DNA of 64,000 bases from a virus, in IMG/VR virus record IMGVR_UViG_3300021375_002698; one strand, given 5' to 3'. Positions within the stretch are counted from its first letter, which is position 1, and the number at the start of each line of letters is the position of its first letter. Below the pieces are notes generated by a model. The model saw only the letters and a list, made by a program, of their open reading frames with translations, made no database searches and was not told where the DNA came from. The position numbers and the translations under genes are program-made. Positions 1-64,000 of the stretch are shown piece after piece.

Positions 1-2235
1 AAAATCAGCTCTTTTAATGGTTCCTGCGTCTGATATTAATAATTCATCAGTATCAACAACGTCTCCAGTCATTTCAGTTTGTCCTGAAATAACGTTATCA
101 TTTAACATTGATCCTTCTACTGCGTTAGCTGAAATAGTAAGCGCACCTTCATCTGAAGCTGTTGCATCACCACTCATAGCTGAGTAGATATATTTTTTAA
201 CTCTTGTTAATGTAGATTTTCTATTTGTTCCACCTGCACCATCATCAACAACAATTAAGTCTGCATCAACTAAAGCTGCACCAATATCTGTTCCGCCATC
301 AATCTCTAGTGATGATAGAGCAACTTTTCCTGCAGTTGATATAGTATTTAATTTTGAATCTGCAATTGAACCAGATAACATAGCATTTGTGATACCTGCA
401 GCTTTAACTCTTAGCGCATCAGAATTTGTTTCTATAGATGAATCATCAACACCTACAGAAAGCACACCACTTGATGCAGCCAATCCATCTCCAGCTAATC
501 CTGTAGCAACATCATCATTTATCATTGAATCTTGCACAGAGTTAGCAGCAATAGTTAAAGCACCACCAGCTGCTACTGTAGCATCACCACTAATATCGTT
601 ATATATAGCGTCTCTTACAACACTAAAATCAGCTCTTTTAATTGTACCCGCATCTGATATTAATAATTCATCTGTGTCTGCTACATCACCTGTCATTTCA
701 GTTTGTCCTGAAATAACGTTATCATTTAACATTGATCCTTCTACAGCATCAGATGCAATTGTAAGCGCACCTGCTGATGATATTGTAGCATCTCCACTTA
801 GTGTAACGTTATCAAACGAATTTGAACCATCATGAATTAAAATGTGTCCAGCTGAAGGGCTAGATATATTAGTATCTGATAAGCTAGCAAGCGTAGAAGA
901 GCCTGGTGATATTGTTGTCCAATTTAATACGCCAGAACCATTAGTTGTTAGCGCTTGGCCATTAGTTCCTACGCCATCTGGCAACGTTAAAGTAACGTCT
1001 GCAGTAACAGCATCTGGAGCCTTAATAGAAACTGTATTTGAACCATTAGAATCTAATTCACTTAAAACTAAAGATTTAGCATTGTCTAAAACTACGTTGT
1101 TTGTAAATGTTGAAACCCCTGCATTTGAAATTGTAAGTCTATTATTACCACCTCCACCAGTTTCAAAAACTAGAGCACCAGCAGCATCTGTACATGTTAG
1201 ATTATTGTTTCCATTTCTTGAGAAAGTAATCTTTGCACCACCCTGAATTCCGATATTACCATCTGCACCTTGGAATCTAGCAATTTCAGAATCATCGCCT
1301 GTATCGACTACATGTAAAACTTTAGAAGGAGTAGCAGTTCCAATACCAACTCTATTGTTTGTAGAATCTACTTTTAAAACTGAAGCATCTACAGTTAAAT
1401 CACCTGCAAATTCACCAGCACCGAATGCTACGTTACCAGCTGTTCCACTAAACACCTCAGATGAGTTTGTTGCGTCTGGAATAAATGTAAACTTAGAAGT
1501 TGAATCATCATAACCAAAGAAGCCAACTTTAGCTGCAGATCCATTATGCCATCTAAATTCTACACCACGATCTTTATTATCATCACTGCCAGGAGCAGTA
1601 TCACCACCCAAAGTTATGACTGGATCATCTACAGTCTGCGTAGTAGAATTGATAGTTGTTGTTGTTCCGTTAACTGTTAAGTTACCAGTAACTGTTAAGT
1701 TGTCACCGATTGTAACTTCAGAAGTTCCATGTCCAATGTTAATAGCAATTCCACTCGTTTCAGTTGCTATTTTTAAAGCACCAGTTTGATTAGTGATATA
1801 TGAATTTGTACCATCATGATATAAAGTCATATCTAATCCAGCGCCAAACTGGAATTTATCGCTATCTGGAACTATTAAATCACCAGATGAGTTAACTGTT
1901 AACGCTTTGCTTGCTTCTGACGTGCCTAACGTTGTGATATCTAAATAGTTTATCTCAGCTGTAGTTACTGTAGCACCATCTAGTTTATTTAGTTCTGCAG
2001 CATTCGAAGTAACACCTAATGATATCAAAGCATCACTTGGTTGTTCGTGAACAAAGCTTGTCCCGTTGTAAACTAGAAAGTGATTGTTAGCTATCGCAGG
2101 TGACGTTCCAGTTAAGTCTACGTTGCGTAAGTCACCAATGTCTGCTAAAGCTAAAATGCTTTCTGCTAAAACAACCTCGTTACTAACAACTTGAACGTTT
2201 TCGTTTTGTGCATCATCAATTATAAAATTTATCAT
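1..2235 (-). CDS. Long tail fibre-like protein, truncated at the window edge and absent from the ORF track
   Basis: ATG at 2233-2235 reads MINFIIDDAQNENVQVVSNEVVLAESILALADIGDLRNVDL...; Gly/Thr/Ser/Asp-rich beta repeats; N-terminus resembles the neighbouring fibre gene; internal DNA repeat 1-140 vs about 625-765. Confidence 0.8.
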   Translation of the reverse strand, partial: MINFIIDDAQNENVQVVSNEVVLAESILALADIGDLRNVDLTGTSPAIANNHFLVYNGTSFVHEQPSDALISLGVTSNAAELNKLDGATVTTAEINYLDITTLGTSEASKALTVNSSGDLIVPDSDKFQFGAGLDMTLYHDGTNSYITNQTGALKIATETSGIAINIGHGTSEVTIGDNLTVTGNLTVNGTTTTINSTTQTVDDPVITLGGDTAPGSDDNKDRGVEFRWHNGSAAKVGFFGYDDSTSKFTFIPDATNSSEVFSGTAGNVAFGAGEFAGDLTVDASVLKVDSTNNRVGIGTATPSKVLHVVDTGDDSEIARFQGADGNIGIQGGAKITFSRNGNNNLTCTDAAGALVFETGGGGNNRLTISNAGVSTFTNNVVLDNAKSLVLSELDSNGSNTVSIKAPDAVTADVTLTLPDGVGTNGQALTTNGSGVLNWTTISPGSSTLASLSDTNISSPSAGHILIHDGSNSFDNVTLSGDATISSAGALTIASDAVEGSMLNDNVISGQTEMTGDVADTDELLISDAGTIKRADFSVVRDAIYNDISGDATVAAGGALTIAANSVQDSMINDDVATGLAGDGLAASSGVLSVGVDDSSIETNSDALRVKAAGITNAMLSGSIADSKLNTISTAGKVALSSLEIDGGTDIGAALVDADLIVVDDGAGGTNRKSTLTRVKKYIYSAMSGDATASDEGALTISANAVEGSMLNDNVISGQTEMTGDVVDTDELLISDAGTIKRADF

Positions 2236-2263
2236 TTTTTTTGATTTTCCTTTTTAAAATAAA

Positions 2264-4255
2264 TTAGTTAACTTTTTTCCATATATATACGTTTTTCGTA
2301 CTGCCATCAGGCCCTATAAAATTACTATCTTTATAAAGCTCAAAAGTTATTATTCCACCAGAAGTCGATGCCATAAGATCTACACCCGTATAATAATTTT
2401 TATTATCATAGTTGCTTAGAGAGTCTATAGAACCTGATGCGCCGCTTTGAATAAATACAGCATTAGGCTCAGAATTTGAGTATGTCGTGTTACCTGATAA
2501 GCCTGCTTTTGCATCATTAGGATTGGTATATATATATAGTCTATTGAGCTTACTATTCGTGCTTACGTTTGTAAGATTATTTACTTTTATTTGAACTTTA
2601 GATCCTAAAAGAGAAGAGTCTACAGGAGGCATATATAATTTATAGTTTTGTGATGCAGAATTTGCTGTATTAAGCCAAGCAGTAAAATTCATACTCTGTG
2701 ATGTCCAGTTAATATTAGGTGTTGTATTAACATCTGACAATATTAAAGTTGCTGAAGGTGTTGTATTATTTATTGTATAAGTATTAGAACTTGCTGAAGT
2801 TGTATTTATATTCAACATTTGAGTTGCAATATAGTTCTTGACACTTCTTTGTGTAGGTACGTCAACTCCACTATTTGATGTAAAGTCATCTTCATCTAAA
2901 ATAGTTACCCAATCAAGACTTCCATTTGCATCTGTAGTCTTCATTATACGATTAGCAGCATTACCGTCTGTATCAGGTAGAGTTAAATCATAAGAAGCTG
3001 CTAATGCAGGAGATTTCAAGTTAATGGTATCAGTACCACCACTTTCTTGAATTTTAACGCTTTGTTTAGCCAATATATTATCAGCTTCTGCTGTAGAAAA
3101 CGTTGCTGTTCCTGTTACAGTTGGAGAATCTAAAAGTTGTGAAGGTTGTGATATCGCATAATAATAGTTTGATGCACCTTTTTGTTTTATTCCGACAATA
3201 TCTAACCAACCTGCTTTAAAGTCTGCTGCTGATATTTCTAGGCATTCAAATGCTAATCCTGATCCTGAGTTATTACCATTTTGTGAAGCAGTAAAGAATG
3301 TTGTAGTTGCATCATTTGTAGCTCCTAGATTATTCCAACCAGATCCTGATATGATTTTATATGTTTTGCCTTGTACTATATTTGAAAACGTAACTACTCT
3401 ACTAGTAGATGCGTCCCAAAAACTATTGCCAATTACTTCGATATCATCTCCACTTAACTCAGGAGCAATAAAAACTTTACCTGCAATTGATCTTGCTAAT
3501 TTATATCTTATTCCTTTTGTAGGATCCCAATCAAACAAAGAAGTATCATTTAAAGAAGTCGAGCTAGTTAAGTTATTCCAGTCTGGTAAAATTACGTAAA
3601 AATCGTCACTTCCTTGATATTGACTTATTCCGCCTGTTAACATTACGCTTTCATTGTTTTTTGAAAAAGTGAATGGGCTTGTTTTTGATATTGCTTTATA
3701 ATACCAAGTAGTGTATATAGGAGATAAACTTACTTCGCCGAAGTCGTCTGGTAAAGTTATGACTCGATCTGCTGTTGGATCTTCAACTTGAAGTGTAGTT
3801 TCAAAGTTATTAGAAGTTAGACCTTCAAATACAAATTTATAATCTTCAGCAACGTTTAGTTGTTTTGTACTGCTATCTGCTGATAGACCTGTAATTCCTG
3901 AAGATGTAGGTGCTGCCCAAGTGCCATCTGCTCTTAAAAAGTTTGTTGTATTATTTGCATTACTAGCTGTACTTATATCTAATACGTTTAATTCTGCTAA
4001 AGATGCTGTAATTCCTAACGCAGATATTACATCACCACCTACTTTGTTTTCCCATTTAGATGAAGTGTTATTATACACTAACATATGATTTGAAGCTACT
4101 GCATTTAAAGTCACATCACTTAAATGATCAATATCACCTAAGGATAATATGTCTTCTATAGGAACATAATCATTGTTTTTAGATAATGCTTGAGTTTCAT
4201 AAAATAAGCTCTTTGTTTCATTTTTTATTTTTAAATATTTTTGTAATATTGACAT
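2264..4255 (-). CDS. Tail fibre / receptor-binding protein
   Basis: 663 aa; fibre motifs LSDVTL..LVYN...KWEN, FLRADGTWA, PTADRVITLPD, VPTQRSVKNY. Confidence 0.75.
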   Translation of the reverse strand: MSILQKYLKIKNETKSLFYETQALSKNNDYVPIEDILSLGDIDHLSDVTLNAVASNHMLVYNNTSSKWENKVGGDVISALGITASLAELNVLDISTASNANNTTNFLRADGTWAAPTSSGITGLSADSSTKQLNVAEDYKFVFEGLTSNNFETTLQVEDPTADRVITLPDDFGEVSLSPIYTTWYYKAISKTSPFTFSKNNESVMLTGGISQYQGSDDFYVILPDWNNLTSSTSLNDTSLFDWDPTKGIRYKLARSIAGKVFIAPELSGDDIEVIGNSFWDASTSRVVTFSNIVQGKTYKIISGSGWNNLGATNDATTTFFTASQNGNNSGSGLAFECLEISAADFKAGWLDIVGIKQKGASNYYYAISQPSQLLDSPTVTGTATFSTAEADNILAKQSVKIQESGGTDTINLKSPALAASYDLTLPDTDGNAANRIMKTTDANGSLDWVTILDEDDFTSNSGVDVPTQRSVKNYIATQMLNINTTSASSNTYTINNTTPSATLILSDVNTTPNINWTSQSMNFTAWLNTANSASQNYKLYMPPVDSSLLGSKVQIKVNNLTNVSTNSKLNRLYIYTNPNDAKAGLSGNTTYSNSEPNAVFIQSGASGSIDSLSNYDNKNYYTGVDLMASTSGGIITFELYKDSNFIGPDGSTKNVYIWKKVN

Positions 4256-4273
4256 ATTTTTTTCCTAAATTTA

Positions 4274-6868
4274 TTATAGTTTATATGAATCGAAATAGTA
4301 ATGATAGCCTGCTATAGAGCCAGAGCCAGAAGAGTACATAAATTCACCTTGCTTTAAATAAAACTTAAATTTATCATTTTGACTTTCTTCAACAAAATTA
4401 CCAGAATTAGATTTTAAGCTTATATTCTGATTAGTTTCACATATATTGTTTCCAAATAGTCCATGATGTCTTCCACTATTATCATAAGTTTGACTATAAC
4501 AATGCAAGTCAAGAATCTTGTCTGAACTGTAGATTTGTTCTTTTGTAAAATTACTCTTATTAGCAATTCCAAATCCTACGTAACCCGTTGTTGAACTTGT
4601 AAATTGAGAAAATCCACAGCTTGAGTGTGATTTAAATCTAATTTCAGGTCTTTTTCCATTACCATTATATTCATTTGTAGGACCTGTAATTCCTGAAGAA
4701 TCAATATTAATTGTAAAACTTTCAAATAATTTAATAAAAGTAGTTTGTAAAAGCTCATTACTTGAGTCTATTTTTGCAAGTGGAGGTAATACTATATCGA
4801 TATGTGTCGACATTGGCCAGTTGCCAGAAAGATTTATCTTTATTACTTTGTTAATATACTCTGGATAAGCCTTAGTTAAATTAATAGTGTTTGAAGAAGA
4901 AGTTAAATTAAAAGTTTCTGCAACTTCACTGTCTATGTCTGAAGTCCTTATTATTTGATTTGATTTTGCTTCTTGATCAACATAATTTTTTACGCTTAAT
5001 TGTGACGGTACTGTTATGTCATCTGAGCTAGTCCATTCTGAATTGTCAGTAGTTGAAGGATCTACATTTATTACTGTAACATTCGCTTCTTGGGCACCAC
5101 TAGATGTATCTGTTGATAGATAGCCTAAAAGTCTATTTCTAGATATTGTTGCCAACTTACTAGTAGTAATGCCATTATCTTTTACTCTTAACTTACCATC
5201 ACCACCACTACCTGTGTTTGTCTCAATTGTTGAATCATCAACCATATCTGATAATAAATCACCAACTGTAGTTGACTTTGTTACGTTACCAGTATCAGAC
5301 TCATCTTTTATTGCTAATACGTCGTCTTTAGCAACTGTATTAATGTCAGATAAATTATTATCTATATCAAGTTTAAAAGCGCTACCAACTAAACTTATAC
5401 CATCACCAGCTCCAAATGATCCAGCACTTGAAAAAGATGACCAAATAATGCTGTGAGTTCCTACAGTATCACTACCATCTGGAGATATACATACAAAACC
5501 TTTTTTACCGTTTGTATCACCAGAAGCTACAAATACAAATACACCTGATGCTGTAGATAAACCATTGTTAAAGTCGCTTGTTCTTGTTAAAACAAAATCA
5601 GTAGATCCATTTCCTAACGTTGTTATTTCATAAATACCGTTTTGAGTTTGAGTTGATTGATCTTTTACCAAAATTCTATCACCCACAGCAAAAGCAGGAC
5701 TAACGTTTGAATCTACAGTAAATGCTCCATCTGATAAAGCTGTCAATGTTGTATTTGTTGCAGTTACTGCTAAATTTTGTGTTGTAGCAGCTTTTACTTC
5801 TTGAAAAGGTTGTAAACCAGATGCAACTGAGTCTACGTAACTTTTTGTTGCAGCATCTGTGTTTGCTATAGGATCTGCAAGATTTGTTACTTTAGCACTT
5901 GATACATTAATGTTACCCGTACCATTTGGATCCAAAATAATATGACCATCAGTATTTGTAGATGAAATTGTATTACCGTCTATTGTAATATTGTCAACAA
6001 CTAAACTGCCTAAGCCAGCAATATCTGACACAGTAGAGCCTAAAGATATAGCTGTGCTACCTATAGTGATTGATGAATTTGTCAATTTACTGTTGTCAAT
6101 CGATCCAGCAAGCATGCTGCTATCTACAGCTCCAGATGCAATAGTTAAAGCACCACCTGCTGCAATAGAAGCATCACCAGTTACACCTGCAAATATTGCG
6201 TCTTGAAGATTAGAAAAAGTAATTTTCTTTTCAGTCCCACCATTAGAAAATATAAAATGATCATCATCTTGATGTAAACCAGTTCCATCTAAAGCATTAT
6301 ATCCATCAATATTTAGTGTTGCGTCTAGTCCAGAAACAAAGTTAGCTTTAGTAATTTTTCTTAGCGCTGAAGCTGACGTGTCGTAAACTAAAACTAAGTC
6401 ACTATCTGCAATTGCATCTTCAACATCAGTTTGACCTGTTATGACGTTTGCATTTACCATTGCTGTTTTAATAGAATCGTCTGATATAGTTAAAATGCCA
6501 GCTGAAGAAATTGTAGCATCACCACTTAAAGCAACATTTTTTAACACAGTTGAATCATCTGAACTGTAAACTAAAATATGACCTGTTGAAGGATTTGTTA
6601 CTGTTGCATCTGTAAGATCATTTAATGAAAGTGGACCACCACCGCCAGAAGCTGTAGATGCTATTGTGTAGTTTTTATTATCAGCGCTATATGTAATTGT
6701 AATATTATCGCCTGCTACTAATAGCTCGTTATCTGATATGTTTTTTAATTCATCTGTAAGTAATTTGTCAAAATTACCGTTAGTAAAATATGCATTTGCC
6801 CATTTTCTTGAAGAAACGCCTAGGCTTCCTTCATTGTTTACTCTTGGGACTAGATTTTTAGTTGCCAT
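4274..6868 (-). CDS. Tail fibre protein
   Basis: 864 aa; DAATKSYVD and VKAATT..GDRILVKDQ..QNGIY..LTR..DF motifs typical of phage fibre proteins. Confidence 0.8.
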   Translation of the reverse strand: MATKNLVPRVNNEGSLGVSSRKWANAYFTNGNFDKLLTDELKNISDNELLVAGDNITITYSADNKNYTIASTASGGGGPLSLNDLTDATVTNPSTGHILVYSSDDSTVLKNVALSGDATISSAGILTISDDSIKTAMVNANVITGQTDVEDAIADSDLVLVYDTSASALRKITKANFVSGLDATLNIDGYNALDGTGLHQDDDHFIFSNGGTEKKITFSNLQDAIFAGVTGDASIAAGGALTIASGAVDSSMLAGSIDNSKLTNSSITIGSTAISLGSTVSDIAGLGSLVVDNITIDGNTISSTNTDGHIILDPNGTGNINVSSAKVTNLADPIANTDAATKSYVDSVASGLQPFQEVKAATTQNLAVTATNTTLTALSDGAFTVDSNVSPAFAVGDRILVKDQSTQTQNGIYEITTLGNGSTDFVLTRTSDFNNGLSTASGVFVFVASGDTNGKKGFVCISPDGSDTVGTHSIIWSSFSSAGSFGAGDGISLVGSAFKLDIDNNLSDINTVAKDDVLAIKDESDTGNVTKSTTVGDLLSDMVDDSTIETNTGSGGDGKLRVKDNGITTSKLATISRNRLLGYLSTDTSSGAQEANVTVINVDPSTTDNSEWTSSDDITVPSQLSVKNYVDQEAKSNQIIRTSDIDSEVAETFNLTSSSNTINLTKAYPEYINKVIKINLSGNWPMSTHIDIVLPPLAKIDSSNELLQTTFIKLFESFTINIDSSGITGPTNEYNGNGKRPEIRFKSHSSCGFSQFTSSTTGYVGFGIANKSNFTKEQIYSSDKILDLHCYSQTYDNSGRHHGLFGNNICETNQNISLKSNSGNFVEESQNDKFKFYLKQGEFMYSSGSGSIAGYHYYFDSYKL

Positions 6869-6959
6869 CTAATTAATCTCCTAATATTCTTTTATAATTA
6901 TTTATCATAGTTTGTTTATATTAACTATTAATAAAATAATTTATTTAATTCTTTTATCA

Positions 6960-7526
6960 CTAAGCTTTAGGAACTATATGATCATAACCAGACAACGTTG
7001 TATCAACTTCAAAAAACTTATCTAATACACAATCTTTATTTGACAAAGTATATCTTGAAAAATCTTCAGCACTTGTTATAGCATCTAAAGTTGAGTTATA
7101 CTCATTAAATTTTAGTTTTCCAAAATCCATAGCAAATAGTCCAGTATCACCGTCAATTATATTTGTAGGTATAAGATTATTTACATCAGCAGGATCAACT
7201 TCCCACATGCTAGAAGCATTACCTTCTGCATATAAACTACCACTAATAACTACATCACCACCAAATACAGTAACAGTATTAGCAGTACCAGCTTTTTTAG
7301 ACCCAGGAATACCATCGATATAAATAAACGTATCTAAACCTACATTTGCTAGTCTACTTGTAAGTCCAGTAGAAAAACCACCAACACTATCTGTAGCGTT
7401 TGCAATTTCTGATCCTCCAGAGCCTATTTTATCTGGATATACAATTAATTTAGGCTCAGACTCTGTAGGATTATTACCTATTATTTTTCCAGTTCTTGCC
7501 TGTTTTGTTAAAAAATCCCTAGCCAT
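6960..7526 (-). CDS. Putative virion structural protein
   Basis: ORF in fibre operon; VFGGDVVISGSL beta motif; start placed at MARDFL. Confidence 0.55.
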   Translation of the reverse strand: MARDFLTKQARTGKIIGNNPTESEPKLIVYPDKIGSGGSEIANATDSVGGFSTGLTSRLANVGLDTFIYIDGIPGSKKAGTANTVTVFGGDVVISGSLYAEGNASSMWEVDPADVNNLIPTNIIDGDTGLFAMDFGKLKFNEYNSTLDAITSAEDFSRYTLSNKDCVLDKFFEVDTTLSGYDHIVPKA

Positions 7527-7537
7527 TATCAAGTCTC

Positions 7538-7759
7538 CTAAGATGTTTGTTGTATAGCAACATAATTTATTTCTAAACTACTTTCTAGTGGATTACTTAC
7601 ATAAACTGTAATGTAAGTCGTCGTTACATCTAATAAATATACGTTAACATCTTCTTTACAACTTATATTAACCACAGGAGTTGAGTCAAAAATCTCAGAG
7701 AAGTTAATCTGTATACTTTCTTGATTAGCATTTAATGTTGCTTTGCCTTTTTGAATCAC
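7538..7759 (-). CDS. Small beta-sandwich (H-type lectin-like) tail-associated protein
   Basis: INFSEIFDSTPVV...VTTTYITV pattern; similar to the next ORF. Confidence 0.5.
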   Translation of the reverse strand: MIQKGKATLNANQESIQINFSEIFDSTPVVNISCKEDVNVYLLDVTTTYITVYVSNPLESSLEINYVAIQQTS

Positions 7760-7764
7760 GTTAA

Positions 7765-8088
7765 TTAGCTTTCGTCATTTGGATAAATATGCACATGAAC
7801 TTTACCTGTAAAAGGTGCTGAAGATCCTACTGTTACAGATATTGTAGTCAAACTAGTTATAAATACATTAACGTTTTCATCTTCAGGAGATATAACACAT
7901 ACAGGTATTGAAGTATAAAAAGCAGGATCTTTAAAAGTATATATGCCAGTTTCAGCATTGTTAAAGTTAATTGTTGCAACTTCAACAGTGCTTGCTCCTC
8001 CTGCAGCAATCTTTCCGTATACAGGTGCTCTTCTAAGAAGTGGATAAGTATATCTTACTCTGTTGGCATCTATTCTAGTTGTAGGCAT
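7765..8088 (-). CDS. Small beta-sandwich tail-associated protein, paralog of 7538-7759
   Basis: FYTSIPVCVISPEDENVNVFITSLTT aligns with FDSTPVVNISCKEDVNVYLLDVTT. Confidence 0.5.
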   Translation of the reverse strand: MPTTRIDANRVRYTYPLLRRAPVYGKIAAGGASTVEVATINFNNAETGIYTFKDPAFYTSIPVCVISPEDENVNVFITSLTTISVTVGSSAPFTGKVHVHIYPNDES

Positions 8089-8102
8089 TTAGTACTCCTT
8101 AT

Positions 8103-9446
8103 TTATAATTTATTAGCAACTATATTTGCTAATTCTGATCTGTAACCTTTTGTAAAGTTAATATGACCTGTTACTTTCTCTTCTTTTAACTTTTCTATAA
8201 CTATTGTTAAACCATTACTGAATTTGTTTACATAAGCTAAATCAACTTGATCTATATCACCTAGTAATACAACTTTTGAATTTTTACCAGTTCTTGTAAT
8301 AACTGTTTTTAATTCATGCACTGTTGCATTTTGTGCTTCATCAACAATAATAATAGAGTCATTAAAACTTCTACCTCTTATATATGACAGAGGAGCAACA
8401 TCTATTTGACCTTTTTCCATCATTAAATCAAAATACATTAGGTCTCCAAACTGATTTCTAAAGTTGTCTACTATAGGCGCAAGCCAAGGAGACATTTTTT
8501 CGTTTAAAGTTCCAGGCAAGTATCCCATATCTTTACCCACAGTCTGTATGGGCCTTGTAAATATTATTCTCTTTTTTTCTTCTTTTTCTATTGACTTTAA
8601 AGCTGTCATTAGAGCAAGATAAGTTTTACCACTTCCAGGCATGCCTGTAAGCGTGACTAAAGGAATATCTTCGTCTAGTAACAACTCTAGAGCAAATATC
8701 TGTTCTTTATTTTTAGCTTCTACGCTAGACATTCGATACAGATCTTGTTTTGATTCAAGTATTACAAGATTTGTATCTTTTCTTTTCATAAGACATGACT
8801 GATTACTTCCATTGTCTGACTTAAGTACAACAAATTCGTTCTCAACTATTTCAATTTCATTAAAAACTTCTTCTGTTAACTTCAAGTGATTACCTGAGTA
8901 TGCTTTGTTTATTATGTCTGAATCTACTGTTAACGCTTTAAACCCGGGATATAAACTATCTGACTTTATAAATTTGTAGTCTGCGTTATAATCATCTGAT
9001 CTTATACCAACAGCATCACATTTAACTCTTAAGTTTATATCTTTAGTTATTAGAGCTACGTGATTGTATTCTGTATTTTTTTTAACAATACTATTTACTG
9101 TTGCGATTATTATATTGTCATTGTACTTTAAATCAAGCCCGTCAAGACCTTCCCAGTTAACTTCTGACAATACTTTGATGTTTATATCATTCTCTTCATG
9201 ATATACTCCCTCGTGTAAACTTCCTAACTTTCTTAAGTCATCTAGAAATCTATTTATAAATCTAGCATATTCTCCCAATATTCCTTCTCTTGACTTAAAT
9301 TTGTCTATTTCTTCTAAAACAACAAGTGGGATTATTATATCATTCCCACTTAAGTTAAATAATGCACTTTTATCATAAAGTAAAACACTCGTATCAATAA
9401 CAAACAATTTTCTTTTATCACTTTTACTCAGCAAAGAGTTAAACAT
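8103..9446 (-). CDS. phoH: PIN-domain PhoH-family ATPase
   Basis: PIN motif VIDTSVLL..VLEEID; Walker A GMPGSGKT; GYLPG, RGRSF, IVDEAQN, GDIDQVD; start moved to MFNSLL behind a GAAAGG RBS. Confidence 0.93.
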   Translation of the reverse strand: MFNSLLSKSDKRKLFVIDTSVLLYDKSALFNLSGNDIIIPLVVLEEIDKFKSREGILGEYARFINRFLDDLRKLGSLHEGVYHEENDINIKVLSEVNWEGLDGLDLKYNDNIIIATVNSIVKKNTEYNHVALITKDINLRVKCDAVGIRSDDYNADYKFIKSDSLYPGFKALTVDSDIINKAYSGNHLKLTEEVFNEIEIVENEFVVLKSDNGSNQSCLMKRKDTNLVILESKQDLYRMSSVEAKNKEQIFALELLLDEDIPLVTLTGMPGSGKTYLALMTALKSIEKEEKKRIIFTRPIQTVGKDMGYLPGTLNEKMSPWLAPIVDNFRNQFGDLMYFDLMMEKGQIDVAPLSYIRGRSFNDSIIIVDEAQNATVHELKTVITRTGKNSKVVLLGDIDQVDLAYVNKFSNGLTIVIEKLKEEKVTGHINFTKGYRSELANIVANKL

Positions 9447-9510
9447 TGTAAAACCTTTCAATTTGTAATACAATAGTAAATATAAGTTAAAATTGAAAGG
9501 TTTTACAATG
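9444..9510. repeat. Perfect 21-bp inverted repeat carrying the RBS and ATG of two divergent genes
   Basis: CATTGTAAAACCTTTCAATTT (9444-9464) and AAATTGAAAGGTTTTACAATG (9490-9510), 25-bp spacer. Confidence 0.95.
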
Positions 9511-9762
9511 CCCAATAAAGAAATGGAAAGTTATACTTGTTTTAAAGTTCATGAATTATTAAACAAGTCTTGTGCTAATATTAAATGTAGATATTGGCAC
9601 GATTCTTGTAGTAGCAACAACTGCATAATAAACAAATCAAATGGTAATTCGCATACTTTACAGGAAATAGGCGATTTATTTGACATAACAAGAATGAGAG
9701 TATGTCAAATTGAAAAAAATTCTATAAAAAAAATAAGAAAAAAATATTTAACTCTTTCCTAA
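9508..9762 (+). CDS. Stand-alone sigma70 region-4 HTH protein with Cys-rich N-terminus
   Basis: HTLQEIGDLFDITRMRVCQIEKNSIKKIR matches sigma70 r4.2 (TLEEVG..F.VTRERIRQIE..AL.KLR). Confidence 0.85.
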   Translation: MPNKEMESYTCFKVHELLNKSCANIKCRYWHDSCSSNNCIINKSNGNSHTLQEIGDLFDITRMRVCQIEKNSIKKIRKKYLTLS

Positions 9763-9975
9763 TGTAAATTTTACAAAATCTCCAGACTTTGTCTTTAAAA
9801 GTCTCAGAGCCTTTCTAAGTCTTACTCCTGCTGCTCTATTTCCTCTATACGCTTTTAAAACATCTGATTCTAAAGAATCAGTTAGTATCTTAATCTCGTT
9901 ATATAATGTTTCATGTGTAACTTCTACTGTTTCTTCTCCAGCTGTTAATTCATTAATTACTGTTTCTTCTGTCAT
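9748..9975 (-). CDS. Histone H1-like (Hc1-family) nucleoid protein
   Basis: GNRAAGVRLRKALRLLK matches the Hc1 signature GNKAAG.R.RK. Confidence 0.7.
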   Translation of the reverse strand: MTEETVINELTAGEETVEVTHETLYNEIKILTDSLESDVLKAYRGNRAAGVRLRKALRLLKTKSGDFVKFTLGKS

Positions 9976-9996
9976 AATCTATCTCTACCTTTCTTT

Positions 9997-10221
9997 TTAT
10001 AAAATTATATCATGCTTTTCTTCTTTGTTAAAAAAAGTTTCATTTCTTAACAATTCTTGAATTTTTTTCATCTTATCAATATCTTCAAGCTCTAATGATA
10101 ACATGTCAATTATCTTTAATATCTCATTGTTATTAACACCAAATTTCATTATTTCATCTTTTATATTTCTACACTTTTCTATAGAATGTAAATCTTCTGG
10201 AATGTTAGGGTTTAAACTCAT
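9997..10221 (-). CDS. Hypothetical protein
   Basis: ORF in a co-directional operon. Confidence 0.6.
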   Translation of the reverse strand: MSLNPNIPEDLHSIEKCRNIKDEIMKFGVNNNEILKIIDMLSLELEDIDKMKKIQELLRNETFFNKEEKHDIIL

Positions 10222-10691
10222 AAATACCTCTGTTCTAGCTCGTTTTTAATTTTTATTTTGCCATCTTTAAGCAAGTATAAAATCTTGTAGTTAACATCAT
10301 TGTCTATTTCTTTTTTACTAAGAACAACATGCCCTTCTAGATTTTTTTCTATTAGATAGTCAACTAATTCCCAGTCTGGTATGTCTACATCATTTATAGT
10401 TAACAAGTCTGATATATTTTGTTTTCCATTGTTTGCAAGATTAAACGAAATGTCTTCTTTCGTGTATATTAAAGATTTGTAACCTTCTTTACCCCACTTG
10501 ATTTCGCTTTTACAAATGTCATAAACTCTATGCACTATATCACAATTATTACATGTAACGTACTTTTCTTTAACTGTTTCATTATCAGTTAAAGAAAACA
10601 CGACGAACTTGTGATACAACGGTTTAGTTGTGTTTTCAAATATCTTAAGTATACATTGACACTCTATTAAATGTTTTATATAACTTTTCAT
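10218..10691 (-). CDS. Hypothetical protein with CxC and CxxC motifs
   Basis: HLIECQC...CNNCDIVH; overlaps the next gene by ATGA. Confidence 0.65.
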   Translation of the reverse strand: MKSYIKHLIECQCILKIFENTTKPLYHKFVVFSLTDNETVKEKYVTCNNCDIVHRVYDICKSEIKWGKEGYKSLIYTKEDISFNLANNGKQNISDLLTINDVDIPDWELVDYLIEKNLEGHVVLSKKEIDNDVNYKILYLLKDGKIKIKNELEQRYL

Positions 10692-10693
10692 TT

Positions 10694-11890
10694 CTACTCC
10701 TCCTTAAGCTTCACAACTAAACCAATTCTATTAAGAGTTTCAGACAAGCTTTTTGAAAGCTTGTCTGAAACTTCTTCACAATATCTTGAATATACTTTTT
10801 CTTTTGAACTTACAAAGCCTAGTAACACACACATATTATAACATTTTATTAAAGCTTTCAACTCGTTTAATAAATTACTATAGTCTGTAGGTATATGAAC
10901 TGTAATGTTATTTGGAGAAGCTCTTTTTTTTCTTTTAGAAAGATATTTTTTAACATTATGATTACAATCTTTTAGTTGCATATTAATCTCATTAACAAGA
11001 TGCTTATTTGTTTTGTCAAAAACTATCATGTTTTTTCCTAAAGTAACTTTGACAATTTTGCTTTTGCCCACTATGTCTTTATAAACATTATCAAAAAACT
11101 CTCCAGAAACTACAGTAGTACCCGAAATGCTTGCAATGTCCTTAAGTAAAAAAGGATCTTCGTTGTTAAATCTTGATATGTAAGGATATAAAAAGAGTTT
11201 ATTTCTTAAAAGTATACTCTTCAAATGTCTAACAGCATCATCTGATATTCCTCTACAAATAATAATGCCCGGTATATTTTCTTTTTTTAGTTCATCTAGT
11301 AAGGGAATAAGCTCTGATTCTCTTTCAATAAATCCATCAAACACAGATATTCTAACGTTTTTAGTTGATTTATTCACTTTGCTAAAATAAATACTTTCAA
11401 ATTCTGGATGAATGTTTATTTTATAAGTTGGCTTTGAATCTTTTTCAACTAATATTTCTTTGTTTTTAGTATGCTTACAATTTATAATTGCATCTGGACC
11501 ACCAAATTTTAAAACATTACTTGCTAGCTCAAATGAGTCTTTGTTCGATACACTTCTCATATATTTAAACAAAGTTTCCAGGTTTCCTTCTATTCTTTCT
11601 TTTTGCTCTGTATGATTGTTTAATAATGTATTTTCTAATAGTTTAACTGACGTATAATATGAACTGCCGGGATAAAGGCTTTCAGACTTTTTAAAGTAAT
11701 TAATTAAAATATTTCTATACGGAGACTTTTTAAACTCTTCAGACATAAGAAAAAAGTAAAAATAAAGAAATTTGCTTTTATATATCTTTTTACCTGATAT
11801 AATCCTGTTTTTTTGGTTTTTAAAAGATTTGTTAAATCTATTAAGCCTGTCAAATAAGTCTAGTATATTGCTATTCATGTTCTTTTCCAT
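10694..11890 (-). CDS. Degenerate GroEL/TCP-1 chaperonin-like protein
   Basis: Apical-domain-like DGFIERESELIPLLD...IIICRGISDDAVRHL and LKDIASISGTTVVS; the GDGTTT motif is replaced by YPGSSYY. Confidence 0.65.
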   Translation of the reverse strand: MEKNMNSNILDLFDRLNRFNKSFKNQKNRIISGKKIYKSKFLYFYFFLMSEEFKKSPYRNILINYFKKSESLYPGSSYYTSVKLLENTLLNNHTEQKERIEGNLETLFKYMRSVSNKDSFELASNVLKFGGPDAIINCKHTKNKEILVEKDSKPTYKINIHPEFESIYFSKVNKSTKNVRISVFDGFIERESELIPLLDELKKENIPGIIICRGISDDAVRHLKSILLRNKLFLYPYISRFNNEDPFLLKDIASISGTTVVSGEFFDNVYKDIVGKSKIVKVTLGKNMIVFDKTNKHLVNEINMQLKDCNHNVKKYLSKRKKRASPNNITVHIPTDYSNLLNELKALIKCYNMCVLLGFVSSKEKVYSRYCEEVSDKLSKSLSETLNRIGLVVKLKEE

Positions 11891-11921
11891 TTATTTGAAT
11901 TATATAACAGATGAACAATTA

Positions 11922-12422
11922 TTAAACTATTTTTTGTGAAGCCCAGCTTAAACATTCTTGCAAGTATAAAGGAAGTTTCATTTTTAATGTACTATTTACT
12001 TTTAACTTTGATATAACAATGCTATTCTTATCAAGCCACTCATATGATGAATGTTCAAAGTATCCAGACTTTTCATTTGCCTTTATTACTGTATTGTAAA
12101 AGCTATCTTTTTTTATCTTTCCTATAAACATAACAAGACCTTCTCCACAAGAAAACTTATCTTTTACAATCTTACCACTAAATTCTTCAAAGTCTTGTTC
12201 TGAAAGGTTTATTTCTTCATACGTTTCTCTTAAAGCGCAATCAAAAGGATACTCGCCAAATTCAATGCCTCCTTTTGGGAAATCATAGTAACCTTTATTG
12301 TCAATCAAAACCAAGTAAACAATTTTTTCTGGTATGTCACTAATAGTTTTACCTCTGTTGTCATAGTATACAATAATTCCTGCACCTGTACATTCTTCTT
12401 TCACGTCTAAACTCCTGATCAA
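11922..12422 (-). CDS. Nudix hydrolase (Ap4A hydrolase-like)
   Basis: Nudix box FPKGGIEFGEYPFDCALRETYEEINL; GAGIIVY; EHSSYEW. Confidence 0.9.
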   Translation of the reverse strand: MIRSLDVKEECTGAGIIVYYDNRGKTISDIPEKIVYLVLIDNKGYYDFPKGGIEFGEYPFDCALRETYEEINLSEQDFEEFSGKIVKDKFSCGEGLVMFIGKIKKDSFYNTVIKANEKSGYFEHSSYEWLDKNSIVISKLKVNSTLKMKLPLYLQECLSWASQKIV

Positions 12423-14035
12423 TATTCGTGATAGTTTTTAAAAAAATTATTAGGAAAGCTACTTCTAGACTTAGACTTAACTCTACTCCAATCACCATCA
12501 AGTATATATGTTACAGCTTTATCATTTTCAGATCTTATACTTCTACCTAGACTTTGAACGATAGTTCTAACAGTTTGAGTGTCATACCACCACTTCCATT
12601 TGTTCATTTTTTTTCTAGTTACTTTGTCACCTAAATAAGGAAAAGGTACTTTACACACAACTTGAAATTTTGACAAGTCACCTTTTAAGTCAACACCTTC
12701 AGACATAGAAGGCGATATTAATACAGTGTTTTTATTAGAACTTAAATGCTTTTCTAAACTCTTTTCTCTATTACTGCCATAAGCAAGAATTAGCCTACTA
12801 TCTCTTATGTTTTCTGAAAGATATTTTGCTATTCTTGTGTTGTGTGTATGAATAATACCTTTTTCATTTTTATGATTATCTAATATAGACTTAACCATCT
12901 CTTTCATAATAGGAAGAGTTTTATCAATATTTTTAGCTGACATGCTTCCTGCTGGAGAAAATACAATCGGACTATTTCTTGGATCAAAAGGTGAATCTTG
13001 TTTTATAGAAACAGTCTCATTTTCAGGCAACCCAATAGTTTGAATAAAACCTGAATGTGATATTATTGTTGCAGACATAAAAATAATATAGTCAGCGTGA
13101 TCAAGCAAATATTGCTTAGAATAACTAGATACATCAATGGGCTTAAATACAAATTTTTTGTTTTTATTGTCTGTTGATTCAATATCAAAAACCCAGTTTT
13201 CTTTGTCATATAAGTTTATAAACTGTTCAATTTTCTTCAAATGAGAAGTCAACATTTCAAAGTTATTTGTTATTTTCTTAAAGTCTTCTAGCTTTGATGA
13301 AGTTATACCAAACTTTTCAAGTTGTGATGCCATAAATTGAACTTTTTTAGACACAGCTTGTATGTAAATGTTTTTAATCCAATTGTATACTTTAAACTGT
13401 GTATTTAATGAATCAGGTATCGTTATTTTTAATATTTTTTTAGAAAAGTAACTAGAGATGCTAATTTCTATGAATCTAGAAAGTTCATTTTCTAAATTAT
13501 GAGCCTCATCAATTATAAGCACTTTTTTGTTAGGAACTTTTTTACTATAATTCTTTTCAGTTAAAAAGTAGCTAAAGTTTGTTATTCCTAAATCTTTATC
13601 TATAAAGTCTTTCTTTTTCTTTTTGTAAACACACTCATATTTACACTTGTCGTACATCTTAGTCATACTTTTGCTTCTAAGTCCCGTTTGAATATCTTTA
13701 CAAGATGCTTTTTTGTCTATACTACATGTATAGTTAGAAGAGCTATATAAAGATACAAGATCAAACTTAGAGAAATCATTTTCATATTGATCTTGAAGCA
13801 ATTTCTGAGTTGTTAAAAAATAAGAGCCGTTTATGTATATACCTGGGTATTCTGATGAATTGTTCATTTTTCTTGCAACAGTTAATCCTATTGCACTTTT
13901 ACCTACACCTGTTCCACATTCTACAATAGCATATTTATGACCAGACTTAAATTTTTCAAGTATTATGTCTATTGCTTCTTCTTGCTGCTGCCTAGGTTTC
14001 TCATACGGGAAATAGTTATTCCATGTACTAGTCAA
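12419..14035 (-). CDS. DinG/XPD-family SF2 helicase
   Basis: Q motif FPYEKPRQQQ, GTGVGKS, DEAH, SAT, EGVDL, QSLGRSIRSEND; Cys cluster. Confidence 0.92.
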   Translation of the reverse strand: MTSTWNNYFPYEKPRQQQEEAIDIILEKFKSGHKYAIVECGTGVGKSAIGLTVARKMNNSSEYPGIYINGSYFLTTQKLLQDQYENDFSKFDLVSLYSSSNYTCSIDKKASCKDIQTGLRSKSMTKMYDKCKYECVYKKKKKDFIDKDLGITNFSYFLTEKNYSKKVPNKKVLIIDEAHNLENELSRFIEISISSYFSKKILKITIPDSLNTQFKVYNWIKNIYIQAVSKKVQFMASQLEKFGITSSKLEDFKKITNNFEMLTSHLKKIEQFINLYDKENWVFDIESTDNKNKKFVFKPIDVSSYSKQYLLDHADYIIFMSATIISHSGFIQTIGLPENETVSIKQDSPFDPRNSPIVFSPAGSMSAKNIDKTLPIMKEMVKSILDNHKNEKGIIHTHNTRIAKYLSENIRDSRLILAYGSNREKSLEKHLSSNKNTVLISPSMSEGVDLKGDLSKFQVVCKVPFPYLGDKVTRKKMNKWKWWYDTQTVRTIVQSLGRSIRSENDKAVTYILDGDWSRVKSKSRSSFPNNFFKNYHEY

Positions 14036-14060
14036 GTTTTTACCTCATAAAGGATTTCTC

Positions 14061-14336
14061 ATGCCAAATAATAGTTTGACACGCGCTGATATTAAAAAAA
14101 TTAAAGTAATGATTAAAAAAGAACTTAATAAAATTGAAGATAAACAAAACAAAGAAATTAATAAACTTAAAAACAAAGAAATAGAGTCTCAAATAAAAAA
14201 AGTTATTAAAAAAGACTATAAAAATATAGATAAGTTTGATGATAAAGTTTATGATTTATTTAAAGAGTTTATGCAAGATTATCATGATATGTTCTATAGA
14301 GAAAGACATATAATCAAAAACAAAGTAAAGAAGTAA
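14061..14336 (+). CDS. Hypothetical basic protein
   Basis: ORF with AAGG RBS. Confidence 0.6.
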   Translation: MPNNSLTRADIKKIKVMIKKELNKIEDKQNKEINKLKNKEIESQIKKVIKKDYKNIDKFDDKVYDLFKEFMQDYHDMFYRERHIIKNKVKK

Positions 14337-14383
14337 AATATTCTTCTATATTATAATAAAAATTTGTTGTTTAATTTACACAT

Positions 14384-14878
14384 TTAATTTTTAACATTAA
14401 ACATTCTTGAAACATTTCTAGAATAAAGCTGTGCTTCTTCTTTTGAATTGAAAGTTTTAATAGTAGTTTCACCTTTAGTTTTAATAGTCGTATATTCATC
14501 ACCAGAGTTTACATCTATTCCGCTATCAAAAATAGCACCATTAACAGACGCAATATTTTCAGGTGAGATATTATATCCACTATTATCTGAAAATACTTTG
14601 CTTTTTTGATTCCTTCCTACGGCTTCTTTAACAGCTTCTTTAAACTCTTTAGATATTTTTTCTATTAAAAAAATATTATTTTTTGTATCACAATATCTTA
14701 TTGTAGATTTGTTAAAAAACTCTTTTAATAATAAAAGACACACATTACTTTTCAATAATAAATTATAGTTTCCTTGCAAATTTAATTCAAATATTGATTG
14801 TAAATAGTCAGATTCATATTTTTGTAATTTTAGTCCAACACTATTACAATTTTCTAGTAAAGTTGATAATTTTTTCAT
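14384..14878 (-). CDS. Hypothetical protein; start moved to MKKLSTLLE
   Basis: The longer ORF overlaps the divergent gene; ATG at 14876-14878. Confidence 0.55.
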   Translation of the reverse strand: MKKLSTLLENCNSVGLKLQKYESDYLQSIFELNLQGNYNLLLKSNVCLLLLKEFFNKSTIRYCDTKNNIFLIEKISKEFKEAVKEAVGRNQKSKVFSDNSGYNISPENIASVNGAIFDSGIDVNSGDEYTTIKTKGETTIKTFNSKEEAQLYSRNVSRMFNVKN

Positions 14879-14900
14879 TTTAAGCCTACTCAGGAGATAT

Positions 14901-15698
14901 ATGCTTAAATATACTATAACAGTTCTTTTTTTATTAATTTCATGCAGCGTTAATGAAGATGCTGATTTTAAAAAAAGTAGTTTTAAAAAAATTGACAAAA
15001 TAATGTCAGGTAGCTCGTGCAATGACAAATGCATTTGGTCAACTTACGCTGTGAACATGAATATACAAGAAGGGAAATATGAATGCAGTAGCGGAAAATG
15101 TGTTTGCGTAAAAGAAAATAATGCATACATGCTGTGTGAACCTGCGGGTTTCTTGAATAACTTAGAAAATAATGATAAGAGTAAAAATGACATATTATCA
15201 ATACCGTATTACAATCAATATGAAAACGAATTTTATAAGTCTTCAACATGTCAAAATACTTCAATAGCTATGGCTCTAAGCTATTTTGAATATATAATAA
15301 GCCCAGACTATATCTTTAGCGAGTGGGGTAAAGATATAGCTCAGTCACCAATGGGATTAAACAGTGTATACTCTCACTACTCAAAAAAATCAAAAATAAA
15401 AACAAATACTTCAGCTTCACCAAGTGACTTGCTAAAATCACTTTCAAATGGTAATATTGCAATAGTTCACGGATACTTCACTTCATCTGGTCATGTAATA
15501 GTAGTTAGAGGGTTTTATAACAATAGATATCATGTTAACGATCCCGCCGGGAAATGGCTAGGGTGTTTTATGTGCGGATACTCATCAAATAATAATGGTA
15601 TTACTTCATATAGTAAAGAAGCTTTTGAAAGTGCTGTTTTTACATCAGACGGTAGTACATATTTACCTGGTTGGATTCATATAATATCTAAGCTTTAA
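14901..15698 (+). CDS. Lipoprotein with C39-like cysteine peptidase domain (possible cell-wall hydrolase)
   Basis: Lipobox LLISC; IPYYNQ..TCQNTSIAM, GHVIVVRG, VNDPAG (Q-C-H-D). Confidence 0.85.
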   Translation: MLKYTITVLFLLISCSVNEDADFKKSSFKKIDKIMSGSSCNDKCIWSTYAVNMNIQEGKYECSSGKCVCVKENNAYMLCEPAGFLNNLENNDKSKNDILSIPYYNQYENEFYKSSTCQNTSIAMALSYFEYIISPDYIFSEWGKDIAQSPMGLNSVYSHYSKKSKIKTNTSASPSDLLKSLSNGNIAIVHGYFTSSGHVIVVRGFYNNRYHVNDPAGKWLGCFMCGYSSNNNGITSYSKEAFESAVFTSDGSTYLPGWIHIISKL

Positions 15699-15727
15699 AA
15701 GCTATATCCTTTTATTTTTTCATTATT

Positions 15728-16021
15728 CTAATCATTTTTTTTATCCTTTAAGCTTTTAATTTCTTTTTTTAGCTTCTGATCTTCATTGTCAATTATTTGA
15801 ATTGCAGCATTTACATACTTATCAAGAGCAGTTTGCCCTAAAATGTAACCAATTTGAATAAATCCGCTTGTAATCACAACTGTCATAAGCATCATTAGAG
15901 AATAATGATCTAGCTTTCCTTGCAAGTGGTATAACAAATAAAAAAGAATAGCTTTCCAACCGATCTCTGATGTCATATAGGCAATAAACTTCTTACTTTT
16001 CATAGGCGTCTTATTTAACAT
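15728..16021 (-). CDS. Small 2-TM membrane protein (holin-like)
   Basis: KSKKFIAY..., two hydrophobic segments, GYILGQTALD, charged C-terminus. Confidence 0.55.
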   Translation of the reverse strand: MLNKTPMKSKKFIAYMTSEIGWKAILFYLLYHLQGKLDHYSLMMLMTVVITSGFIQIGYILGQTALDKYVNAAIQIIDNEDQKLKKEIKSLKDKKND

Positions 16022-16096
16022 TAATAAAGTCTTTCTGTTTTTAAATAACTGTAACTAATAATTATATATAGATTATATTTTATTAAGGGTCTAGTT

Positions 16097-16939
16097 ATGG
16101 AAATGAAAAAAATTAACTTATGTATTCTTTTGTTAGATCTAGTAGGTTCTACCAAGTTTGTTCAAAAATATGGAAATGAACATGCTGCAAAAATTTTTCA
16201 AGCTCATGATAAGTTAACTAGATCTTTAATATACAAGTTTAACGGTCGTGAAATTGATAGATCTGACGGTTTTCTAATGAGTTTTAATAGTACAATAGAT
16301 GCAGTTAACTTTTCTTTAATATATCATAAAACAATACCTCCAAGAACAACACTTCAGGCAAGGATCGGTATCCATTGGGGCGAAATTATAGAAGTAGCGC
16401 AAGAAGATAAGTTTATAGACGCAGGTGCTAAACGAGTAGAGCTAGAAGGATTATCTAAGAATACAGCTGCTAGAATAATGTCGTTAGCTGCAGGAGGTCA
16501 AACATGCTTGTCTACACAAGCTTTTAATAAAGTAAAAAACAGATCAAATATGCATACGCCTAAAAATGCTAGATACGCATGCGCAGGAGTATATAAGTTA
16601 AAAGGAATAAGAGACCCAATAGATGTTTATGTAGTAGGTGTTTCTATTGAAAGTCTACAACCTCCAAAAAATTCTGACAAAGTTAAGAAGATTGCTGGAC
16701 CTAAAAAAATAAAGTCGCGAGCAAGAGATAGAAAGCTAAAAGAATGGTTCTGGTATTTATATCCAAAATTAGGTATTATATCTTTAATATTTTTAATTAA
16801 AAATTTTTGGCCTATGCTTGGAAGGGAGTCAACTAGAATTGCTTTAAGGATTGACTTTTACTTTTTCTGGATAGACTATATAAATATAGTCATAAACTTC
16901 TTACATTCAATATACGAGAATACATTAGGTAATATATAA
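16097..16939 (+). CDS. Class III nucleotidyl (adenylate/guanylate-type) cyclase with C-terminal TM segments
   Basis: LLDLVGST, GREIDRSDGFL, RIGIHWGE, NTAARIMSLA.GGQ, YKLKGI. Confidence 0.9.
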   Translation: MEMKKINLCILLLDLVGSTKFVQKYGNEHAAKIFQAHDKLTRSLIYKFNGREIDRSDGFLMSFNSTIDAVNFSLIYHKTIPPRTTLQARIGIHWGEIIEVAQEDKFIDAGAKRVELEGLSKNTAARIMSLAAGGQTCLSTQAFNKVKNRSNMHTPKNARYACAGVYKLKGIRDPIDVYVVGVSIESLQPPKNSDKVKKIAGPKKIKSRARDRKLKEWFWYLYPKLGIISLIFLIKNFWPMLGRESTRIALRIDFYFFWIDYINIVINFLHSIYENTLGNI

Positions 16940-17428
16940 ATGATTAACAAAGACTTAAAATCAAAAAAACAGTTTAATCAAACTGAAAAAGCTAAACGTG
17001 GATGGTGGGCTTCTGTATTTTTTATGATTATGATTATTGCTTTAATCATATTTTTATCATATGTCAAGATTCAAGAAGAAAACAGAGATATACTAATAGG
17101 TATAATAGGAATGCTTACAGGTAGTATATCAAGTATGCTTTCAATAGCAGCGGGTAAAGATCCTGCTGAAATAGAAGAATTAAAAGATAAACTTTCTGCA
17201 GCAAATGCTGATAGAGCAGCTCTCATAGCCAGATTAAGAGATTCTCAAATTCAAAATCAGCTAAAGACAGAACAGCTTAACGATATTCAAATTGCATTAA
17301 TTGAAAAAATGCCTATTTGGGAAGGTAAAAAAGTCATAGTGCACAAATCTGAAGATGATGTTGAATTGAACAAACACATATCAGCATGGATACCAAAAGT
17401 AGATAGAAGTGAAAAGTTAGATAAATAA
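16940..17428 (+). CDS. 2-TM membrane protein with coiled coil, abutting the cyclase
   Basis: Starts 1 nt after the cyclase stop; two hydrophobic helices followed by a heptad region. Confidence 0.75.
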   Translation: MINKDLKSKKQFNQTEKAKRGWWASVFFMIMIIALIIFLSYVKIQEENRDILIGIIGMLTGSISSMLSIAAGKDPAEIEELKDKLSAANADRAALIARLRDSQIQNQLKTEQLNDIQIALIEKMPIWEGKKVIVHKSEDDVELNKHISAWIPKVDRSEKLDK

Positions 17429-17499
17429 TATCTGTAATTTATTGTAAACCAATGTTAATTAATATAAATGATTATATTATGTTCTTTCTTTAATATAAA

Positions 17500-18405
17500 C
17501 TATAGCTTATTTAATAATTCATGAGAATCTTTAATAGCAAAAACTAACTCCAGATACTCAGAGCTATTTGCAATATACTTCATAGTATTCATATTTGTTT
17601 TCTTTATTGACTTAGAAAATATTGAATTATACCACTCTTCACCTTTATGCCTATAAGCCAGTTTTTGTGAAGTATCATCTAATACATTGTCTGGGGTTAA
17701 TTGAGGAATTCTAAACTCTTCTGACTCTGCTTTGTTTATATCAAGTTGAATAATTTCAATATCATTTCTATTGGCATATATTTGCCATTTCTTTTGTGCA
17801 TTTAAAGAAACTGACTTTCTATCTGAACAAACACTTTTATCTCTTATCATTGATAAAAATTCTAACATTACTTCGAATATAACTGCATTAAAACCCTCTG
17901 TAGACTTATGAACAAGCATTATTCTATATGCACCTTCGCCATATCCTGTAGGCCAGTCTTTATCTGTTGCTTCAAAGTCAATAGTACTTGATATTGCTCT
18001 GCTTTCTGATAACTCGCTGAAGTCAAATTTTATAAAACACTCATCTTCATCTTCATACAGCTTAATTCTTCCCATTATACTATTATCTTTTTTTAATTCT
18101 CTTTCTTCATGAACATATCTTTCAAGCTTTCTAATTATACTCATAATTTTATAATTAACACCATGTATGTCGTCAACTAAATTAAACTTTTCTATCTTTT
18201 TAAAATCTTCTGGATTGTTTATATCAAATTCTTTATAAAAATTAGAATTACTTACACTTACTTCATCATAGTTTTTATAGTCTTCATCTTCATACCCAAA
18301 GTTATATTTGTCTTCATCTATATCTGATAAATTTATGTTTTTAAAAGATTCACTAATAAAACTATTCCACTCTTTTAATATACCCTTGAAATCTTTGTTA
18401 ATCAT
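17500..18405 (-). CDS. Hypothetical protein with Glu-terminated leader; possible GNAT-like fold
   Basis: N-terminus KGILKEWNSFISE; SDRKSVSLNAQKKWQIY segment. Confidence 0.6.
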   Translation of the reverse strand: MINKDFKGILKEWNSFISESFKNINLSDIDEDKYNFGYEDEDYKNYDEVSVSNSNFYKEFDINNPEDFKKIEKFNLVDDIHGVNYKIMSIIRKLERYVHEERELKKDNSIMGRIKLYEDEDECFIKFDFSELSESRAISSTIDFEATDKDWPTGYGEGAYRIMLVHKSTEGFNAVIFEVMLEFLSMIRDKSVCSDRKSVSLNAQKKWQIYANRNDIEIIQLDINKAESEEFRIPQLTPDNVLDDTSQKLAYRHKGEEWYNSIFSKSIKKTNMNTMKYIANSSEYLELVFAIKDSHELLNKL

Positions 18406-18433
18406 TTATATAAACCTTTTTTTATTTTATATA

Positions 18434-18727
18434 TTATGTAATCCACCAACTATCAAAACTACCATGTTTAATTTTTTCATAAATATCATCAGGTATACTA
18501 CCAACACAGTTGCAATTAAACCACTCACCCTCTTCAGACCATCTACTAAGACTTTCATGAATTATTTTCTCTCTCCACCCCATTCCTTTGAAAGATGATA
18601 TTAATTTAAGCTTGTTAGCATTACCCGTTTGAAGCTGCTTCAATCTTCTATTAGGATCTTTAGATCTACCAACCTTTATCATTCCTGTTTTATCTGACTG
18701 TATAAAATATAAATAATCTTTTTTCAT
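18434..18727 (-). CDS. GIY-YIG-like T5orf172/MUG113 domain protein
   Basis: YLYFIQ..IKVGRSKDPNRRLKQLQTGN...EKIIH...GEWF. Confidence 0.88.
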   Translation of the reverse strand: MKKDYLYFIQSDKTGMIKVGRSKDPNRRLKQLQTGNANKLKLISSFKGMGWREKIIHESLSRWSEEGEWFNCNCVGSIPDDIYEKIKHGSFDSWWIT

Positions 18728-18809
18728 ATTATCTCTCTTAAAAATGATATAATTATTATATCTTGATATTAACTATTTTATAAATTTCTTAACTTATACT
18801 TTTATAAAT

Positions 18810-18838
18810 TTGTAAAAAAAAAGATTTATTTATACAAT
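18810..18838 (+). promoter_or_regulatory. Putative promoter TTGTAA-N17-TACAAT upstream of pyrF
   Basis: Variant of the phage promoter consensus. Confidence 0.5.
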
Positions 18839-18856
18839 AAAAAAAAAGGAATTTCT

Positions 18857-19495
18857 ATGAATAAAATATGCTTAGGGCTAGACTTAGAACCGGGTACTAG
18901 ATTATTTAATTACTATAAAGTTATTGATGAAACTAAAGACTTAGTTCACAGTTATAAAATAAATCCATCTTACTTTTTAGGAAATCAAAGAGTCTTAGAC
19001 AAATTAATTAAACAATTAAATTATATTGGCGCAAAGTGGATATACGATGGAAAAATCGGTGATGTACTTCATAATAACGATCATTACGCTTATCACATAT
19101 ATGACGTGCTTAGAGCAAGTGGTGTAACGCTTAATCCATATGCAGGATATGAATCTTTAGTTCCATTTACAAGATATGAACATAAAATGAACTTTGTTTT
19201 ATGCAAAACTTCAAATATAGGATCAGAATTCATGCAAAGTGAAGATGTATTTGAAAAGATATACGATATGTCAAAAAAATTAAAAACTGGCATCTTAGTT
19301 GCAGGAAATAAAGAAAATATATTAGAAAAAACAATAGAAAAATGTCCGAACGCTGAAATTTTGTGTACAGGAATAGAAATACAAGGCGGCTCAATTAATA
19401 AAAATATAAAAAATGAAAATGTAATATATAACATATCTAGATCAATAGTTAATTCTTCAAACCCAAGATTAGAGTTAGAAAAATATATTAAATAA
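18857..19495 (+). CDS. pyrF: Orotidine-5'-phosphate decarboxylase
   Basis: ICLGLD, YKIN, DGKIGDV (DxKxxD), TLNPYAG, LCKTSN, QGG, NISRSI. Confidence 0.85.
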   Translation: MNKICLGLDLEPGTRLFNYYKVIDETKDLVHSYKINPSYFLGNQRVLDKLIKQLNYIGAKWIYDGKIGDVLHNNDHYAYHIYDVLRASGVTLNPYAGYESLVPFTRYEHKMNFVLCKTSNIGSEFMQSEDVFEKIYDMSKKLKTGILVAGNKENILEKTIEKCPNAEILCTGIEIQGGSINKNIKNENVIYNISRSIVNSSNPRLELEKYIK

Positions 19496-19685
19496 TATTA
19501 TCTCCACCTTTTAGTAACATTTATACATAAACTTCATGCACAACAAAAATTACTGGAACATATACATTAGAAAAAAGACGATGTTTATGGAGATAACAAC
19601 TTTAAGAAAAACTGATATTAAAAATATCTTATATTAAAATTCATTTTAATTATCATTATCTTCGTTCGAATGTGAATTTGCTTTA

Positions 19686-20366
19686 TTATAAACTCGTATT
19701 TCCCGCTGCTTTTTGTTGATCAATTAATTCTTGGTTTATAAAAGTTGTTTTATCATAATCTTTGCTTTTTTTACCTTTAACATTATCTTTGTTTACTTTT
19801 TCGCTTTTTTTAACAATATATCTTTCAAACTTTTTTACAATTTGATTAAAATCATAAATATCAATTTTAGGATCATCACCTCTCATATATGACTTAGACT
19901 TTTCCTGAACTTTTTTGCCTATTAATTTAACAATTCTAATAACACATGCTTTAGGGTCATCTTCTACATCACTATTTAAAGCTGAATATTTCTTAACTAA
20001 ATCTACTAATTTTTCTACATGATAGTGTGTATCATCATAGCTTCTACTTTGAACAACGTTATCTTTCATGTATTGATTTATTTTTTCATCTATTTCTTTT
20101 TTTACGAAACTATCGCTAACGCCTTTTTGTTTGAGCTGACTATTCATTTCAGAAGTAGCTGCTTCACGCGAATTTGAATTAGGACTCGCTTGTGTTTGTT
20201 TAAAAGGATTTAAAGCAATAGCTGCCAAAGCTGCTAATGCCAAGTTTTGTTTTAAACCCTCTTCAAGCACTTCTTGGCTATCAACATTGTCTTCGTCATT
20301 TAATAGTCTTCGCCAGCTTTCTACTAAAACCTTTGTTTCTTTTTTATTATTAATATTATTAATCAT
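19686..20366 (-). CDS. Hypothetical protein with leader and hydrophobic helix
   Basis: KETKVLVESWRRLL...LEEGLKQNLALAALAAIAL. Confidence 0.7.
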   Translation of the reverse strand: MINNINNKKETKVLVESWRRLLNDEDNVDSQEVLEEGLKQNLALAALAAIALNPFKQTQASPNSNSREAATSEMNSQLKQKGVSDSFVKKEIDEKINQYMKDNVVQSRSYDDTHYHVEKLVDLVKKYSALNSDVEDDPKACVIRIVKLIGKKVQEKSKSYMRGDDPKIDIYDFNQIVKKFERYIVKKSEKVNKDNVKGKKSKDYDKTTFINQELIDQQKAAGNTSL

Positions 20367-20621
20367 TCTTAATTCCTATCTTTATTTACCATAAGCTTTA
20401 CTATAATTATTCTTTGCAATCTAAAAATTACTTTTTATAAATTAATATAAATCTTTATATTATTTCGTTTATGAATAAAAAATATATAATAACAACAACT
20501 CAATTAAAAATGATTAACATATTAATAAAAACAGCTGAAGAGTCTATTAATAGAAATACTTTTTCTAAAGATGAAATTGAAAAAATTAAAAAAACTGTAA
20601 AAATATTAAACTCTTACCCAA

Positions 20622-21302
20622 CTAATGTTTAAATTTCTTGTATAGTTTTTTAGCTAAAGCTTTTCCGCTATTAATATCAGATGGAAAATGAACACCTCTA
20701 TCTAACCTTGACTGCGAAATCTTTTTAGCAAGATTCAAGAACTCTTTTCTTAACAACGGAAAACGATCAGATAGTCTGTAAGCGATATAATATCCCTGCG
20801 CAGCATGACCTGAAGGATATGCACTTGATTCTGCTGATTCTAAATCATCGCTATTAAATATAATATTGTGTTTTTTAGCTAAAAATTTAGGTCTTAAACA
20901 ACTAAAATGTTCTTTATGATAATAAATGATTTCAGAAATCTCGCTTTTTATTTTTTTTACCAAATCGATATGAGAATCAAAACCACTGTCAATAATTAAT
21001 TCATCAAATAATTCATTAATTTCAACGTCTAGTCTGTAAAGCATACTCTCATCATTAAACTTATTATTATACTGTTTTTTTATCAAATTTAACTCTTTAA
21101 CTCTTTCTAATTCAGATGGCGGATCATCTATCAATATTTCTTCATCAATATCTGAATAATGATTCGTTTCAAGCATACTCTCAAACTTTTTCGGCTCATC
21201 TGACATGTTATACACTAAGCCTTTAAGAATAAACTTATTACTTAACTCAAATAATATAACTTCACGTATTAATTTTCTCAATAATATTTCTGATATTTTC
21301 AT
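20622..21302 (-). CDS. PAP2 / vanadium-haloperoxidase superfamily phosphatase with leader
   Basis: K..F...RP, SAYPSGHA, SRLDRGVHFPSD; N-terminus MKISEILLRKLIREVILFE. Confidence 0.88.
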   Translation of the reverse strand: MKISEILLRKLIREVILFELSNKFILKGLVYNMSDEPKKFESMLETNHYSDIDEEILIDDPPSELERVKELNLIKKQYNNKFNDESMLYRLDVEINELFDELIIDSGFDSHIDLVKKIKSEISEIIYYHKEHFSCLRPKFLAKKHNIIFNSDDLESAESSAYPSGHAAQGYYIAYRLSDRFPLLRKEFLNLAKKISQSRLDRGVHFPSDINSGKALAKKLYKKFKH

Positions 21303-21369
21303 AATAAAAGCCTTTTAATGTTTTTTAGTTATACTTATAATATATACATAAAAAAAAGAAAGAAAATTT

Positions 21370-21744
21370 ATGCTAATAACAGAAAAAAAGCTTAGAAAAA
21401 TTATAAAAAACGTTATATCTGAAAATTATGAAGAAAACGAATACTACTCTAGCGGAAGCAGCTTAGAAGACTCGCTTGAACAAGGTAATCCAGATCCTGA
21501 AAGATACTCTTTCGATAATCACGGATATGAAAAAGATATTAAGCATCCAGAATATACAAAAGTAAATGATCCTGTAACTGGAGAAGTATTCTATGTAGAT
21601 GAAGTCACAGATGAAATCATGTCAGAAGATGAATTTAACAAAAGAATAGGCAACTTAGACTTTGACTACCCACCAACTTATGATGAAGATGAAATAAACA
21701 CTTCATACGACATGAGTGATATGCCAGCAGGCGGTTACAATTAA
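21370..21744 (+). CDS. Acidic hypothetical protein with leader
   Basis: MLITEKKLRKIIKNVISE followed by an Asp/Glu-rich body. Confidence 0.7.
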   Translation: MLITEKKLRKIIKNVISENYEENEYYSSGSSLEDSLEQGNPDPERYSFDNHGYEKDIKHPEYTKVNDPVTGEVFYVDEVTDEIMSEDEFNKRIGNLDFDYPPTYDEDEINTSYDMSDMPAGGYN

Positions 21745-21781
21745 TACGGCGACATACTTGATTATGATCTAGACTAATGCT

Positions 21782-22042
21782 TTACATATCTATATCACCG
21801 CTTATATCACCTAATCCAAAATAATCTAACAAGTCTTCACAAGTTAAATTCATCTTAGCTTGCTCTATATCCAAACTTCCACAGCTATCAATATAATTCA
21901 ACGCTCCCCTATGCAATACCATGCAATCTTCAACTAAAATCGTCAACTCCCTACACTCACTAGTATCTTCTTCTTTTTCCACTCTATCATCATTGCAAGA
22001 AATAAATAAAAACAACAATACAATATATAAAAACCTAAACAT
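21782..22042 (-). CDS. Small Cys-containing lipoprotein
   Basis: Lipobox LFISC. Confidence 0.65.
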   Translation of the reverse strand: MFRFLYIVLLFLFISCNDDRVEKEEDTSECRELTILVEDCMVLHRGALNYIDSCGSLDIEQAKMNLTCEDLLDYFGLGDISGDIDM

Positions 22043-22062
22043 TTCAAAAAACCCTTTATCTT

Positions 22063-22104
22063 TAAATATTAATAAGTTGTTTCTAAATATTAATAAGTTG
22101 TTTC
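22063..22104. repeat. 21-bp tandem duplication
   Basis: TAAATATTAATAAGTTGTTTC x2 upstream of the lipoprotein gene. Confidence 0.85.
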
Positions 22105-22135
22105 TTTTTCACTTCACAAAATAATAAATACCTAA

Positions 22136-22474
22136 TTAACAACCACAAGATTCTGAACATACTTTTTCACAATGAATACACTTACATATCTCGTCTAAAC
22201 ATCTACAACAACCCATAATATCTCCTCTACAGCAGTGTGCACATAATTCAATACAATGAATAGCCATCTTATGATTAGCTTTGCAAATCTTATCACACAT
22301 CTCTATCAATTCTTGTTTGGACATATCACAGCAAAACTTTGCTTTACTCATATTAGTACTAGAATCCACTTCTCTATGATCAAAGTCTCTTTGTAAATAA
22401 TCTTCAGGCATAAATTCAGACTCATTTAATACACTTTTTATAATACTTCTTAACTTACTTTCAGTTATTTTCAT
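22136..22474 (-). CDS. Cys-rich putative metal-binding protein with leader
   Basis: MKITESKLRSIIKSVLNE; 17 Cys in the last about 65 aa, many spaced CxxxC/CxxC. Confidence 0.7.
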   Translation of the reverse strand: MKITESKLRSIIKSVLNESEFMPEDYLQRDFDHREVDSSTNMSKAKFCCDMSKQELIEMCDKICKANHKMAIHCIELCAHCCRGDIMGCCRCLDEICKCIHCEKVCSESCGC

Positions 22475-22522
22475 ATTAATCTCCTTAATTTTTTAATATA
22501 TCTATATATTATCAGCAAAAAA

Positions 22523-22993
22523 TTACATTCTTAATTGCTTTATTTTACCATATGCTCTACTATAATTATTCTTTACCATCTCACAATTACTCTTTATACT
22601 CTCACAAAACGCTAATTTAAACTCTTCATCAACTCGATCAACTAAACGAGAAACCTCAGACTTCCAATACTTCAAACAAGCGTGCGTTGAAGGTAAACTC
22701 TTAAAATTATCCTCACAACCTGATGATAAAGCATCACATATTTTATTCACTTCTTCTCTTGACAAGAACCCAAATCTAATTGAATCAACTAATGTACCGA
22801 AAAATCCTGTACTCACACTCATTAACTTCATTACTTCAACCTTGGAACTAGCACCACTTATCTGATCCTTTGGCACCACAGAAGTCATAGTCTGTTTATC
22901 AATAGGATCAGGACTAGGTCTCATACTATATACGTCTTCACTTATCAAATCTCTCCAACTCTCAACTAATAATCTTGTCTCTTCTTTGTTCAT
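22523..22993 (-). CDS. Hypothetical protein with leader
   Basis: MNKEETRLLVESWRDLISE; AGGAG RBS. Confidence 0.7.
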   Translation of the reverse strand: MNKEETRLLVESWRDLISEDVYSMRPSPDPIDKQTMTSVVPKDQISGASSKVEVMKLMSVSTGFFGTLVDSIRFGFLSREEVNKICDALSSGCEDNFKSLPSTHACLKYWKSEVSRLVDRVDEEFKLAFCESIKSNCEMVKNNYSRAYGKIKQLRM

Positions 22994-23125
22994 TACATTA
23001 ACTCCTAATCAATCTTTATATGCATATAAATATGTTTAATCAATTCAATATGAAAAGTTTAACACAATTAAACGTCGTGACACAGGCGACACCCATCTCG
23101 ATCAAAATTATCAAATATTTCCGAC

Positions 23126-23731
23126 TTAAAATCGACCTCTGTCCATCATGTCTTTTTGACGCGCTTTTTCTTCAGATCTTTCTATACTTAAACGATCTAA
23201 ATGATCTAAATTAGGTTTACCATACTTATTTCCTCTTTTAGTAATTGCTTTGATATCATCGCTATAATGAATCTCTCTAGGATCTGTTCCATGGTAACCC
23301 GGTGCTGATTTATCTACAAAACTTTCGCCATCTAATCTTAACTTATAATGCGTATTACTTCCTGCTTCTTTAAAAACAATAATATTAATCTCACTTTTTA
23401 AGTCGCTATCTTCAATCACAAATAAAGGAATCAAGGCTTTTGACTCATTCTTGTTAGCCCACTTGATATCTTCAACACTATCTGGACTTATTACTATTTC
23501 ATTTGTATTGATTTGTTTACCCTTTAATAATTCTATAAGCTTGTCAGCTTCTTGTTCTCCCGCAATTATACCATGATCAGGAATAAAATCATACTTAAGA
23601 CTTCTTGCTTCAGACTCGCTTATCTCTTTACCTCTTTTACTTAAGTCTATATTACCTCTACTATTTTTACTAGCTGATTCTTTCAATATATTTCTTATAA
23701 TTCTTCTTAATCTACTCTCAGTTATTCTCAT
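23126..23731 (-). CDS. Hypothetical protein with leader
   Basis: MRITESRLRRIIRNILKE; AGGAG RBS. Confidence 0.7.
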   Translation of the reverse strand: MRITESRLRRIIRNILKESASKNSRGNIDLSKRGKEISESEARSLKYDFIPDHGIIAGEQEADKLIELLKGKQINTNEIVISPDSVEDIKWANKNESKALIPLFVIEDSDLKSEINIIVFKEAGSNTHYKLRLDGESFVDKSAPGYHGTDPREIHYSDDIKAITKRGNKYGKPNLDHLDRLSIERSEEKARQKDMMDRGRF

Positions 23732-23802
23732 ATTATCTCCTAATTAATATTTAATATAAATATATATATTCAATCAAATCACAAATATAAATTAAACAAG
23801 CA

Positions 23803-24312
23803 TCAACGTCGTGACACCCGAGACACCCTACTCCACACAGTCGCTTCCCAACCATCACTATCATCAACATACTTTCGCCCAGTATCTACAAATCCAGCAT
23901 TGCTAAACGCTCTCTTAGAAGAAATATTGTCCACACCAATCAACAAATCAGCAGCTTCTCTACCCACAAAAAACTTCGATATCGCAATACTACCTATTCC
24001 TCTAATACTCTCCCTTACTTCACTATCAATATAAATCGCACCCACTCTCCATCCACTTCTTTCTTCTCGAGGTGTCATAAACCCCACTAACTCGCCTTCA
24101 TAATATATTCCCCCTCTTAAACGTCTACTATCATCAGGATATACAAAACCACTTATCTCACCATCTTCATCTCCCTTCATTAACAAATCGCTATCAATAT
24201 CATCAGGATATGCTACTTCAACATCTCCACTAGCAGCTATATCTATCTCTTCTCTTAATAACTTTCTCCATCCCTCAACTAATAGCTTCGTCTCTCTACA
24301 ATTCATGCTCAT
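23803..24312 (-). CDS. GNAT-family acetyltransferase with leader
   Basis: ELVGFM, GAIYIDSEVR..RGIGS, NISSKRAFSNAGF; N-terminus RETKLLVEGWRKLLREE. Confidence 0.8.
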   Translation of the reverse strand: MSMNCRETKLLVEGWRKLLREEIDIAASGDVEVAYPDDIDSDLLMKGDEDGEISGFVYPDDSRRLRGGIYYEGELVGFMTPREERSGWRVGAIYIDSEVRESIRGIGSIAISKFFVGREAADLLIGVDNISSKRAFSNAGFVDTGRKYVDDSDGWEATVWSRVSRVSRR

Positions 24313-24581
24313 AAGTCGCTCTCTTTTCTTTTATCTATATATCAAAAAGTTATTCAAAAGTTCTCCCGAAAATTTTTGACCAAAAACTGAAAATTGGTTT
24401 ATCAAAAAGCGCCGCAAACTACTACGAAAAGCTATTTCTTTTCTTTCTACTCTTATCTATATACGTGACTCGTGGTGTTAGGGTAACGAAGAAAATACTT
24501 TTAAAAGTTGTGAGTGAGGAGAAGCGACAGCCGACTTAGGCGCGGCCCGTGTAAATTACTCACTGAGTTTGATATAATATA

Positions 24582-24631
24582 GGGGGCTTTTTAGGGGCCC
24601 AAAAAGGGCTACTAAGAGCCCCGGGGCTTTT
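24582..24631 (+). other. GC-rich hairpin and overlapping 12-bp palindrome at the transcription divergence point
   Basis: GGGGCTTTTTAG-GG-GCCC-AAAAA-GGGC-TA-CTAAGAGCCCC; palindrome AGCCCCGGGGCT at 24617-24628. Confidence 0.8.
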
Positions 24632-24950
24632 GGCCTAGTGTAAAATTTAAAATTTAATTGATATAATCATCATGTAATAAATAATAAATAATAAAATTAT
24701 TTAAAATAAAAAAAATAAAAAATAAAAAAATTAAATATTATAAATCAGATATTAATATTAAATGTGTATTTTTAAAATATAATATATATAATATCAATAT
24801 AATAAATAATAAATAAAAAAATTATTTAAAATAATAAAATTAAATATTATAAAACTATAAAGATAGGAAATGAAGGAAAACGAGTGTAAAACGATGAGAT
24901 CAGATAATACAATCATTATGTAATTAATTAATATCTTTGAAAGGATATGT

Positions 24951-25622
24951 ATGAAACATCCACTAATACAAACTGTAATTGATAATGCTGAAACAAGAAA
25001 ATTCCTTAAAGATCTATTCGAAAAGAATTTATCTGAGGGTAAAGATAAAACTTCTGTTTTAAGATTTGGGGAAGCCTTGATTGATATATTGAAAGATGAA
25101 GTCGGTTCATTAAAAGGAAAACGTGTAACATCTGGAGATACGGGTTGGCGAACTGAAATAAAATCAATGTTTTCGGGACGAGGAAGACAATGGATTAAAG
25201 TTGGAATTGATAAGGTGACACCGAGATTGGATAAATTTGATGAGGATGGAATTGACACATCAGAATATCGAAAATGGATTAAATCTAAGGATTATGCATG
25301 GATTAGATTTAATGGAGCTCGAATTAATGATGGTGTAAATTGTGGAGGATTTGAGATAAGAACATCAGGATCCAAAATCGATCATCCGAAACAGTTATGT
25401 TATATACCGATGGATGAACTCAGTGAGGATAAAATCGAAAGATTATCAGGAACTCCCCATTCTATGAGTTTAGAAGTTATAACAGAAAAAGTTGAAGAGG
25501 AAACGATTGAGGAAACGATTGAGGAAAACACGAATCTGGACGAAGAGATTGATACAGAGGAAACAACTGGGGAAGTTACGAATGAAGACGAAGTAGATGA
25601 AGAAGATATATACTCTGTGTAA
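24951..25622 (+). CDS. Novel 'GRG/AWxRF/GSKxDH' family protein, copy 1, acidic tail
   Basis: MFSGRGRQW, YAWIRF, RTSGSKIDHP, GTPHSMSLE. Confidence 0.85.
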   Translation: MKHPLIQTVIDNAETRKFLKDLFEKNLSEGKDKTSVLRFGEALIDILKDEVGSLKGKRVTSGDTGWRTEIKSMFSGRGRQWIKVGIDKVTPRLDKFDEDGIDTSEYRKWIKSKDYAWIRFNGARINDGVNCGGFEIRTSGSKIDHPKQLCYIPMDELSEDKIERLSGTPHSMSLEVITEKVEEETIEETIEENTNLDEEIDTEETTGEVTNEDEVDEEDIYSV

Positions 25623-25652
25623 TTAGGGTTTGGGTTGGGGATTGATGGATAA

Positions 25653-25745
25653 ACGACGATTAGATAAATGATTTGAAGTTACGATGATTAGATAAATGAT
25701 TTGAAGTTACGATGATTAGATAAATGATTTGAAGTTACGATGATT
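25653..25745. repeat. 28-bp tandem repeat (3.3 copies) upstream of a promoter
   Basis: ACGATGATTAGATAAATGATTTGAAGTT at 25653, 25681 and 25709, plus a partial copy. Confidence 0.95.
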
Positions 25746-25843
25746 CGTATCGTCAAACGTGTAAAAATTTGATTCTTTAATGTATAATATACATGTAAGG
25801 AAGGAAACAATATTTCAAGCAACATCACGATGAAAGGTTTAAT

Positions 25844-26089
25844 ATGATTTTTGTTTCAGTTGTACAACGTGGATATACAGAGTCGCAGTTATATGGTCCA
25901 TTTAAAACAGTTGAAGAAGCGCGTCATGAATTTACTGATAGTGTTACACGAGGAGATGATGGTGACGAAACGAAGTATACATTTTTTGAAGTTAAAAATG
26001 AAGTGATGAAAGAAGTTGGATATGTTTTGTTTTACGATGAGTGTGATGATAAAGATGATTTTAAGGAAGAATATTTTCTAAACGTGTAA
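25844..26089 (+). CDS. Hypothetical protein, paralog of 41025-41246
   Basis: LYGPFKTVEEA...FFEV..VGYVLF; stop lies inside the next GTGTAA. Confidence 0.75.
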   Translation: MIFVSVVQRGYTESQLYGPFKTVEEARHEFTDSVTRGDDGDETKYTFFEVKNEVMKEVGYVLFYDECDDKDDFKEEYFLNV

Positions 26090-26159
26090 TTTATGAAGTT
26101 GTTATATTATAATAACGATGTAAGGATAATTAATCAATTAACGACGAGAGGTTTATTTT

Positions 26160-26243
26160 ATGGATATTTATGGAATTTTATTAACAATCACAGTGACACT
26201 TCCAATGGCTGGGTTTATCTATCTGTTCTTGTTTGAACAATAA
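26160..26243 (+). CDS. 27-aa single-TM peptide (not in ORF track)
   Basis: MDIYGILLTITVTLPMAGFIYLFLFEQ behind promoter 26084 and a GAGG RBS. Confidence 0.6.
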   Translation: MDIYGILLTITVTLPMAGFIYLFLFEQ

Positions 26244-26305
26244 ACGTTGTTTTGAGTTGTCATATTGAAAATATTTTTTAACTACTAACATTAGATGAGT
26301 GAGGT

Positions 26306-26494
26306 TTGTGTATGTTGATTTATAAGATCCAGGCATTTTTGATTGTATTGTTTTTGTCTATATCTTTTCTTGGGTGTATATGTTTAGCTTATGATGCATA
26401 TCTAGGTGACGAAGTTAATGTTGTGTGCTCTGGAGAGGTTTCAAGGAAAGACTGTGATGAGTATAAAGAGACTATTCGTAATCTTGATAGATGA
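26306..26494 (+). CDS. Small membrane protein
   Basis: Hydrophobic N-half; GAGG RBS; stop supplied by the repeat element. Confidence 0.6.
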   Translation: MCMLIYKIQAFLIVLFLSISFLGCICLAYDAYLGDEVNVVCSGEVSRKDCDEYKETIRNLDR

Positions 26495-26525
26495 CTTGAT
26501 GTTACAAGGTTAGGATACGTCATCT
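26489..26525 (+). repeat. Promoter-upstream structured element, best copy
   Basis: AGATGAC-TTGATGTTACAAG-GTTAGGATAC-GTCATCT; related copies at about 26847, 27215, 28444, 28978, 29806 and 25725. Confidence 0.9.
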
Positions 26526-26655
26526 GTGATGTGTAAAATTTATTAATTAAATATTATAATCACCATGTAATAAATAATAAATTATTTAAAAATTAAATAA
26601 AAAAAATATTAATTATTATAAATCTTTAAAATTTATAAATCTGAAAGGATTTAAT

Positions 26656-26850
26656 ATGAGTTCTGTTAAAATTCGTCAAGTATACATTGAATATCGTGAT
26701 ATGTCTGTTAGAGAGTTCGGTTATGACTCTTTTGTAAAAGCTTTATCTCAATTCGTGACAAGAAACGCAGATTTAGGAGATATTGCGATTGCATCTCAGC
26801 TTGCTTACCGTTATCTTACTGAGCAAAGACAACATGATTATATAATTTGA
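26656..26850 (+). CDS. Hypothetical protein
   Basis: Own promoter and GAAAGG RBS. Confidence 0.75.
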   Translation: MSSVKIRQVYIEYRDMSVREFGYDSFVKALSQFVTRNADLGDIAIASQLAYRYLTEQRQHDYII

Positions 26851-26946
26851 TGTGACAAGGCTTGGATACGTTCATCAGCGATGTGTAAAATATAAATTTA
26901 AAATATTATAATATTTATGTAATTAAGGAAAAACGAAAGGCACTAT

Positions 26947-27033
26947 TTGTTAACTAAAGCACAAACTGTTTGCTTTGATATTGTTTTATTAATAATGTTA
27001 ATTACAGTTTTAGTATATATATTATCAACTTAG
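26947..27033 (+). CDS. 28-aa single-TM peptide (not in ORF track)
   Basis: TTG start after GAAAGG; MLTKAQTVCFDIVLLIMLITVLVYILST. Confidence 0.5.
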   Translation: MLTKAQTVCFDIVLLIMLITVLVYILST

Positions 27034-27049
27034 ACTCACGAGTAAATTT

Positions 27050-27235
27050 ATGTTCAATTTATCTAAAGACTTAGTTTCGTTATCATTTAAAGTTAATAAA
27101 CTAAGTTTTATGCAAACAGTATTTTTTGGTTTTAAATTATCAGTCAATCTTTTTGTTCTATCATTTCTGGTATCATTACCTTTTTACATTATTTCTAATG
27201 CTGCTGTGTTTATTGATTTGATGTTACAAGGCTAG
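27050..27235 (+). CDS. Small membrane protein
   Basis: Hydrophobic; last codons DLMLQG* are read from the repeat element. Confidence 0.6.
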   Translation: MFNLSKDLVSLSFKVNKLSFMQTVFFGFKLSVNLFVLSFLVSLPFYIISNAAVFIDLMLQG

Positions 27236-27330
27236 GATACGTCATCTGCGATGTGTAAAATTTAATTTTTAATTGATATAATCTTTATGTAATTAAGGAT
27301 TTAATATAAAATAATCTGAAAGGATTTAAA

Positions 27331-27645
27331 ATGCAGGTTTTAAAAAATACAGCTAATAAAACGGGTTTTTTAAATAAGACTGTTGAACAACAAATCGAAG
27401 CGTTAGCTGAAGATTTTTGTAACGGTATGGACTACGGTTATAAAATCGATTCAGTAAAAAAAGGCAAGAATGGCTTTTACACTGTATCAGTTGTTTGTCC
27501 AACTGGAGCTATGGCTGGTGTTTGTTTTATGTGGAACCCTGAAACTCAAACTGATTATTACCTTGGTGAGCCTATAGGCAATGAAACTTTTGAAATTCAC
27601 CCAGCACTTTTCGAAGATTTCAAAGATTATGTTGTTAACGTGTAA
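27331..27645 (+). CDS. Hypothetical protein
   Basis: Own promoter and RBS; stop lies inside the next GTGTAA. Confidence 0.8.
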   Translation: MQVLKNTANKTGFLNKTVEQQIEALAEDFCNGMDYGYKIDSVKKGKNGFYTVSVVCPTGAMAGVCFMWNPETQTDYYLGEPIGNETFEIHPALFEDFKDYVVNV

Positions 27646-27718
27646 TAAATTATTTGGTGTGATATAATTTTTATGTAATCAAGGATACAAACTAAAACAA
27701 TCTGAAAGGATTTAAAAT

Positions 27719-27928
27719 ATGGAATTTACGTATGAATCAGTTAACGATGCTTTAAATCGTCATCATCATAATCTTTCTGGTTACTGGTCTACTCTAGGCT
27801 GGGACGATAACATTGCGACGGTAGGTTATATGATGGAAGATGGAACTGAAGAAGACGTTACTGTAGATAAACAAGGAATTGTGCATGCTTCAGAAAAAGT
27901 AATGGCAGAGATGCAAGATATAGGTTAA
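27719..27928 (+). CDS. Hypothetical protein, paralog of 30418-30627
   Basis: EFTY.S.N..L..HH.NL...W..LGWD..IATV.Y...EDVT.D.Q..V.ASEK.M. Confidence 0.8.
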   Translation: MEFTYESVNDALNRHHHNLSGYWSTLGWDDNIATVGYMMEDGTEEDVTVDKQGIVHASEKVMAEMQDIG

Positions 27929-27997
27929 CCTACATCGTGTAACTAAGTCTCTATTTGTTTTATAATTAATCACCACCCGCCAATAGAAGGATTCAAT

Positions 27998-28441
27998 ATG
28001 AATTTATCTCAATTAATTAAAAATGCTAAACCAATAAATGATACCACAGTGTTAGGATCAGTCTGGACTGATAATAAAGATTTCTGTTCAACAGAGATGC
28101 TGAAGTCTGGCGAACAAATGTTAACTGATATGGTTGAGTGTCAAGATCTCATTGCAACCTTAGACATCGCAGAAAAAACAAATGTTTCAATACCAAAACT
28201 ATCAGCGAAATTAATTAAACAAGATGATGACTGGGATTTTATCAAAGTAACGATTGAAAGCAAAATACCTGATGAATTTGCTAATCTCATGTGGGATATT
28301 CAAGAAGGTCGTTTCCCATCTTTGAGTTATCGTGAGAAAAAAAGTGAGTATATTACAACAATCAGAACAACATGGAGAATGGATAAATATATTTTATCTG
28401 CTGAAGATAATGTTAATATTATTAATGCAACCTTATCTTAA
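27998..28441 (+). CDS. Hypothetical protein
   Basis: Own promoter and GAAGG RBS. Confidence 0.75.
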   Translation: MNLSQLIKNAKPINDTTVLGSVWTDNKDFCSTEMLKSGEQMLTDMVECQDLIATLDIAEKTNVSIPKLSAKLIKQDDDWDFIKVTIESKIPDEFANLMWDIQEGRFPSLSYREKKSEYITTIRTTWRMDKYILSAEDNVNIINATLS

Positions 28442-28563
28442 TTGATTCGAGTCGTCAAGGTTAGGATACGTCATCTGCGATGTGTAAAATTTAATTTTTA
28501 ATTGATATAATCTTTATGTAAATAAGGATTACAATAACATTTTTAAAAGTAAAGGTATTTAAT

Positions 28564-28983
28564 ATGGAAAACGTTTTATCACTATTTAATATCAATCCTA
28601 AAAACCCAACGCTTTGCGAAACAACAACTCTGGGCCAAGCGAAACGAGGAAATCGTCAGTTTTATGATACTCATCACAAAGTCTCATACATTACATATTT
28701 AAACGGATATGTTCGCCGGGAAATTAAAGCAACCTACGTTTCACCTTATACAACAAGTCAAATATCTTATAAAGTTCAAGATCAGTTCGTTATTAACAAA
28801 AGAACAGCTACAAAACAAACATATAAAGCGCCTAACGGATATGAATACTCATACACATCAACTGGAGTTATCAAAGAGCCTTGTGCCCAAAAGCGAATGG
28901 ATATCATCGATCATCACTCATCTAACTACAGAGGATATAAAGGTCGATTCGCTAAACCAAATTATACTCTAATCTCTAGATGA
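28564..28983 (+). CDS. Basic hypothetical protein, paralog of 31865-32269
   Basis: Shared Y.D..Y..GYVRR.IK...IN motif. Confidence 0.8.
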   Translation: MENVLSLFNINPKNPTLCETTTLGQAKRGNRQFYDTHHKVSYITYLNGYVRREIKATYVSPYTTSQISYKVQDQFVINKRTATKQTYKAPNGYEYSYTSTGVIKEPCAQKRMDIIDHHSSNYRGYKGRFAKPNYTLISR

Positions 28984-29014
28984 CTTGATGTCGCAAGACT
29001 AAGCAACGTCATCT
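28978..29014 (+). repeat. Promoter-upstream structured element, diverged copy
   Basis: AGATGAC-TTGATGTCGCAAG-ACTAAGCAAC-GTCATCT; stems kept, loops changed. Confidence 0.85.
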
Positions 29015-29096
29015 CTTAAGTGTAAAATTTAATTTATAATTGATATAATCTTTATGTAAATAAGGATTCAATCCAAAATAATCTTAAAGGATTAAT

Positions 29097-29474
29097 ATGA
29101 CTACTAAAGACTTACTAAACTCTACGTATTTTCAAATCGATTATCGATCTCTCCCTTCTGGCATCGGTCATATCAACTACGAAAGTGGTGACGTCGTTCT
29201 TGTTACTGAATCTGATTCAGGTCCTAAAGATATGGAATGCGCAAGAAAAGTTATTCGAGAAGAATATCTTCCATCTTCAATTGATCACATCCCATTCAGT
29301 ATGGGTGAGTATTGGGAAGCAGGCCAAGCAGCACTTGAAGCTATCTTAGAAACTCATGATGTTAAATATGTTATCGACTCTGAATTGTCTTATGAAGTGG
29401 AAGAAGATCTTGTAGAAGATATGGAATATCATATCTTTACACTGCAAAACTGGCTCAAAGCTAGAGCAGCCTAA
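29097..29474 (+). CDS. Acidic hypothetical protein
   Basis: Own promoter and RBS. Confidence 0.75.
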   Translation: MTTKDLLNSTYFQIDYRSLPSGIGHINYESGDVVLVTESDSGPKDMECARKVIREEYLPSSIDHIPFSMGEYWEAGQAALEAILETHDVKYVIDSELSYEVEEDLVEDMEYHIFTLQNWLKARAA

Positions 29475-29500
29475 CAAATTTACAAACAAAGGGTTTTATT

Positions 29501-29776
29501 ATGGATCATTTCAGTTTATATGGCAAAGATCAAATTGGGATTTGTAAAGATCATGAGCGTATATTAGAATTCGCTGATTGTATTTTATTATACGGCTACG
29601 CAATAAAAAGTGAGAATATAATTAAAGATATGAATAAATTTATTGACAATTGTTTAACAAAGCTACTAAGCGATAACTTAAACGATGGATGTCTTGTGTT
29701 AGACACTAAACGTGATTATGGAATGTTTAAAAACAAAATACAATTAAATAAAATATTGTTAGAGAGTGTTGTTTAA
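29501..29776 (+). CDS. Hypothetical protein
   Basis: ORF with AAGGG RBS. Confidence 0.65.
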   Translation: MDHFSLYGKDQIGICKDHERILEFADCILLYGYAIKSENIIKDMNKFIDNCLTKLLSDNLNDGCLVLDTKRDYGMFKNKIQLNKILLESVV

Positions 29777-30020
29777 AATAACGTAGTATCAAGCTTATAC
29801 AATAAATGACTTGATGTAACATCGCTTAGAGTCGTCAACGTGTAAATTGTTAAGTTAATTTTGTATAATATAAATTGCATATTATCAGCAATAGAATTTT
29901 TTACTATTACTTTTATTATTTGAATTGTAGATAATGTGAGCAATAAATTTTGTGTAAAATTTAATTTTTAATTGATATAATCATCATGTAATAAATAATA
30001 AAGATGGAAGGATTTAAAAT

Positions 30021-30296
30021 ATGGCTTCAATACGTACAACAAACATCGGAGATATTTTAACCATTAAAAAGATTGCTCAATACAATAAGATCTTAACAAA
30101 TCACAGCGATCATCCTGAATGTGTTTATCCTAAAGTTACAGATGTTAATAGAATTTTAACAGTAGGTTCAAATTTAACTGTCATAGCTAAGGGAAAGTGT
30201 GAAACAAAGTGGGCAGAATCATACGTTACTGTTAAAGATCACAATAACAATTCTTTCGATATCTTATCCAGCGATTTGCGAAGATTCTGCAAGTAA
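30021..30296 (+). CDS. Hypothetical protein
   Basis: Own promoter and RBS. Confidence 0.75.
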   Translation: MASIRTTNIGDILTIKKIAQYNKILTNHSDHPECVYPKVTDVNRILTVGSNLTVIAKGKCETKWAESYVTVKDHNNNSFDILSSDLRRFCK

Positions 30297-30417
30297 CTCT
30301 CATTGTGTAAAATTTAATTTTTGGTTGATATAATCACCATGTAATTAATAATAAATTATTTAAAAATAATATTAATTATATAAATCTTTAAAATCTATAA
30401 ATCTGAAAGGATTTAAT

Positions 30418-30627
30418 ATGAAATTTGAATTTACTTATAACTCTATTAATCATATTTTATATAATCATCATCCTAATCTATGTTCATGGATGTCTTTAGG
30501 ATGGGATAAAAAAATTGCTACTGTACAATACAAACTGAAAGATAATACTGTTGAGGATGTCACAATCGATCGTCAAGCCAATGTAACTGCATCAGAAAAG
30601 TTAATGGTTGAGATAAATGAAAGATAA
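30418..30627 (+). CDS. Hypothetical protein, paralog of 27719-27928
   Basis: Full-length alignment with 27719-27928. Confidence 0.8.
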   Translation: MKFEFTYNSINHILYNHHPNLCSWMSLGWDKKIATVQYKLKDNTVEDVTIDRQANVTASEKLMVEINER

Positions 30628-30706
30628 TAACTTTTAAAGTGTAAAATTTAATTTTTGGTTGATATAATCATCATGTAATTAATAATAAATCTGAAAGGAT
30701 TTAAAA

Positions 30707-31459
30707 ATGGATAATTTAAATAATAAAGATTCTAACTCTAACTCTAACATCCACGAGGTTCTTATGAGCAACGAAACTCAAATCATCGAATTATTTCAGT
30801 CTTTTCTTTCTAACGGAGGCTCTCCTAAAGTTACAAGCTTTAAAAAGCATCTTGATTCACTCATTAATTCAAACATTAAACCTCTTTGCGTTCGTTCTGG
30901 AAAAGCACCAGACGGAGATGATTGGAGATCGGTGCTCAAAGCTTTATTCGGAGGTCGAGGTAAAAAATGGGTTCAAGTCTCTATAGATAACATCATTCCA
31001 ACTCTTGATCAATTTGACGCTGAATATTATGACACTTTAAAATACAGAGAGTTTATTAAAACTGCAGGATTCGCTTGGATTCGTTTCGCCGGTCCTAGAA
31101 TGGATATGAATATCCAATCAGCTGCTTTCGAAGTTAGAACTAACGGATCTAAAATTGATCACCCTAAACAACTCCATTATATCCCAGTAGATAAAATTGA
31201 AGAGCTCACTGTTACTTTAAACGGAACTCCTCATTCACTAAAACTAGAATCAAACAACACTGAAGTTGAAACTGAAACTGAAACTGAAGTTGTAACTGAA
31301 ACTGAAGTTGTAACTGAAGTTGAAACTGAAACTGAAACTGAAACTGAAACTGAAACTGAAGTTGAAACTGAAACTGAAGCTGATTCAGAATACACAATAG
31401 AAATGTTAGATGAAGACTTCTCAGACTTATATACAGATGAAGAGCTATTTAACGTATAG
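30707..31459 (+). CDS. Novel 'GRG/AWxRF/GSKxDH' family protein, copy 2, ET-repeat acidic tail
   Basis: LFGGRGKKW, FAWIRF, RTNGSKIDHPKQL, GTPHSLKLE. Confidence 0.85.
   Translation: MDNLNNKDSNSNSNIHEVLMSNETQIIELFQSFLSNGGSPKVTSFKKHLDSLINSNIKPLCVRSGKAPDGDDWRSVLKALFGGRGKKWVQVSIDNIIPTLDQFDAEYYDTLKYREFIKTAGFAWIRFAGPRMDMNIQSAAFEVRTNGSKIDHPKQLHYIPVDKIEELTVTLNGTPHSLKLESNNTEVETETETEVVTETEVVTEVETETETETETETEVETETEADSEYTIEMLDEDFSDLYTDEELFNV
31259..31381. repeat. Hexamer (GAAACT/GAAGTT) microsatellite encoding Glu-Thr repeats
   Basis: Direct reading of the sequence. Confidence 0.9.
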
Positions 31460-31592
31460 AATGACGTTATCATGCATTTCTTGATTAATATCATTGTTTA
31501 AAAGATATCAGGTAATGATATTAAATGTGTAAATTAAAATGACTACTTATTATAATAACAATGTAAATCAAATTAAAAAAGGATTTTTCTTA

Positions 31593-31799
31593 ATGTTTTA
31601 TTCTCATCTACAATCATTTGCGATTGGAATTATCATCGCTTCTATAACATTTGTAATGTTTCTTCATCACAAAGAAAGCGAGGCGCAAATTAAAAAGACA
31701 AATGAAATGATTAAATATACTAAAGACGTGTGTATAAATCAAAGACCCAAGAATACAGAAACAAAACTTTGCGAGTTCTTAAAAAAGAAGTATTTATAA
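31593..31799 (+). CDS. Small membrane-anchored protein
   Basis: Start moved to MFYSHL after AAAGG; one TM helix. Confidence 0.65.
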   Translation: MFYSHLQSFAIGIIIASITFVMFLHHKESEAQIKKTNEMIKYTKDVCINQRPKNTETKLCEFLKKKYL

Positions 31800-31864
31800 G
31801 TGTAAATACAATCTTAATTTAATATAATTCATATAACAGCTAATTTAATAAAGGCATAAAATTT

Positions 31865-32269
31865 ATGTTTAATACAAAACAATTCACTGATGTTACTTCT
31901 GACAAACAACGACGAAGTGGAACAACATGTTACAGAGATAATAAAAATCCAGGCGTATTCTATACTTCACATTCAAGCGGTTATGTTCGTAGAGTAATCA
32001 AACTGAAGTCTGAACGTATTAACAATTTAACAAATGAAAAGAAGACTAAAGAAATTCATACAAAATATCATATCAATCCATCGACTGTGAGCACTCATGA
32101 AAGTAACGACAATAAAAAATCAATCAGCATTATGCTTCCAACAGAAAACATGCGTTTAAATCGAATTCAAACGCAAGCTGATAAGTTTAATAAAAAACGA
32201 TTTGTTGCTAATTCGTCATGCGTTGTAATTAGAGATGACGAAATTATTATTACAACAATTGACGTATAA
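31865..32269 (+). CDS. Basic hypothetical protein, paralog of 28564-28983
   Basis: GYVRRVIK motif. Confidence 0.75.
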   Translation: MFNTKQFTDVTSDKQRRSGTTCYRDNKNPGVFYTSHSSGYVRRVIKLKSERINNLTNEKKTKEIHTKYHINPSTVSTHESNDNKKSISIMLPTENMRLNRIQTQADKFNKKRFVANSSCVVIRDDEIIITTIDV

Positions 32270-32316
32270 AGGTTAAACTTGTACTTGATATTTGTTACAA
32301 TACAAATATTAAATAT

Positions 32317-32389
32317 GGGCAGTTAGCCAAGCGGTTAAGGCTCCGGTCTCATAAACCGGCGATCCTCGGTTCAAATCCGAGACTGCCCA
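32317..32389 (+). tRNA. tRNA with CAT anticodon (elongator Met or Ile2); no encoded CCA
   Basis: Acceptor GGGCAGT/ACTGCCC; anticodon arm CCGGT-CTCATAA-ACCGG; T arm CTCGG-TTCAAAT-CCGAG. Confidence 0.92.
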
Positions 32390-32444
32390 CTTATTTATCT
32401 AGTCTTTTAGATGAATAAATTAAATATCTTATGAAAGGTTCATT

Positions 32445-32684
32445 ATGAATAAAGAAATTTTTAATACATATAAATCTCTAATAGTTTCAAATACTGTTGA
32501 TGCTATTAGAGAATCTAAAAATACAAACAAATGTTTAACTGAAGTATTATGCTCAAATCATAATAAAAGTACTGATGTTTACAATCAGTTAAATAAACAA
32601 ATGGTTTCATCAAGCAATCCTAACTATCCTTCTAAATCTGGCAATCCTAGCGGTCCAGGCAGAGGTAATTCTCCTAAGAAGTAA
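32445..32684 (+). CDS. Hypothetical protein inside the tRNA cluster
   Basis: GAAAGG RBS; C-terminus NYPSKSGNPSGPGRGNSPKK. Confidence 0.7.
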   Translation: MNKEIFNTYKSLIVSNTVDAIRESKNTNKCLTEVLCSNHNKSTDVYNQLNKQMVSSSNPNYPSKSGNPSGPGRGNSPKK

Positions 32685-32739
32685 AACATAAACAAGGTAA
32701 ATTCTTATCTACAACCTTCAATAAAATGTAGATACACAT

Positions 32740-32811
32740 GCACTCGTAGCTCAGTGGAAGAGCAGTGGCCTTCTAAGCCATTGGTCGTAGGTTCAAATCC
32801 TACCGGGTGTA
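32740..32811 (+). tRNA. tRNA-Arg(TCT); no encoded CCA
   Basis: GCACTCG/CGGGTGT; GTGGC-CTTCTAA-GCCAT; GTAGG-TTCAAAT-CCTAC. Confidence 0.95.
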
Positions 32812-32908
32812 CTAAGTTTCATATAACTTTTATTTCTATACAAAAATATAAAATAAATTAATAGCTGATGGTGGTACATTAAACTATTACTTATATGAAA
32901 CTCCTTAA

Positions 32909-32981
32909 GGATTGTTAGCTCAATCGGTAGAGCAGTGGACTTTTAATCCATTGGTTCTGGGTTCGAGTCCCAGACGATCCA
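32909..32981 (+). tRNA. tRNA-Lys(TTT); no encoded CCA
   Basis: GGATTGT/ACGATCC; GTGGA-CTTTTAA-TCCAT; CTGGG-TTCGAGT-CCCAG. Confidence 0.95.
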
Positions 32982-33019
32982 ATCATATAAGTCATCTTAA
33001 CTAAAAAAAGGAAATCTTT

Positions 33020-33304
33020 ATGAAAGATATCAATTTACCTGATAATATCTCACTTATCAACAAAACAATAAATTGCTTCAATCATCAATACCCAAACTTC
33101 GATGCGCTTGATGTTGATGATTTCTTCTCAAATGACTATAAACAATATCACTATCAGGCTTTCATCTCTGATAACGGAAACGTCACACTTGAATTCCCAA
33201 TAACTGCAGACTCAAACCCAGCTTCTATAGTCATATCAAAAGAATCAAAAACAATCAAAACTAATCACTCTTTCAAAAAAGAACTAGAAAGAGTAAATAG
33301 ATAA
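33020..33304 (+). CDS. Hypothetical protein
   Basis: AAGG RBS. Confidence 0.7.
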   Translation: MKDINLPDNISLINKTINCFNHQYPNFDALDVDDFFSNDYKQYHYQAFISDNGNVTLEFPITADSNPASIVISKESKTIKTNHSFKKELERVNR

Positions 33305-33754
33305 CGAATCACTTATTTTTTAGTCTCTCACCCCCTGCAAAACTAGATAAAATACAGCGCTACTCAAAACAGAACTGCCCTCAAAATAATTCACGCTCCA
33401 CAAACTTCTACTACCCTTCGTATCGTCAAACACTTCTCACGTAATTCTGTGCTGCCCTATCTAATTTAACACTATCACTTCCAACACATATAACACTCTA
33501 TCTACTTTCACATAGATCTAGTCGCAAAGAATAAAATGATAACAATAATATCCACTATAAATAACACAATTTTCTACTCTACATTCATTCTTGTAGGTAA
33601 CTCATTCCTCTATAACGAATACAATCAACTTCATCTATCAGTACTAATCATAACATCAGTTATAGACGCAACTATAGACTAATCCACTACGTGTAATTTT
33701 AATAACTATATTGTTATAATAACAATGTAAATACCCAATATAAAAGGATAAATT

Positions 33755-33982
33755 ATGGAAAATTACTTGATTTATGTTTACAATATCTGCTGGCCTTCAA
33801 CAGATAAACACGCTTTCTACAACTGCAAAAACATTCCCACTCACTCTTATGTGAAAATACCAAAAGATACTTTCTCTAACGACACAGAACGAAATGTCTT
33901 CATTGACTTCATTCTTCTTAATAACACGGGAATAAAACCCCTCACATACACATACTCTCTTGAATATGTCTGCCACCTCTAA
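33755..33982 (+). CDS. Hypothetical protein
   Basis: Own promoter (33691) and RBS. Confidence 0.7.
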   Translation: MENYLIYVYNICWPSTDKHAFYNCKNIPTHSYVKIPKDTFSNDTERNVFIDFILLNNTGIKPLTYTYSLEYVCHL

Positions 33983-34000
33983 ACAGAAAGGTTTTCAATC

Positions 34001-34231
34001 ATGAATCCAATTATCAAAGTCAAAGGTACTGACGGTACTCTATACACTGTCTTCACTTCTCACATTATCTTCTACGAAAGCGTTTCAAAACCTTACTATG
34101 ATTCCGAAGAACACACATGGCGAGATTCCGAAGAAGGGTCAATCATACACCTATCTAATAACTTCAACCCTATCAAAGTTACTCAAACTAAAGATGAATT
34201 AGATAAACAAATCAACACTTTAATAGAATAA
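34001..34231 (+). CDS. Hypothetical protein
   Basis: GAAAGG RBS. Confidence 0.7.
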   Translation: MNPIIKVKGTDGTLYTVFTSHIIFYESVSKPYYDSEEHTWRDSEEGSIIHLSNNFNPIKVTQTKDELDKQINTLIE

Positions 34232-34665
34232 AAAACAATAAACAGCTACACTCAGCATCAAAACGTTTCGCGCGCCTTGTCCTGTGTTGTAGTTTGAGAT
34301 ATACATCTGTGTATCTGGTTTAGCGTCTGTAAGTGTTTTGATAAGAGTATGATAAAACATATTGTATTGTTTTTAGAGTGTATCTGAGTTTAAGTTGTAC
34401 CATTTGTTATTTATGATGTAGTATTATTTGCAGGAGTTAGTGAGTGATATGTGTTATAAGTGTTTGTTATATTGGTTGAGTGTATTTGGAGTATATTTTG
34501 TATTGTATATGTTATTGGAGATATTATATAGTTGAGATTTATTTTTAGTTTCTTTTGAAGGGTTTAAAGATGAATAATATTAGTGTGTAATATATTGTTT
34601 ATGTATATTATAATATAGTTGTGGGGAAGGAAATAATAATTTTAACTGCTTTTGAAAGGTTTGAT

Positions 34666-34998
34666 ATGAAGATTATAGTTGCTTGGAAATTTGGATTGAG
34701 AGATCGTGCTGCTAATGGCGAGTTAAAGAATCATTATATTTCTAATGTTCATGAATATGATGATTTAGATTCTGACGAGAAAGAGATGTTACATGATGCA
34801 TATGCAAAAGCTATTGGAGTTCCTGTTACTATTGACTTGAAAGAGTTATTTAATCATCTTGCTACTTTTGAGTTAGAACATTTGTCTAATTACAGTATAC
34901 ATGATGCTTTGCATTTGAAGTACTGTTGGGAAGTTGATGGTTTTTTAAAGTTAGATGAAGACGAAGACTATGGAGACAGGTGGAATAAATTAAATTGA
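34666..34998 (+). CDS. Hypothetical protein (start corrected)
   Basis: ATG after the conserved leader element. Confidence 0.75.
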   Translation: MKIIVAWKFGLRDRAANGELKNHYISNVHEYDDLDSDEKEMLHDAYAKAIGVPVTIDLKELFNHLATFELEHLSNYSIHDALHLKYCWEVDGFLKLDEDEDYGDRWNKLN

Positions 34999-35059
34999 TT
35001 GAGAGAATATAAGTGTTGGAAGGAAATAATATTTTTAACTGCTTTTGAAAGGTTTTATT

Positions 35060-35242
35060 ATGGTTGACAATAATGAAGAGAATAGAGTTAAGTTAGCTGA
35101 CAAGGTATTTGAGAATATGGATAAAGATGAGATTAGATTATTAGCTTATAAGAGTTTATTGAAGATTTATATTCATAGTCCTGTTGTTTTTGAGCATGAT
35201 TGGAATCAAGAGTTTTCTGATGTTATTGATTTAAGTGAGTAG
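35060..35242 (+). CDS. Hypothetical protein (start corrected)
   Basis: ATG after the leader element. Confidence 0.7.
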   Translation: MVDNNEENRVKLADKVFENMDKDEIRLLAYKSLLKIYIHSPVVFEHDWNQEFSDVIDLSE

Positions 35243-35276
35243 ATTTTATTTTTAACTGCTTTTGAAAGGTTTAAAC

Positions 35277-35630
35277 ATGAAAATCTTAAATATAACTGGA
35301 TATAGTTTTAGTAATCCTGACCGGGTTTTTTATAATGGTGTTAGTGAAGCTGAAATGTTGAATAAGTTAGGCTTAGTAGACGGTAGAACTCTTGAGAATA
35401 GTTTGATTAGTCATTTAACTGACTGGGTTAATTACAAGAAGATTTTAGATAGTTTTAAAGAAGAGGGTTTTACTCATATTACAAATGATGATGATTCTGT
35501 GAATATTATTCATGGTAATAGAGAAGCTTTGCTTGAAGATCCTATAGATAATGAGATTCAGCGTGCGAGCAAGGGAATAGAACATGTATTATCTCTAGGC
35601 AGAATTGATTCTACACAATTAGACTTTTGA
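35277..35630 (+). CDS. Hypothetical protein (start corrected)
   Basis: ATG after the leader element. Confidence 0.75.
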   Translation: MKILNITGYSFSNPDRVFYNGVSEAEMLNKLGLVDGRTLENSLISHLTDWVNYKKILDSFKEEGFTHITNDDDSVNIIHGNREALLEDPIDNEIQRASKGIEHVLSLGRIDSTQLDF

Positions 35631-35659
35631 TTTTTTTAACTACTTTTGAAAGGTTTAAC

Positions 35660-36723
35660 ATGAAATACTTTTTTTTTTACTTTCTTCGAGTGCTTTTTGT
35701 AAAGAAAAGATAACATCACATATACAAGCAAATGAGTTTTCTATAGTTGAGCAAATTGTTATAAGAGATAATTTTAATTTATCTCTTCATAAGCTGTTTG
35801 GTATGAAGTATAAGATTTTAACTAGTGAAACAGTATATGAAGAGATAAAAAAGTCAAATTTAAAAATTGAATATGATCAGCAAGAATGTAATTTAAGTTT
35901 AGCAAAAAAACTAAAAGCAAAGTTTTCTTTTATTATTAAAGTTAGAAAAGCAAACAAAAAATATTATACTGTAATAGAGCTTTACAGAATAAAAGATAAT
36001 GTTTTAATAGACGGATTTAAAGAAAGTTTTACAGCAAGTAAGAAAAATAGAATGAAGCGCCTTAGTAATGTAATAGAAAAAAATATTTTTAAGTTTAAGT
36101 CTAAACTTCTACAAGTTAAATTTTTAGTTAACAAAAAGATTAGTAACAAAAAGATTAGTAACAAAAAGATTAGTAACAAAAAGATTAGTAGCAAAAAGAT
36201 TAGTAGCAAAAAGATTAGCAGACTACGAACTACATTGAGTGACTTAAAAAAGTATTATCTAGGAAATAGTAGTAAAGATTATAGTAAAAGTTTAAAAAAA
36301 GAGTATTCTGATGTTTTATTTGAAAATAACGTTATATACTCTTTGCTTATAGTCGCAGGAATTACTTTTACTATTAGCGGTTTAGTTTTATTAAAAAAAG
36401 CTAAAGAAGATATAAGCAGCAATCAAGAAGTTAATTCTATTATTTATCGTAATGGTGAAAAGAAAAAAGTTGTTAGTAGTGTTTTTTTATTTACTGGGTT
36501 AATAACAATTATTACTAGCGTAGCATTTTCTTTGGAGTGTAATAATTTTATAAAAAATGTTTATGAGAACAAATATTTTTTAAATGAAAATAAAACAAAA
36601 ACTTGCTTATATAATTCAAATAAAATGAACAGAAAGCTTAATGTTAGTGTTAAAGACAGTATTAGATTTAATTTAAAAGCAAATCGAAAAAGTCTTCAAG
36701 GACTTATTACTTTTAAGTTCTAA
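35660..36723 (+). pseudogene. Secreted/membrane protein frameshifted at a T10 tract (phase-variable or sequencing error)
   Basis: ATG 35660 after the leader stops after 17 codons; the 35803 frame is open back to T10 at 35669-35678 and reads LLSSSAFCKEK. Confidence 0.65.
36130..36219. repeat. 15-bp tandem repeat x6 (KKIS[N/S])
   Basis: AACAAAAAGATTAGT x4, then AGCAAAAAGATTAG(T/C) x2. Confidence 0.95.
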
Positions 36724-36847
36724 TAGCTTTAGAGCTTCAAAGAGAAAGTTGGTAATTCACGTGTAAATAATTTATAATATATTGTATAATATAAGTGTGG
36801 AGAAGGAAATAATAATTTTATTTTTAACAGCTTTTGAAAGGCTTAAT

Positions 36848-37108
36848 ATGAGATATGAAAATGAAACAGGCAATAGAGCTTTGGGCATGTATGTTAATTC
36901 AGAACATGTAGATGTGTCTAAAGAACTTTTGATTGACATAATTCAGCAAATTGTAAAGAACTGTTATAATGATGGCTTTGATGAAATATGTTCTGATGAT
37001 CATGCTGTAGTAGGAATGATTAAATTATTTATGGATGTTGCTGATGAAACAGGATATCATAGATTACAAAGCGACTTGCAAAAGTTGTATACACATTATG
37101 ACATATGA
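36848..37108 (+). CDS. Hypothetical protein, recent duplicate of 41696-41974
   Basis: GNRALGMYVNSEHVDVSKEL identical in both copies. Confidence 0.85.
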   Translation: MRYENETGNRALGMYVNSEHVDVSKELLIDIIQQIVKNCYNDGFDEICSDDHAVVGMIKLFMDVADETGYHRLQSDLQKLYTHYDI

Positions 37109-37557
37109 GGGTCAACATTATGAGAAAGCATATTGCATTTTTAGTTTTTGCACCGTATGGTGATTCTTCTAGTCAAGTTAATGAAGAAAAGAATAAGAAG
37201 TTGATGATAGAGCTTAAAGAAGGTTATTATAACAATCCTAGGCTTTTTGGTCCTGGGCTTAGTCATAGCGTAAGATTAGATAGATTGATATCGTTAGTTA
37301 GAGATAAGAATGGAGAAGACGTTTTAAATACACATACGTTTTGGTATGCGAATACGTTGAAGGATAATTATGAGAAGAGTGGAGTAGTACCTTGGGATGA
37401 TGTTTGTGAATGTATTTATCACCCTAGCAAGAGTGAAGATCAAGAAAGAGTAGAGATGTCTGATGAAGATTTTGATAACATGTGGAGAAACGAAATAGCT
37501 ATGGAAACTGGGATGTTATATGGAATAGATGCGTATAACGACATAAGAGGATATTGA
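37105..37557 (+). CDS. Hypothetical protein
   Basis: ATGA overlap; C-terminus AMETGMLYGIDAYND.RGY. Confidence 0.7.
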   Translation: MRVNIMRKHIAFLVFAPYGDSSSQVNEEKNKKLMIELKEGYYNNPRLFGPGLSHSVRLDRLISLVRDKNGEDVLNTHTFWYANTLKDNYEKSGVVPWDDVCECIYHPSKSEDQERVEMSDEDFDNMWRNEIAMETGMLYGIDAYNDIRGY

Positions 37558-37592
37558 TATTTTATCTTTAACAGCTTTTGAAAGGTTTTGAT

Positions 37593-38168
37593 ATGACGTT
37601 GGTAGAAAAAACTAACAATATTAGTTTATTAATTGAGGAAAGTAAAAAGTTAGTATTAGGAAAATGTAGTGCGGGAGTATTTGTAAGATATAATAATACA
37701 GGTACTTTCTTAGAAAAATATAAAGAAAAGATTGGTAAAGCAATTCACCTTGAATGGCATGTAGGAAGTAATAAACCTCATAAAGATTCTGAAAAGTGTG
37801 TAACTTGCTGTTTTCATGTTGAAGAACGGGTGTCTCAAATTAATTGGGAACGAATAGTATACTCTGATCTTTTTAAAAAGTTCGAAGAGTTAGTGCTTCA
37901 TGACATAGAGTTATTTGATAAAGACTTAATCTTAATCAAGGAAACACCCAGTACGTTTGATTGCAGAAATCATCTTCGTCATGGAAAAAGTACTAGAGCT
38001 TATTGGATAGGATTTGAGTTTTCAAAAAAAGAAAATTTTGAAAGTAGAATATCTGATGTTGTTTTATATTCGTATGTTTTTAGTAATATTATTAACAATC
38101 ATATCTGGTTAATAAAAGGATTGATTACATCAAACCATAGCTCACTTATACAAAAAAGATTAATTTGA
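37593..38168 (+). CDS. Hypothetical protein (start corrected)
   Basis: ATG after the leader element. Confidence 0.7.
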   Translation: MTLVEKTNNISLLIEESKKLVLGKCSAGVFVRYNNTGTFLEKYKEKIGKAIHLEWHVGSNKPHKDSEKCVTCCFHVEERVSQINWERIVYSDLFKKFEELVLHDIELFDKDLILIKETPSTFDCRNHLRHGKSTRAYWIGFEFSKKENFESRISDVVLYSYVFSNIINNHIWLIKGLITSNHSSLIQKRLI

Positions 38169-38204
38169 TATTTTATCTTTAACTGCTTTTGAAAGGTTTA
38201 AATT

Positions 38205-39197
38205 ATGAAAAACAATGCTGTTTGTTCTTTTATTCTAAATATTGCTATTTTACAATTTACTGGTTGCTCTTCCTTAGTAGACTCTGGACCAGAGCCGCTT
38301 TCTAAAGAGGAGTTTGTAAAAGAAATTACTACAAATATTTTAAGAAACATTGACAAAGAAAATGAAGTTTCTATCAATGTTTCGCAATTAGAAAAAGAAG
38401 AGAATGGTTCCATTGGGTCAAAGGGTGAAACAGGTCCAGTAGGTGAAACAGGCCCAAGAGGTGAAACAGGTCCAAGAGGTGAAACAGGTCCAAGAGGTGA
38501 AACAGGTCCAAGAGGTGAAACAGGTCCAAGAGGTGAAACAGGTCCAAGAGGTGAAACAGGTCCAGTAGGTCCAGCGCCTAACATTGAAGAAATACTCTCA
38601 GAATTACAATTGCAAAACAATACACAACAATTGCCACAAGGTCTTGAACCTTTCTCAACATATAAAATAACAGATGAAGGTGAGATTGTTGGAAAGTTAA
38701 TTAGCAGATATCATAATTTTAGAAGATACAGCTACAGCACAGACCAGCATACAATGGACATGTGTGAAAACTGGAACATTGCAGTTTATAATGAAGAAGA
38801 ACAGCAGGTTAAGAAAATTCATTTTGATACATGTATTAATCAAAAACTTTCAACTTACATGGGATGGGATCCTTGTAGATCTTATACAGGATGGTGGAAG
38901 CGACATTCTAATTCATACTTGCAAGAATATACAACACCAGAAAATGCAAGATGTTCTCATGAGGTTACAGGTGAAAGAGACAATACTTATGAATACTTCA
39001 AAGACATAATGCAAAGATGGGTCATGTCAGCAGGTAAGCATATTAAATTAAACAATTCTTACTATAAAGTCACAGATACTGAAAGAGTTTATACTGAATT
39101 TGTAAATGGTTCGAATACAGTTGGAGTTCCTCACAAACTTGTCCTTATTTTAGAGTATGTTGGTGAAGAAATAGAAGGTAATGAGTATATTCATTAA
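38205..39197 (+). CDS. Collagen-like repeat lipoprotein
   Basis: Lipobox FTGC; Gly-X-Y run of GETGP(R/V) encoded by an 18-bp tandem repeat at about 38423-38572. Confidence 0.85.
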
Positions 39198-39248
39198 TTA
39201 GATAAACATGACTATTATTTAAACTATTTTACATTGTAAGGAGCAATA

Positions 39249-39797
39249 ATGAAGTATGTTGTTTATATTGTTTTGATGACGTTATCTGCTACAGGCTTCT
39301 GCAAAAAGAGTCTGGAAAAATTTAATTGCAGCAGTCAATGTGGTATCGTTAAGAACAAAAGACTTAAGTTGGGAGATACTGTGATTTATCATGGTGATAT
39401 GTATGTATTAAGTGATTTAATAAATAGTAAGACTTTGTATCCAAGACTAACTTTAGCAATAATTGATAAAAGTTGTGATAATGCTTATATCAACTGGTTA
39501 ACTTTGAACAAAGACAAGATTGAGACGATTGATATTAAAAAATACAAATTTGGCAGATTTTTGGAGGAAGAGGCTGAAATTAAAATTCACTTGATGAAAG
39601 TTAAAGAGAACAATCCAGATACTGAATATGTTGTTGTTATAAGCTCAATGTATTTGTTTCGTTTTTATATAGACTTACATAACTTTAATCTTAAAAAATC
39701 AAAGTTATTAACTTTTGGAAGTAAATCTAAGAAAGTATCATTCAAGTATTTTAGTTTGTTTAACAAAACAATTGATGTTACTCATGAGTGTAAATAA
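39249..39797 (+). CDS. Secreted hypothetical protein
   Basis: Signal peptide; AAGGAG RBS. Confidence 0.7.
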   Translation: MKYVVYIVLMTLSATGFCKKSLEKFNCSSQCGIVKNKRLKLGDTVIYHGDMYVLSDLINSKTLYPRLTLAIIDKSCDNAYINWLTLNKDKIETIDIKKYKFGRFLEEEAEIKIHLMKVKENNPDTEYVVVISSMYLFRFYIDLHNFNLKKSKLLTFGSKSKKVSFKYFSLFNKTIDVTHECK

Positions 39798-39875
39798 ATT
39801 ATTATATATTGTATAATATAAGTGTGGGGAAGGAAATAATAATTTTATTTTTAACAGCTTTTGAAAGGTTTTAGA

Positions 39876-40133
39876 ATGTATGATTTTGAAAGTTTTAGAG
39901 ATGAGTATAGATTTTTAATTTTAGGATATATTGCAAGTGGTGAGAAAAGTTATCATGATGTATGTGAGCTTATTAATGTTTGTGACTTATACAAAGATCA
40001 TTTAATTTCTGCAGATGAGATCATAATCATGATTTTAGAGTTGGAAGTAGATCAAGATATTATATACAATGAAGACTCTGATACATGGGCATTGAATTCA
40101 CTAAGTGTAAATATTGAATATTGTGATGTATAA
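39876..40133 (+). CDS. Acidic winged-helix-like protein, paralog of 43133-43345
   Basis: RDE(Y/F)R..IL.YI...I.ELE..Q.(I/V)I...D.D.W. Confidence 0.7.
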   Translation: MYDFESFRDEYRFLILGYIASGEKSYHDVCELINVCDLYKDHLISADEIIIMILELEVDQDIIYNEDSDTWALNSLSVNIEYCDV

Positions 40134-40189
40134 TTCTTATGTAAGGAATTATTCAATAAATTTTTTAACAACTTTTTTGGAGTTACGTT

Positions 40190-40489
40190 ATGAGTAGAAG
40201 ATATACTAATTTATTAATTGATGATATTGAGAATAGTTTGTTAACAAGAAAATTTATTCTTGACAATCTATTAGAATGGTTAAGTGAAGATGAAGTTGAA
40301 GAGTTTGCTAAAAGCAAAATTTACACAGAAGATGAAGATGCAGATGAAGATGAAGTTGAAGACATGTACACAGTTTGGGTTGGTGGTACTGAAGTTGTTG
40401 ATAATTATGTTTCTTATAAAACAGCTAAAGAAATAAGGAACAAATTCAAGAGTGAAGGATACGATGACGTTATTATATCTATAGCTTAA
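40190..40489 (+). CDS. Acidic hypothetical protein
   Basis: YTVWVGGTEV...GYDDV motif. Confidence 0.75.
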   Translation: MSRRYTNLLIDDIENSLLTRKFILDNLLEWLSEDEVEEFAKSKIYTEDEDADEDEVEDMYTVWVGGTEVVDNYVSYKTAKEIRNKFKSEGYDDVIISIA

Positions 40490-40522
40490 AGACTATATTT
40501 GATAATTATAGGGAATGTTTAA

Positions 40523-40987
40523 ATGAAATTTAAAAAAATTAAAGTATCACTTCTCTTCTGTATCTGCATATTGCTTGATGTAAGTTATACTATGTCTAGA
40601 CCTGAGATAAACTGTAAAATAGAAGTCAAAAAAGGCGAGTGGAGTAATTGTGAGGCAGAGAAGAAAAGGAAGAAAAAAGTTTTGTACAAATTTTCTAGAC
40701 TGTTTTTAGACTGCATAAACGAGAAAATAGATAAAGATGATTTGACAAAGCAAAAAACATTTGTAAATTGTGAATCGTTTTTTGCTTTGTATTACTTTTA
40801 TAAATTCAAAAAGCCGTGGGATCAATCATCTGCTTTTTTTAATCTTAAAGATGTTATTAAAAAAATGATTGATGATGAGCATGAAGGTGTGGTTCTTTGT
40901 GTTTATAAAGATACATATTGTTTTAGAACAGCTCCAGTAGGAAGCTTAAGAAACAATTGTCAGATTCATCCTGTTTTATGCAAATAA
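40523..40987 (+). CDS. Cys-containing putative secreted protein
   Basis: Signal-like N-terminus. Confidence 0.6.
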   Translation: MKFKKIKVSLLFCICILLDVSYTMSRPEINCKIEVKKGEWSNCEAEKKRKKKVLYKFSRLFLDCINEKIDKDDLTKQKTFVNCESFFALYYFYKFKKPWDQSSAFFNLKDVIKKMIDDEHEGVVLCVYKDTYCFRTAPVGSLRNNCQIHPVLCK

Positions 40988-41024
40988 TTTTAGAAAGTTT
41001 TTTATTTTTCTTGAAAGGTTATGT

Positions 41025-41246
41025 ATGTTTTTTGTTACGTTTTCTGTTAAAGACTCTTATGAAGTTCAAGATCTTTTTGGTCCTTTTATTAGTTTAGATG
41101 AAGCAAAAGAAAAAGTTATAGGTGATGGATACAGTATAGATGGATCTTACTTTTCTTTTTTCAGGATAAGTCATGGAGGTTCAGATAAGCTGTTAAAAGT
41201 TGGACATGTTTTATTTCATAATAAAAGTATAGAAGAGATTTTTTAA
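41025..41246 (+). CDS. Hypothetical protein, paralog of 25844-26089
   Basis: LFGPFISLDEA...FFRI..VGHVLF. Confidence 0.75.
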   Translation: MFFVTFSVKDSYEVQDLFGPFISLDEAKEKVIGDGYSIDGSYFSFFRISHGGSDKLLKVGHVLFHNKSIEEIF

Positions 41247-41329
41247 GTAAGGAGAAAGATATACGATGGAGAAAATGTAGTAGTAGTAAATTATATCGAT
41301 GATTTGTAATTTAAAAAAGGATTATTAGA

Positions 41330-41617
41330 TTGAGTATTTTAGTAAATAAATTTCCGTTACATGATGGTATAAGAGTGATTCCTGAGAAAACATCTATTAA
41401 ATATACTAAAACTTACACGGGTTATATACCTTATCATGGTCGTATTGTATATGATATTACATGTGAAGTTGCAGGACATGATTTTGTAATTTCATGTTCA
41501 AAAGATGTAGAAGATAATATGGATTTGATTCGGGTAAACAATATTATACGTAATGACTTTTTATTACCGCTTTATTGGAAAGACGTGTTTGATGAAAAGT
41601 TTCCGTTAATCGTGTAA
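41330..41617 (+). CDS. Hypothetical protein
   Basis: AAGG RBS; stop lies inside the next GTGTAA. Confidence 0.7.
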   Translation: MSILVNKFPLHDGIRVIPEKTSIKYTKTYTGYIPYHGRIVYDITCEVAGHDFVISCSKDVEDNMDLIRVNNIIRNDFLLPLYWKDVFDEKFPLIV

Positions 41618-41695
41618 TATTTTTTATTAATATATTATAATATCATTGTAAGGAATTATTAAATAATATTTTTAACAGCTTTTGAAAGGCTTAAT

Positions 41696-41974
41696 ATGAG
41701 ATGTAAAAATGAAATGGGAAATAGAGCTTTAGGTATGTATGTTAACAGTGAACATGTAGATGTGTCTAAAGAGTTAATAATTGATATAGTTCGTCAAATA
41801 GTAAAGAACTGTCATAATGATGGCTTTGATGAGATTGAAGCTGATGATTATTCTGAAGCAGGAATGATTAAACTATTTATGGAAGTTGCTAATGAAATAG
41901 GATATCATAGATTACAAAGAGACTTGCAAAGTTTGTCTACAGGTTATAACTTCTGTTGTAGTAATTGTAAGTAG
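41696..41974 (+). CDS. Hypothetical protein, duplicate of 36848-37108
   Basis: High protein and DNA identity, including the leader. Confidence 0.85.
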   Translation: MRCKNEMGNRALGMYVNSEHVDVSKELIIDIVRQIVKNCHNDGFDEIEADDYSEAGMIKLFMEVANEIGYHRLQRDLQSLSTGYNFCCSNCK

Positions 41975-42013
41975 GAATAATATTTTCAACAACTTTTGAA
42001 AGGAGACTTTATT

Positions 42014-42823
42014 ATGGCTAGAAACTTGAAAGTTTGGTCGTCATTAAACTACAGCAAAGAAAGCAAAAGTAGAAGTAATCAATACCAAAACACTATGTCT
42101 TCATTATTATTAAGCCTTCGCAATGATAACAATGAGTACAGTAGAATGAGCAATAAGAATACAAGTCCTGACGTAATAAAAGCATATAAACATGCTATCA
42201 ACAAGAGAATAGCAAAGTTAAGAGAGTTAAACAAGGGTAAAAACTGCCCTTTCGAAAGAATTCAAGAAGTCGAATATGGGAAGAAAAAAGTGGAGTATAA
42301 GGAGACTTTGTTTTTTATAGAATACCCGCAACCAAATTCTTCCTTAGCATATCAAAGGTCACATATAATTGACTTTAATGTTTTAAGCAAATTAAATAAA
42401 AGTGTTGTCTATGGAAAATTATCGTTATATAGTTTAGCGTTATTACTTTGGACTTTAGAGATGACATGCTGTTATGCAGATTCAACTAAAGAAAACAAAG
42501 AGCACCCTAAAAACAAAGACATCTCAGTAAGCAGTGGGTGGGAAAATGAACTGCCAGGAATTAATAATGTGAATGTTTATTTGAAAGAAGCAGGCGGTAA
42601 AAGTAGATTAATAAGCACAAAGGAATTCTTAGATATTAGAAAAGAGCTGTACGAAATTAAAGAATCGTTGACTAATGATATCAAAAAAAATCTAAACAAT
42701 ACAGAAGAGATATTCAACAAGTACAGTAGGATTTTTTCTATGATATCTTTGTCTAGTGGTATAGCAATGGACTCTAGTATATTAGATAAAATAGTTAATA
42801 ATATAGTTGATTTAATGATATAG
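42014..42823 (+). CDS. Hypothetical protein (start corrected)
   Basis: ATG after a leader variant; QRSHIID..CC motif could bind metal. Confidence 0.7.
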   Translation: MARNLKVWSSLNYSKESKSRSNQYQNTMSSLLLSLRNDNNEYSRMSNKNTSPDVIKAYKHAINKRIAKLRELNKGKNCPFERIQEVEYGKKKVEYKETLFFIEYPQPNSSLAYQRSHIIDFNVLSKLNKSVVYGKLSLYSLALLLWTLEMTCCYADSTKENKEHPKNKDISVSSGWENELPGINNVNVYLKEAGGKSRLISTKEFLDIRKELYEIKESLTNDIKKNLNNTEEIFNKYSRIFSMISLSSGIAMDSSILDKIVNNIVDLMI

Positions 42824-42877
42824 TTGATTTATCTGTCTACAGTTTTGTTTTTAACAACTTTTGCGGAGTCTATTTGT

Positions 42878-43030
42878 ATGAATAAAAAAGATAAGATTAG
42901 AATTGTTAAACATTCACTTACTGTTATAGAAGAGATGCAAGTTAGAATAATAGTTGTATTTTTGTTTGTACTGACTATCGTTATAACTTTTTGTCTTGCT
43001 ACTCTTTTATATAACTATTTATTTAGTTAA
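42878..43030 (+). CDS. Small membrane protein
   Basis: GGAG RBS; C-terminal TM. Confidence 0.55.
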   Translation: MNKKDKIRIVKHSLTVIEEMQVRIIVVFLFVLTIVITFCLATLLYNYLFS

Positions 43031-43132
43031 GATAAAATAAATTTATAAGTGTAATATGCAATATTGCAATGTATAATATACATGCAAGGAATTATTAAAT
43101 AATATTTTTAACTTCATTTGAAAGATTTAATT

Positions 43133-43345
43133 ATGACAGTTTTAAAAGACATAAGAGATGAGTTTCGTTCTAGCATTTTAGAGTATATTCAAGATAATGA
43201 CTGTTCGCTTGATGAGATTATTGAGCAAGTACCGCATGTTCCAATGGATGCTTTGTATAGTATTCTTGACGAATTAGAAGAAGAACAAGAAGTTATACAT
43301 GATGTTGATCAAGATGTCTGGAGCATACATCCAGCAAACTTATAA
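43133..43345 (+). CDS. Acidic winged-helix-like protein, paralog of 39876-40133
   Basis: Own promoter; aligns with 39876-40133. Confidence 0.75.
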   Translation: MTVLKDIRDEFRSSILEYIQDNDCSLDEIIEQVPHVPMDALYSILDELEEEQEVIHDVDQDVWSIHPANL

Positions 43346-43415
43346 AGTTTATTATTCGTATGATACACATATTGTATCGTCAATTATTTCATTCTATTTA
43401 AAAAAGGTAAGAAAC

Positions 43416-43757
43416 ATGTTCGAAGTAAATATTACACATAAACATTACTCAGAAGATATAATCAATTTATTATGTTCAGGTTTTGAAGGCGGAATTAATT
43501 ATTGGGCGTCTGTTGTGCTTGAAGGCGGAAAGCATTGGTACGATATTGAGAATCCTGATTGGTGCGTTGCTGTATATGATAATGAAACTGATGACTTGTT
43601 AGGAAGACTTAATATATCATCACTTCAGTCTGGATTAAAGACAATGCATGATATTGCGCCTAGTCATTATAACAACTTGTTAAAAGAGGATTGTGATGCT
43701 ATTACAGGTGATGTATTTATACAGTGTTGTTTGTTTGATGAAATAGTTTACGGTTAG
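43416..43757 (+). CDS. Conserved-looking phage hypothetical protein
   Basis: FEGGINYWA...DAITGDVFIQ..LFDEIVYG; start corrected. Confidence 0.8.
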   Translation: MFEVNITHKHYSEDIINLLCSGFEGGINYWASVVLEGGKHWYDIENPDWCVAVYDNETDDLLGRLNISSLQSGLKTMHDIAPSHYNNLLKEDCDAITGDVFIQCCLFDEIVYG

Positions 43758-43760
43758 GAA

Positions 43761-44078
43761 TTGTTAATGTTTTTAACTACAAAGTTAAACCTTGTTGTTA
43801 CTAGCAATGGTAAAGACTATTATGAATTGCCTGCTAACTCTAACATAAAACTTTTAAGTGTAGAAGACTTTTACGATGTTAATAGCGAAACTATTCACTA
43901 TAATTTAAATTGTAATATTATGAATGGAGGATTTATAATAAACTGTAAACGATTTAGCAAAGAAAGTGATTTGGTTGTTAGAAACTCTGGTTATAGCAGT
44001 GTTTATCTTAATGATTTTCTTAGAGCGTGGTGTGATGTGTTTAAAGAAGAAGTACCAGATATTCTTCGTGTAAAATAA
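43761..44078 (+). CDS. Hypothetical protein
   Basis: ORF whose end overlaps the next promoter. Confidence 0.6.
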   Translation: MLMFLTTKLNLVVTSNGKDYYELPANSNIKLLSVEDFYDVNSETIHYNLNCNIMNGGFIINCKRFSKESDLVVRNSGYSSVYLNDFLRAWCDVFKEEVPDILRVK

Positions 44079-44151
44079 AAAATTGTAGTGTATAATCTAT
44101 ATGCAAGGAATTATTAAATAATATTTTTAACTGCTTTTGAAAGGTTTAATT

Positions 44152-44580
44152 ATGAGCAAGACTCCTATCCCTAATATTCTTAGTAATATAACTGCTGAAG
44201 ATGCATGTGATATGATTTACAACAGAATGTTAACAGATCTTCAATATCAGGAAAAGATTATAGTTAATGAGCAATATATGGCTGATGTTTTTTTAGATCC
44301 AGGTGAAAATACTCGATATCGTTTTAAAGAACTATATTCAAACAAAAACAACATCCCAAAAGACATTGATGATTATGAAGATGTGTACGAAGAATATCCA
44401 GCACTTTCTTTTATTGAAGAAAGAGTTTGTGAGAAAGATGGTGTTGAAATAGTTATAAATATGGGATTAAACTTTATGAGTGTGTATCATAGATACTTTG
44501 ACTGTGATATGCCCAAAGAAGAAACAGCTTATGGAAAGTTTATTGATATTATCAATGAAGGTGGCATTTACGCAATTTAA
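44152..44580 (+). CDS. Acidic hypothetical protein (start corrected)
   Basis: Promoter plus leader element. Confidence 0.75.
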   Translation: MSKTPIPNILSNITAEDACDMIYNRMLTDLQYQEKIIVNEQYMADVFLDPGENTRYRFKELYSNKNNIPKDIDDYEDVYEEYPALSFIEERVCEKDGVEIVINMGLNFMSVYHRYFDCDMPKEETAYGKFIDIINEGGIYAI

Positions 44581-44602
44581 AATAAAGGAATAATTATAGT
44601 GA

Positions 44603-45076
44603 ATGTTATTTAAAAGTAATAGAAAGAGATATAAGAATAATAAGATGCTTAATTTTCATTTCAAGAACCACAAAAAAGAAGAAAACTGGATAAATTCATT
44701 TATAAATTCAGGTTACTCGTTCAACAAAGATGACTGTTGTGATGAAGTTGCTGTTATTATCTGTAAAGAGCTAATAGATAGAAAAGTAATAGACTTTGAA
44801 GTCATCGAAGGTTGGTTATGGGTTGACAATAAAAGAAAGCCGATTTCACATACGTGGATAGAGTTTAATGATGGAATGGTAATTGACCCTGTGTGCAGAA
44901 TCAATTTAATGGAAAAGCATACTGAAGTGATTAGAGTTGATGGTCATACAAAAGTAAAGTATATACAAGGAAGTAAATTAAAAGACTCTTTTGAGTGGTT
45001 TGAAGAAAAAGTATACAACAGTCAAGAGTATATTGATAAGTATACATTATTAGAGCTGTTTAATAACATTAACTAA
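44603..45076 (+). CDS. Transglutaminase/papain-like fold protein
   Basis: DCCDEVA...HTWIE..GMVIDP (C-H-D pattern). Confidence 0.55.
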   Translation: MLFKSNRKRYKNNKMLNFHFKNHKKEENWINSFINSGYSFNKDDCCDEVAVIICKELIDRKVIDFEVIEGWLWVDNKRKPISHTWIEFNDGMVIDPVCRINLMEKHTEVIRVDGHTKVKYIQGSKLKDSFEWFEEKVYNSQEYIDKYTLLELFNNIN

Positions 45077-45101
45077 TCTTTTTACTTTTAAAACTAGGAA
45101 T

Positions 45102-45341
45102 TTGTTCATGGTAAATAAAAAAATTAGTCAAACAAATCAATTTCAAAACATTCTATTTAAAGTACAAGTATTTGAATCTAATGGAAGTTGTATAGAAATG
45201 CATTGCCTGGGCAAAAGCGATGTTTATAGTTTTATTGAAGAACAAAAGTTATTGATTGGTTTGTCAAGATATCAAGGATACAAATGTGTTCCTATAAAAT
45301 TATCGATATTTGCAAAAAGTGTTTTTAATAAAAAAAGTTAA
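45102..45341 (+). CDS. Hypothetical protein
   Basis: ORF. Confidence 0.55.
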   Translation: MFMVNKKISQTNQFQNILFKVQVFESNGSCIEMHCLGKSDVYSFIEEQKLLIGLSRYQGYKCVPIKLSIFAKSVFNKKS

Positions 45342-45373
45342 AACGATATAAGTTTATTTAAAAAAGGATTACT

Positions 45374-45613
45374 ATGAAAATTGCAACGTGGAAGATTCCT
45401 GAAAGCTTTTCAGCAGATAGAAATGTCTCAATGACTTGCAGAATTAAACATTATAGATTTGACATGAATCATTTCTTGATTGACAACACGCAAATTGTAC
45501 CAACAGTGCAGACAACAAAAAACGTATTGTATTCATACGACTTCTTCAGCGCTGTATTAGCTGTTGATGAAAACTCTTATGTAAAGCATACTGAATTTAA
45601 TTCAGCACCTTGA
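45374..45613 (+). CDS. Hypothetical protein
   Basis: AAGG RBS. Confidence 0.65.
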   Translation: MKIATWKIPESFSADRNVSMTCRIKHYRFDMNHFLIDNTQIVPTVQTTKNVLYSYDFFSAVLAVDENSYVKHTEFNSAP

Positions 45614-45709
45614 CATACCAATTGTGTAAAAAAAAATATAATTTATTTATAATTTTTTTGTTAGGAATTATAAATAAATTCAAACAATTAATTAAAAAAG
45701 GAATTTAAA

Positions 45710-45868
45710 ATGGATCTTTTATTTACATACGCTTTTTTTATATTTGTATTCGCTTCGTTTATTATTACTATTTTATTTATAGACAGCAATCCAGAGGTAT
45801 CTTTGCTTATTTGGTGTTGCGTTGTTTTATATACAGTAATAGATATCTTAAGAAAGAGTGAATTGTAA
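45710..45868 (+). CDS. 52-aa 2-TM peptide (not in ORF track)
   Basis: Behind promoter 45624 and an AAGG RBS; MDLLFTYAFFIFVF... Confidence 0.6.
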   Translation: MDLLFTYAFFIFVFASFIITILFIDSNPEVSLLIWCCVVLYTVIDILRKSEL

Positions 45869-45964
45869 AAGTATCTTAGTGTATATGCATTTAAGCTATG
45901 TTGAGTATGTGTATAAAAAAGTATGTGATGTACATAAAATACCAGTTTTTTGTAGGACTAAATA

Positions 45965-46213
45965 ATGATTAAAATCAAGCAAAACATGACATCTATAAAA
46001 AGGTTATTAAAAATGAACGTTAATCAAGAAGAAATAAAAAAGCTCAGTTTTTCATTGAACAATTTCATAGAAAACAAGAGTTGTATAGTTGACATTACAA
46101 TTAACAATAAGTCTTTAAAAATAAAGCGCAGTGATGACTTATATTTTATAGAAGATTACGGATGGACAAGCGCGTTTGGAATATATTGCAAAATCACGAA
46201 CAAGTATGATTAA
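45965..46213 (+). CDS. Hypothetical protein
   Basis: ORF; true start may be the internal ATG near 46013. Confidence 0.55.
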   Translation: MIKIKQNMTSIKRLLKMNVNQEEIKKLSFSLNNFIENKSCIVDITINNKSLKIKRSDDLYFIEDYGWTSAFGIYCKITNKYD

Positions 46214-46498
46214 AGAATAAATCTTAAGTGTGCTGAATTATATTGTAGACTTAAATAAACTATAAGTAAGTTATTTAAATTAAAAACAGCGCAGTAAGAA
46301 GTATCTTAGACTTAAAAGTACGATATAGTTGTTACACTTAAAGATAAACTTTGTTTTAATAAAGCTTAACAATTTTTTATTTGAGTAAACAAACTTTGAA
46401 TTTTCAAATAAAAAGACTGTTGTACAATTAAAGAGTGTAATTTTTTATAATATTTTTTATAATATTATTGTAAATAAAAAAAGTCATTAGGAGAAAAA

Positions 46499-46648
46499 AT
46501 GTTAGACTTATTAATTTTAATATTTATGATGTCAACTGCTTATGTAGCAGGTATTACTGTTTACATTAAACATGATGATATAAAGAAATCAGTACTTGCA
46601 TTTTTAGTTATTCAGTTAACTTTCGTATATTGTTCTTTTTACATATAA
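46499..46648 (+). CDS. 49-aa 2-TM peptide (not in ORF track)
   Basis: Behind promoter 46435 and an AGGAG RBS. Confidence 0.6.
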   Translation: MLDLLILIFMMSTAYVAGITVYIKHDDIKKSVLAFLVIQLTFVYCSFYI

Positions 46649-46662
46649 AGGAGGAAAAAATT

Positions 46663-46872
46663 ATGAGTAATGATACATATAGATTTAAAATGATAATGAA
46701 AGAAATGGAATTCTTGCTAGAAGAAGCTTATGAAATTCTTCCAAATGGATCACATTGTTCTTCTTTATCATATAGTACATGGTATTCTATAATAAAGTCA
46801 GCAATTCATGATGAAGAAGAAAATGAATATGATATGAATGAAGCATTAAAACAACTAAATTCTTTAGAATAG
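46663..46872 (+). CDS. Hypothetical protein (start corrected)
   Basis: AGGAGG RBS. Confidence 0.7.
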   Translation: MSNDTYRFKMIMKEMEFLLEEAYEILPNGSHCSSLSYSTWYSIIKSAIHDEEENEYDMNEALKQLNSLE

Positions 46873-46883
46873 AAGTGGATATT

Positions 46884-47414
46884 ATGGAAAACTCAAAATC
46901 AAAATATACAGCTTTGTCTGGCAATACACTACCTAACAAAGACATCATGTCATTCGTTGCAGAGTATGCTAAAGATACAAGTTTCAGCATCCTTGATTGG
47001 GGCGCAGGAAAAGGTCGTCATACTAAAGCGTTAAGATCATTAGGTTATAAGGTGTGGAGCTATGATCCTTACAACGGAAAAGATACAGAAGATGGTTATA
47101 ATAATGTCTCTAGCAGATTACCAACAGAAAAACATGACTTGGTCTTTTCTTCTTACGTTTTAAATGTTATACATGAATGTGATTTAGATAAAAATATAAA
47201 AGTGATGGAAAGCTTTACAAAGAGCAATGGAATTATTTGTCACAAAGTTCGCGAAGATAGTGAATTAATTAATAAAACTGTTAAAGCTAAATGTAAGTCA
47301 GTATTAGGCAAAAGAGGAAGCATACAGAGACTAATTCTTCAAACAGACTTGAGTGACTACAAAAGAGACAAAAAAAGAAAGATTTATTTCAAAAAGATTG
47401 AAAGAAAGAAATGA
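46884..47414 (+). CDS. Class I SAM-dependent methyltransferase
   Basis: ILDWGAGKG, YDPY, DLVFSSYVLNVI. Confidence 0.85.
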   Translation: MENSKSKYTALSGNTLPNKDIMSFVAEYAKDTSFSILDWGAGKGRHTKALRSLGYKVWSYDPYNGKDTEDGYNNVSSRLPTEKHDLVFSSYVLNVIHECDLDKNIKVMESFTKSNGIICHKVREDSELINKTVKAKCKSVLGKRGSIQRLILQTDLSDYKRDKKRKIYFKKIERKK

Positions 47415-47415
47415 T

Positions 47416-47712
47416 ATGAGTATTTCAAATTCAATAAATAAGTATACGAAGACTGCTGTTATATTTTTCATAATAGGTAAACTTTTGTTTATACCTACTG
47501 TGATCAGCATTTTTGATAGAGACCAAGAATCATACACATTATTAATTACCTTGTATATATATGCTATTACATCGTCAATACTCTTTTCTTTGTATGGATC
47601 ATATAAGATGAATAATATGAACAAATCAAAAGAATTAAAAAGTAGTGACAACGGGACTTTTTTAATAAAAGTAAAGAATGGTAATATAATCGAAGTTTTG
47701 CAAAATATATAA
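47416..47712 (+). CDS. 2-TM membrane protein
   Basis: Two hydrophobic helices. Confidence 0.6.
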   Translation: MSISNSINKYTKTAVIFFIIGKLLFIPTVISIFDRDQESYTLLITLYIYAITSSILFSLYGSYKMNNMNKSKELKSSDNGTFLIKVKNGNIIEVLQNI

Positions 47713-47735
47713 CACATTATAGAAAAGAGTATTTA

Positions 47736-47990
47736 ATGTGTAAGAGTGTTTTGTTTAATTTTTTTCTTTTGGTAATCATTTTTTTAAGTTTATATAATGA
47801 GTATCTTTTAACTACTAAATGCAAAATCTACTTAAGGAAAAAAGATTTAGTAATTAATAAGTCAAAAAAAATAGAAGACTTTTCAACGCTATCTAGCATT
47901 AAAACAAATAGTAGTAGTGCAAAGAGAATGATTTATAAAGCATCACATGTAAAAAAAACTTTTAATAATCAAATTTATTTAAAAAACTAA
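47736..47990 (+). CDS. Membrane-anchored hypothetical protein
   Basis: N-terminal TM. Confidence 0.5.
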   Translation: MCKSVLFNFFLLVIIFLSLYNEYLLTTKCKIYLRKKDLVINKSKKIEDFSTLSSIKTNSSSAKRMIYKASHVKKTFNNQIYLKN

Positions 47991-47999
47991 GGTTAGTAT

Positions 48000-48530
48000 A
48001 TGAGATATTCACTTTCTGAAAAAGAAGCTTGTTTAGCATTTAAAGTTGCAAATGCTAGAATGAGTAAAGCTAGAGAAAATAATATATTTGAAAACAAGAA
48101 ATCAAAAAAACATTCAAGCTTTTTTATAGACTACAATGGCGCTGCTGGTGAAATTGCTTTTTTAGGTTTAATGTTGTCGGAAAAAATAATTTCAAACATA
48201 GAATATGATAAAAACTTAAAGCTTATTACATCGAGTCAAATAAAGTCAGCGTTTAAAGGAAAAGATGACGGTGACTTAGTAATAAAGAATATAAACATTG
48301 ATGTAAAAACAAGTGTTTATAGCAGCGCGCATCTCTGGATTACAGAGAATAAAAAGTATACATCTTTAATTGATGGGTATGTTTTAATGACAGGTAACGT
48401 TGAAAAGTCTTATAATTTTTTTTATAAGGGCTATTTATCACATAGTTTTGTTTTAAAAAACTGGAACAATACAACTTCAAAAACGAGTGGAAAATTTAGT
48501 CAAAAAGATTTAACAAATCTACCATTCTAA
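48000..48530 (+). CDS. PD-(D/E)xK nuclease-like protein
   Basis: GAAGEIAF...DDGDLVI...IDVKTS. Confidence 0.65.
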   Translation: MRYSLSEKEACLAFKVANARMSKARENNIFENKKSKKHSSFFIDYNGAAGEIAFLGLMLSEKIISNIEYDKNLKLITSSQIKSAFKGKDDGDLVIKNINIDVKTSVYSSAHLWITENKKYTSLIDGYVLMTGNVEKSYNFFYKGYLSHSFVLKNWNNTTSKTSGKFSQKDLTNLPF

Positions 48531-48543
48531 GAAAGGTTGAGCT

Positions 48544-48708
48544 ATGTCAAAAAAAAACGTAGAGTGTAGTTTATGTAAAAAAAACATGGACTTTTATATT
48601 CATGACTGTGGTAAATCAATTAGTATGTATTACGGGTGTAAAACATGTGAAGACTACTGCGGAAAGTGTAAAGTTAAAACAAACAAAAAGGATCAGACTA
48701 ATGCTTGA
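48544..48708 (+). CDS. 54-aa zinc-finger-like protein (not in ORF track)
   Basis: GAAAGG RBS; CSLC...CKTC..YCGKC. Confidence 0.65.
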   Translation: MSKKNVECSLCKKNMDFYIHDCGKSISMYYGCKTCEDYCGKCKVKTNKKDQTNA

Positions 48709-49054
48709 GAACATTGTAACGTATAAACTTGTAAGTTTTTTTAAAGATACATTTAATTTGTATTATGAAGTAGAAGATTTTAGGAATAATAATTTTAAAC
48801 CCTTCTTTAATGCTGATCACTACAAAGACTTTGACATTTTTATAGTTTCTTTCCCTGTAAAGAGTTCTATAGAATGCGCTGAAGTTAGAATCAGATTAAA
48901 AAATATTAGTTATGTATTAAAAGACACACATGATATTGAAATTAATTTTAAAAATATAGTTTTTGATTATAATAAACACTTTGAGAATGAAGTTGTATCG
49001 ATAAATAATATGTCTGTAGAAGAAGTTTTTGAAAATGAATCATTGTTTTGTTAG
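48701..49054 (+). CDS. Hypothetical protein (start corrected)
   Basis: AAGG RBS; MLENIVTYK. Confidence 0.6.
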   Translation: MLENIVTYKLVSFFKDTFNLYYEVEDFRNNNFKPFFNADHYKDFDIFIVSFPVKSSIECAEVRIRLKNISYVLKDTHDIEINFKNIVFDYNKHFENEVVSINNMSVEEVFENESLFC

Positions 49055-49140
49055 AAAGGAAAAATTATGTATTGTTATTATGACTACTTTCTAGAAATTT
49101 GTTTGTGTATAGAATTGATTAATGTATAAAGGGACTTGAA

Positions 49141-49311
49141 ATGATTACTGAAAATATTGTTATAAGATGTGAAAAAGAAAAGAAATACTATGCTAGCTGC
49201 ATTGAAAAGATTAATGAAGCATTAGTTGAGTATGAAAAAAAAAAGAAAGTAAAAGATGATAGCAACAACTTGCCTAGAGGTTATAAATTCTTTAAGATGT
49301 CTAAAGTATAA
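49141..49311 (+). CDS. Hypothetical protein, 56 aa (not in ORF track)
   Basis: AAGGG RBS; open frame. Confidence 0.5.
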   Translation: MITENIVIRCEKEKKYYASCIEKINEALVEYEKKKKVKDDSNNLPRGYKFFKMSKV

Positions 49312-49314
49312 CGT

Positions 49315-50115
49315 TTATATTTTTAAAAAGTTTAGTATATCAGCTCTTGTTGCGCCTAATGAAAGATTAGATTTACTATAAGACACATTTATGTTTCCAC
49401 ACACATAACCATTAGCATTATAAACAGCAGACCCAGAGCTTCCTGGTAATGATTCTATTGTATAAAGATTAGTCTTTACTTTTTTATTTTCTTGACTATC
49501 TAGATATATACCTGAAAAATTTCCTTCTCTAAATGGTGCTGATCTTTTGCTATAAAAACCACCTGATGCTGAAATGTTGTATATTCTTTCGCCATACTTA
49601 CACTCAACATTATTGACTAAGGACTTAACTCCCCACTCTTTAATAGTAGTAAATTTACATAAGTCAGTATTATGATCTTTTTTTACTATTTTATCAAAGA
49701 TATATCTGTTTCCAAAAAAGTCTTTAATGTAAATTTCAGGAATAATATTTATTTTTTCTTTTACATCTTTACTGTTAAAAACATTTGATATTACTGCTGC
49801 AGAAATTATAGAATCTTTTATCATTTTAAACTGCTTAGGATCTTTAAACTTTATTGACTCTTCACAAACATGTTCAGAAGTTAGTAGTACTGTTTTATTT
49901 TTTTGATGATCAACTATAAACGAAGAAGCTCTCATGAAGGGTCCATCAATTATTTTACTCATCAAACGTAAAGCAAGCAAATCAACTGTGTCTTTGTTTA
50001 TTGCAGTTACTTTAATACCGACGTGAATCATACCAAAAGATTTCTTCATGTGATCTACAGGAATGACTATATCACTAGAGATAATTAAAAAAATAGAAAT
50101 AATAAATTTAAACAT
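49315..50115 (-). CDS. Secreted trypsin-like serine protease
   Basis: LLTSEHVC, TDLC, PGSSGSAVYN (H-D-S triad); signal peptide. Confidence 0.88.
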   Translation of the reverse strand: MFKFIISIFLIISSDIVIPVDHMKKSFGMIHVGIKVTAINKDTVDLLALRLMSKIIDGPFMRASSFIVDHQKNKTVLLTSEHVCEESIKFKDPKQFKMIKDSIISAAVISNVFNSKDVKEKINIIPEIYIKDFFGNRYIFDKIVKKDHNTDLCKFTTIKEWGVKSLVNNVECKYGERIYNISASGGFYSKRSAPFREGNFSGIYLDSQENKKVKTNLYTIESLPGSSGSAVYNANGYVCGNINVSYSKSNLSLGATRADILNFLKI

Positions 50116-50162
50116 TATAGGCCTTTTTTAGTGTAACTTTTGTTTACTTATATTATAATATA

Positions 50163-50522
50163 TTGATGAGGAGATTAAAATTGAATAAATTTATATTAAT
50201 TATAGTAACTTCAGCAATATTTAGTTGCACTAGTAATAGTAGATTAAAAGAAAAGCGCTTTTTAAGAAGTTGCAGCGCTGAAACTAAAATTAAAGATATT
50301 GTAATCAACAAACTTTATAGAAAAGTAAAAGTTATAAATGCACTATTGGAAGAGAAAAGAAAAGATAGAACAGAAAAAAAGCATAAATCTGATATTCTTT
50401 TCTCTAGACTAAAAACTTGCAGAAAAGGATTACTAGACTGCAAAGTAAAAAGATATAGACAATTAGAGTATAACAAGCTGTTAAAAGACCAAATAGAAAG
50501 TGAAGTTTGCAATGAAAACTAA
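50163..50522 (+). CDS. Coiled-coil lipoprotein
   Basis: Lipobox IFSC. Confidence 0.6.
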   Translation: MMRRLKLNKFILIIVTSAIFSCTSNSRLKEKRFLRSCSAETKIKDIVINKLYRKVKVINALLEEKRKDRTEKKHKSDILFSRLKTCRKGLLDCKVKRYRQLEYNKLLKDQIESEVCNEN

Positions 50523-50763
50523 CGTTAATAATAAAACAAAAGAAGATGATTTAGTAATGCCTGAAAAGTTTATAATGCTTATGGTTTCCGAAAACGGAAA
50601 ATATTATTGGATTACTTCTTCAAACATATCTGAAAAGCAAAAAGATGTTCTAAGTAGAGTTCATGCTGTTATTGAAAAGCCTTCTTATATTTTGCTTGTT
50701 ATATTATACATTGAAATTTATTTGTTAAGCTTTTTCACGTATGTTAAGAGCATATTTAAGTAA
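50512..50763 (+). CDS. Membrane protein
   Basis: C-terminal TM; overlaps the previous gene. Confidence 0.55.
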   Translation: MKTNVNNKTKEDDLVMPEKFIMLMVSENGKYYWITSSNISEKQKDVLSRVHAVIEKPSYILLVILYIEIYLLSFFTYVKSIFK

Positions 50764-50836
50764 TTTAATTGTGTGTAATAATTTATAAATTTATAATATA
50801 ATAATTTTGTAACATATACTCTTTGGAGGAATTTTA

Positions 50837-51388
50837 ATGAGCAATAAAAATCAAATCAAAAATCGCCATAAGGGGAGAGGAAATACTTGGCTCAAGATAA
50901 AAAATGATACAAATGCATACCAGAAGATTTTAAACATTATATCTTCTGTTGACTCTAAAAAGATAGTATCTTATTTTGAAAAAGCAGGCTATGCGTGGGT
51001 TAGATTTTCTAAAGTAAATAAAGATGAAACTGGAATGTATGAAATAAGATACAGAGGCTCAAAGCTAGACCATCCAGACTGCACGATTAACTTAGAGTGG
51101 AAAGAAATAAATAGCTTCGAGCTTTTAGGAAACACTCCTGTAAAGTTATATCTTGAAACAAAAGAAAGCAAAAAAGAAGTTAAAACAAATGATAATAAAG
51201 AAGTTATCACAATCGTTAAAGAAAGTGTTAAGAGCAAGCGTAACATTGAAGACAATAAAGCTTGTATCAAAGAAAGAATAGATAGTGCAAGAAATGTTAA
51301 ACCTGTTCGCTCAACGCAGAAAGAACTAGACGTGTGGAATAGTTGGTGTAGAATAAATGGTATATTTAATTCTGAAGAAGAAATTTAG
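50837..51388 (+). CDS. Novel 'GRG/AWxRF/GSKxDH' family protein, copy 3
   Basis: HKGRGNTW, GYAWVRF, RYRGSKLDHP, GNTPVKLYLE. Confidence 0.8.
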   Translation: MSNKNQIKNRHKGRGNTWLKIKNDTNAYQKILNIISSVDSKKIVSYFEKAGYAWVRFSKVNKDETGMYEIRYRGSKLDHPDCTINLEWKEINSFELLGNTPVKLYLETKESKKEVKTNDNKEVITIVKESVKSKRNIEDNKACIKERIDSARNVKPVRSTQKELDVWNSWCRINGIFNSEEEI

Positions 51389-51539
51389 ATAGATGATTGT
51401 GCATGTTTTATTTATCTTTTGGCTTTACTGGATTCTTAATACAAATAATGATACTTTAAGTTCAGAAGAGCTTGTTTTTAAAATATTTACAGGTTTTCTA
51501 TTGTTTACTTTAAACAACGTTCTATAGAGGTGGTATTGA

Positions 51540-52433
51540 ATGAAATACAAAAAGATGAAAATAGATGATAGCTTTTTAAAGTATATAAGTAAGTGGAGTA
51601 AAGATGCAAGTTGCATTTTAGACTATTGCTTGAACAACAGTCTATGGATTGCAGGAGGGTTTGCAAGAGAAGTATACAGAATAAATGTTATTAAAGAAAA
51701 TGCAGATATAAAAATAGAAAATTACTTTTTTAACAAATCAGGTGATATTGATTTGTTTGGAAAGAAAGCTGATTTGGTTTACAATACTGAATACTTTGCA
51801 AACACAGAAAGTAATAATGACTTTACTTTTCATGAAAGTTTATACACTAGCAATATTGTCTTTTCGTGCGTTAAAAAGCTAAGAGAAAAAGACAAATTAA
51901 ATTCAGCTATTAGATCAGGAATTGCATTGCAGATTGTAAATAAAATAGATCATGAAAATATTTTTGATTGTCTAGCAAGTTTTGATATAACTAATTCTAA
52001 GTATTGTATCTATAAAGAAAACAATAACTTTTTTTTGACGTTTGATGAAGATGCAGAGTATTATGACAGTAGAAAAGAGTTAGATATAAGTCATAGCGAT
52101 ACTCCTTATCTTGCGCAAAGAGTAACAAAGTATATCAAAAGGAAAGATTTAAACAAGATTTCAAAAAGAAGTAGAGATAAAATAAAAGAATTTTTTGTTA
52201 ATGTAATATCAAACAAGTGGAATAAACATATTAAAGTTCAGACATTTAATGAATTATCAAATATCCATGCTGACATTATTCGACTTGACAAAATAATTAA
52301 GTTAACAGAAGAAGAAATTATTATAATGTTGGGTAAGATTAATACTTTAATTTACAATGACGACTATACATATTTTGTATCAAAAGATTGGGCGTCTGAA
52401 ACTATTTTGAGAGGTGTGAAGAATGAAAAATAA
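51540..52433 (+). CDS. Class II nucleotidyltransferase-like protein (CCA/polyA polymerase head domain)
   Basis: WIAGGFARE...GDIDLF...FDITNSK. Confidence 0.7.
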   Translation: MKYKKMKIDDSFLKYISKWSKDASCILDYCLNNSLWIAGGFAREVYRINVIKENADIKIENYFFNKSGDIDLFGKKADLVYNTEYFANTESNNDFTFHESLYTSNIVFSCVKKLREKDKLNSAIRSGIALQIVNKIDHENIFDCLASFDITNSKYCIYKENNNFFLTFDEDAEYYDSRKELDISHSDTPYLAQRVTKYIKRKDLNKISKRSRDKIKEFFVNVISNKWNKHIKVQTFNELSNIHADIIRLDKIIKLTEEEIIIMLGKINTLIYNDDYTYFVSKDWASETILRGVKNEK

Positions 52434-52743
52434 AGAAGTTAAAAAAGGTGATATGATATATTACAAAGGAATATCAGGAGGTGCTTACATTATTGTTTGT
52501 GATAGATCTAAAAAATCTTTTTTTGCTCCAAACAAGAAAGGCATTAACGTAAAAGGCGAGAAATTTCCTTTATTGAAATATGAAAAGTTTAGTATTGTTT
52601 CTTTTGACATAGTAGGTAAAGAAACAAAAGATTACAATGTAAATATTTCTTTGACTAGACTTATAGCTGGAGGACAAACTTTCATTATAAGTCAAGATAG
52701 TCTTTACAATTACTTTGCTGTTGAAGAAAGCAGATTCCATTGA
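52423..52743 (+). CDS. Hypothetical protein (KOW/SH3-like start)
   Basis: KKGDMIYY. Confidence 0.6.
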   Translation: MKNKEVKKGDMIYYKGISGGAYIIVCDRSKKSFFAPNKKGINVKGEKFPLLKYEKFSIVSFDIVGKETKDYNVNISLTRLIAGGQTFIISQDSLYNYFAVEESRFH

Positions 52744-52994
52744 AAGTTAAAGTTGGAGACCTTTTGTGGGTTACACTAAAGCATGCTTGCAACGAGTATG
52801 GATATGGTAAAGTAACTGAAGTATGGGAAGATATTGAAGTGGGTGTTTGTTTTGAGTTTTTTTGTCAAGTCAATGGTGGATTAAGAATGGGTTTAGAAAA
52901 AAATATAATAGACAAGCCTAATTTAAGAATGACGTCTAAATTGTTTGAGCAAAGAAAGTTATATAGCGAGATGTTAAAAAAGAAAAACAAGTAA
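52740..52994 (+). CDS. Hypothetical protein (KOW/SH3-like)
   Basis: KVGDLLWV...GKVTEV. Confidence 0.65.
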   Translation: MKVKVGDLLWVTLKHACNEYGYGKVTEVWEDIEVGVCFEFFCQVNGGLRMGLEKNIIDKPNLRMTSKLFEQRKLYSEMLKKKNK

Positions 52995-53061
52995 TACTTT
53001 TATAGTGTAATTTTTAAATTATAGTATTATAATAATAAAAACAACCAAGAAAGATTTTAAC

Positions 53062-53679
53062 ATGGACATTCAATCAATTAGAAAAATAATTTTTCCTGCT
53101 GTTTCTGATGTAGTTTCTAAGTTAGAAGAAGAAAATCATAGTATTAAAATTACATTTCTTCGTGAAATATTCAATGAAGCTATTAATGGCGCACTTAATA
53201 TTAGTCATACAAATAATACAAGCATCAAAGCTATGTTTTCTGGTAGAGGCAGAGCTTGGGCATCAACTACAGTATCAAATGATAATCCAGTCTGGATCAG
53301 TATTAGACATACATTAAGTAAAGAGATATTATATAGTGATCCTTCTTCTAAGCAATATAAAGAATGTACTAATTTGTTAGATACTTTTGAATCAGCTGGT
53401 TTTGCTTGGATGAGATTTGATTCTGTTTCTAAAAACAATTTAAGATTTAAGTTAAGAACAAAAGGCTCTAAGTTAGAGCATCATATTAAATTTTACACGG
53501 ACAGCTGTTATATAAGCAGAGGATATATAAAAAACTTAGAAGGTGTTCCTCATAGATTAGGATTAGAATCAGGTAATTTCGAAGAAGAAAACGTTGTCAA
53601 AGAAGTTATTGAAAAGCCTGTAAGTAAAGAAGAGTTACATTCTGTTGGAATAAAAACATTAGAAGATATATTGTCTTAA
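53062..53679 (+). CDS. Novel 'GRG/AWxRF/GSKxDH' family protein, copy 4
   Basis: MFSGRGRAW, GFAWMRF, RTKGSKLEH, GVPHRLGLE. Confidence 0.85.
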   Translation: MDIQSIRKIIFPAVSDVVSKLEEENHSIKITFLREIFNEAINGALNISHTNNTSIKAMFSGRGRAWASTTVSNDNPVWISIRHTLSKEILYSDPSSKQYKECTNLLDTFESAGFAWMRFDSVSKNNLRFKLRTKGSKLEHHIKFYTDSCYISRGYIKNLEGVPHRLGLESGNFEEENVVKEVIEKPVSKEELHSVGIKTLEDILS

Positions 53680-53694
53680 CATATAGGGGTAATC

Positions 53695-53943
53695 ATGAGT
53701 CATAAAGAAGAAGTTAATCATCCATCACATTATTTGAAAGGCTCAGGCTTTGAAGTAATTGATGTTGTGAATGCTTGGGATTTAAACTTTCAGTTAGCAA
53801 ATGCAATAAAATACATTGCTCGCTCTGGGAAAAAAGACCCTAACAAAGTCATTCAAGACTTAGAAAAGTCAATTTGGTATATAAAATATGAAATTGATAG
53901 AATAAGTAACAATAAAAATATTTTAAAAAAAGAAAGAGAGTAA
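53695..53943 (+). CDS. DUF3310-family protein
   Basis: VNHPSHY...EVIDV...NAIKYIAR.GKK...DLEKSIWY. Confidence 0.88.
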   Translation: MSHKEEVNHPSHYLKGSGFEVIDVVNAWDLNFQLANAIKYIARSGKKDPNKVIQDLEKSIWYIKYEIDRISNNKNILKKERE

Positions 53944-53950
53944 GTTAGTA

Positions 53951-54133
53951 ATGAGAGTAAAAATAAAATGGGATCTTGCTGATACTGGGTTTGAAGGATT
54001 TCTCTATGAAGAAGCGATTAGAGATCTAGGACTACCTAAAACTCTTTCATTAAGCTTAGAAGAAGATGAAGAAGTAGAGTCATATTTGCAACAAGAGTAT
54101 GGATTTTACGTAGAGTCTTGGGAAGAAGATTAA
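53951..54133 (+). CDS. Acidic hypothetical protein
   Basis: IKWD...LP...YL..EYGF.V.S motif. Confidence 0.7.
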   Translation: MRVKIKWDLADTGFEGFLYEEAIRDLGLPKTLSLSLEEDEEVESYLQQEYGFYVESWEED

Positions 54134-54159
54134 CTTTTAATTTCAACATATAAAAAGAG

Positions 54160-54690
54160 TTGGTTGCTGCTATGAGAGATAGAATTTTAAAAAAGTTTAA
54201 AGATGTAAGTCATAAATGGTTTTATTTAAATATTAAAGATACAGCTTTTAATATTGTTTTAAGTGATATAACAAGTGCAATTCAAGAGGGTGATATAACA
54301 GCAAATGATGCTATAAAGTTAGTTATGTCATTTAAAGAAAAAGAAAAAGCGTTTATAAAACTTAAGAACGTTAAAGGCAGAAATGATATTATATGCTCAT
54401 GTGAGTTAATTACAAAAGACAACAAGAAAATTAAAACTACAGTCTCTGGTAATGTTATTTTAAACAGGTGTGTCTTAATTGAGGGAACACCAAAGAAATT
54501 AAAGTTATATAAACAGAAAAGCGCTAACTTTAAAAATTGGATAAAACCAGATGACAATTTCACAGACGAATTTAAAATGCCTATAGAAGAAGAGCTTACT
54601 GAAGACGGTTATTATCTTTATAAATCTTTTTGTCTAGAGCTTAAAAGATTAAATATCACAGCAAAAGAATACTATAAAAGGTTTTGCTAA
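54160..54690 (+). CDS. Hypothetical protein
   Basis: ORF. Confidence 0.65.
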   Translation: MVAAMRDRILKKFKDVSHKWFYLNIKDTAFNIVLSDITSAIQEGDITANDAIKLVMSFKEKEKAFIKLKNVKGRNDIICSCELITKDNKKIKTTVSGNVILNRCVLIEGTPKKLKLYKQKSANFKNWIKPDDNFTDEFKMPIEEELTEDGYYLYKSFCLELKRLNITAKEYYKRFC

Positions 54691-54764
54691 TAGCGCCAGT
54701 CTATTTTTTTCAAGTAATGATATATAAACATTAGAATTATAGAAAATACGTAAGGACAGCCATT

Positions 54765-54980
54765 ATGAATTCTGGAGCGCTGTGTTTAGTAAATGAAAAA
54801 GATCTGTTGTATGGATATATCTTTAGTGATGATAATCATAAAAACTTTACTAGAGTAAAAGTAGAGACAGGAGTTTATTTAGTTATAAAAATTTTCCCAG
54901 ATAAATTTTATGAAATTCTTGTTGATAAAAAAATTGTTATGGTGAAACTTGAAGACAAATTTATTAAAGGATATAGTTAA
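54765..54980 (+). CDS. Hypothetical protein
   Basis: AAGG RBS. Confidence 0.6.
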   Translation: MNSGALCLVNEKDLLYGYIFSDDNHKNFTRVKVETGVYLVIKIFPDKFYEILVDKKIVMVKLEDKFIKGYS

Positions 54981-54998
54981 TATAGGGAGGTCTTTATC

Positions 54999-55238
54999 AT
55001 GAAAAATCTTGTTTTAAGTATTTCAAAAGAAAATAAGTCTTTTGATATTGTCAAAGATGAAACTATTCTTATATTTGAAAATGTAACAGCTTACGAAGAA
55101 GAAATTATATCAATGATTGAAGAAAACAAAATTAGTTATTTAGAACTTGAAAGTTTAGTAAAAAGTTGGGGTGGCAAATTAAAGTCTGTCAAGCTAAAAA
55201 TGATTATTAACGAGTATTATAAAAGTATAGAAAAGTAG
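54999..55238 (+). CDS. Hypothetical protein
   Basis: GGAGG RBS. Confidence 0.65.
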   Translation: MKNLVLSISKENKSFDIVKDETILIFENVTAYEEEIISMIEENKISYLELESLVKSWGGKLKSVKLKMIINEYYKSIEK

Positions 55239-55258
55239 TGCTAAATTGAAAGAAAAAA

Positions 55259-55654
55259 ATGTTTACAAAACAATACTATAGAAATCTTATTAATTCAAAT
55301 TCTTCAAGTCTTAATCCGATTGATGAATTAGTAAAATCAGTTTTCCTAAACAGAAAACCAAAAAAAGATTTTATTATAAACACTAGCAATTCAATTTTAT
55401 CAAAAACGCTTTATGGATATGAATATAAAACAATAGCTGTAGGACTTGATCAAGAAGAGATAGAAGTTTATATTCAAGACTCACACCTGTTCATACATAC
55501 AAAAGAATTGACTAGAGAAGATAATATTGCTGATCCTTTTAAAGTTATTATTAATCATAAAATAAAGTTAAAAGACAAAGTTGATGAAGACAATATAATT
55601 TCACAACTCTCTAATGGCGTGCTTAAAGTTATAGTTCCCTTTAAAACTTTCTAG
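55259..55654 (+). CDS. Small heat-shock protein (Hsp20/alpha-crystallin)
   Basis: GLDQEEIEV...VDEDNIISQLSNGVLKVIVP. Confidence 0.8.
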   Translation: MFTKQYYRNLINSNSSSLNPIDELVKSVFLNRKPKKDFIINTSNSILSKTLYGYEYKTIAVGLDQEEIEVYIQDSHLFIHTKELTREDNIADPFKVIINHKIKLKDKVDEDNIISQLSNGVLKVIVPFKTF

Positions 55655-55703
55655 AATATCGTAACTAATTTTATTTAACATTAAAGTCTGTATAAATAAA
55701 TTT

Positions 55704-55730
55704 AAAGCCAGGATTTATCCTGGTTTTTTT
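55704..55730 (+). terminator. Rho-independent terminator at the convergence point
   Basis: GCCAGGA-TTTA-TCCTGG followed by a T run. Confidence 0.85.
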
Positions 55731-55733
55731 GTT

Positions 55734-55919
55734 TTAAATAAACTTAATATTTTTCTTGTGTACACAGTAACAGTTTCTTTCTATGAAGACATTATAATAT
55801 TCATGAAATTGTTTCGATTTGTTAAGTACTATACATACTTTTTGATTTTTGTACCCTAAGTTTATAATTCCTAATGATGATTTATTTTCTTTTATTTTAC
55901 TCACTATAATACCCTTCAT
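55734..55919 (-). CDS. Hypothetical protein
   Basis: ORF. Confidence 0.5.
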   Translation of the reverse strand: MKGIIVSKIKENKSSLGIINLGYKNQKVCIVLNKSKQFHEYYNVFIERNCYCVHKKNIKFI

Positions 55920-55972
55920 TTCGTCAAATTCCTGCTGTTTCTAGTTACTTTGTATTAGTCTTAAGTGCTATT

Positions 55973-56314
55973 TTATTTTATAGCTATCACGTTAGTTTTA
56001 GAAATCTTTTTTTGTTTTAAAGTCTCAGATAACATTACTTTTAAAAAAGTATCTTTGACATCTAAGACTATACCTTTTTCTTTATACACTTTGTTCATAA
56101 TACAAAAAACAAGATCACCCTTTTCTATAGACTCTTCTTGTTTAGTATTTTCTTTTGTCAGTAGCTCTAAAGAAAACTTTTTAAAAATAAAATTATGTTC
56201 TATGTCTTTTAATTTAACAATAGCATGTGTATTGTTAACTTCTTCAATGAACATCTTATATAACTTACTCATACCTGAGTACTTTAAATATACCCTGTCA
56301 CCTTTAGAAAACAT
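55973..56314 (-). CDS. Tandem KOW/SH3-like protein
   Basis: KGDRVYL and KGDLVFC repeats. Confidence 0.6.
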   Translation of the reverse strand: MFSKGDRVYLKYSGMSKLYKMFIEEVNNTHAIVKLKDIEHNFIFKKFSLELLTKENTKQEESIEKGDLVFCIMNKVYKEKGIVLDVKDTFLKVMLSETLKQKKISKTNVIAIK

Positions 56315-57331
56315 TTATTTTTTAAATTCTTTTCCTCTTCTATAATCTCTTCTTGCGACTTGCATTCCATCTTGAGATCTTCCTATTGCTGATTGATTAT
56401 AGTTGAATTGATTAGCTTTATTTCTTCTTTCTTTATTTGGGTCTTTTCTCATGAAAGGTAATGCTGCTAAATATGAAGCTGACCTGGCTATTTTTTCTAT
56501 TTCATTAAGTGTTATTGTCTTATAGTCAGGATTAATATACTCTTTATTGTCGTTATAATATTCAGAAAGACATCTTTTCAAAGCATCAAAAGTTATACTT
56601 TCAATACCCTCTTCTCCTAATGTTAATTTTTCGCTTTCACTAAAATATCTTTCTAGAATATTTATAATTTTATCACTGCCGTCTTCAATAATTGAGTCTA
56701 TAAGATTTTCTATTTTTTCTGATAGCTTTGCATTCATTTCTCTTTCATGAACTTTACCACTAACTGCTCCTGTCAAATCTAAAATACCTGTAAATCCTGC
56801 TTGTCTATATGATCTTAGTCTTTGATCTTCAGAATAGTATCTTTTAAATAACTTATCATTATAACTTTGAACTTTAGCATCAATTGATGAATAGTTAACT
56901 GTGTCTAAAAGTATAAAAGTTCCTAAGTCATTATATCCTTGACTTTTTAATAATTTATCATGTGGGTCTTTTACTTTGTTTATTGTGCTTTGAATAAATA
57001 CAGGATCAAAAGACTTGTTTTTTATTATTCTTGAAACTAAGAATGGATCTACAGATGTTCTATTTAATCCGCTTGGTTTTCCTTCTATGTCAATAAAACT
57101 TTCATATTTTTCGCTAGAAGGAACTCTTACTTTAATAAATTCTTTTTCATATCGCTGTATGTTTGGATTTTTTCCATCATAAAGAACAATAAAATATTCT
57201 CCTGACTGTTTTCTTTCAATAACACCCATATTTAAATCTTCTAGATTAGCTTGACCTCTTCTACTTCTTCTACTAAGTCTTGATTCAATCAGTAAAGATA
57301 TATATTCTTTTATTAAGTTTGCGTTACTCAT
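56315..57331 (-). CDS. Hypothetical protein with leader
   Basis: LIKEYISLLIE N-terminus. Confidence 0.7.
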   Translation of the reverse strand: MSNANLIKEYISLLIESRLSRRSRRGQANLEDLNMGVIERKQSGEYFIVLYDGKNPNIQRYEKEFIKVRVPSSEKYESFIDIEGKPSGLNRTSVDPFLVSRIIKNKSFDPVFIQSTINKVKDPHDKLLKSQGYNDLGTFILLDTVNYSSIDAKVQSYNDKLFKRYYSEDQRLRSYRQAGFTGILDLTGAVSGKVHEREMNAKLSEKIENLIDSIIEDGSDKIINILERYFSESEKLTLGEEGIESITFDALKRCLSEYYNDNKEYINPDYKTITLNEIEKIARSASYLAALPFMRKDPNKERRNKANQFNYNQSAIGRSQDGMQVARRDYRRGKEFKK

Positions 57332-57992
57332 TAATATTCCTTTTATTGTTTCTTTTAATATAATTATTAAGAAAAATACAAAAAGCTAAAAAAACAAAAA
57401 ACATAAAATTAAATCTACTTTTAGCTAATAAAGTATTGCAAGATTCTTCATGCCTATATGCGTCATCACTACTTAAATTATTTGATATTTTAGGACTACT
57501 ATCAAATATCTCTTCAGGATCACGAGGTTGTTGTCTGTTTAATTCTTCAAAACAATATGAATTACCAAATTGATATGGACAATCATCATCAGAATTTAAA
57601 ATATTGTCATCATCAATATCTTCATCACAACTATCACCAGCTCCATCGCCATCAATATCAGACTGATCTTCATTCCATTCAAAAAGACAATTATCACAAA
57701 TATCACCAGCTCCATCGCCATCTCGATCAGTCTGCTCTGGATTAGATATTCTCATGCAATTATCACTAGGATCTTCAATACCATCATCATCAAAGTCATC
57801 AGCATGTTGGTATGTATCGCCTAAGTCTGTATTTGATATTAATATAGAACCACCTCCAGATTGTCCACCTCCTCCACTTTGCTCAGGTGTACCACAATCA
57901 CCAAAGTTGTTGTCACATTCATATCCTTGTCCATATGATATATTAAGTGTAAATAAAATAAAAATTAAACAGATGATCATTTTGTTAATCAT
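57324..57992 (-). CDS. Secreted thrombospondin type-3 repeat (Ca-binding) protein with C-terminal membrane anchor
   Basis: Repeats DDDGIEDPSDNC / QTDRDGDGAGDICDNC / QSDIDGDGAGDSCD; signal peptide; Cys + TM + basic tail. Confidence 0.88.
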   Translation of the reverse strand: MINKMIICLIFILFTLNISYGQGYECDNNFGDCGTPEQSGGGGQSGGGSILISNTDLGDTYQHADDFDDDGIEDPSDNCMRISNPEQTDRDGDGAGDICDNCLFEWNEDQSDIDGDGAGDSCDEDIDDDNILNSDDDCPYQFGNSYCFEELNRQQPRDPEEIFDSSPKISNNLSSDDAYRHEESCNTLLAKSRFNFMFFVFLAFCIFLNNYIKRNNKRNINE

Positions 57993-58114
57993 TTCAATAT
58001 CCTTTCAGCTATAAAGCATAGTTTATTCCAATTAAGCATTTATTGTACTTGAGAAAAGCCTGTCATGTTTTCTTTAATCATGTTTCATTCTTTTCTATAA
58101 CTCTTTTTCAAATA

Positions 58115-60379
58115 TTAACTTAAAATAAGTTTAATATATTTTCTTAAATATAAGTCTACATTTTCATTTGTATTTAAGACTTCAACGTATTTTTCAGAAA
58201 AAGCTTTTTTGACTTCTTCAGCATTATATAAATATGATTCATCATCTATGTAATCATAAATATTTTTTAAATCAATAGTCTCTAGCCCTAAGTCCTTTAA
58301 GTCTAATCGCTTAGATAACGAAACAAGAAGTTTAGACTTAAGTTTTCCTGATTCTATTATATTTCTTAATACTCTTACAATAGTTTCTTTACTAAATGTA
58401 TTTAAATCTTTTCTTTTAGTAATTTCATATTTTTGTTTATAAGATCTTCCCTTAGAAATTTCTAACAATTCTTCTTCTTCAATATCATCTTTTCTAGCTG
58501 CTATTATTAAAGGATGTTTAGAATATTTATTTTTTTTAGCTTCTTTGCTTACTTCCTTATTTTCATGTCTATATAAATTTTCAAGTATATCGACAGGAAC
58601 TCTTTTACACTTTGCTAATTCTAAAGATATCATTGTTCTATCTATAGATGTACCAATTGAATCGTCTAAAGACATGTCATATATTTTTTTGTACATCTTA
58701 GCAGGTAATTTTTCATGATTAATAAACAGGCTATAAATCATCACTATGTCATATTTTGCATCCTCATTTTGATACAAGCTGTCAAAGAAAGCATTCAACA
58801 AGTCATCAGGAAAATACTTATCTTGTAATATAATCTCTATTTCATTATAGCTAATACTTTCAAAAGGAAAATCTACAAAAAACTGGTAAACACTTTTATT
58901 TTTTCTTGCGTCTTCTGTTATATAAGTGTAAAAATGATCTGCAAATAAAGCAGGTTCTTCTGAAATTAAATTTTCAATTATATCTGTAAAAGATTCTTTT
59001 GTTTTACTATCTAATTTATCATATTTATTTGTGCTAATTATATTGAAGCATACTCTATGTTCCATTTCTTCAATTTCAAAGTCGTATTCAAATTCTAGAT
59101 TAAATAGATGTTCTTTGTTAATTACTGAAGACACTATATCAATAGGACAATTTAAATTTTGAAGTAGTGATTTTATAACATTTTGATCTTGTTCTTTTTC
59201 TAATATACTTCTTATCAACTCACTATCTAAAGACTTTGAATTTATACCTATGTTTTTTAATTTTACATTATCTTGATAATATAAATATTCAGCAATCTCT
59301 TTGCCTTCGATAGAATAATTAGATATTTGTCTAGCTTCACTTACAAACAAGTCTAAGTTGCTTTCATTTGCTTTTTTCATATCTTTAAACTGGACTAATG
59401 TAATAGATTTATAATATTCTTCAGGAGTAATTTCTTGTTTATCATCTTTTTCTGCATCTTTATAAATTATATCATAAACATCTCCTAAAGATTCTTTTAT
59501 TTTGGTCTCGTCAATAGGATTATTAAATACATTTACTGTTGCTGTTCCTTTTTGTAGTGATATATTACTTCCTTTTTTAGCAAAACTTACACACATTTTA
59601 TAGTCGTTTTTTTCTTTACTTGTACTTTTTCTAATACAATAATACATATGAAGATTTAATTGTCTATGATAATTTAAAAACATATTACGTTCACTAACAG
59701 TTGAAGTGCACCAAGTCATATTTCCTGTATGCTTTCCTGAACCATCTACTTCTTTGTTAAATGTAGTATCATATACTAATCTGCTACCATTCCAATAGGA
59801 TCTAGATAGTGATATTGAACCTTTAATAGTTCTAGGATAACATACAATCCAGTCACTTGAACTTTCATTAACAATGACATCAAATTCTTTAGTATTTCCT
59901 GAAGATTCTGAAAAATTACTTTCATTTAAACACTTAATAAATAACTTTGTATTAAGTTTAATTTCGTTTTTTGCTTCTAAATATTTTAAAAGATCATCAT
60001 ATGAAGCAGTTTTTTCTTCTAAAGCCCTCTTAAGATTAATTCTACTTCCGCCAGGAACTCTAACAGTCAAGTCTTCACCTTTTGAAAATTGAGGTAAAAC
60101 ATGAATTAAGTAGTCTTTAAACAAAGAGACTACATCGTACATACTGTGTTTACCTTCTTTTAGAGTATTATGAACAATATCTAAAAAAACAGCGTCTTGT
60201 CTAAGTTTATTTCTAATCTTAGGATCAGGATTGTTTATGTAAAAATCCCATTCTTCTTCTGTTACTTTTTGTGGGCTTGAACTAACAAATTCTTTTTTGA
60301 TATCATCTATTTTAGATTCTATAAGTAGTGCACTATTTAAAAATTTTTTCCACTCTAACATGACTTCTTTTATACTCAA
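58115..60379 (-). CDS. Large hypothetical protein with leader, WCT motif and helical repeats
   Basis: MSIKEVMLEWKKFL; MTWCTS; NLNCPIDI / KRVPVDILENL repeats. Confidence 0.75.
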   Translation of the reverse strand: MSIKEVMLEWKKFLNSALLIESKIDDIKKEFVSSSPQKVTEEEWDFYINNPDPKIRNKLRQDAVFLDIVHNTLKEGKHSMYDVVSLFKDYLIHVLPQFSKGEDLTVRVPGGSRINLKRALEEKTASYDDLLKYLEAKNEIKLNTKLFIKCLNESNFSESSGNTKEFDVIVNESSSDWIVCYPRTIKGSISLSRSYWNGSRLVYDTTFNKEVDGSGKHTGNMTWCTSTVSERNMFLNYHRQLNLHMYYCIRKSTSKEKNDYKMCVSFAKKGSNISLQKGTATVNVFNNPIDETKIKESLGDVYDIIYKDAEKDDKQEITPEEYYKSITLVQFKDMKKANESNLDLFVSEARQISNYSIEGKEIAEYLYYQDNVKLKNIGINSKSLDSELIRSILEKEQDQNVIKSLLQNLNCPIDIVSSVINKEHLFNLEFEYDFEIEEMEHRVCFNIISTNKYDKLDSKTKESFTDIIENLISEEPALFADHFYTYITEDARKNKSVYQFFVDFPFESISYNEIEIILQDKYFPDDLLNAFFDSLYQNEDAKYDIVMIYSLFINHEKLPAKMYKKIYDMSLDDSIGTSIDRTMISLELAKCKRVPVDILENLYRHENKEVSKEAKKNKYSKHPLIIAARKDDIEEEELLEISKGRSYKQKYEITKRKDLNTFSKETIVRVLRNIIESGKLKSKLLVSLSKRLDLKDLGLETIDLKNIYDYIDDESYLYNAEEVKKAFSEKYVEVLNTNENVDLYLRKYIKLILS

Positions 60380-60491
60380 TTAAATTTTCCTTGCGTTCTT
60401 ATAATAATTATATAACATCACAAGCTTTTTTAAATACTTGTATATACAGCCTACTGTTTCGTCAAATCATATCATGACTTTTACTCAATAT

Positions 60492-60516
60492 AAAAAAACC
60501 AGCAATAAGCTGCTGG
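60492..60516 (-). terminator. Rho-independent terminator
   Basis: CCAGCA-ATAAGC-TGCTGG preceded by A7 (U tail on the minus strand). Confidence 0.7.
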
Positions 60517-60544
60517 CATTATAATAATAATTAATTTATTAGCT

Positions 60545-60712
60545 TTATATTTTCCTTAAAGCAGATTCTGCTACTGTATCTGTTCCGTTATAGAATAAGC
60601 ATAAACAATCAATTATAGTATCCCATCTACTATAATCTTTTTTCAATACTATCACAGGAATATCATGATACAAACATAAATCACCTACTTTTATTTTTAC
60701 TTCATTGTTCAT
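60545..60712 (-). CDS. Small KOW/SH3-like protein (not in ORF track)
   Basis: MNNEVKIKVGDLCLY... Confidence 0.55.
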   Translation of the reverse strand: MNNEVKIKVGDLCLYHDIPVIVLKKDYSRWDTIIDCLCLFYNGTDTVAESALRKI

Positions 60713-60890
60713 TTTTTATACTCGTTAAACTAAATGATGTTATTAGATCTATAACGTCTGAAGGAAATAAACATTTATAAACACAAGCATCAGAGTTTTT
60801 AACAATTATCATAGAATTTATAACAACATATATGTTCTTTCTAGGGTAGAAAACTAATTCTTGCGCTTTAAACTTCTCTTTTGTTTCCAT
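60702..60890 (-). CDS. Hypothetical protein
   Basis: ORF overlapping the ligase end. Confidence 0.5.
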   Translation of the reverse strand: METKEKFKAQELVFYPRKNIYVVINSMIIVKNSDACVYKCLFPSDVIDLITSFSLTSIKNEQ

Positions 60891-62175
60891 GAATAACTTT
60901 TATGACTGGAAATCTTAAAGAAAATTCTCCATTTTGATTTTGTGATTCTTCAAAGTATTGCACTGTTATTGTTTTTTCTTTAATTAAATCTTGATTTTTG
61001 TAAAAATCTTGTCTTTGCTGAATTGTAAAACCACTTCCTACGTTTACTTTATTTCCTTTATGCTCTATGATTACAGCTGTAAGCATATCTTCTTCTATTT
61101 CTTTACCACTCTTTACGTATCTAAAAGGACCAACTGTAATATCTTTTACGATATATTCAGCGTCATGAAACTTTTTAACTTTTAAAATGTCGTTAGATCT
61201 TTTACCTTTATATAAATCATTCTTTCTTAACATAAGACCTTCCCAGCCAAGCTCTATAGCCTTGCTGTTTAATTCATCAAATTCATTCCAATTGTTTACA
61301 GGAATTTGTGATAAAAGTTTAACATGCGTTAAATCTATATCAGTATTGTATATAATGTTGCTTAATGCCATTGTTCTTTGAGAAAAAGTGCCAGCTTCAC
61401 CATAACCCTTACTAAACATTCTGTAAGGGATATAATCAAATACTTGAAATAAACCGTTTTCAATTGTGTGGTTTTTTCTATTTATTTCTTTCATTATACT
61501 CTGGAAGTCTTCGTTATTATTATTATCAACAATACACATTTCCCCATCATAAACTACATTTTTAAAGCCAAGAGACTCAATTTCTTTTTCTACAAAAGAT
61601 AACGTATGAAATTGTTTTCCTGCTCTTGAATATGATTTTGCTTTTCCTTTTTCGTCGACTACAATAATACAGCGAACACCGTCAAGTTTTCTTGATACAT
61701 ACCAAACATCTTTATCTAAATCAACTTTCTTTTTTGTTTTTTCGTCAAACTTATTTGCTAAAGCTACATTAAAAGTTGGAATTAGACTAGGAATTGCTTT
61801 GTTAATTAGCTTTACAGAAGCTCTAATCTTAAGATTTCTTTCAAGAATTAAGTAAAACAATTCTTTATAGTCTTTATTGTTTAGAATAAATCCGTTTACT
61901 TCTTCTATAGCTTTATGACCTGTAATTAATCTTTGATTTAAAGATTCAAGCAGCTCAAACATAGAACTAAATTTTGTGCTTTCATTACACAACTCTTTGT
62001 TTTTTTCTATACTTTTGCTCTTTAAGTTATATTGCAAAAAACTGTTATACGTATAATAAAGTATTTTTTTAATATCATCACTACAGCTTTTTAAAACTTT
62101 TACTTTATTATTAGAAGAAGTTGACTTATTCATTTCTTCTAAAAAATTATTTACTTCGTTTATATTTAACAGCAT
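60868..62175 (-). CDS. ATP-dependent DNA ligase
   Basis: KLDGVR, YDGE, FQVFD, EGLMLR, LKVK, VGSG, LRFP. Confidence 0.95.
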   Translation of the reverse strand: MLLNINEVNNFLEEMNKSTSSNNKVKVLKSCSDDIKKILYYTYNSFLQYNLKSKSIEKNKELCNESTKFSSMFELLESLNQRLITGHKAIEEVNGFILNNKDYKELFYLILERNLKIRASVKLINKAIPSLIPTFNVALANKFDEKTKKKVDLDKDVWYVSRKLDGVRCIIVVDEKGKAKSYSRAGKQFHTLSFVEKEIESLGFKNVVYDGEMCIVDNNNNEDFQSIMKEINRKNHTIENGLFQVFDYIPYRMFSKGYGEAGTFSQRTMALSNIIYNTDIDLTHVKLLSQIPVNNWNEFDELNSKAIELGWEGLMLRKNDLYKGKRSNDILKVKKFHDAEYIVKDITVGPFRYVKSGKEIEEDMLTAVIIEHKGNKVNVGSGFTIQQRQDFYKNQDLIKEKTITVQYFEESQNQNGEFSLRFPVIKVIHGNKREV

Positions 62176-62423
62176 TCTTCTTCTTCGTACAAATCGGTTT
62201 GAGCTGATATTGCAACAGCTTCTAGAAATTCTCTTGCATAGAAAGAAAGTCTTTTATCAGAAAACTTATAGTCTTTCAATACTTTATTAACTCTTCTAAT
62301 TGCATCTTCAGGGGAAGATGACTCAAAAACATAACCTACATTTTTTACGTCATAGTCTCTTAGCCCATGTTTGTCTAACGTAAATCTATATCTATATCTT
62401 TTTAACATTTTTTTCCTTATCAA
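62166..62423 (-). CDS. Hypothetical protein
   Basis: ORF overlapping the ligase start. Confidence 0.6.
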   Translation of the reverse strand: MIRKKMLKRYRYRFTLDKHGLRDYDVKNVGYVFESSSPEDAIRRVNKVLKDYKFSDKRLSFYAREFLEAVAISAQTDLYEEEECC

Positions 62424-62607
62424 ATTGTATATCTTTTAGCAGCATTTTCAGCTGATTGGTTAGAGTTAAAGTTGCCAATAAATGTCCATCCTTTTGACCA
62501 CTTATTAACAGCTTGATGATATAACTTAAAATTATCATTTTCTTTTATTATTTTAAATGTTTCTTGTTTAAAATTATATAACATTGTTTTACCTTTTACA
62601 AAATTTA

Positions 62608-63885
62608 TTATTTCATGTTTATTAAAATATCATTGCTGTCATGTTTAAAGCCTAGTTTATTTCCAGGAATTATTAACCAACATCTCTTAACTCCAGTTGA
62701 TATTTTAGGTTTTGCTGCACAGCCGTCAGTAAAGATTATATACCCATCAAACTTTTTTCTATTTTTAATAGCATGTTTTGTAACGCAATCAAAACAAGTT
62801 CCACCGCAATAACCTCTATCTAAAGTTACACGTTTACCTTTTTTCCAAAGAAAGCCAAGCTTTTCATTAACTACAGTATCAAACTTGTAAACATAAAAGT
62901 CTGTTTTCTTACTTAATGTTTCTAACTCTGAGTAAAATTTATACAGAACATCATCAGACATAGATCCACTTTCATCAATGTATATAGAAATTGAAGGTCT
63001 ATAAGACTTTTTAATTCCAGGATGAATGCCGGGATATTTCCTGTTCATTCTTTTGTTTGATGAAACTCTTTCGTTTTTTCTTGTAAACCCACAAAATCTT
63101 TTTAGAATATCTTCCCATTTTATCTTTCTAGATATGAGCTTGTTAAATTCTTTTTGATATTCATAAGAAATAGATCCCCAACCTTTACTCTCACCTTCTT
63201 TAACAGCTTCTTTTAATACATCTTTAATTTTTTGACCTATGATATCTTTTTCATTGTCATCTAAAATTCCCCAGCCATCATGATTATCAAAGCCAAGTTG
63301 AGTCTCTGATTCTGTCATTTCTTTTATTTTATCATCCGATATAAGCTCTTTAAAATAAAATTCTGATGTTTTGTTTACTGGTAAGCTACGAAGTTTATTA
63401 GACATATATCTGTAATTTTCTATAGCTTCTTTACTCATTTTACTCATATCTTCATTTGTAAGAGGAGTAAGTCTTTTTCCGGGTATTAAACCACCGTCAG
63501 GAAGCTCTTCAGCGGGAATAATAGAATTTATTGCAAGATCAGCTGCATAATTCCATATCATATGAGGTTCTTTTTTTCTTTCTGTAGTATGCTTAAATAC
63601 TAGATGAAGACACTCATGTTTTAATAATCCAATAACTTTTTTAGGTTCTAAACTAGATAAAAAATTTCTATTCCACCATAATGTTAGTTCTCCATCTTGA
63701 CATAATACTCCTGCTGTTGGTATTAACTTAGTTTCAACTTTATTAAGACTTCTTAAAATCCTACTGTAAAAAGGTTCTTCCATTAATAAGTTTAAAAGAT
63801 GCTTTGAAAGCTTAAAACTTTCTAACTCTTCTTTAGTCGCTTCTCTTTTTATTTTAATAATATCATTTGAAGTTGAATTTTTCAT
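62608..63885 (-). CDS. Putative metallopeptidase + vWA domain protein (DUF2201-like, MoxR-associated type)
   Basis: PTAG, HECLH, WNYAADLAIN, IDESGSM, GGT, IFTDG. Confidence 0.9.
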   Translation of the reverse strand: MKNSTSNDIIKIKREATKEELESFKLSKHLLNLLMEEPFYSRILRSLNKVETKLIPTAGVLCQDGELTLWWNRNFLSSLEPKKVIGLLKHECLHLVFKHTTERKKEPHMIWNYAADLAINSIIPAEELPDGGLIPGKRLTPLTNEDMSKMSKEAIENYRYMSNKLRSLPVNKTSEFYFKELISDDKIKEMTESETQLGFDNHDGWGILDDNEKDIIGQKIKDVLKEAVKEGESKGWGSISYEYQKEFNKLISRKIKWEDILKRFCGFTRKNERVSSNKRMNRKYPGIHPGIKKSYRPSISIYIDESGSMSDDVLYKFYSELETLSKKTDFYVYKFDTVVNEKLGFLWKKGKRVTLDRGYCGGTCFDCVTKHAIKNRKKFDGYIIFTDGCAAKPKISTGVKRCWLIIPGNKLGFKHDSNDILINMK

Positions 63886-63902
63886 TGTATGCCTCCTGAT
63901 TT

Positions 63903-63932
63903 ATTATATAATTTCATTAATATAAATTACAC
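63903..63932 (-). promoter_or_regulatory. GTGTAA-N18-TATAAT promoter for the vWA-ligase operon
   Basis: Same consensus on the minus strand, upstream of an AGGAGG RBS. Confidence 0.8.
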
Positions 63933-64000
63933 ATATGAAATACTAAGCTTCTGAGCTTATTAAATCTTTATTTTCAGTAATTATTTCAATTAGCTTTTTA

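Follow-up and report, generated by a model that had tools for sequence, protein, structure and literature searches.

The region at 24549-46500 of the window (the whole 64-kb stretch of viral DNA analysed here) is best explained, as far as sequence can tell, as an early-type hyperplastic region belonging to a jumbo-sized uncultured marine phage with AT-rich DNA. A promoter with consensus GTGTAA-N18-TATAAT-N4-ATGTAA is present in about 30 copies on one strand, with about 55 small, mostly orphan genes behind them. The region is probably PeSL-like and shuffled by homologous recombination, the promoter and leader repeats being frequent crossover sites, not exclusive ones.

Promoters, leaders and cargo genes

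Exact matches to GTGTAA-N17/18-TATAAT numbered 31 in the 64-kb window, against 0.14 expected from shuffles, and 30 of the 31 were on the + strand, spanning 24549-53033. Only about four more + strand sites were obtained when one mismatch was permitted, and no excess of canonical TTGACA promoters was found. Inside 24549-46463 there were 27 exact copies, in agreement with the first-pass annotation, which had described more than 25 units of promoter, leader and small ORFs. The spacer was 17 nt long in seven copies, the other 23 having 18 nt, and the downstream extension TATAAT-N4-DTGYRR followed 23 of 30 copies. These sites are putative early-type promoters, and nearly every array unit has its own. 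They precede small orphan ORFs, with two leader families (A and B), and the left half of the array adds an upstream TGAYTYGA..CGTCA element. The main features are as follows.

24313..24950, + strand: divergent intergenic region at the array start, with two exact promoters (24549, 24638), a third with one mismatch (24884), a structured GC-rich stretch (24579-24640, + strand) and an extremely AT-rich leader
24549..31828, + strand: array A, with 17 exact GTGTAA-N17/18-TATAAT promoters
25653..25755, + strand: the left half of the upstream element in a tandem array of three 28-nt copies, continuing into a full element just before promoter 25759
26487..29837, + strand: upstream element TGAYTYGA-N18-CGTCA, six copies (26487, 26838, 27209, 28438, 28976, 29802)
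26638..30704, + strand: leader A copies (AATCTGAAAGGATTTAA, 2-4 nt, then ATG) at 26638, 27313, 27699, 29080, 30001, 30400 and 30688
32317..32981, + strand: three tRNA genes (Met-CAT, Arg-TCT, Lys-TTT) between the array halves
34585..44154, + strand: array B, with 8 promoters (among them 34585, 36761, 39788, 40105 with a variant leader, 41612, 43049 and 44068), 13 leader B copies and 1-5 genes per unit
45624..46463, + strand: last two array promoters (45624, 46435), with divergent leaders
50131..53033, + strand: 50131, 50773 and 53005, three further promoters of this class within the collinear portion of the + strand block

Leader A, AATCTGAAAGGATTTAA, occurs in seven copies at 26.6-30.7 kb and leader B, TTTTAACWGCTTTTGAAAGG, in 13 copies at 34.5-44.1 kb, six of which have no promoter in front. 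Both finish in a GAAAGG/AAAGGA Shine-Dalgarno sequence 5-9 nt upstream of the ATG. Each promoter of array A is followed by N4-ATGTAA and then by a leader with an AAAGGA-type Shine-Dalgarno at its end, and the units mostly hold one small orphan ORF apiece. The copies of the upstream element stop 2-8 nt short of the GTGTAA box; their variable centre is often a 4-6 bp hairpin, and folding is weak (z-scores from -3.5 to +1.7, no U-tract). Stem-loops were looked for in the array B boundaries and none was present, and a search of the + strand from 24.3 to 44.3 kb for intrinsic terminators found nothing terminator-like.

Three pairs of boundary blocks had been described as near-identical. Their similarity is strong, at 83% (26531-26658 vs 30305-30420, 128 nt), 92% (36761-36850 vs 39788-39878, 91 nt) and 80% identity (41612-41698 vs 44068-44154, 89 nt), with flanks at background (49-60%; random pairs average 52%); near-identity is too strong a term for it. 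The boundaries are mosaics that combine different spacer and leader types. The regulatory blocks may stay alike through the need to function as transcription and translation signals.

Of the 20 largest array proteins, 18 had no Pfam or PHROG family, and the sole informative match among these 20 was a collagen-type repeat in 38205-39197. Paralogues are scattered at non-adjacent positions, as had been noticed at first reading, with six dispersed pairs (24951/30707, 27719/30418, 25844/41025, 36848/41696, 39876/43133 and 41330/43767). A 294-nt duplication (36814-37107 and 41662-41955, 84% identical) has a leader B copy (36815..36852) as its left end.

The ten boundary stop codons named in the first-pass annotation (26087, 27643, 41615, 39795, 44076, 40131, 26492, 26848, 27233 and 28981) are all true stops of the upstream ORFs. 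The accompanying claim, that the supply of stop codons by the boundaries is a system feature, is not supported. Only six of 28 upstream genes read into the -35..-10 core, the other 22 stopping before the -35 box, and the TAA of GTGTAA is the stop of three of the six where 1 in 3 is expected, which is no excess over chance (binomial p=0.32). That stops overlap boundaries is a side effect of closely packed genes in AT-rich DNA, the motifs containing TAA by chance.

Rearrangements among relatives

The relative G001 (86% helicase identity) is gene-for-gene collinear with the window at 6960-22042 and 47736-55919, and mosaic and re-ordered at 24.5-46.5 kb; 3' of 46463 the gene order is collinear again. 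Its array has the same promoter and upstream-element architecture, and the promoter class was also found in G003 and G004. A Gp23-family capsid gene and a RecA-family gene were found only in G006 and G007, which are more distant (47% helicase identity) and have no promoter array. This RecA-family gene was counted in favour of homologous recombination.

Marine metagenome contigs (80-97% nucleotide identity) displayed deletions, replacements, insertions and re-orderings, with crossovers within the promoter and leader repeats. In four of them (L057, L034, L041 and L049), the junction alignments change partner within a common leader or promoter. The window itself holds the following sites of interest.

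30305..30706, + strand: cassette slot, in which promoters 30305 and 30639 (51 of 52 nt identical) surround a 69-aa gene (30418-30627)
34543..34590, + strand: orphan leader B copy and 6-codon mini-ORF, closed by the TAA in the following GTGTAA box; the likely scar of a deletion
34998..35057, + strand: truncated boundary, which keeps the part after the -10 box and leader B, the -35 box and spacer being missing
41612..43135, + strand: cassette locus with three alleles, between boundaries 41612 and 43049
44125..44144, + strand: leader B copy of gene 44152, within which L053 has an inserted homologue of window gene 29501

In L057, a deletion joins 35280 to 36815 (+ strand) between two leader B copies (left partner 35243..35280, right partner 36815..36852), with flanks 95-98% similar, and a complete promoter stands where the window has the truncated boundary. 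At 41612..43135, the window has three genes, L040 and L053 one unrelated gene of 130-133 aa, and L049 none, with a single hybrid boundary. L049 corresponds to L053/L040 less one cassette between two 87%-identical boundaries, in flanks of about 95% identity or more as estimated from match tracks. An allele with a 41330 homologue, a promoter, a 44603-like gene, a promoter and a 43133 homologue was found in two independent assemblies. In the G001 slot orthologous to 30305..30706, with orthology taken from the flanking genes, an unrelated 72-aa gene lies between two identical promoters particular to that genome. The earlier inference of gene gain, loss and duplication through boundary recombination is largely supported by such clean junctions, in which the promoter/leader block is the stretch of double homology.

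Against nine relatives, 62 of 101 homology-block ends fell in motif-bearing intergenic zones (about 15% of the sequence). The metagenome relatives were picked by an exact leader B pattern, which biases toward leader-adjacent junctions, and several are short contigs terminating at repeats. Cleanly resolvable events were located in motifs in nine of ten cases. Gene adjacency was broken in 40 and kept in six intergenic regions with motifs, and broken in 34 and kept in ten without (Fisher p=0.28). Between the close pair L053 and L040, the indel at 43416 lies at motif-less and repeat-free junctions with an overlap of about 12 nt. Breakpoints in relatives coincide with the motifs in many crossovers and are not confined to them.

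Origin of the rearrangements

The blocks are dispersed direct repeats of 30-125 bp, and the comparison with relatives indicates that they therefore act as substrates for general homologous recombination, within one genome and between co-infecting relatives. A crossover within them can remove the intervening cassette, bring in or exchange cassettes, leave copied promoters on either side of new cargo or alter gene order, and would leave gene expression intact. The phage or host general recombination machinery could do this work, no site-specific recombinase being required, and excised circles might be intermediates, following the PeSL precedent.

A purely regulatory role of the repeats is unlikely. 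The blocks would then be strong early promoters with optimised translation-initiation regions, kept similar by selection, while genes would turn over by illegitimate or microhomology recombination anywhere between genes, and junctions at repeats would merely reflect the large share of intergenic space that these occupy. The non-significant adjacency test, the clean motif-less indel, the presence of the motif in roughly half of array B intergenic regions and the biased search that yielded the relatives are consistent with such a role, which does not account for closest pairs whose double homology is the 30-90 nt repeat itself within flanks as similar as those of L057 and of L049 vs L053/L040, for one slot with identical promoter pairs around different cargo in two genomes, for mosaic boundaries, or for the location of nine of the ten resolvable events. 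Assembly chimeras, the assembler jumping between near-identical 30-60 nt repeats in a mixed population, are a highly improbable source of the metagenome junctions. The same arrangement, different from that of the window, was recovered in independent projects (L040 from Tara, L053 from Ga0163110), and the order 46663-like gene, promoter, 35060 homologue recurs in L052 and L057, and in L056 with one extra gene between. Long contigs (L049, L040) and the viral contig G001 hold many unique genes between conserved boundaries, and scars, truncated boundaries and dispersed paralogues exist in the window itself. Repeats do tangle assemblies: short contigs (L034, L035, L041 and L057, 1.3-1.8 kb) have them at or close to their termini, the contigs of G003 and G004 end inside their own arrays, and assemblies of these phages break inside the array because of its repeats.

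A dedicated capture platform, in which an integron-type recombinase or a homing endonuclease would insert promoter-bearing cassettes at a boundary designed for translation stop in all three frames, appears the most improbable of the explanations considered. The promoter core does close all three frames in 24 of 27 copies vs 16.5 +/- 2.5 in shuffles, a statistic that treats homologous core copies as independent, and N18 and N4 spacing puts the TAAs of GTGTAA, TATAAT and ATGTAA in three different frames (arithmetic from the consensus); a helper recombinase was also left open for PeSLs by Arbiol et al. (PMC2839356). However, about 61% of random sequences with core composition close all three frames, the core contains the stop of so few genes, and the crossover points are spread between spacer and Shine-Dalgarno. 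The large ORFs of the window and seven related viral contigs yielded no tyrosine or serine recombinase, integrase or resolvase. The search for PF00589 (tyrosine recombinase) gave 0 matches in the seven contigs, and the window ORFs of 150 aa or more that were scanned with Pfam gave no recombinase family, in line with the first-pass remark that no integrase is recognisable in the window. It is quite improbable, too, that the promoter-leader block is a self-contained unit of expression and exchange that is actively moved from one co-infecting marine phage to another. Such a unit would bring together a stop in all three frames, a promoter of its own, an SD-like stabiliser near the 5' end and a standard leader, and could be mobilised for example as packaged mini-circles or via a yet unrecognised nuclease or recombinase; it would be a phage counterpart of the integron for early, possibly anti-defence, genes.

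Comparison with known systems

T4 early promoters have the consensus -35 GTTTAC and -10 TATAAT (Nolan et al. 2006, PMC1524935). They share with the array promoters a near-perfect TATAAT, 17-18 nt spacing and a position upstream of novel small ORFs and tRNA genes. The array -35 box agrees with GTTTAC at four of six positions, closer than to sigma-70 TTGACA; the mismatches are G in position 3 and A in position 6. Unlike T4 early promoters, the array promoters have a conserved ATGTAA/ATAAGGA block at the presumed transcription start.

The SPO1 host-takeover module and the T5 pre-early region hold dense, very small early genes, each or nearly each with a strong promoter, at one end of a gene block, and lie in a terminal redundancy or in the segment injected first. 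Their dense small-gene, promoter-per-gene layout is that of the array, with no sequence similarity. Integron arrays are likewise linear series of unrelated small genes with repeated boundaries and a cassette content varying among relatives, but rely on an IntI-type recombinase and attC sites, neither of which was found here, and on promoterless cassettes behind a single Pc, whereas nearly every unit of the array has a promoter and exchange points vary within direct repeats. Integrase-driven capture, as in the integron analogue first suggested, is not supported: there was no integrase or resolvase in the window ORFs and seven viral contigs searched, crossover points vary within the boundary, and each cassette has a promoter.

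What the array carries is a large stock of small, putatively early orphan genes, a class that in other phages includes host-takeover and anti-defence functions, and the conserved boundaries could therefore be handles for recovering this pool from metagenomes.

PeSL cassettes were described in the T4-type phages RB49/phi1, PST/T4 and nt-1/KVP40 (Arbiol et al. 2010, PMC2839356; Comeau et al. 2014, PMC4122927), with crossovers documented between the -10 box and the Shine-Dalgarno, 'half' PeSLs near indels, and excised circles shown (PMC2839356, PMC4122927). The PeSL analogy of the first-pass annotation holds, with crossovers in the element and a mosaic array between collinear flanks. Both systems have many copies of one strong early-type promoter (predicted in the array) with Shine-Dalgarno and start codon, in intergenic spaces of an ORFan-filled hyperplastic region, and upstream stop codons in or beside the element. 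Both also show indels, replacements and displacements between relatives, with crossovers within the element including the stretch from -10 to Shine-Dalgarno, degraded 'half' elements adjoining indels, and tRNA genes close by. They differ in the -35 box (GTGTAA in the array; TTGACA, TTTACW or TTGYVH in PeSLs) and in the stem-loop terminator/attenuator of PeSLs, where the array has no detectable coding-strand terminator and array B no stem-loop; the array A element, which folds weakly, may differ as well. In the array, unlike in PeSLs, a promoterless leader repeat of 20-35 nt doubles as a crossover site, which indicates that a short translation leader without promoter can be an exchange point. 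PeSL carriers are T4-type myoviruses; the array carrier, from an uncultured marine lineage, has at most a putative T4-type affiliation. The array is a variant of the already described T4-type PeSL mechanism. Evidence from natural populations is provided by several alleles of the same cassette slot in independent ocean metagenomes, and PeSL-type shuffling, whose descriptions so far come from cultured T4-type phages only, would extend to an uncultured marine lineage.

Promoters, leaders and stop codons of the array

The array and its repeats were real and far beyond chance. The promoter GTGTAA-N17/18-TATAAT, proposed in the first-pass annotation, occurred 31 times against 0.14 expected. Exact copies on the + strand numbered 30 (24549-53033), with 27 of them in 24549-46463, and the spacer was 18 nt long in 23 copies and 17 nt in 7. 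The motif was unusually sharp, since permitting one mismatch added only a handful of sites. Downstream of the -10 box, N4 and a DTGYRR block followed in 23/30 copies (exact ATGTAA in 15). The scan displayed no excess of canonical sigma-70 (TTGACA) promoters, no intrinsic terminators were predicted on the + (coding) strand, and a literature search returned nothing relevant on phage promoters pairing GTGTAA with TATAAT.

Boundaries (the promoter and leader blocks between cassettes) sorted into families:

24.5-31.8 kb, array A: AT-rich leaders ending in AATCTGAAAGGATTTAA (leader A, 7 copies)
34.5-44.2 kb, array B: GTGTGGGGAAGGAAAT.. or ATGYAAGGAATTATT.., then leader B, TTTTAACWGCTTTTGAAAGG

Leader B was found in 13 copies, six of which (35033, 35250, 35634, 37566, 38177, 41984) stood before promoterless genes or a small ORF. 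Array B had no stem-loop. Six array A boundaries carried an upstream element of about 31 nt (TGAYTYGA..CGTCA), with a tandem version of 3 x 28 nt at 25653-25755. Its ends were conserved and its centre variable, so that copies can form differing hairpins of 4-6 bp; folding z-scores ranged from -3.5 to +1.7 and no U-tract followed. This element might form a weak RNA structure or bind a protein. Leader A and B hairpins masking the Shine-Dalgarno sequence were dropped as a candidate, their folds (-0.6 to -3.3 kcal/mol) being the same as those of shuffles. Intergenic blocks earlier described as near-identical were indeed similar (83%, 92% and 80% identical, flanks at background) but fell short of near-identity, and the scattering of paralogues was real.

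A reading of ATGTAA as a start-stop mini-ORF is unlikely, as G003 and G004, two related viral contigs found via the helicase, have CATAAGGAGG at this position, combining transcript start and Shine-Dalgarno sequence. Most array promoters also displayed a Shine-Dalgarno-like AAGGA/AAGGAGG (TATAAT +5 to +15), no more than about 10 nt from where transcription presumably begins. It is a real ribosome site in G003 and G004; in the window, the leader that comes after it is longer and has a second ribosome site. The copy near the start might stabilise the mRNA at its 5' end or serve as a ribosome standby site.

Directly after the first array promoter, a GC-rich structured piece was found at 24579-24640 (-31.7 kcal/mol, z=-2.7) in a window of about 29% GC. 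Similar GC-rich palindromes (..GAGCCCCGGGGC..) stood right before the first array promoter in G003 (contig L031, about 9030-9071) and G004 (contig L032, about 9140-9179). Candidate roles for this piece are a small RNA, a bidirectional terminator, or an origin-type element that would mark where the early block begins. Between arrays A and B, a non-coding G/T-rich stretch of 350 nt (34232-34584) contained an orphan copy of leader B, plus a mini-ORF of 6 codons whose end lies in the next GTGTAA. A repeat search around 24.5-34.3 kb gave no long inverted repeat or terminal-repeat signature.

All ten stop positions that had been reported at boundaries were real stops of upstream ORFs; the proposal that boundaries supply these stops was not borne out. 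Upstream genes were still open at GTGTAA in 6 of 28 cases, the remaining 22 stopping 1-222 nt before it, and three of the six genes entering the core ended at the TAA of GTGTAA where one in three was expected (p=0.32). The promoter core shut all three frames in 24/27 copies, versus 16.5 +/- 2.5 in shuffled sequence, and random sequence of the same composition does so about 61% of the time. This enrichment was rejected as evidence of design: homologous copies do not count as independent, so the statistic is effectively one observation. The N18 and N4 spacing puts the TAAs of GTGTAA, TATAAT and ATGTAA in three different frames, which we regard as a coincidence of TAA-containing motifs in a genome rich in TAA stops (47/72). 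With such motifs and TAA as the prevalent stop, the overlap reflects tight packing. Published figures of PeSLs, the promoter-early stem-loop cassettes of T4-type phages, also start at the stop codon of the upstream gene (PMC2839356).

Genome context and cargo genes

Phage genes in the window included an XPD/DinG-type helicase, an ATP-dependent ligase, PhoH and Ig-like head-decoration or fibre proteins. Genes were on the - strand at 1-24312 and 56-64 kb, and on the + strand at 24.9-55.7 kb. Helicase matches were uncultured viral contigs, the nearest being G001 (IMGVR_UViG_3300030118_007125; 86% amino-acid identity), a contig of 53.5 kb. CheckV puts the completeness of this contig at 21%, so its full genome would be roughly 250 kb long. 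The closer relatives came from marine metagenomes (e.g., Tara, Ga0098049, Ga0163110 and Ga0233427 samples). In a megablast comparison with 50,697 deposited phage genomes, the whole array matched none, leaving the window without a near match.

No Pfam or PHROG family was obtained for 18 of the 20 largest array proteins, and the sole informative match among these 20 was a collagen-type repeat (38205-39197). This 330-aa protein, encoded among early-type orphan genes, has a G-X-Y repeat derived from a 9/18-nt tandem array (38383-38598), and nothing but this repeat accounts for its PHROG tail-fibre matches. Another orphan gene (35803-36723, 306 aa) harbored an internal 15-nt tandem repeat of about 7 copies at 36114-36233. 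Four paralogues without Pfam or PHROG match (24951-25622, 30707-31459, 50837-51388 and 53062-53679) shared 29-41% identity, the one at 30707 bearing a long acidic T-E/V-E repeat at 31241-31408. Auxiliary-looking genes flanked the array (14901-21302), and tRNA genes, the only hits of an Rfam scan, separated arrays A and B:

14901-15698, array flank: peptidase C39-like protein
16097-16939, array flank: adenylate/guanylate cyclase (weak match)
18857-19495, array flank: OMP-decarboxylase family protein
20622-21302, array flank: PAP2 phosphatase
32317-32981, between the arrays: three tRNA genes (Met-CAT, Arg-TCT, Lys-TTT)

The tRNA region was also kept in three relatives' contigs (L052, L040 and L046).

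Gene order and junctions among relatives

Outside the array, the window and G001 had the same genes in the same order (window 6960-22042 and 47736-55919). Inside it, about one third of the window ORFs had a G001 homologue, in scrambled order:

Window genes (named by start) and their G001 homologues
27719, 25844, 33755, 31865: at 25.2, 25.5, 30.6 and 32.9 kb
43299, 37105, 45102, 35045: at 34.6, 38.5, 39.0 and 40.2 kb

G001 was built alike: its -35 box read GTGTAT, GTGTAA or GTGCAA, its upstream ..CGTCA element held a variable hairpin, and its leaders were AT-rich. In G003 and G004 (62-65% helicase identity), an array of GTGTAA-N17-TATAAT-N4-CATAAGGAGG promoters began right after the GC-rich palindrome, and both contigs stopped within it. 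Being common to the window, G001, G003 and G004, this promoter class is a property of the clade; it was absent from the still more distant G006 and G007. At one slot (window 30021 to 30707, G001 g28896 to g29539), each genome had its own promoter twice (51/52 nt in the window, 48/48 in G001), around unrelated cargo of 69 aa and 72 aa, respectively. Such twin promoters are what would result from a single crossover between a circle carrying a promoter and a resident promoter, or from gene conversion.

A metagenome scan with leader B yielded 26 contigs; in nine of these, stretches of the array recurred at 65-98% nucleotide identity, differently arranged. In L057, both sides of the junction 35280->36815 were 95-98% identical to the window and the partner switch fell inside the roughly 30-nt leader B common to both sites, so that genes 35277-35630 and 35803-36723 and promoter 36761 were missing. 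The same contig had an unrelated 78-aa gene in place of 34666-34998, with break points inside leader B on the left and inside a boundary on the right that was whole in L057 and truncated in the window (34998-35057). More partner switches within leader copies were found in L034, L041 and L049, and in L034 the homologue of 35277 preceded that of 34666, the reverse of the window order. The gene downstream of 35277 differed between all six arrangements (window, L049, L040, L034, L035 and L041); 35277 itself was preceded by a full promoter in three and by the leader alone in three. The locus between boundaries 41612 and 43049 had three alleles:

Window: three genes
L049: no gene, a single hybrid boundary
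L040 (Tara) and L053 (Ga0163110): one unrelated gene of 130-133 aa

Both flanks of L049 were roughly at least 95% identical to those of L053 and L040, as estimated from match tracks, and its double-homology zone was the boundary of about 90 nt, whose two copies in L053 were 87% identical. In L053, a homologue of window gene 29501 was inserted inside leader B of gene 44152. Boundaries were themselves mosaic, one spacer occurring with several leaders and one leader with several spacers; the window boundary at 41612 and L049_6313, for example, had the spacer in common and different leaders.

By our count, nine of ten cleanly resolvable events fell inside repeats:

Resolvable events and position of their junctions
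L057 deletion: in repeats
L057 replacement: in repeats
L041 tandem paralogues: in repeats
L041, 35277 joined to a 39876 remnant: in repeats
L034 re-ordering: in repeats
L049, 35277 joined to a 41696-like gene: in repeats
L049 cassette deletion: in repeats
Window 41612-43049 replacement: in repeats
L053 insertion: in repeats
43416 indel: repeat-free junctions

This sample is biased, as contigs were retrieved by leader B itself and several short ones ended at repeats. The contigs of G003, G004, L034, L035, L041 and L057 tended to end in or at repeated boundaries, indicating that such arrays fragment metagenome assemblies. Assembly chimeras may be behind junctions of single short contigs, but they leave unexplained the same arrangements across independent projects, the gene content of long contigs and the scars within the window itself. 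Homology-block ends lay in motif-bearing zones, covering about 15% of the sequence, in 62 of 101 cases, a strong enrichment reflecting in part gene-sized blocks that end between genes. Adjacency breaks were not significantly enriched at motif-bearing junctions (40 broken and 6 kept with motif, 34 broken and 10 kept without; Fisher p=0.28). Two indels separated the closely related L053 and L040, and one of these, that of gene 43416, was at repeat-free junctions; the repeats are therefore frequent crossover sites and not the only ones. The view that genes are gained, lost and duplicated by recombination at boundaries was supported by the relatives, with the qualification that exchange also took place outside the repeats.

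Mechanism and relation to known systems

Among the window ORFs scanned, no integrase, resolvase or other recombinase family was found; searches of the window and of seven related viral contigs also yielded no tyrosine or serine recombinase. Crossovers lay at varying positions between the promoter spacer and the Shine-Dalgarno sequence. These results make general homologous recombination, acting on short conserved regulatory repeats, the best-supported mechanism. Arbiol et al. came to the same conclusion, pointing out that under 50 bp of homology suffices for the T4 system (PMC2839356). The more distant G006 and G007 encoded a RecA-family protein (E=1e-64) and a T4 Gp23-family capsid protein.

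Array promoters are probably early and polymerase-specific, because their -35 box matches the T4 early GTTTAC at 4/6 positions and TTGACA promoters are not enriched here; as a third ground, T4-like early promoters likewise precede novel ORFs and tRNA genes (PMC1524935).

That no tyrosine or serine recombinase was found in the window or these contigs, together with the variable crossover points, argues against the integron analogy first put forward. The analogy to PeSLs (PMC2839356, PMC4122927) held. The cassette loss in L049 matches the event drawn for ORF192 of RB49 and phi1 (PMC2839356). PeSLs belong to T4-type phages, and the window phage may or may not be one. Unlike PeSLs, the array had no intrinsic terminator predicted on the coding strand, array B was without stem-loop, and promoterless leader copies served alone as crossover sites. 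The shuffling mechanism is already known, and takes a variant form here, in a marine phage lineage without earlier study.

Follow-up and report, generated by a model that had tools for sequence, protein, structure and literature searches.

Two strand-composition flips bounding an early gene segment in the genome of an uncultured marine giant phage

In the genome of an uncultured marine giant phage (IMGVR_UViG_3300021375_002698), two points at which the plus strand changes from C-rich to G-rich bound a segment of small genes, and these flips are more suggestive of points where DNA unwinding starts, at an origin or a control site, than of terminal-repeat ends, with neither reading proven. The window, i.e. 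the whole stretch of DNA analysed, is 64,000 nt long, and within it the flips lie at ~24.46 kb (P1) and ~34.28 kb (P2); the segment between them is designated S and the 3 kb immediately right of P2 are designated R1. Our tentative reading is that P2, and probably P1, may be origin-like initiation zones bounding a module of immediate-early gene cassettes. The related genomes used for comparison (among them REL, L129, L130, L173, L152 and L139) come from marine metagenomes and IMG/VR. The features referred to below are as follows.

21782-24312, minus strand: last 2.5 kb of the leftward gene block, five ORFs with a coding-strand third-position skew of +0.23 to +0.79
24313-24950: P1 divergent control region, gene-free, with no credible ORF; first skew flip
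24538-24544, plus strand: AGGCGCG copy 1, in a GC-rich block immediately 5′ of the first early promoter
24549-24578, plus strand: first early promoter, GTGTAA-18 nt-TATAAT, from a pattern scan; position kept in relatives
24583-24637, plus strand: GC-rich hairpin cluster, 3′ of the first early promoter and ending in CCCCGGGGCTTTTGG
24638-24913, plus strand: three more early promoters and an A/T tract (10-16% GC), downstream of the hairpin cluster
24951-34231, plus strand: segment S, ~30 small ORFs with nearly one promoter per gene
32317-32981, plus strand: tRNA genes Met-CAT, Arg-TCT and Lys-TTT, within S (ARAGORN, Rfam)
33020-34231, plus strand: C-rich, G-poor right end of S, four small ORFs with a third-position skew of −0.70 to −0.86
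34232-34620: P2 non-coding element, single-copy and conserved, at the second skew flip; box a at 34274-34282, a box-b-like stretch at 34317-34340 and box d at 34400-34409
34271-34277, minus strand: AGGCGCG copy 2, overlapping box a of P2
34585-37557, plus strand: R1, with the same promoter class, a new leader family and an extremely G-rich, C-poor sense strand

Composition flips and gene layout

The base counts from which the first-pass annotation started are exact (23 C and 1 G at 24001-24060, 17 C and 5 G at 33421-33480, 17 G and 0 C at 34441-34500), and both of the switches that it described are borne out. In 200-nt windows, the skew rises from −0.74 (24.0-24.2 kb) to +0.24 (24.5-24.7 kb) at P1 and from −0.44 (33.8-34.0 kb) to +0.84 (34.4-34.6 kb) at P2, and an unbiased scan for jumps returned positions 34328 and 24464 as the top two C-to-G jumps in the 64-kb window. 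Cumulative GC skew has minima at 24-25 kb and 33-34 kb; P1 is the global minimum of the window and P2 a local one. The flip at P1 coincides with divergent transcription, as the genes to the left of 24.5 kb are on the minus strand. At P2, as had been argued from the sequence, the coding strand cannot explain the flip because the ORFs on both sides (33020-33304, 33536-33682, 33755-33982 and 34001-34231 to the left, and those from 34621 to the right) are all on the plus strand; the product of 33755-33982 is kept as a protein in a relative, with 56% identity. Intergenic DNA shows the skew as well, with values of −0.11 in S, +0.41 in R1 and −0.34 in the block designated L.

Promoters of the form GTGTAA-N17/18-TATAAT are found at 20 positions between 24549 and 33691, and the same class continues past P2 with 17 more between 34.6 and 53 kb, i.e. 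for 19 kb beyond P2. A pattern scan of the leftward block detected none. No Pfam or PHROGs match was obtained for any of the 11 segment ORFs tested. Towards the right end of S, an ORF-poor stretch of 231 nt (33305-33535) contains 68 C and 19 G, and 33303-33381 is 78% identical to the REL sequence. Beyond P2, the R1 promoters are at 34585 and 36761, and the change of leader family across P2 that had been noted is real, with TTTTAACTGCTTTTGAAAGG leaders (family D14) beginning at 34625. R1 genes have skews of +0.30 to +0.64, positive even at codon position 2, and in the relatives R1 genes have a mean third-position skew of +0.58 (n=65 genes). In the leftward block from 21782 to 24312, four-fold sites of the coding strand have G at 0.18 and C at 0.03; the plus strand is C-rich left of P1 because this coding, minus, strand is strongly G-rich, as it is also in relatives.

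Conserved elements at the two flips

The non-coding DNA at P1 is conserved in REL, L129, L130 and L173, including TTCTCCCGAAGTTTTT and CACTGAGT. The window has only four stretches that reach 63% GC or more over 30 nt; the hairpin cluster is one of them and has a consensus fold across five genomes of two hairpins with 16 pairs, 4 of which have compensatory changes. The A/T tract, an element that would be prone to unwinding, is present in this genome and in REL; its place in L129, L130 and L173 is taken by a GC-rich, ORF-less stretch. At P2, an alignment of 11 genomes has invariant columns in GCYTWRTC, GACGTTAACGCTGTTTTGGTTTTTTT and TTYGGCCACTTGTTG, box d occurs once per locus, and no repeats were seen beyond the single boxes. 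No conserved RNA fold was found at P2 on either strand, the alignment folding without consensus pairs. This, together with the conservation of P1 and P2 and their uniqueness in each genome, is as expected of sites that act at the DNA level. In L152 and L139, the skew jump is at a gene-gene junction that has no P2 element, and the element is located 2 kb upstream.

The AGGCGCG heptamer is present exactly twice in the window, inverted and once per flip, at the two sites that had been reported. The expected number is 0.22 copies, two copies were reached in 3 of 100 shuffles, and only 4 of 1,587 windows of 160 nt have a GC-rich 7-mer in common with the P1 window. The proposed extension of the match to ACAG..GAC..AGGCGCG did not hold up, as it needs three gaps and, in local alignments of P1 with the reverse complement of P2, the pair ranked from 333rd to 1208th among 2,000-3,000 windows in every one of the four genomes with both flips, so that the similarity of the extended inverted repeat is no greater than chance. 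Relatives carry AAGGCCGCGG, CCAGGCCCAG or CTTGGCCCAG at the position of copy 1, so the heptamer itself is not conserved, and as a shared inverted repeat it is absent from REL, L129 and L130, the three relatives with both points.

Silent-site gradients in related genomes

The two-flip layout was found again in REL (9.1 kb), L129 (7.3 kb) and L130 (~5 kb), giving a range of segment lengths, this genome included, of about 5-9.7 kb, and P2-type jumps are present in more than 10 further contigs. Four-fold silent sites were pooled from eight relatives, all from marine metagenomes or IMG/VR. Over the 2 kb that end at P2 their skew is −0.56 and −0.61 (positive in 0/7 and 0/8 genomes), and over the 3 kb that follow P2 it is +0.90, +0.65 and +0.35, the first two values being positive in 7/7 and 5/5 genomes. 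Pooled four-fold C increases from 0.08 to 0.26 across the last 5 kb approaching P2 from the left, and four-fold G decreases from 0.36 to about 0.08-0.10 within 3 kb on the right. The strand that runs outward 5′ to 3′ is G-enriched at silent sites, most clearly at P2, with a decay over 2-5 kb; the gain of G is at the cost of A to the right of P2 and of plus-strand T to the left, and silent-site GC content goes up on either side. The mirror image at P1 is weaker, with top-strand C at 0.15-0.16 on the left and G at 0.17 on the right. Homologous genes take the skew of their position. In one family, with 71-74% amino-acid identity, third-position skew is −0.65 inside the segment versus +0.74 to +0.85 just right of P2, and in a second, with 85% identity, the values are −0.44 versus +0.22. 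Polarised substitution counts from close relatives gave no usable signal right of P2.

Termini, transcription and replication initiation

The first-pass annotation had proposed that P1 and P2 are virion DNA ends or terminase cuts of a collapsed long direct terminal repeat, the segment then being present twice per virion. That both boundaries are special, being conserved, single-copy and non-coding, stands, and known long terminal repeats are of similar size (5-9.7 kb here) and likewise contain ORFan early genes behind strong host-type promoters. As in T5 (10.2 kb), SPO1 (~13 kb) and the Twort-like phages and Kayviruses (~7.6 kb), a block of ~10 kb of small, presumably early or host-takeover genes with such promoters adjoins an oppositely transcribed block, although theirs is duplicated at the virion ends and a duplication of the block here is hypothetical. 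The repeat genes of phage K are its earliest expressed (PMC11598898), and, of 19 contigs, 3 have an end no more than 75 nt from box d. The short GC-rich word inverted at both boundaries of this genome may be compared with the 12-bp inverted repeats that flank Twort-like repeats (PMC7596081), but it is only 7 nt long, statistically weak and confined to this genome. The annotated repeat boundaries of T5 (10,219 bp) and SPO1 have skews with a magnitude of at most ~0.3 that follow the gene strand, with no flip beyond it. Here the asymmetry is greatest in the unique DNA outside the segment and falls off with distance from P1 and P2. This would not be predicted by end-resection or end-invasion models, in which one and the same strand should be exposed to the left and right of a repeat boundary, with no flip there. 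The promoter class also extends far beyond the block, up to 53 kb. Sixteen of the 19 contigs continue across P2, with 400 nt or more to either side of it, which is neutral because a collapsed repeat would assemble likewise. With the inverted similarity at chance level, the boundaries of T5 and SPO1 without flips and early promoters beyond P2, a terminal repeat is without positive support here; it is unsupported rather than refuted, and we consider it improbable.

The boundaries between immediate-early and delayed-early genes in lambda (tR1 and nut, with Rho) and T7 (the early terminator) are under termination and antitermination control, and P2 could similarly end an immediate-early unit and start a delayed-early one, with selection acting on RNA composition. 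The C-rich, G-poor sense RNA left of P2 would then be a Rho loading zone, RNA from the right of P2 and from the leftward block would be Rho-resistant because it is C-depleted, and the skew would consequently be selected rather than mutational. P2 resembles the lambda and T7 sites in being a unique conserved cis element between co-oriented early blocks, with C-rich, G-poor RNA before it, a T run inside it and, in relatives, an operator-like palindrome. Rho prefers 70-80 nt of unstructured C-rich, G-poor RNA (PMC6407284) and silences phage DNA (PMC3526286). Windows of 78 nt containing 18 or more C and no more than 5 G occur only at 33.02-34.22 kb within the 31-kb plus-strand block (24.5-55.6 kb), and the 340-nt untranslated leader right of P2 (34281-34620) has 13 C versus 75 G. 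The switch of leader family also fits, as do the box b of relatives, which is similar to an element at the 3′ ends of leftward genes and has a T run after it, and the presence in many relatives, just 5′ of P2, of a −35-like hexamer with one of two alternative palindromes, as in a repressible promoter. The silent-site GC rise flanking P2 would come about more readily through a gain of C or G than through deamination. However, the C-rich zone consists mostly of translated ORFs, on which ribosomes would block Rho, the gradient extends 5 kb left of P2, and the promoter class is the same on both sides. No stable terminator hairpin was predicted in 10 genomes (z-scores lacked significance in nine of 10 folds), nor was there a conserved nut- or put-like fold, and no antiterminator gene was identified. 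An OMP decarboxylase homologue encoded on the plus strand within the leftward block (18857-19495) has the skew of its neighbours' plus strand, its sense strand not being G-rich, but this point is weak since its value, −0.30, is also near baseline. On balance, a boundary of this kind is rather unlikely to account for the flip. Improbable, too, is transcription-associated mutation from divergent promoters, for which P2 would combine a rightward promoter with an unrecognised leftward one, for example a late-sigma promoter, and antisense transcripts over the final early genes would leave the minus strand, their non-template strand, exposed. The gradient has the polarity of divergent transcription, which is truly present at P1, but pattern scanning located no known-class promoter on the minus strand near P2, a scan for the sigma-70 consensus gave nothing above chance, and box d, being unique, is not a reiterated promoter motif. 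The antisense transcription would, moreover, need to exceed sense transcription from ~20 strong promoters.

Two origins, the other possibility raised by the first-pass annotation, accord with the mirror-image, distance-dependent silent-site gradient at P2 and, less strongly, at P1, but the skew is not replichore-wide. It is at baseline within 2-5 kb rather than extending along a whole replication arm, and four-fold sites in gene blocks farther away are roughly neutral. No initiator gene was found among the neighbouring ORFs and no iterons or DnaA-type boxes at P1 or P2, L129, L130 and L173 lack the A/T tract, two origins 5-10 kb apart would be unusual, and the pattern could equally arise from RNA selection or antisense transcription. 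The skew jumps of L152 and L139, separate from the P2 element, and the substitution counts are further points against. As at bidirectional origins, the sign change at P2 is independent of gene strand and both points are cumulative-skew minima. Such minima are routinely taken as origins in huge phages, and they are associated with bidirectional replication origins in bacteria and in ~30% of huge phage genomes (PMC7162821).

If P2, and probably P1 as well, act as origin-like initiation zones, the outward strand at each would spend extra time single-stranded, as might result from bidirectional initiation with a late start of lagging-strand synthesis; faster deamination of adenine and cytosine in single-stranded DNA would then enrich that strand in G. 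Vertebrate mitochondrial DNA has comparable gradients related to single-strand time, in which A-to-G type silent-site enrichment on one strand is graded by distance from initiation. The scaling with distance from a point is a likeness, although the replication machinery differs and the phage gradient, the cause of which is unproven, is mirrored on both sides of the point in double-stranded DNA. T4 has promoter-primed R-loop origins, and the succession at P1 in this genome of a promoter, a structured GC-rich stretch, presumably structured also as RNA, and an A/T tract may recall these. The genes of the segment are shuffled among relatives and the two-boundary layout is retained, and S is best explained as a module of immediate-early gene cassettes of the host-takeover type.

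Skew flips and the phage lineage that carries them

The first-pass annotation reported that the plus strand switches from C-rich to G-rich at ~24.5 and ~34.27 kb. Its base counts were reproduced exactly, and an unbiased scan placed the two largest such jumps in the window at 34328 and 24464, both at minima of the cumulative GC skew. The flips, at non-coding sites designated P1 (~24.46 kb) and P2 (~34.28 kb), are real, conserved and unusual. The P1 flip coincides with divergent transcription, with minus-strand genes to the left and plus-strand genes to the right. At P2, as also noted previously, coding strand is not the cause, the ORFs on either side all being on the plus strand, and the leader family switches after the flip. 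The protein encoded by one plus-strand ORF left of P2 (33755-33982) is conserved in one relative.

The window has a GC content of ~29%, and megablast found no match for 24-36 kb among 50,697 phage records. Protein searches reached only ~30% identity, to giant-phage helicases. A PhoH/PIN protein, a helicase, an ATP-dependent ligase and tail-fibre-like proteins are encoded. The related contigs are from marine metagenomes and IMG/VR and derive from Tara and JGI marine samples. As a 53.5-kb relative is 21% complete by CheckV and the locus in another, L129, sits on a 277.8-kb contig (that of L130 is on a 100-kb contig), the lineage is a group of uncultured marine giant phages. Three plus-strand genes within the leftward block have Pfam matches:

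14901-15698, plus strand, C39-like peptidase (E 1.6e-14)
16097-16939, plus strand, nucleotide cyclase, a weak match (E 1.2e-4)
18857-19495, plus strand, OMP decarboxylase family (E 4e-16)

The two-flip layout is also present in REL (IMG/VR contig 3300030118_007125), L129 and L130, with intervening segments of 9.1, 7.3 and ~5 kb, respectively, and there are P2-type jumps in more than 10 additional contigs. The non-coding DNA at P1 and P2 is conserved despite differing flanking genes. Scanning IMG/VR with the 14-mer AACAGAACTGCCCT and with a 15-mer from P2 (box d, below) returned mainly chance hits, and the full P2 element is present in just 6 of the box d hits. In two relatives, L152 and L139, the skew jump is retained at a gene-gene junction that lacks the P2 element, which lies 2 kb upstream of the jump with one G-rich gene, an arrangement that needs a recent rearrangement under any model.

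Anatomy of P1, P2 and the intervening segment

The features are arranged as follows:

24313-24950, P1, gene-free
24.95-34.23 kb, the segment between the flips, an early-gene cassette module with ~30 small ORFs and three tRNA genes
24549-53005, plus strand, 37 promoters of one class (GTGTAA, 17-18 nt, TATAAT)
34232-34620, P2, 390 nt, ORF-free; across the relatives, P2 comprises four boxes, a (GCYTWRTC), b (GACGTTAACGCTGTTTTGGTTTTTTT), c (GAGAAGT) and d (TTYGGCCACTTGTTG)

The minus strand is nearly devoid of promoters of this early class, which extends 19 kb past P2. Pfam and PHROGs searches with 11 ORFs from the segment matched none, and Rfam identified the three tRNAs and nothing else in the window. 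P1 contains, in order, a conserved leader that serves the leftward genes, a GC-rich block with the heptamer AGGCGCG in it, the first early promoter and, 3′ of it, a cluster of GC-rich hairpins that terminates in CCCCGGGGCTTTTGG, then further promoters and an A/T tract. At P2, positions 34281-34620 have 75 G and 13 C. Box d occurs once per locus and so is not a reiterated promoter. A structured RNA or intrinsic terminator was also rejected, since neither strand gave consensus base pairs and none of the single-sequence folds was significant; as RNA secondary structure is not conserved on either strand, the evidence points to P2 being a DNA-level site.

In many relatives, there is a -35-like hexamer (TTGAAA or GTCAAA) just upstream of P2, followed by one of two alternative palindromes, TGATAATGATTATCA (Fur-box-like) or ATGAATCGCTATTCAT, at one common position ~60 nt left of box a (L129:11560-11600, L130:10490-10530, L122:6430-6465 and L152 ~1990-2030). 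Both elements are absent from the window and REL. This arrangement looks like a repressible promoter with exchanged operator specificity. The first gene right of the jump in most relatives encodes a lipoprotein-type signal peptide, with a lipobox such as LWSGC or LATGC (L129:11790-11880, L142:1905-2000, L134:2375-2450, L152:4200-4300); an unrelated gene is at this position in the window. Three relatives have, following the second early promoter to the right of P1, a conserved, GC-rich and ORF-less stretch of ~150 nt (L129:4380-4560, L130:5975-6150 and L173:200-360, minus strand) that has no Rfam match and could be a small RNA; the window and REL have a 10% GC tract at this location. Rfam found nothing at P1 and P2 of L129.

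Several other sequences in and around the segment were recorded:

23071-23079 and 23805-23813, minus strand, CACGACGTT then GTTGATGCTTGTTT, at the 3′ ends of two leftward genes, strongly resembling box b of relatives (CACGACGTTGATGCTGTTTTGG); on this resemblance, possibly a common 3′-end or termination element
33305-33535, 231 nt, ORF-poor, 68 C and 19 G, flanked by a small gene and the promoter that follows, its initial 80 nt 78% identical to REL; a possible small RNA or site of Rho loading
31241-31408, in-frame tandem repeat of ACTGAA/GTTGAA units (12 or 18 nt) in a 250-aa ORF (30707-31459)
36114-36233, in-frame tandem repeat, six 15-nt units in a 306-aa ORF (35803-36723)
38205-39197, 330-aa ORF in the early block, collagen triple-helix repeat (Pfam PF01391, E 1.8e-9)
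24951-25622, 30707-31459, 50837-51388 and 53062-53679, a four-member paralogous protein family; the first two members have no Pfam or PHROGs match and are 61-75% identical to two copies in REL

Silent-site composition around P2

Pooled over eight non-redundant genomes, the composition of four-fold degenerate sites in plus-strand genes changes along a gradient that is mirrored about P2.

Four-fold-site composition by distance from P2
Last 5 kb left: C up from 0.08 to 0.26, T down from 0.48 to 0.39
Last two 1-kb bins left: GC skew -0.56 and -0.61, positive in 0 of 7 and 0 of 8 genomes
First kb right: G 0.36, A 0.25, GC skew +0.90, positive in 7 of 7
Second kb right: G 0.18, GC skew +0.65, positive in 5 of 5
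Third kb right: G 0.10, GC skew +0.35
Baseline farther right: C ~0.05, G ~0.08, A ~0.38

A weaker mirror is present at P1, with top-strand C of 0.15-0.16 to the left and G of 0.17 to the right. The skew is shared by intergenic DNA and, in the first 3 kb right of P2 (34585-37557), is positive even at codon position 2. Members of one gene family (71-74% amino acid identity) have a third-position skew of -0.65 in the segment versus +0.74 to +0.85 just right of P2, and in a second family (85% identity) the values are -0.44 versus +0.22 by position. Given the gradient, the intergenic skew and homologues that follow position, the asymmetry depends on position, is conserved and does not belong to particular gene families; codon-usage class alone is ruled out as its cause. 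For polarised substitution spectra from three close triplets, there were too few alignable sites right of P2.

Possible origin-like initiation and its alternatives

The first-pass annotation preferred a collapsed long terminal repeat with ends at P1 and P2, an idea with precedent in that 12-bp inverted repeats mark the repeat boundaries of Twort-like phages (PMC7596081) and the terminal-repeat genes of phage K are the earliest expressed (PMC11598898). The inverted AGGCGCG does occur in the window only at 24538 (plus) and 34271 (minus), but is not conserved: the corresponding positions have AAGGCCGCG and AAGGCTCCG in REL, and CCAGGCCCAG and CTAAGCTCGAG in L129. A family-level consensus, CGACTWAG(G)C, is discernible at both points; by our estimate, about one 8-9 nt match is expected by chance between two 150-nt blocks, and alignments of P1 with the reverse complement of P2 are at chance in all four genomes. 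In T5 and SPO1, used as positive controls, skew is weak and tracks gene strand, and there is no flip at the annotated repeat boundaries, unlike at P1 and P2. Such flips are lacking in these known terminal-repeat phages, and the combination of a skew flip with a short inverted word does not count as evidence that a repeat is terminal. Early promoters continue across P2, and resection or end invasion would presumably expose one and the same strand to the left and to the right of a repeat boundary, so that a flip with an outer-side maximum would not be expected. Left without support, a terminal repeat is improbable. Reads-through of P2 in 16 of 19 contigs are neutral on this question. Contig ends were rejected as termini: L173 and L174 end 200-450 nt right of P1, within promoter repeats, and the ends of 3 of 19 contigs within 75 nt of box d are a weak signal for which strain-level graph branching accounts.

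The alternative of two origins fared better, and initiation in origin-like zones at P1 and P2 is the leading possibility, still short of an even chance. The enriched strand is the one that runs 5′-to-3′ outward from each point, a polarity that matches the leading strands at a bidirectional origin and also the coding strands at divergent promoters. Antisense transcription from P2 is as doubtful as a terminal repeat. Selection at the RNA level at an early/delayed-early boundary ranks between these two and origin-like initiation, unlikely although supported by Rho-site-like windows of the 31-kb block being confined to 33.02-34.22 kb, by a leader after P2 that almost lacks C and by the preference of Rho for C-rich, G-poor RNA (PMC6407284). 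Orientation-discordant genes could separate mutation from RNA selection, but none is conserved among the relatives, and the OMP decarboxylase homologue, the only case verified, does not discriminate. Against origin-like zones, neither iterons nor an initiator gene was found at P1 or P2, the A/T tract is not conserved and the effect is short-range.

Within the origin-like reading, we tentatively suggest that P2, and more weakly P1, are short-range initiation zones of a strand-displacement or R-loop type. The extra signal is G gained from A and, on the opposite side, C gained from T, taking this form because C is already close to its floor. Judging from deamination and mitochondrial gradients, this is the type of change that prolonged single-strand exposure would give. 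Exposure may have written the mirror-image A-to-G gradient, which is conserved in the lineage and would travel with the P2 element when gene order changes. Its footprint would reach silent sites and even amino acid usage, resembling the mitochondrial D-loop mutation pattern but in a double-stranded DNA phage.

Should P1 and P2 prove to be initiation zones, origins in uncultured giant phages could be located from sequence alone through the silent-site gradient, which would also report local origin mechanics where experiments are impossible. If, instead, composition is selected at the RNA level, with Rho loaded ahead of P2 and the transcripts beyond P2 resistant to it, these phages would tune base composition to control host termination.
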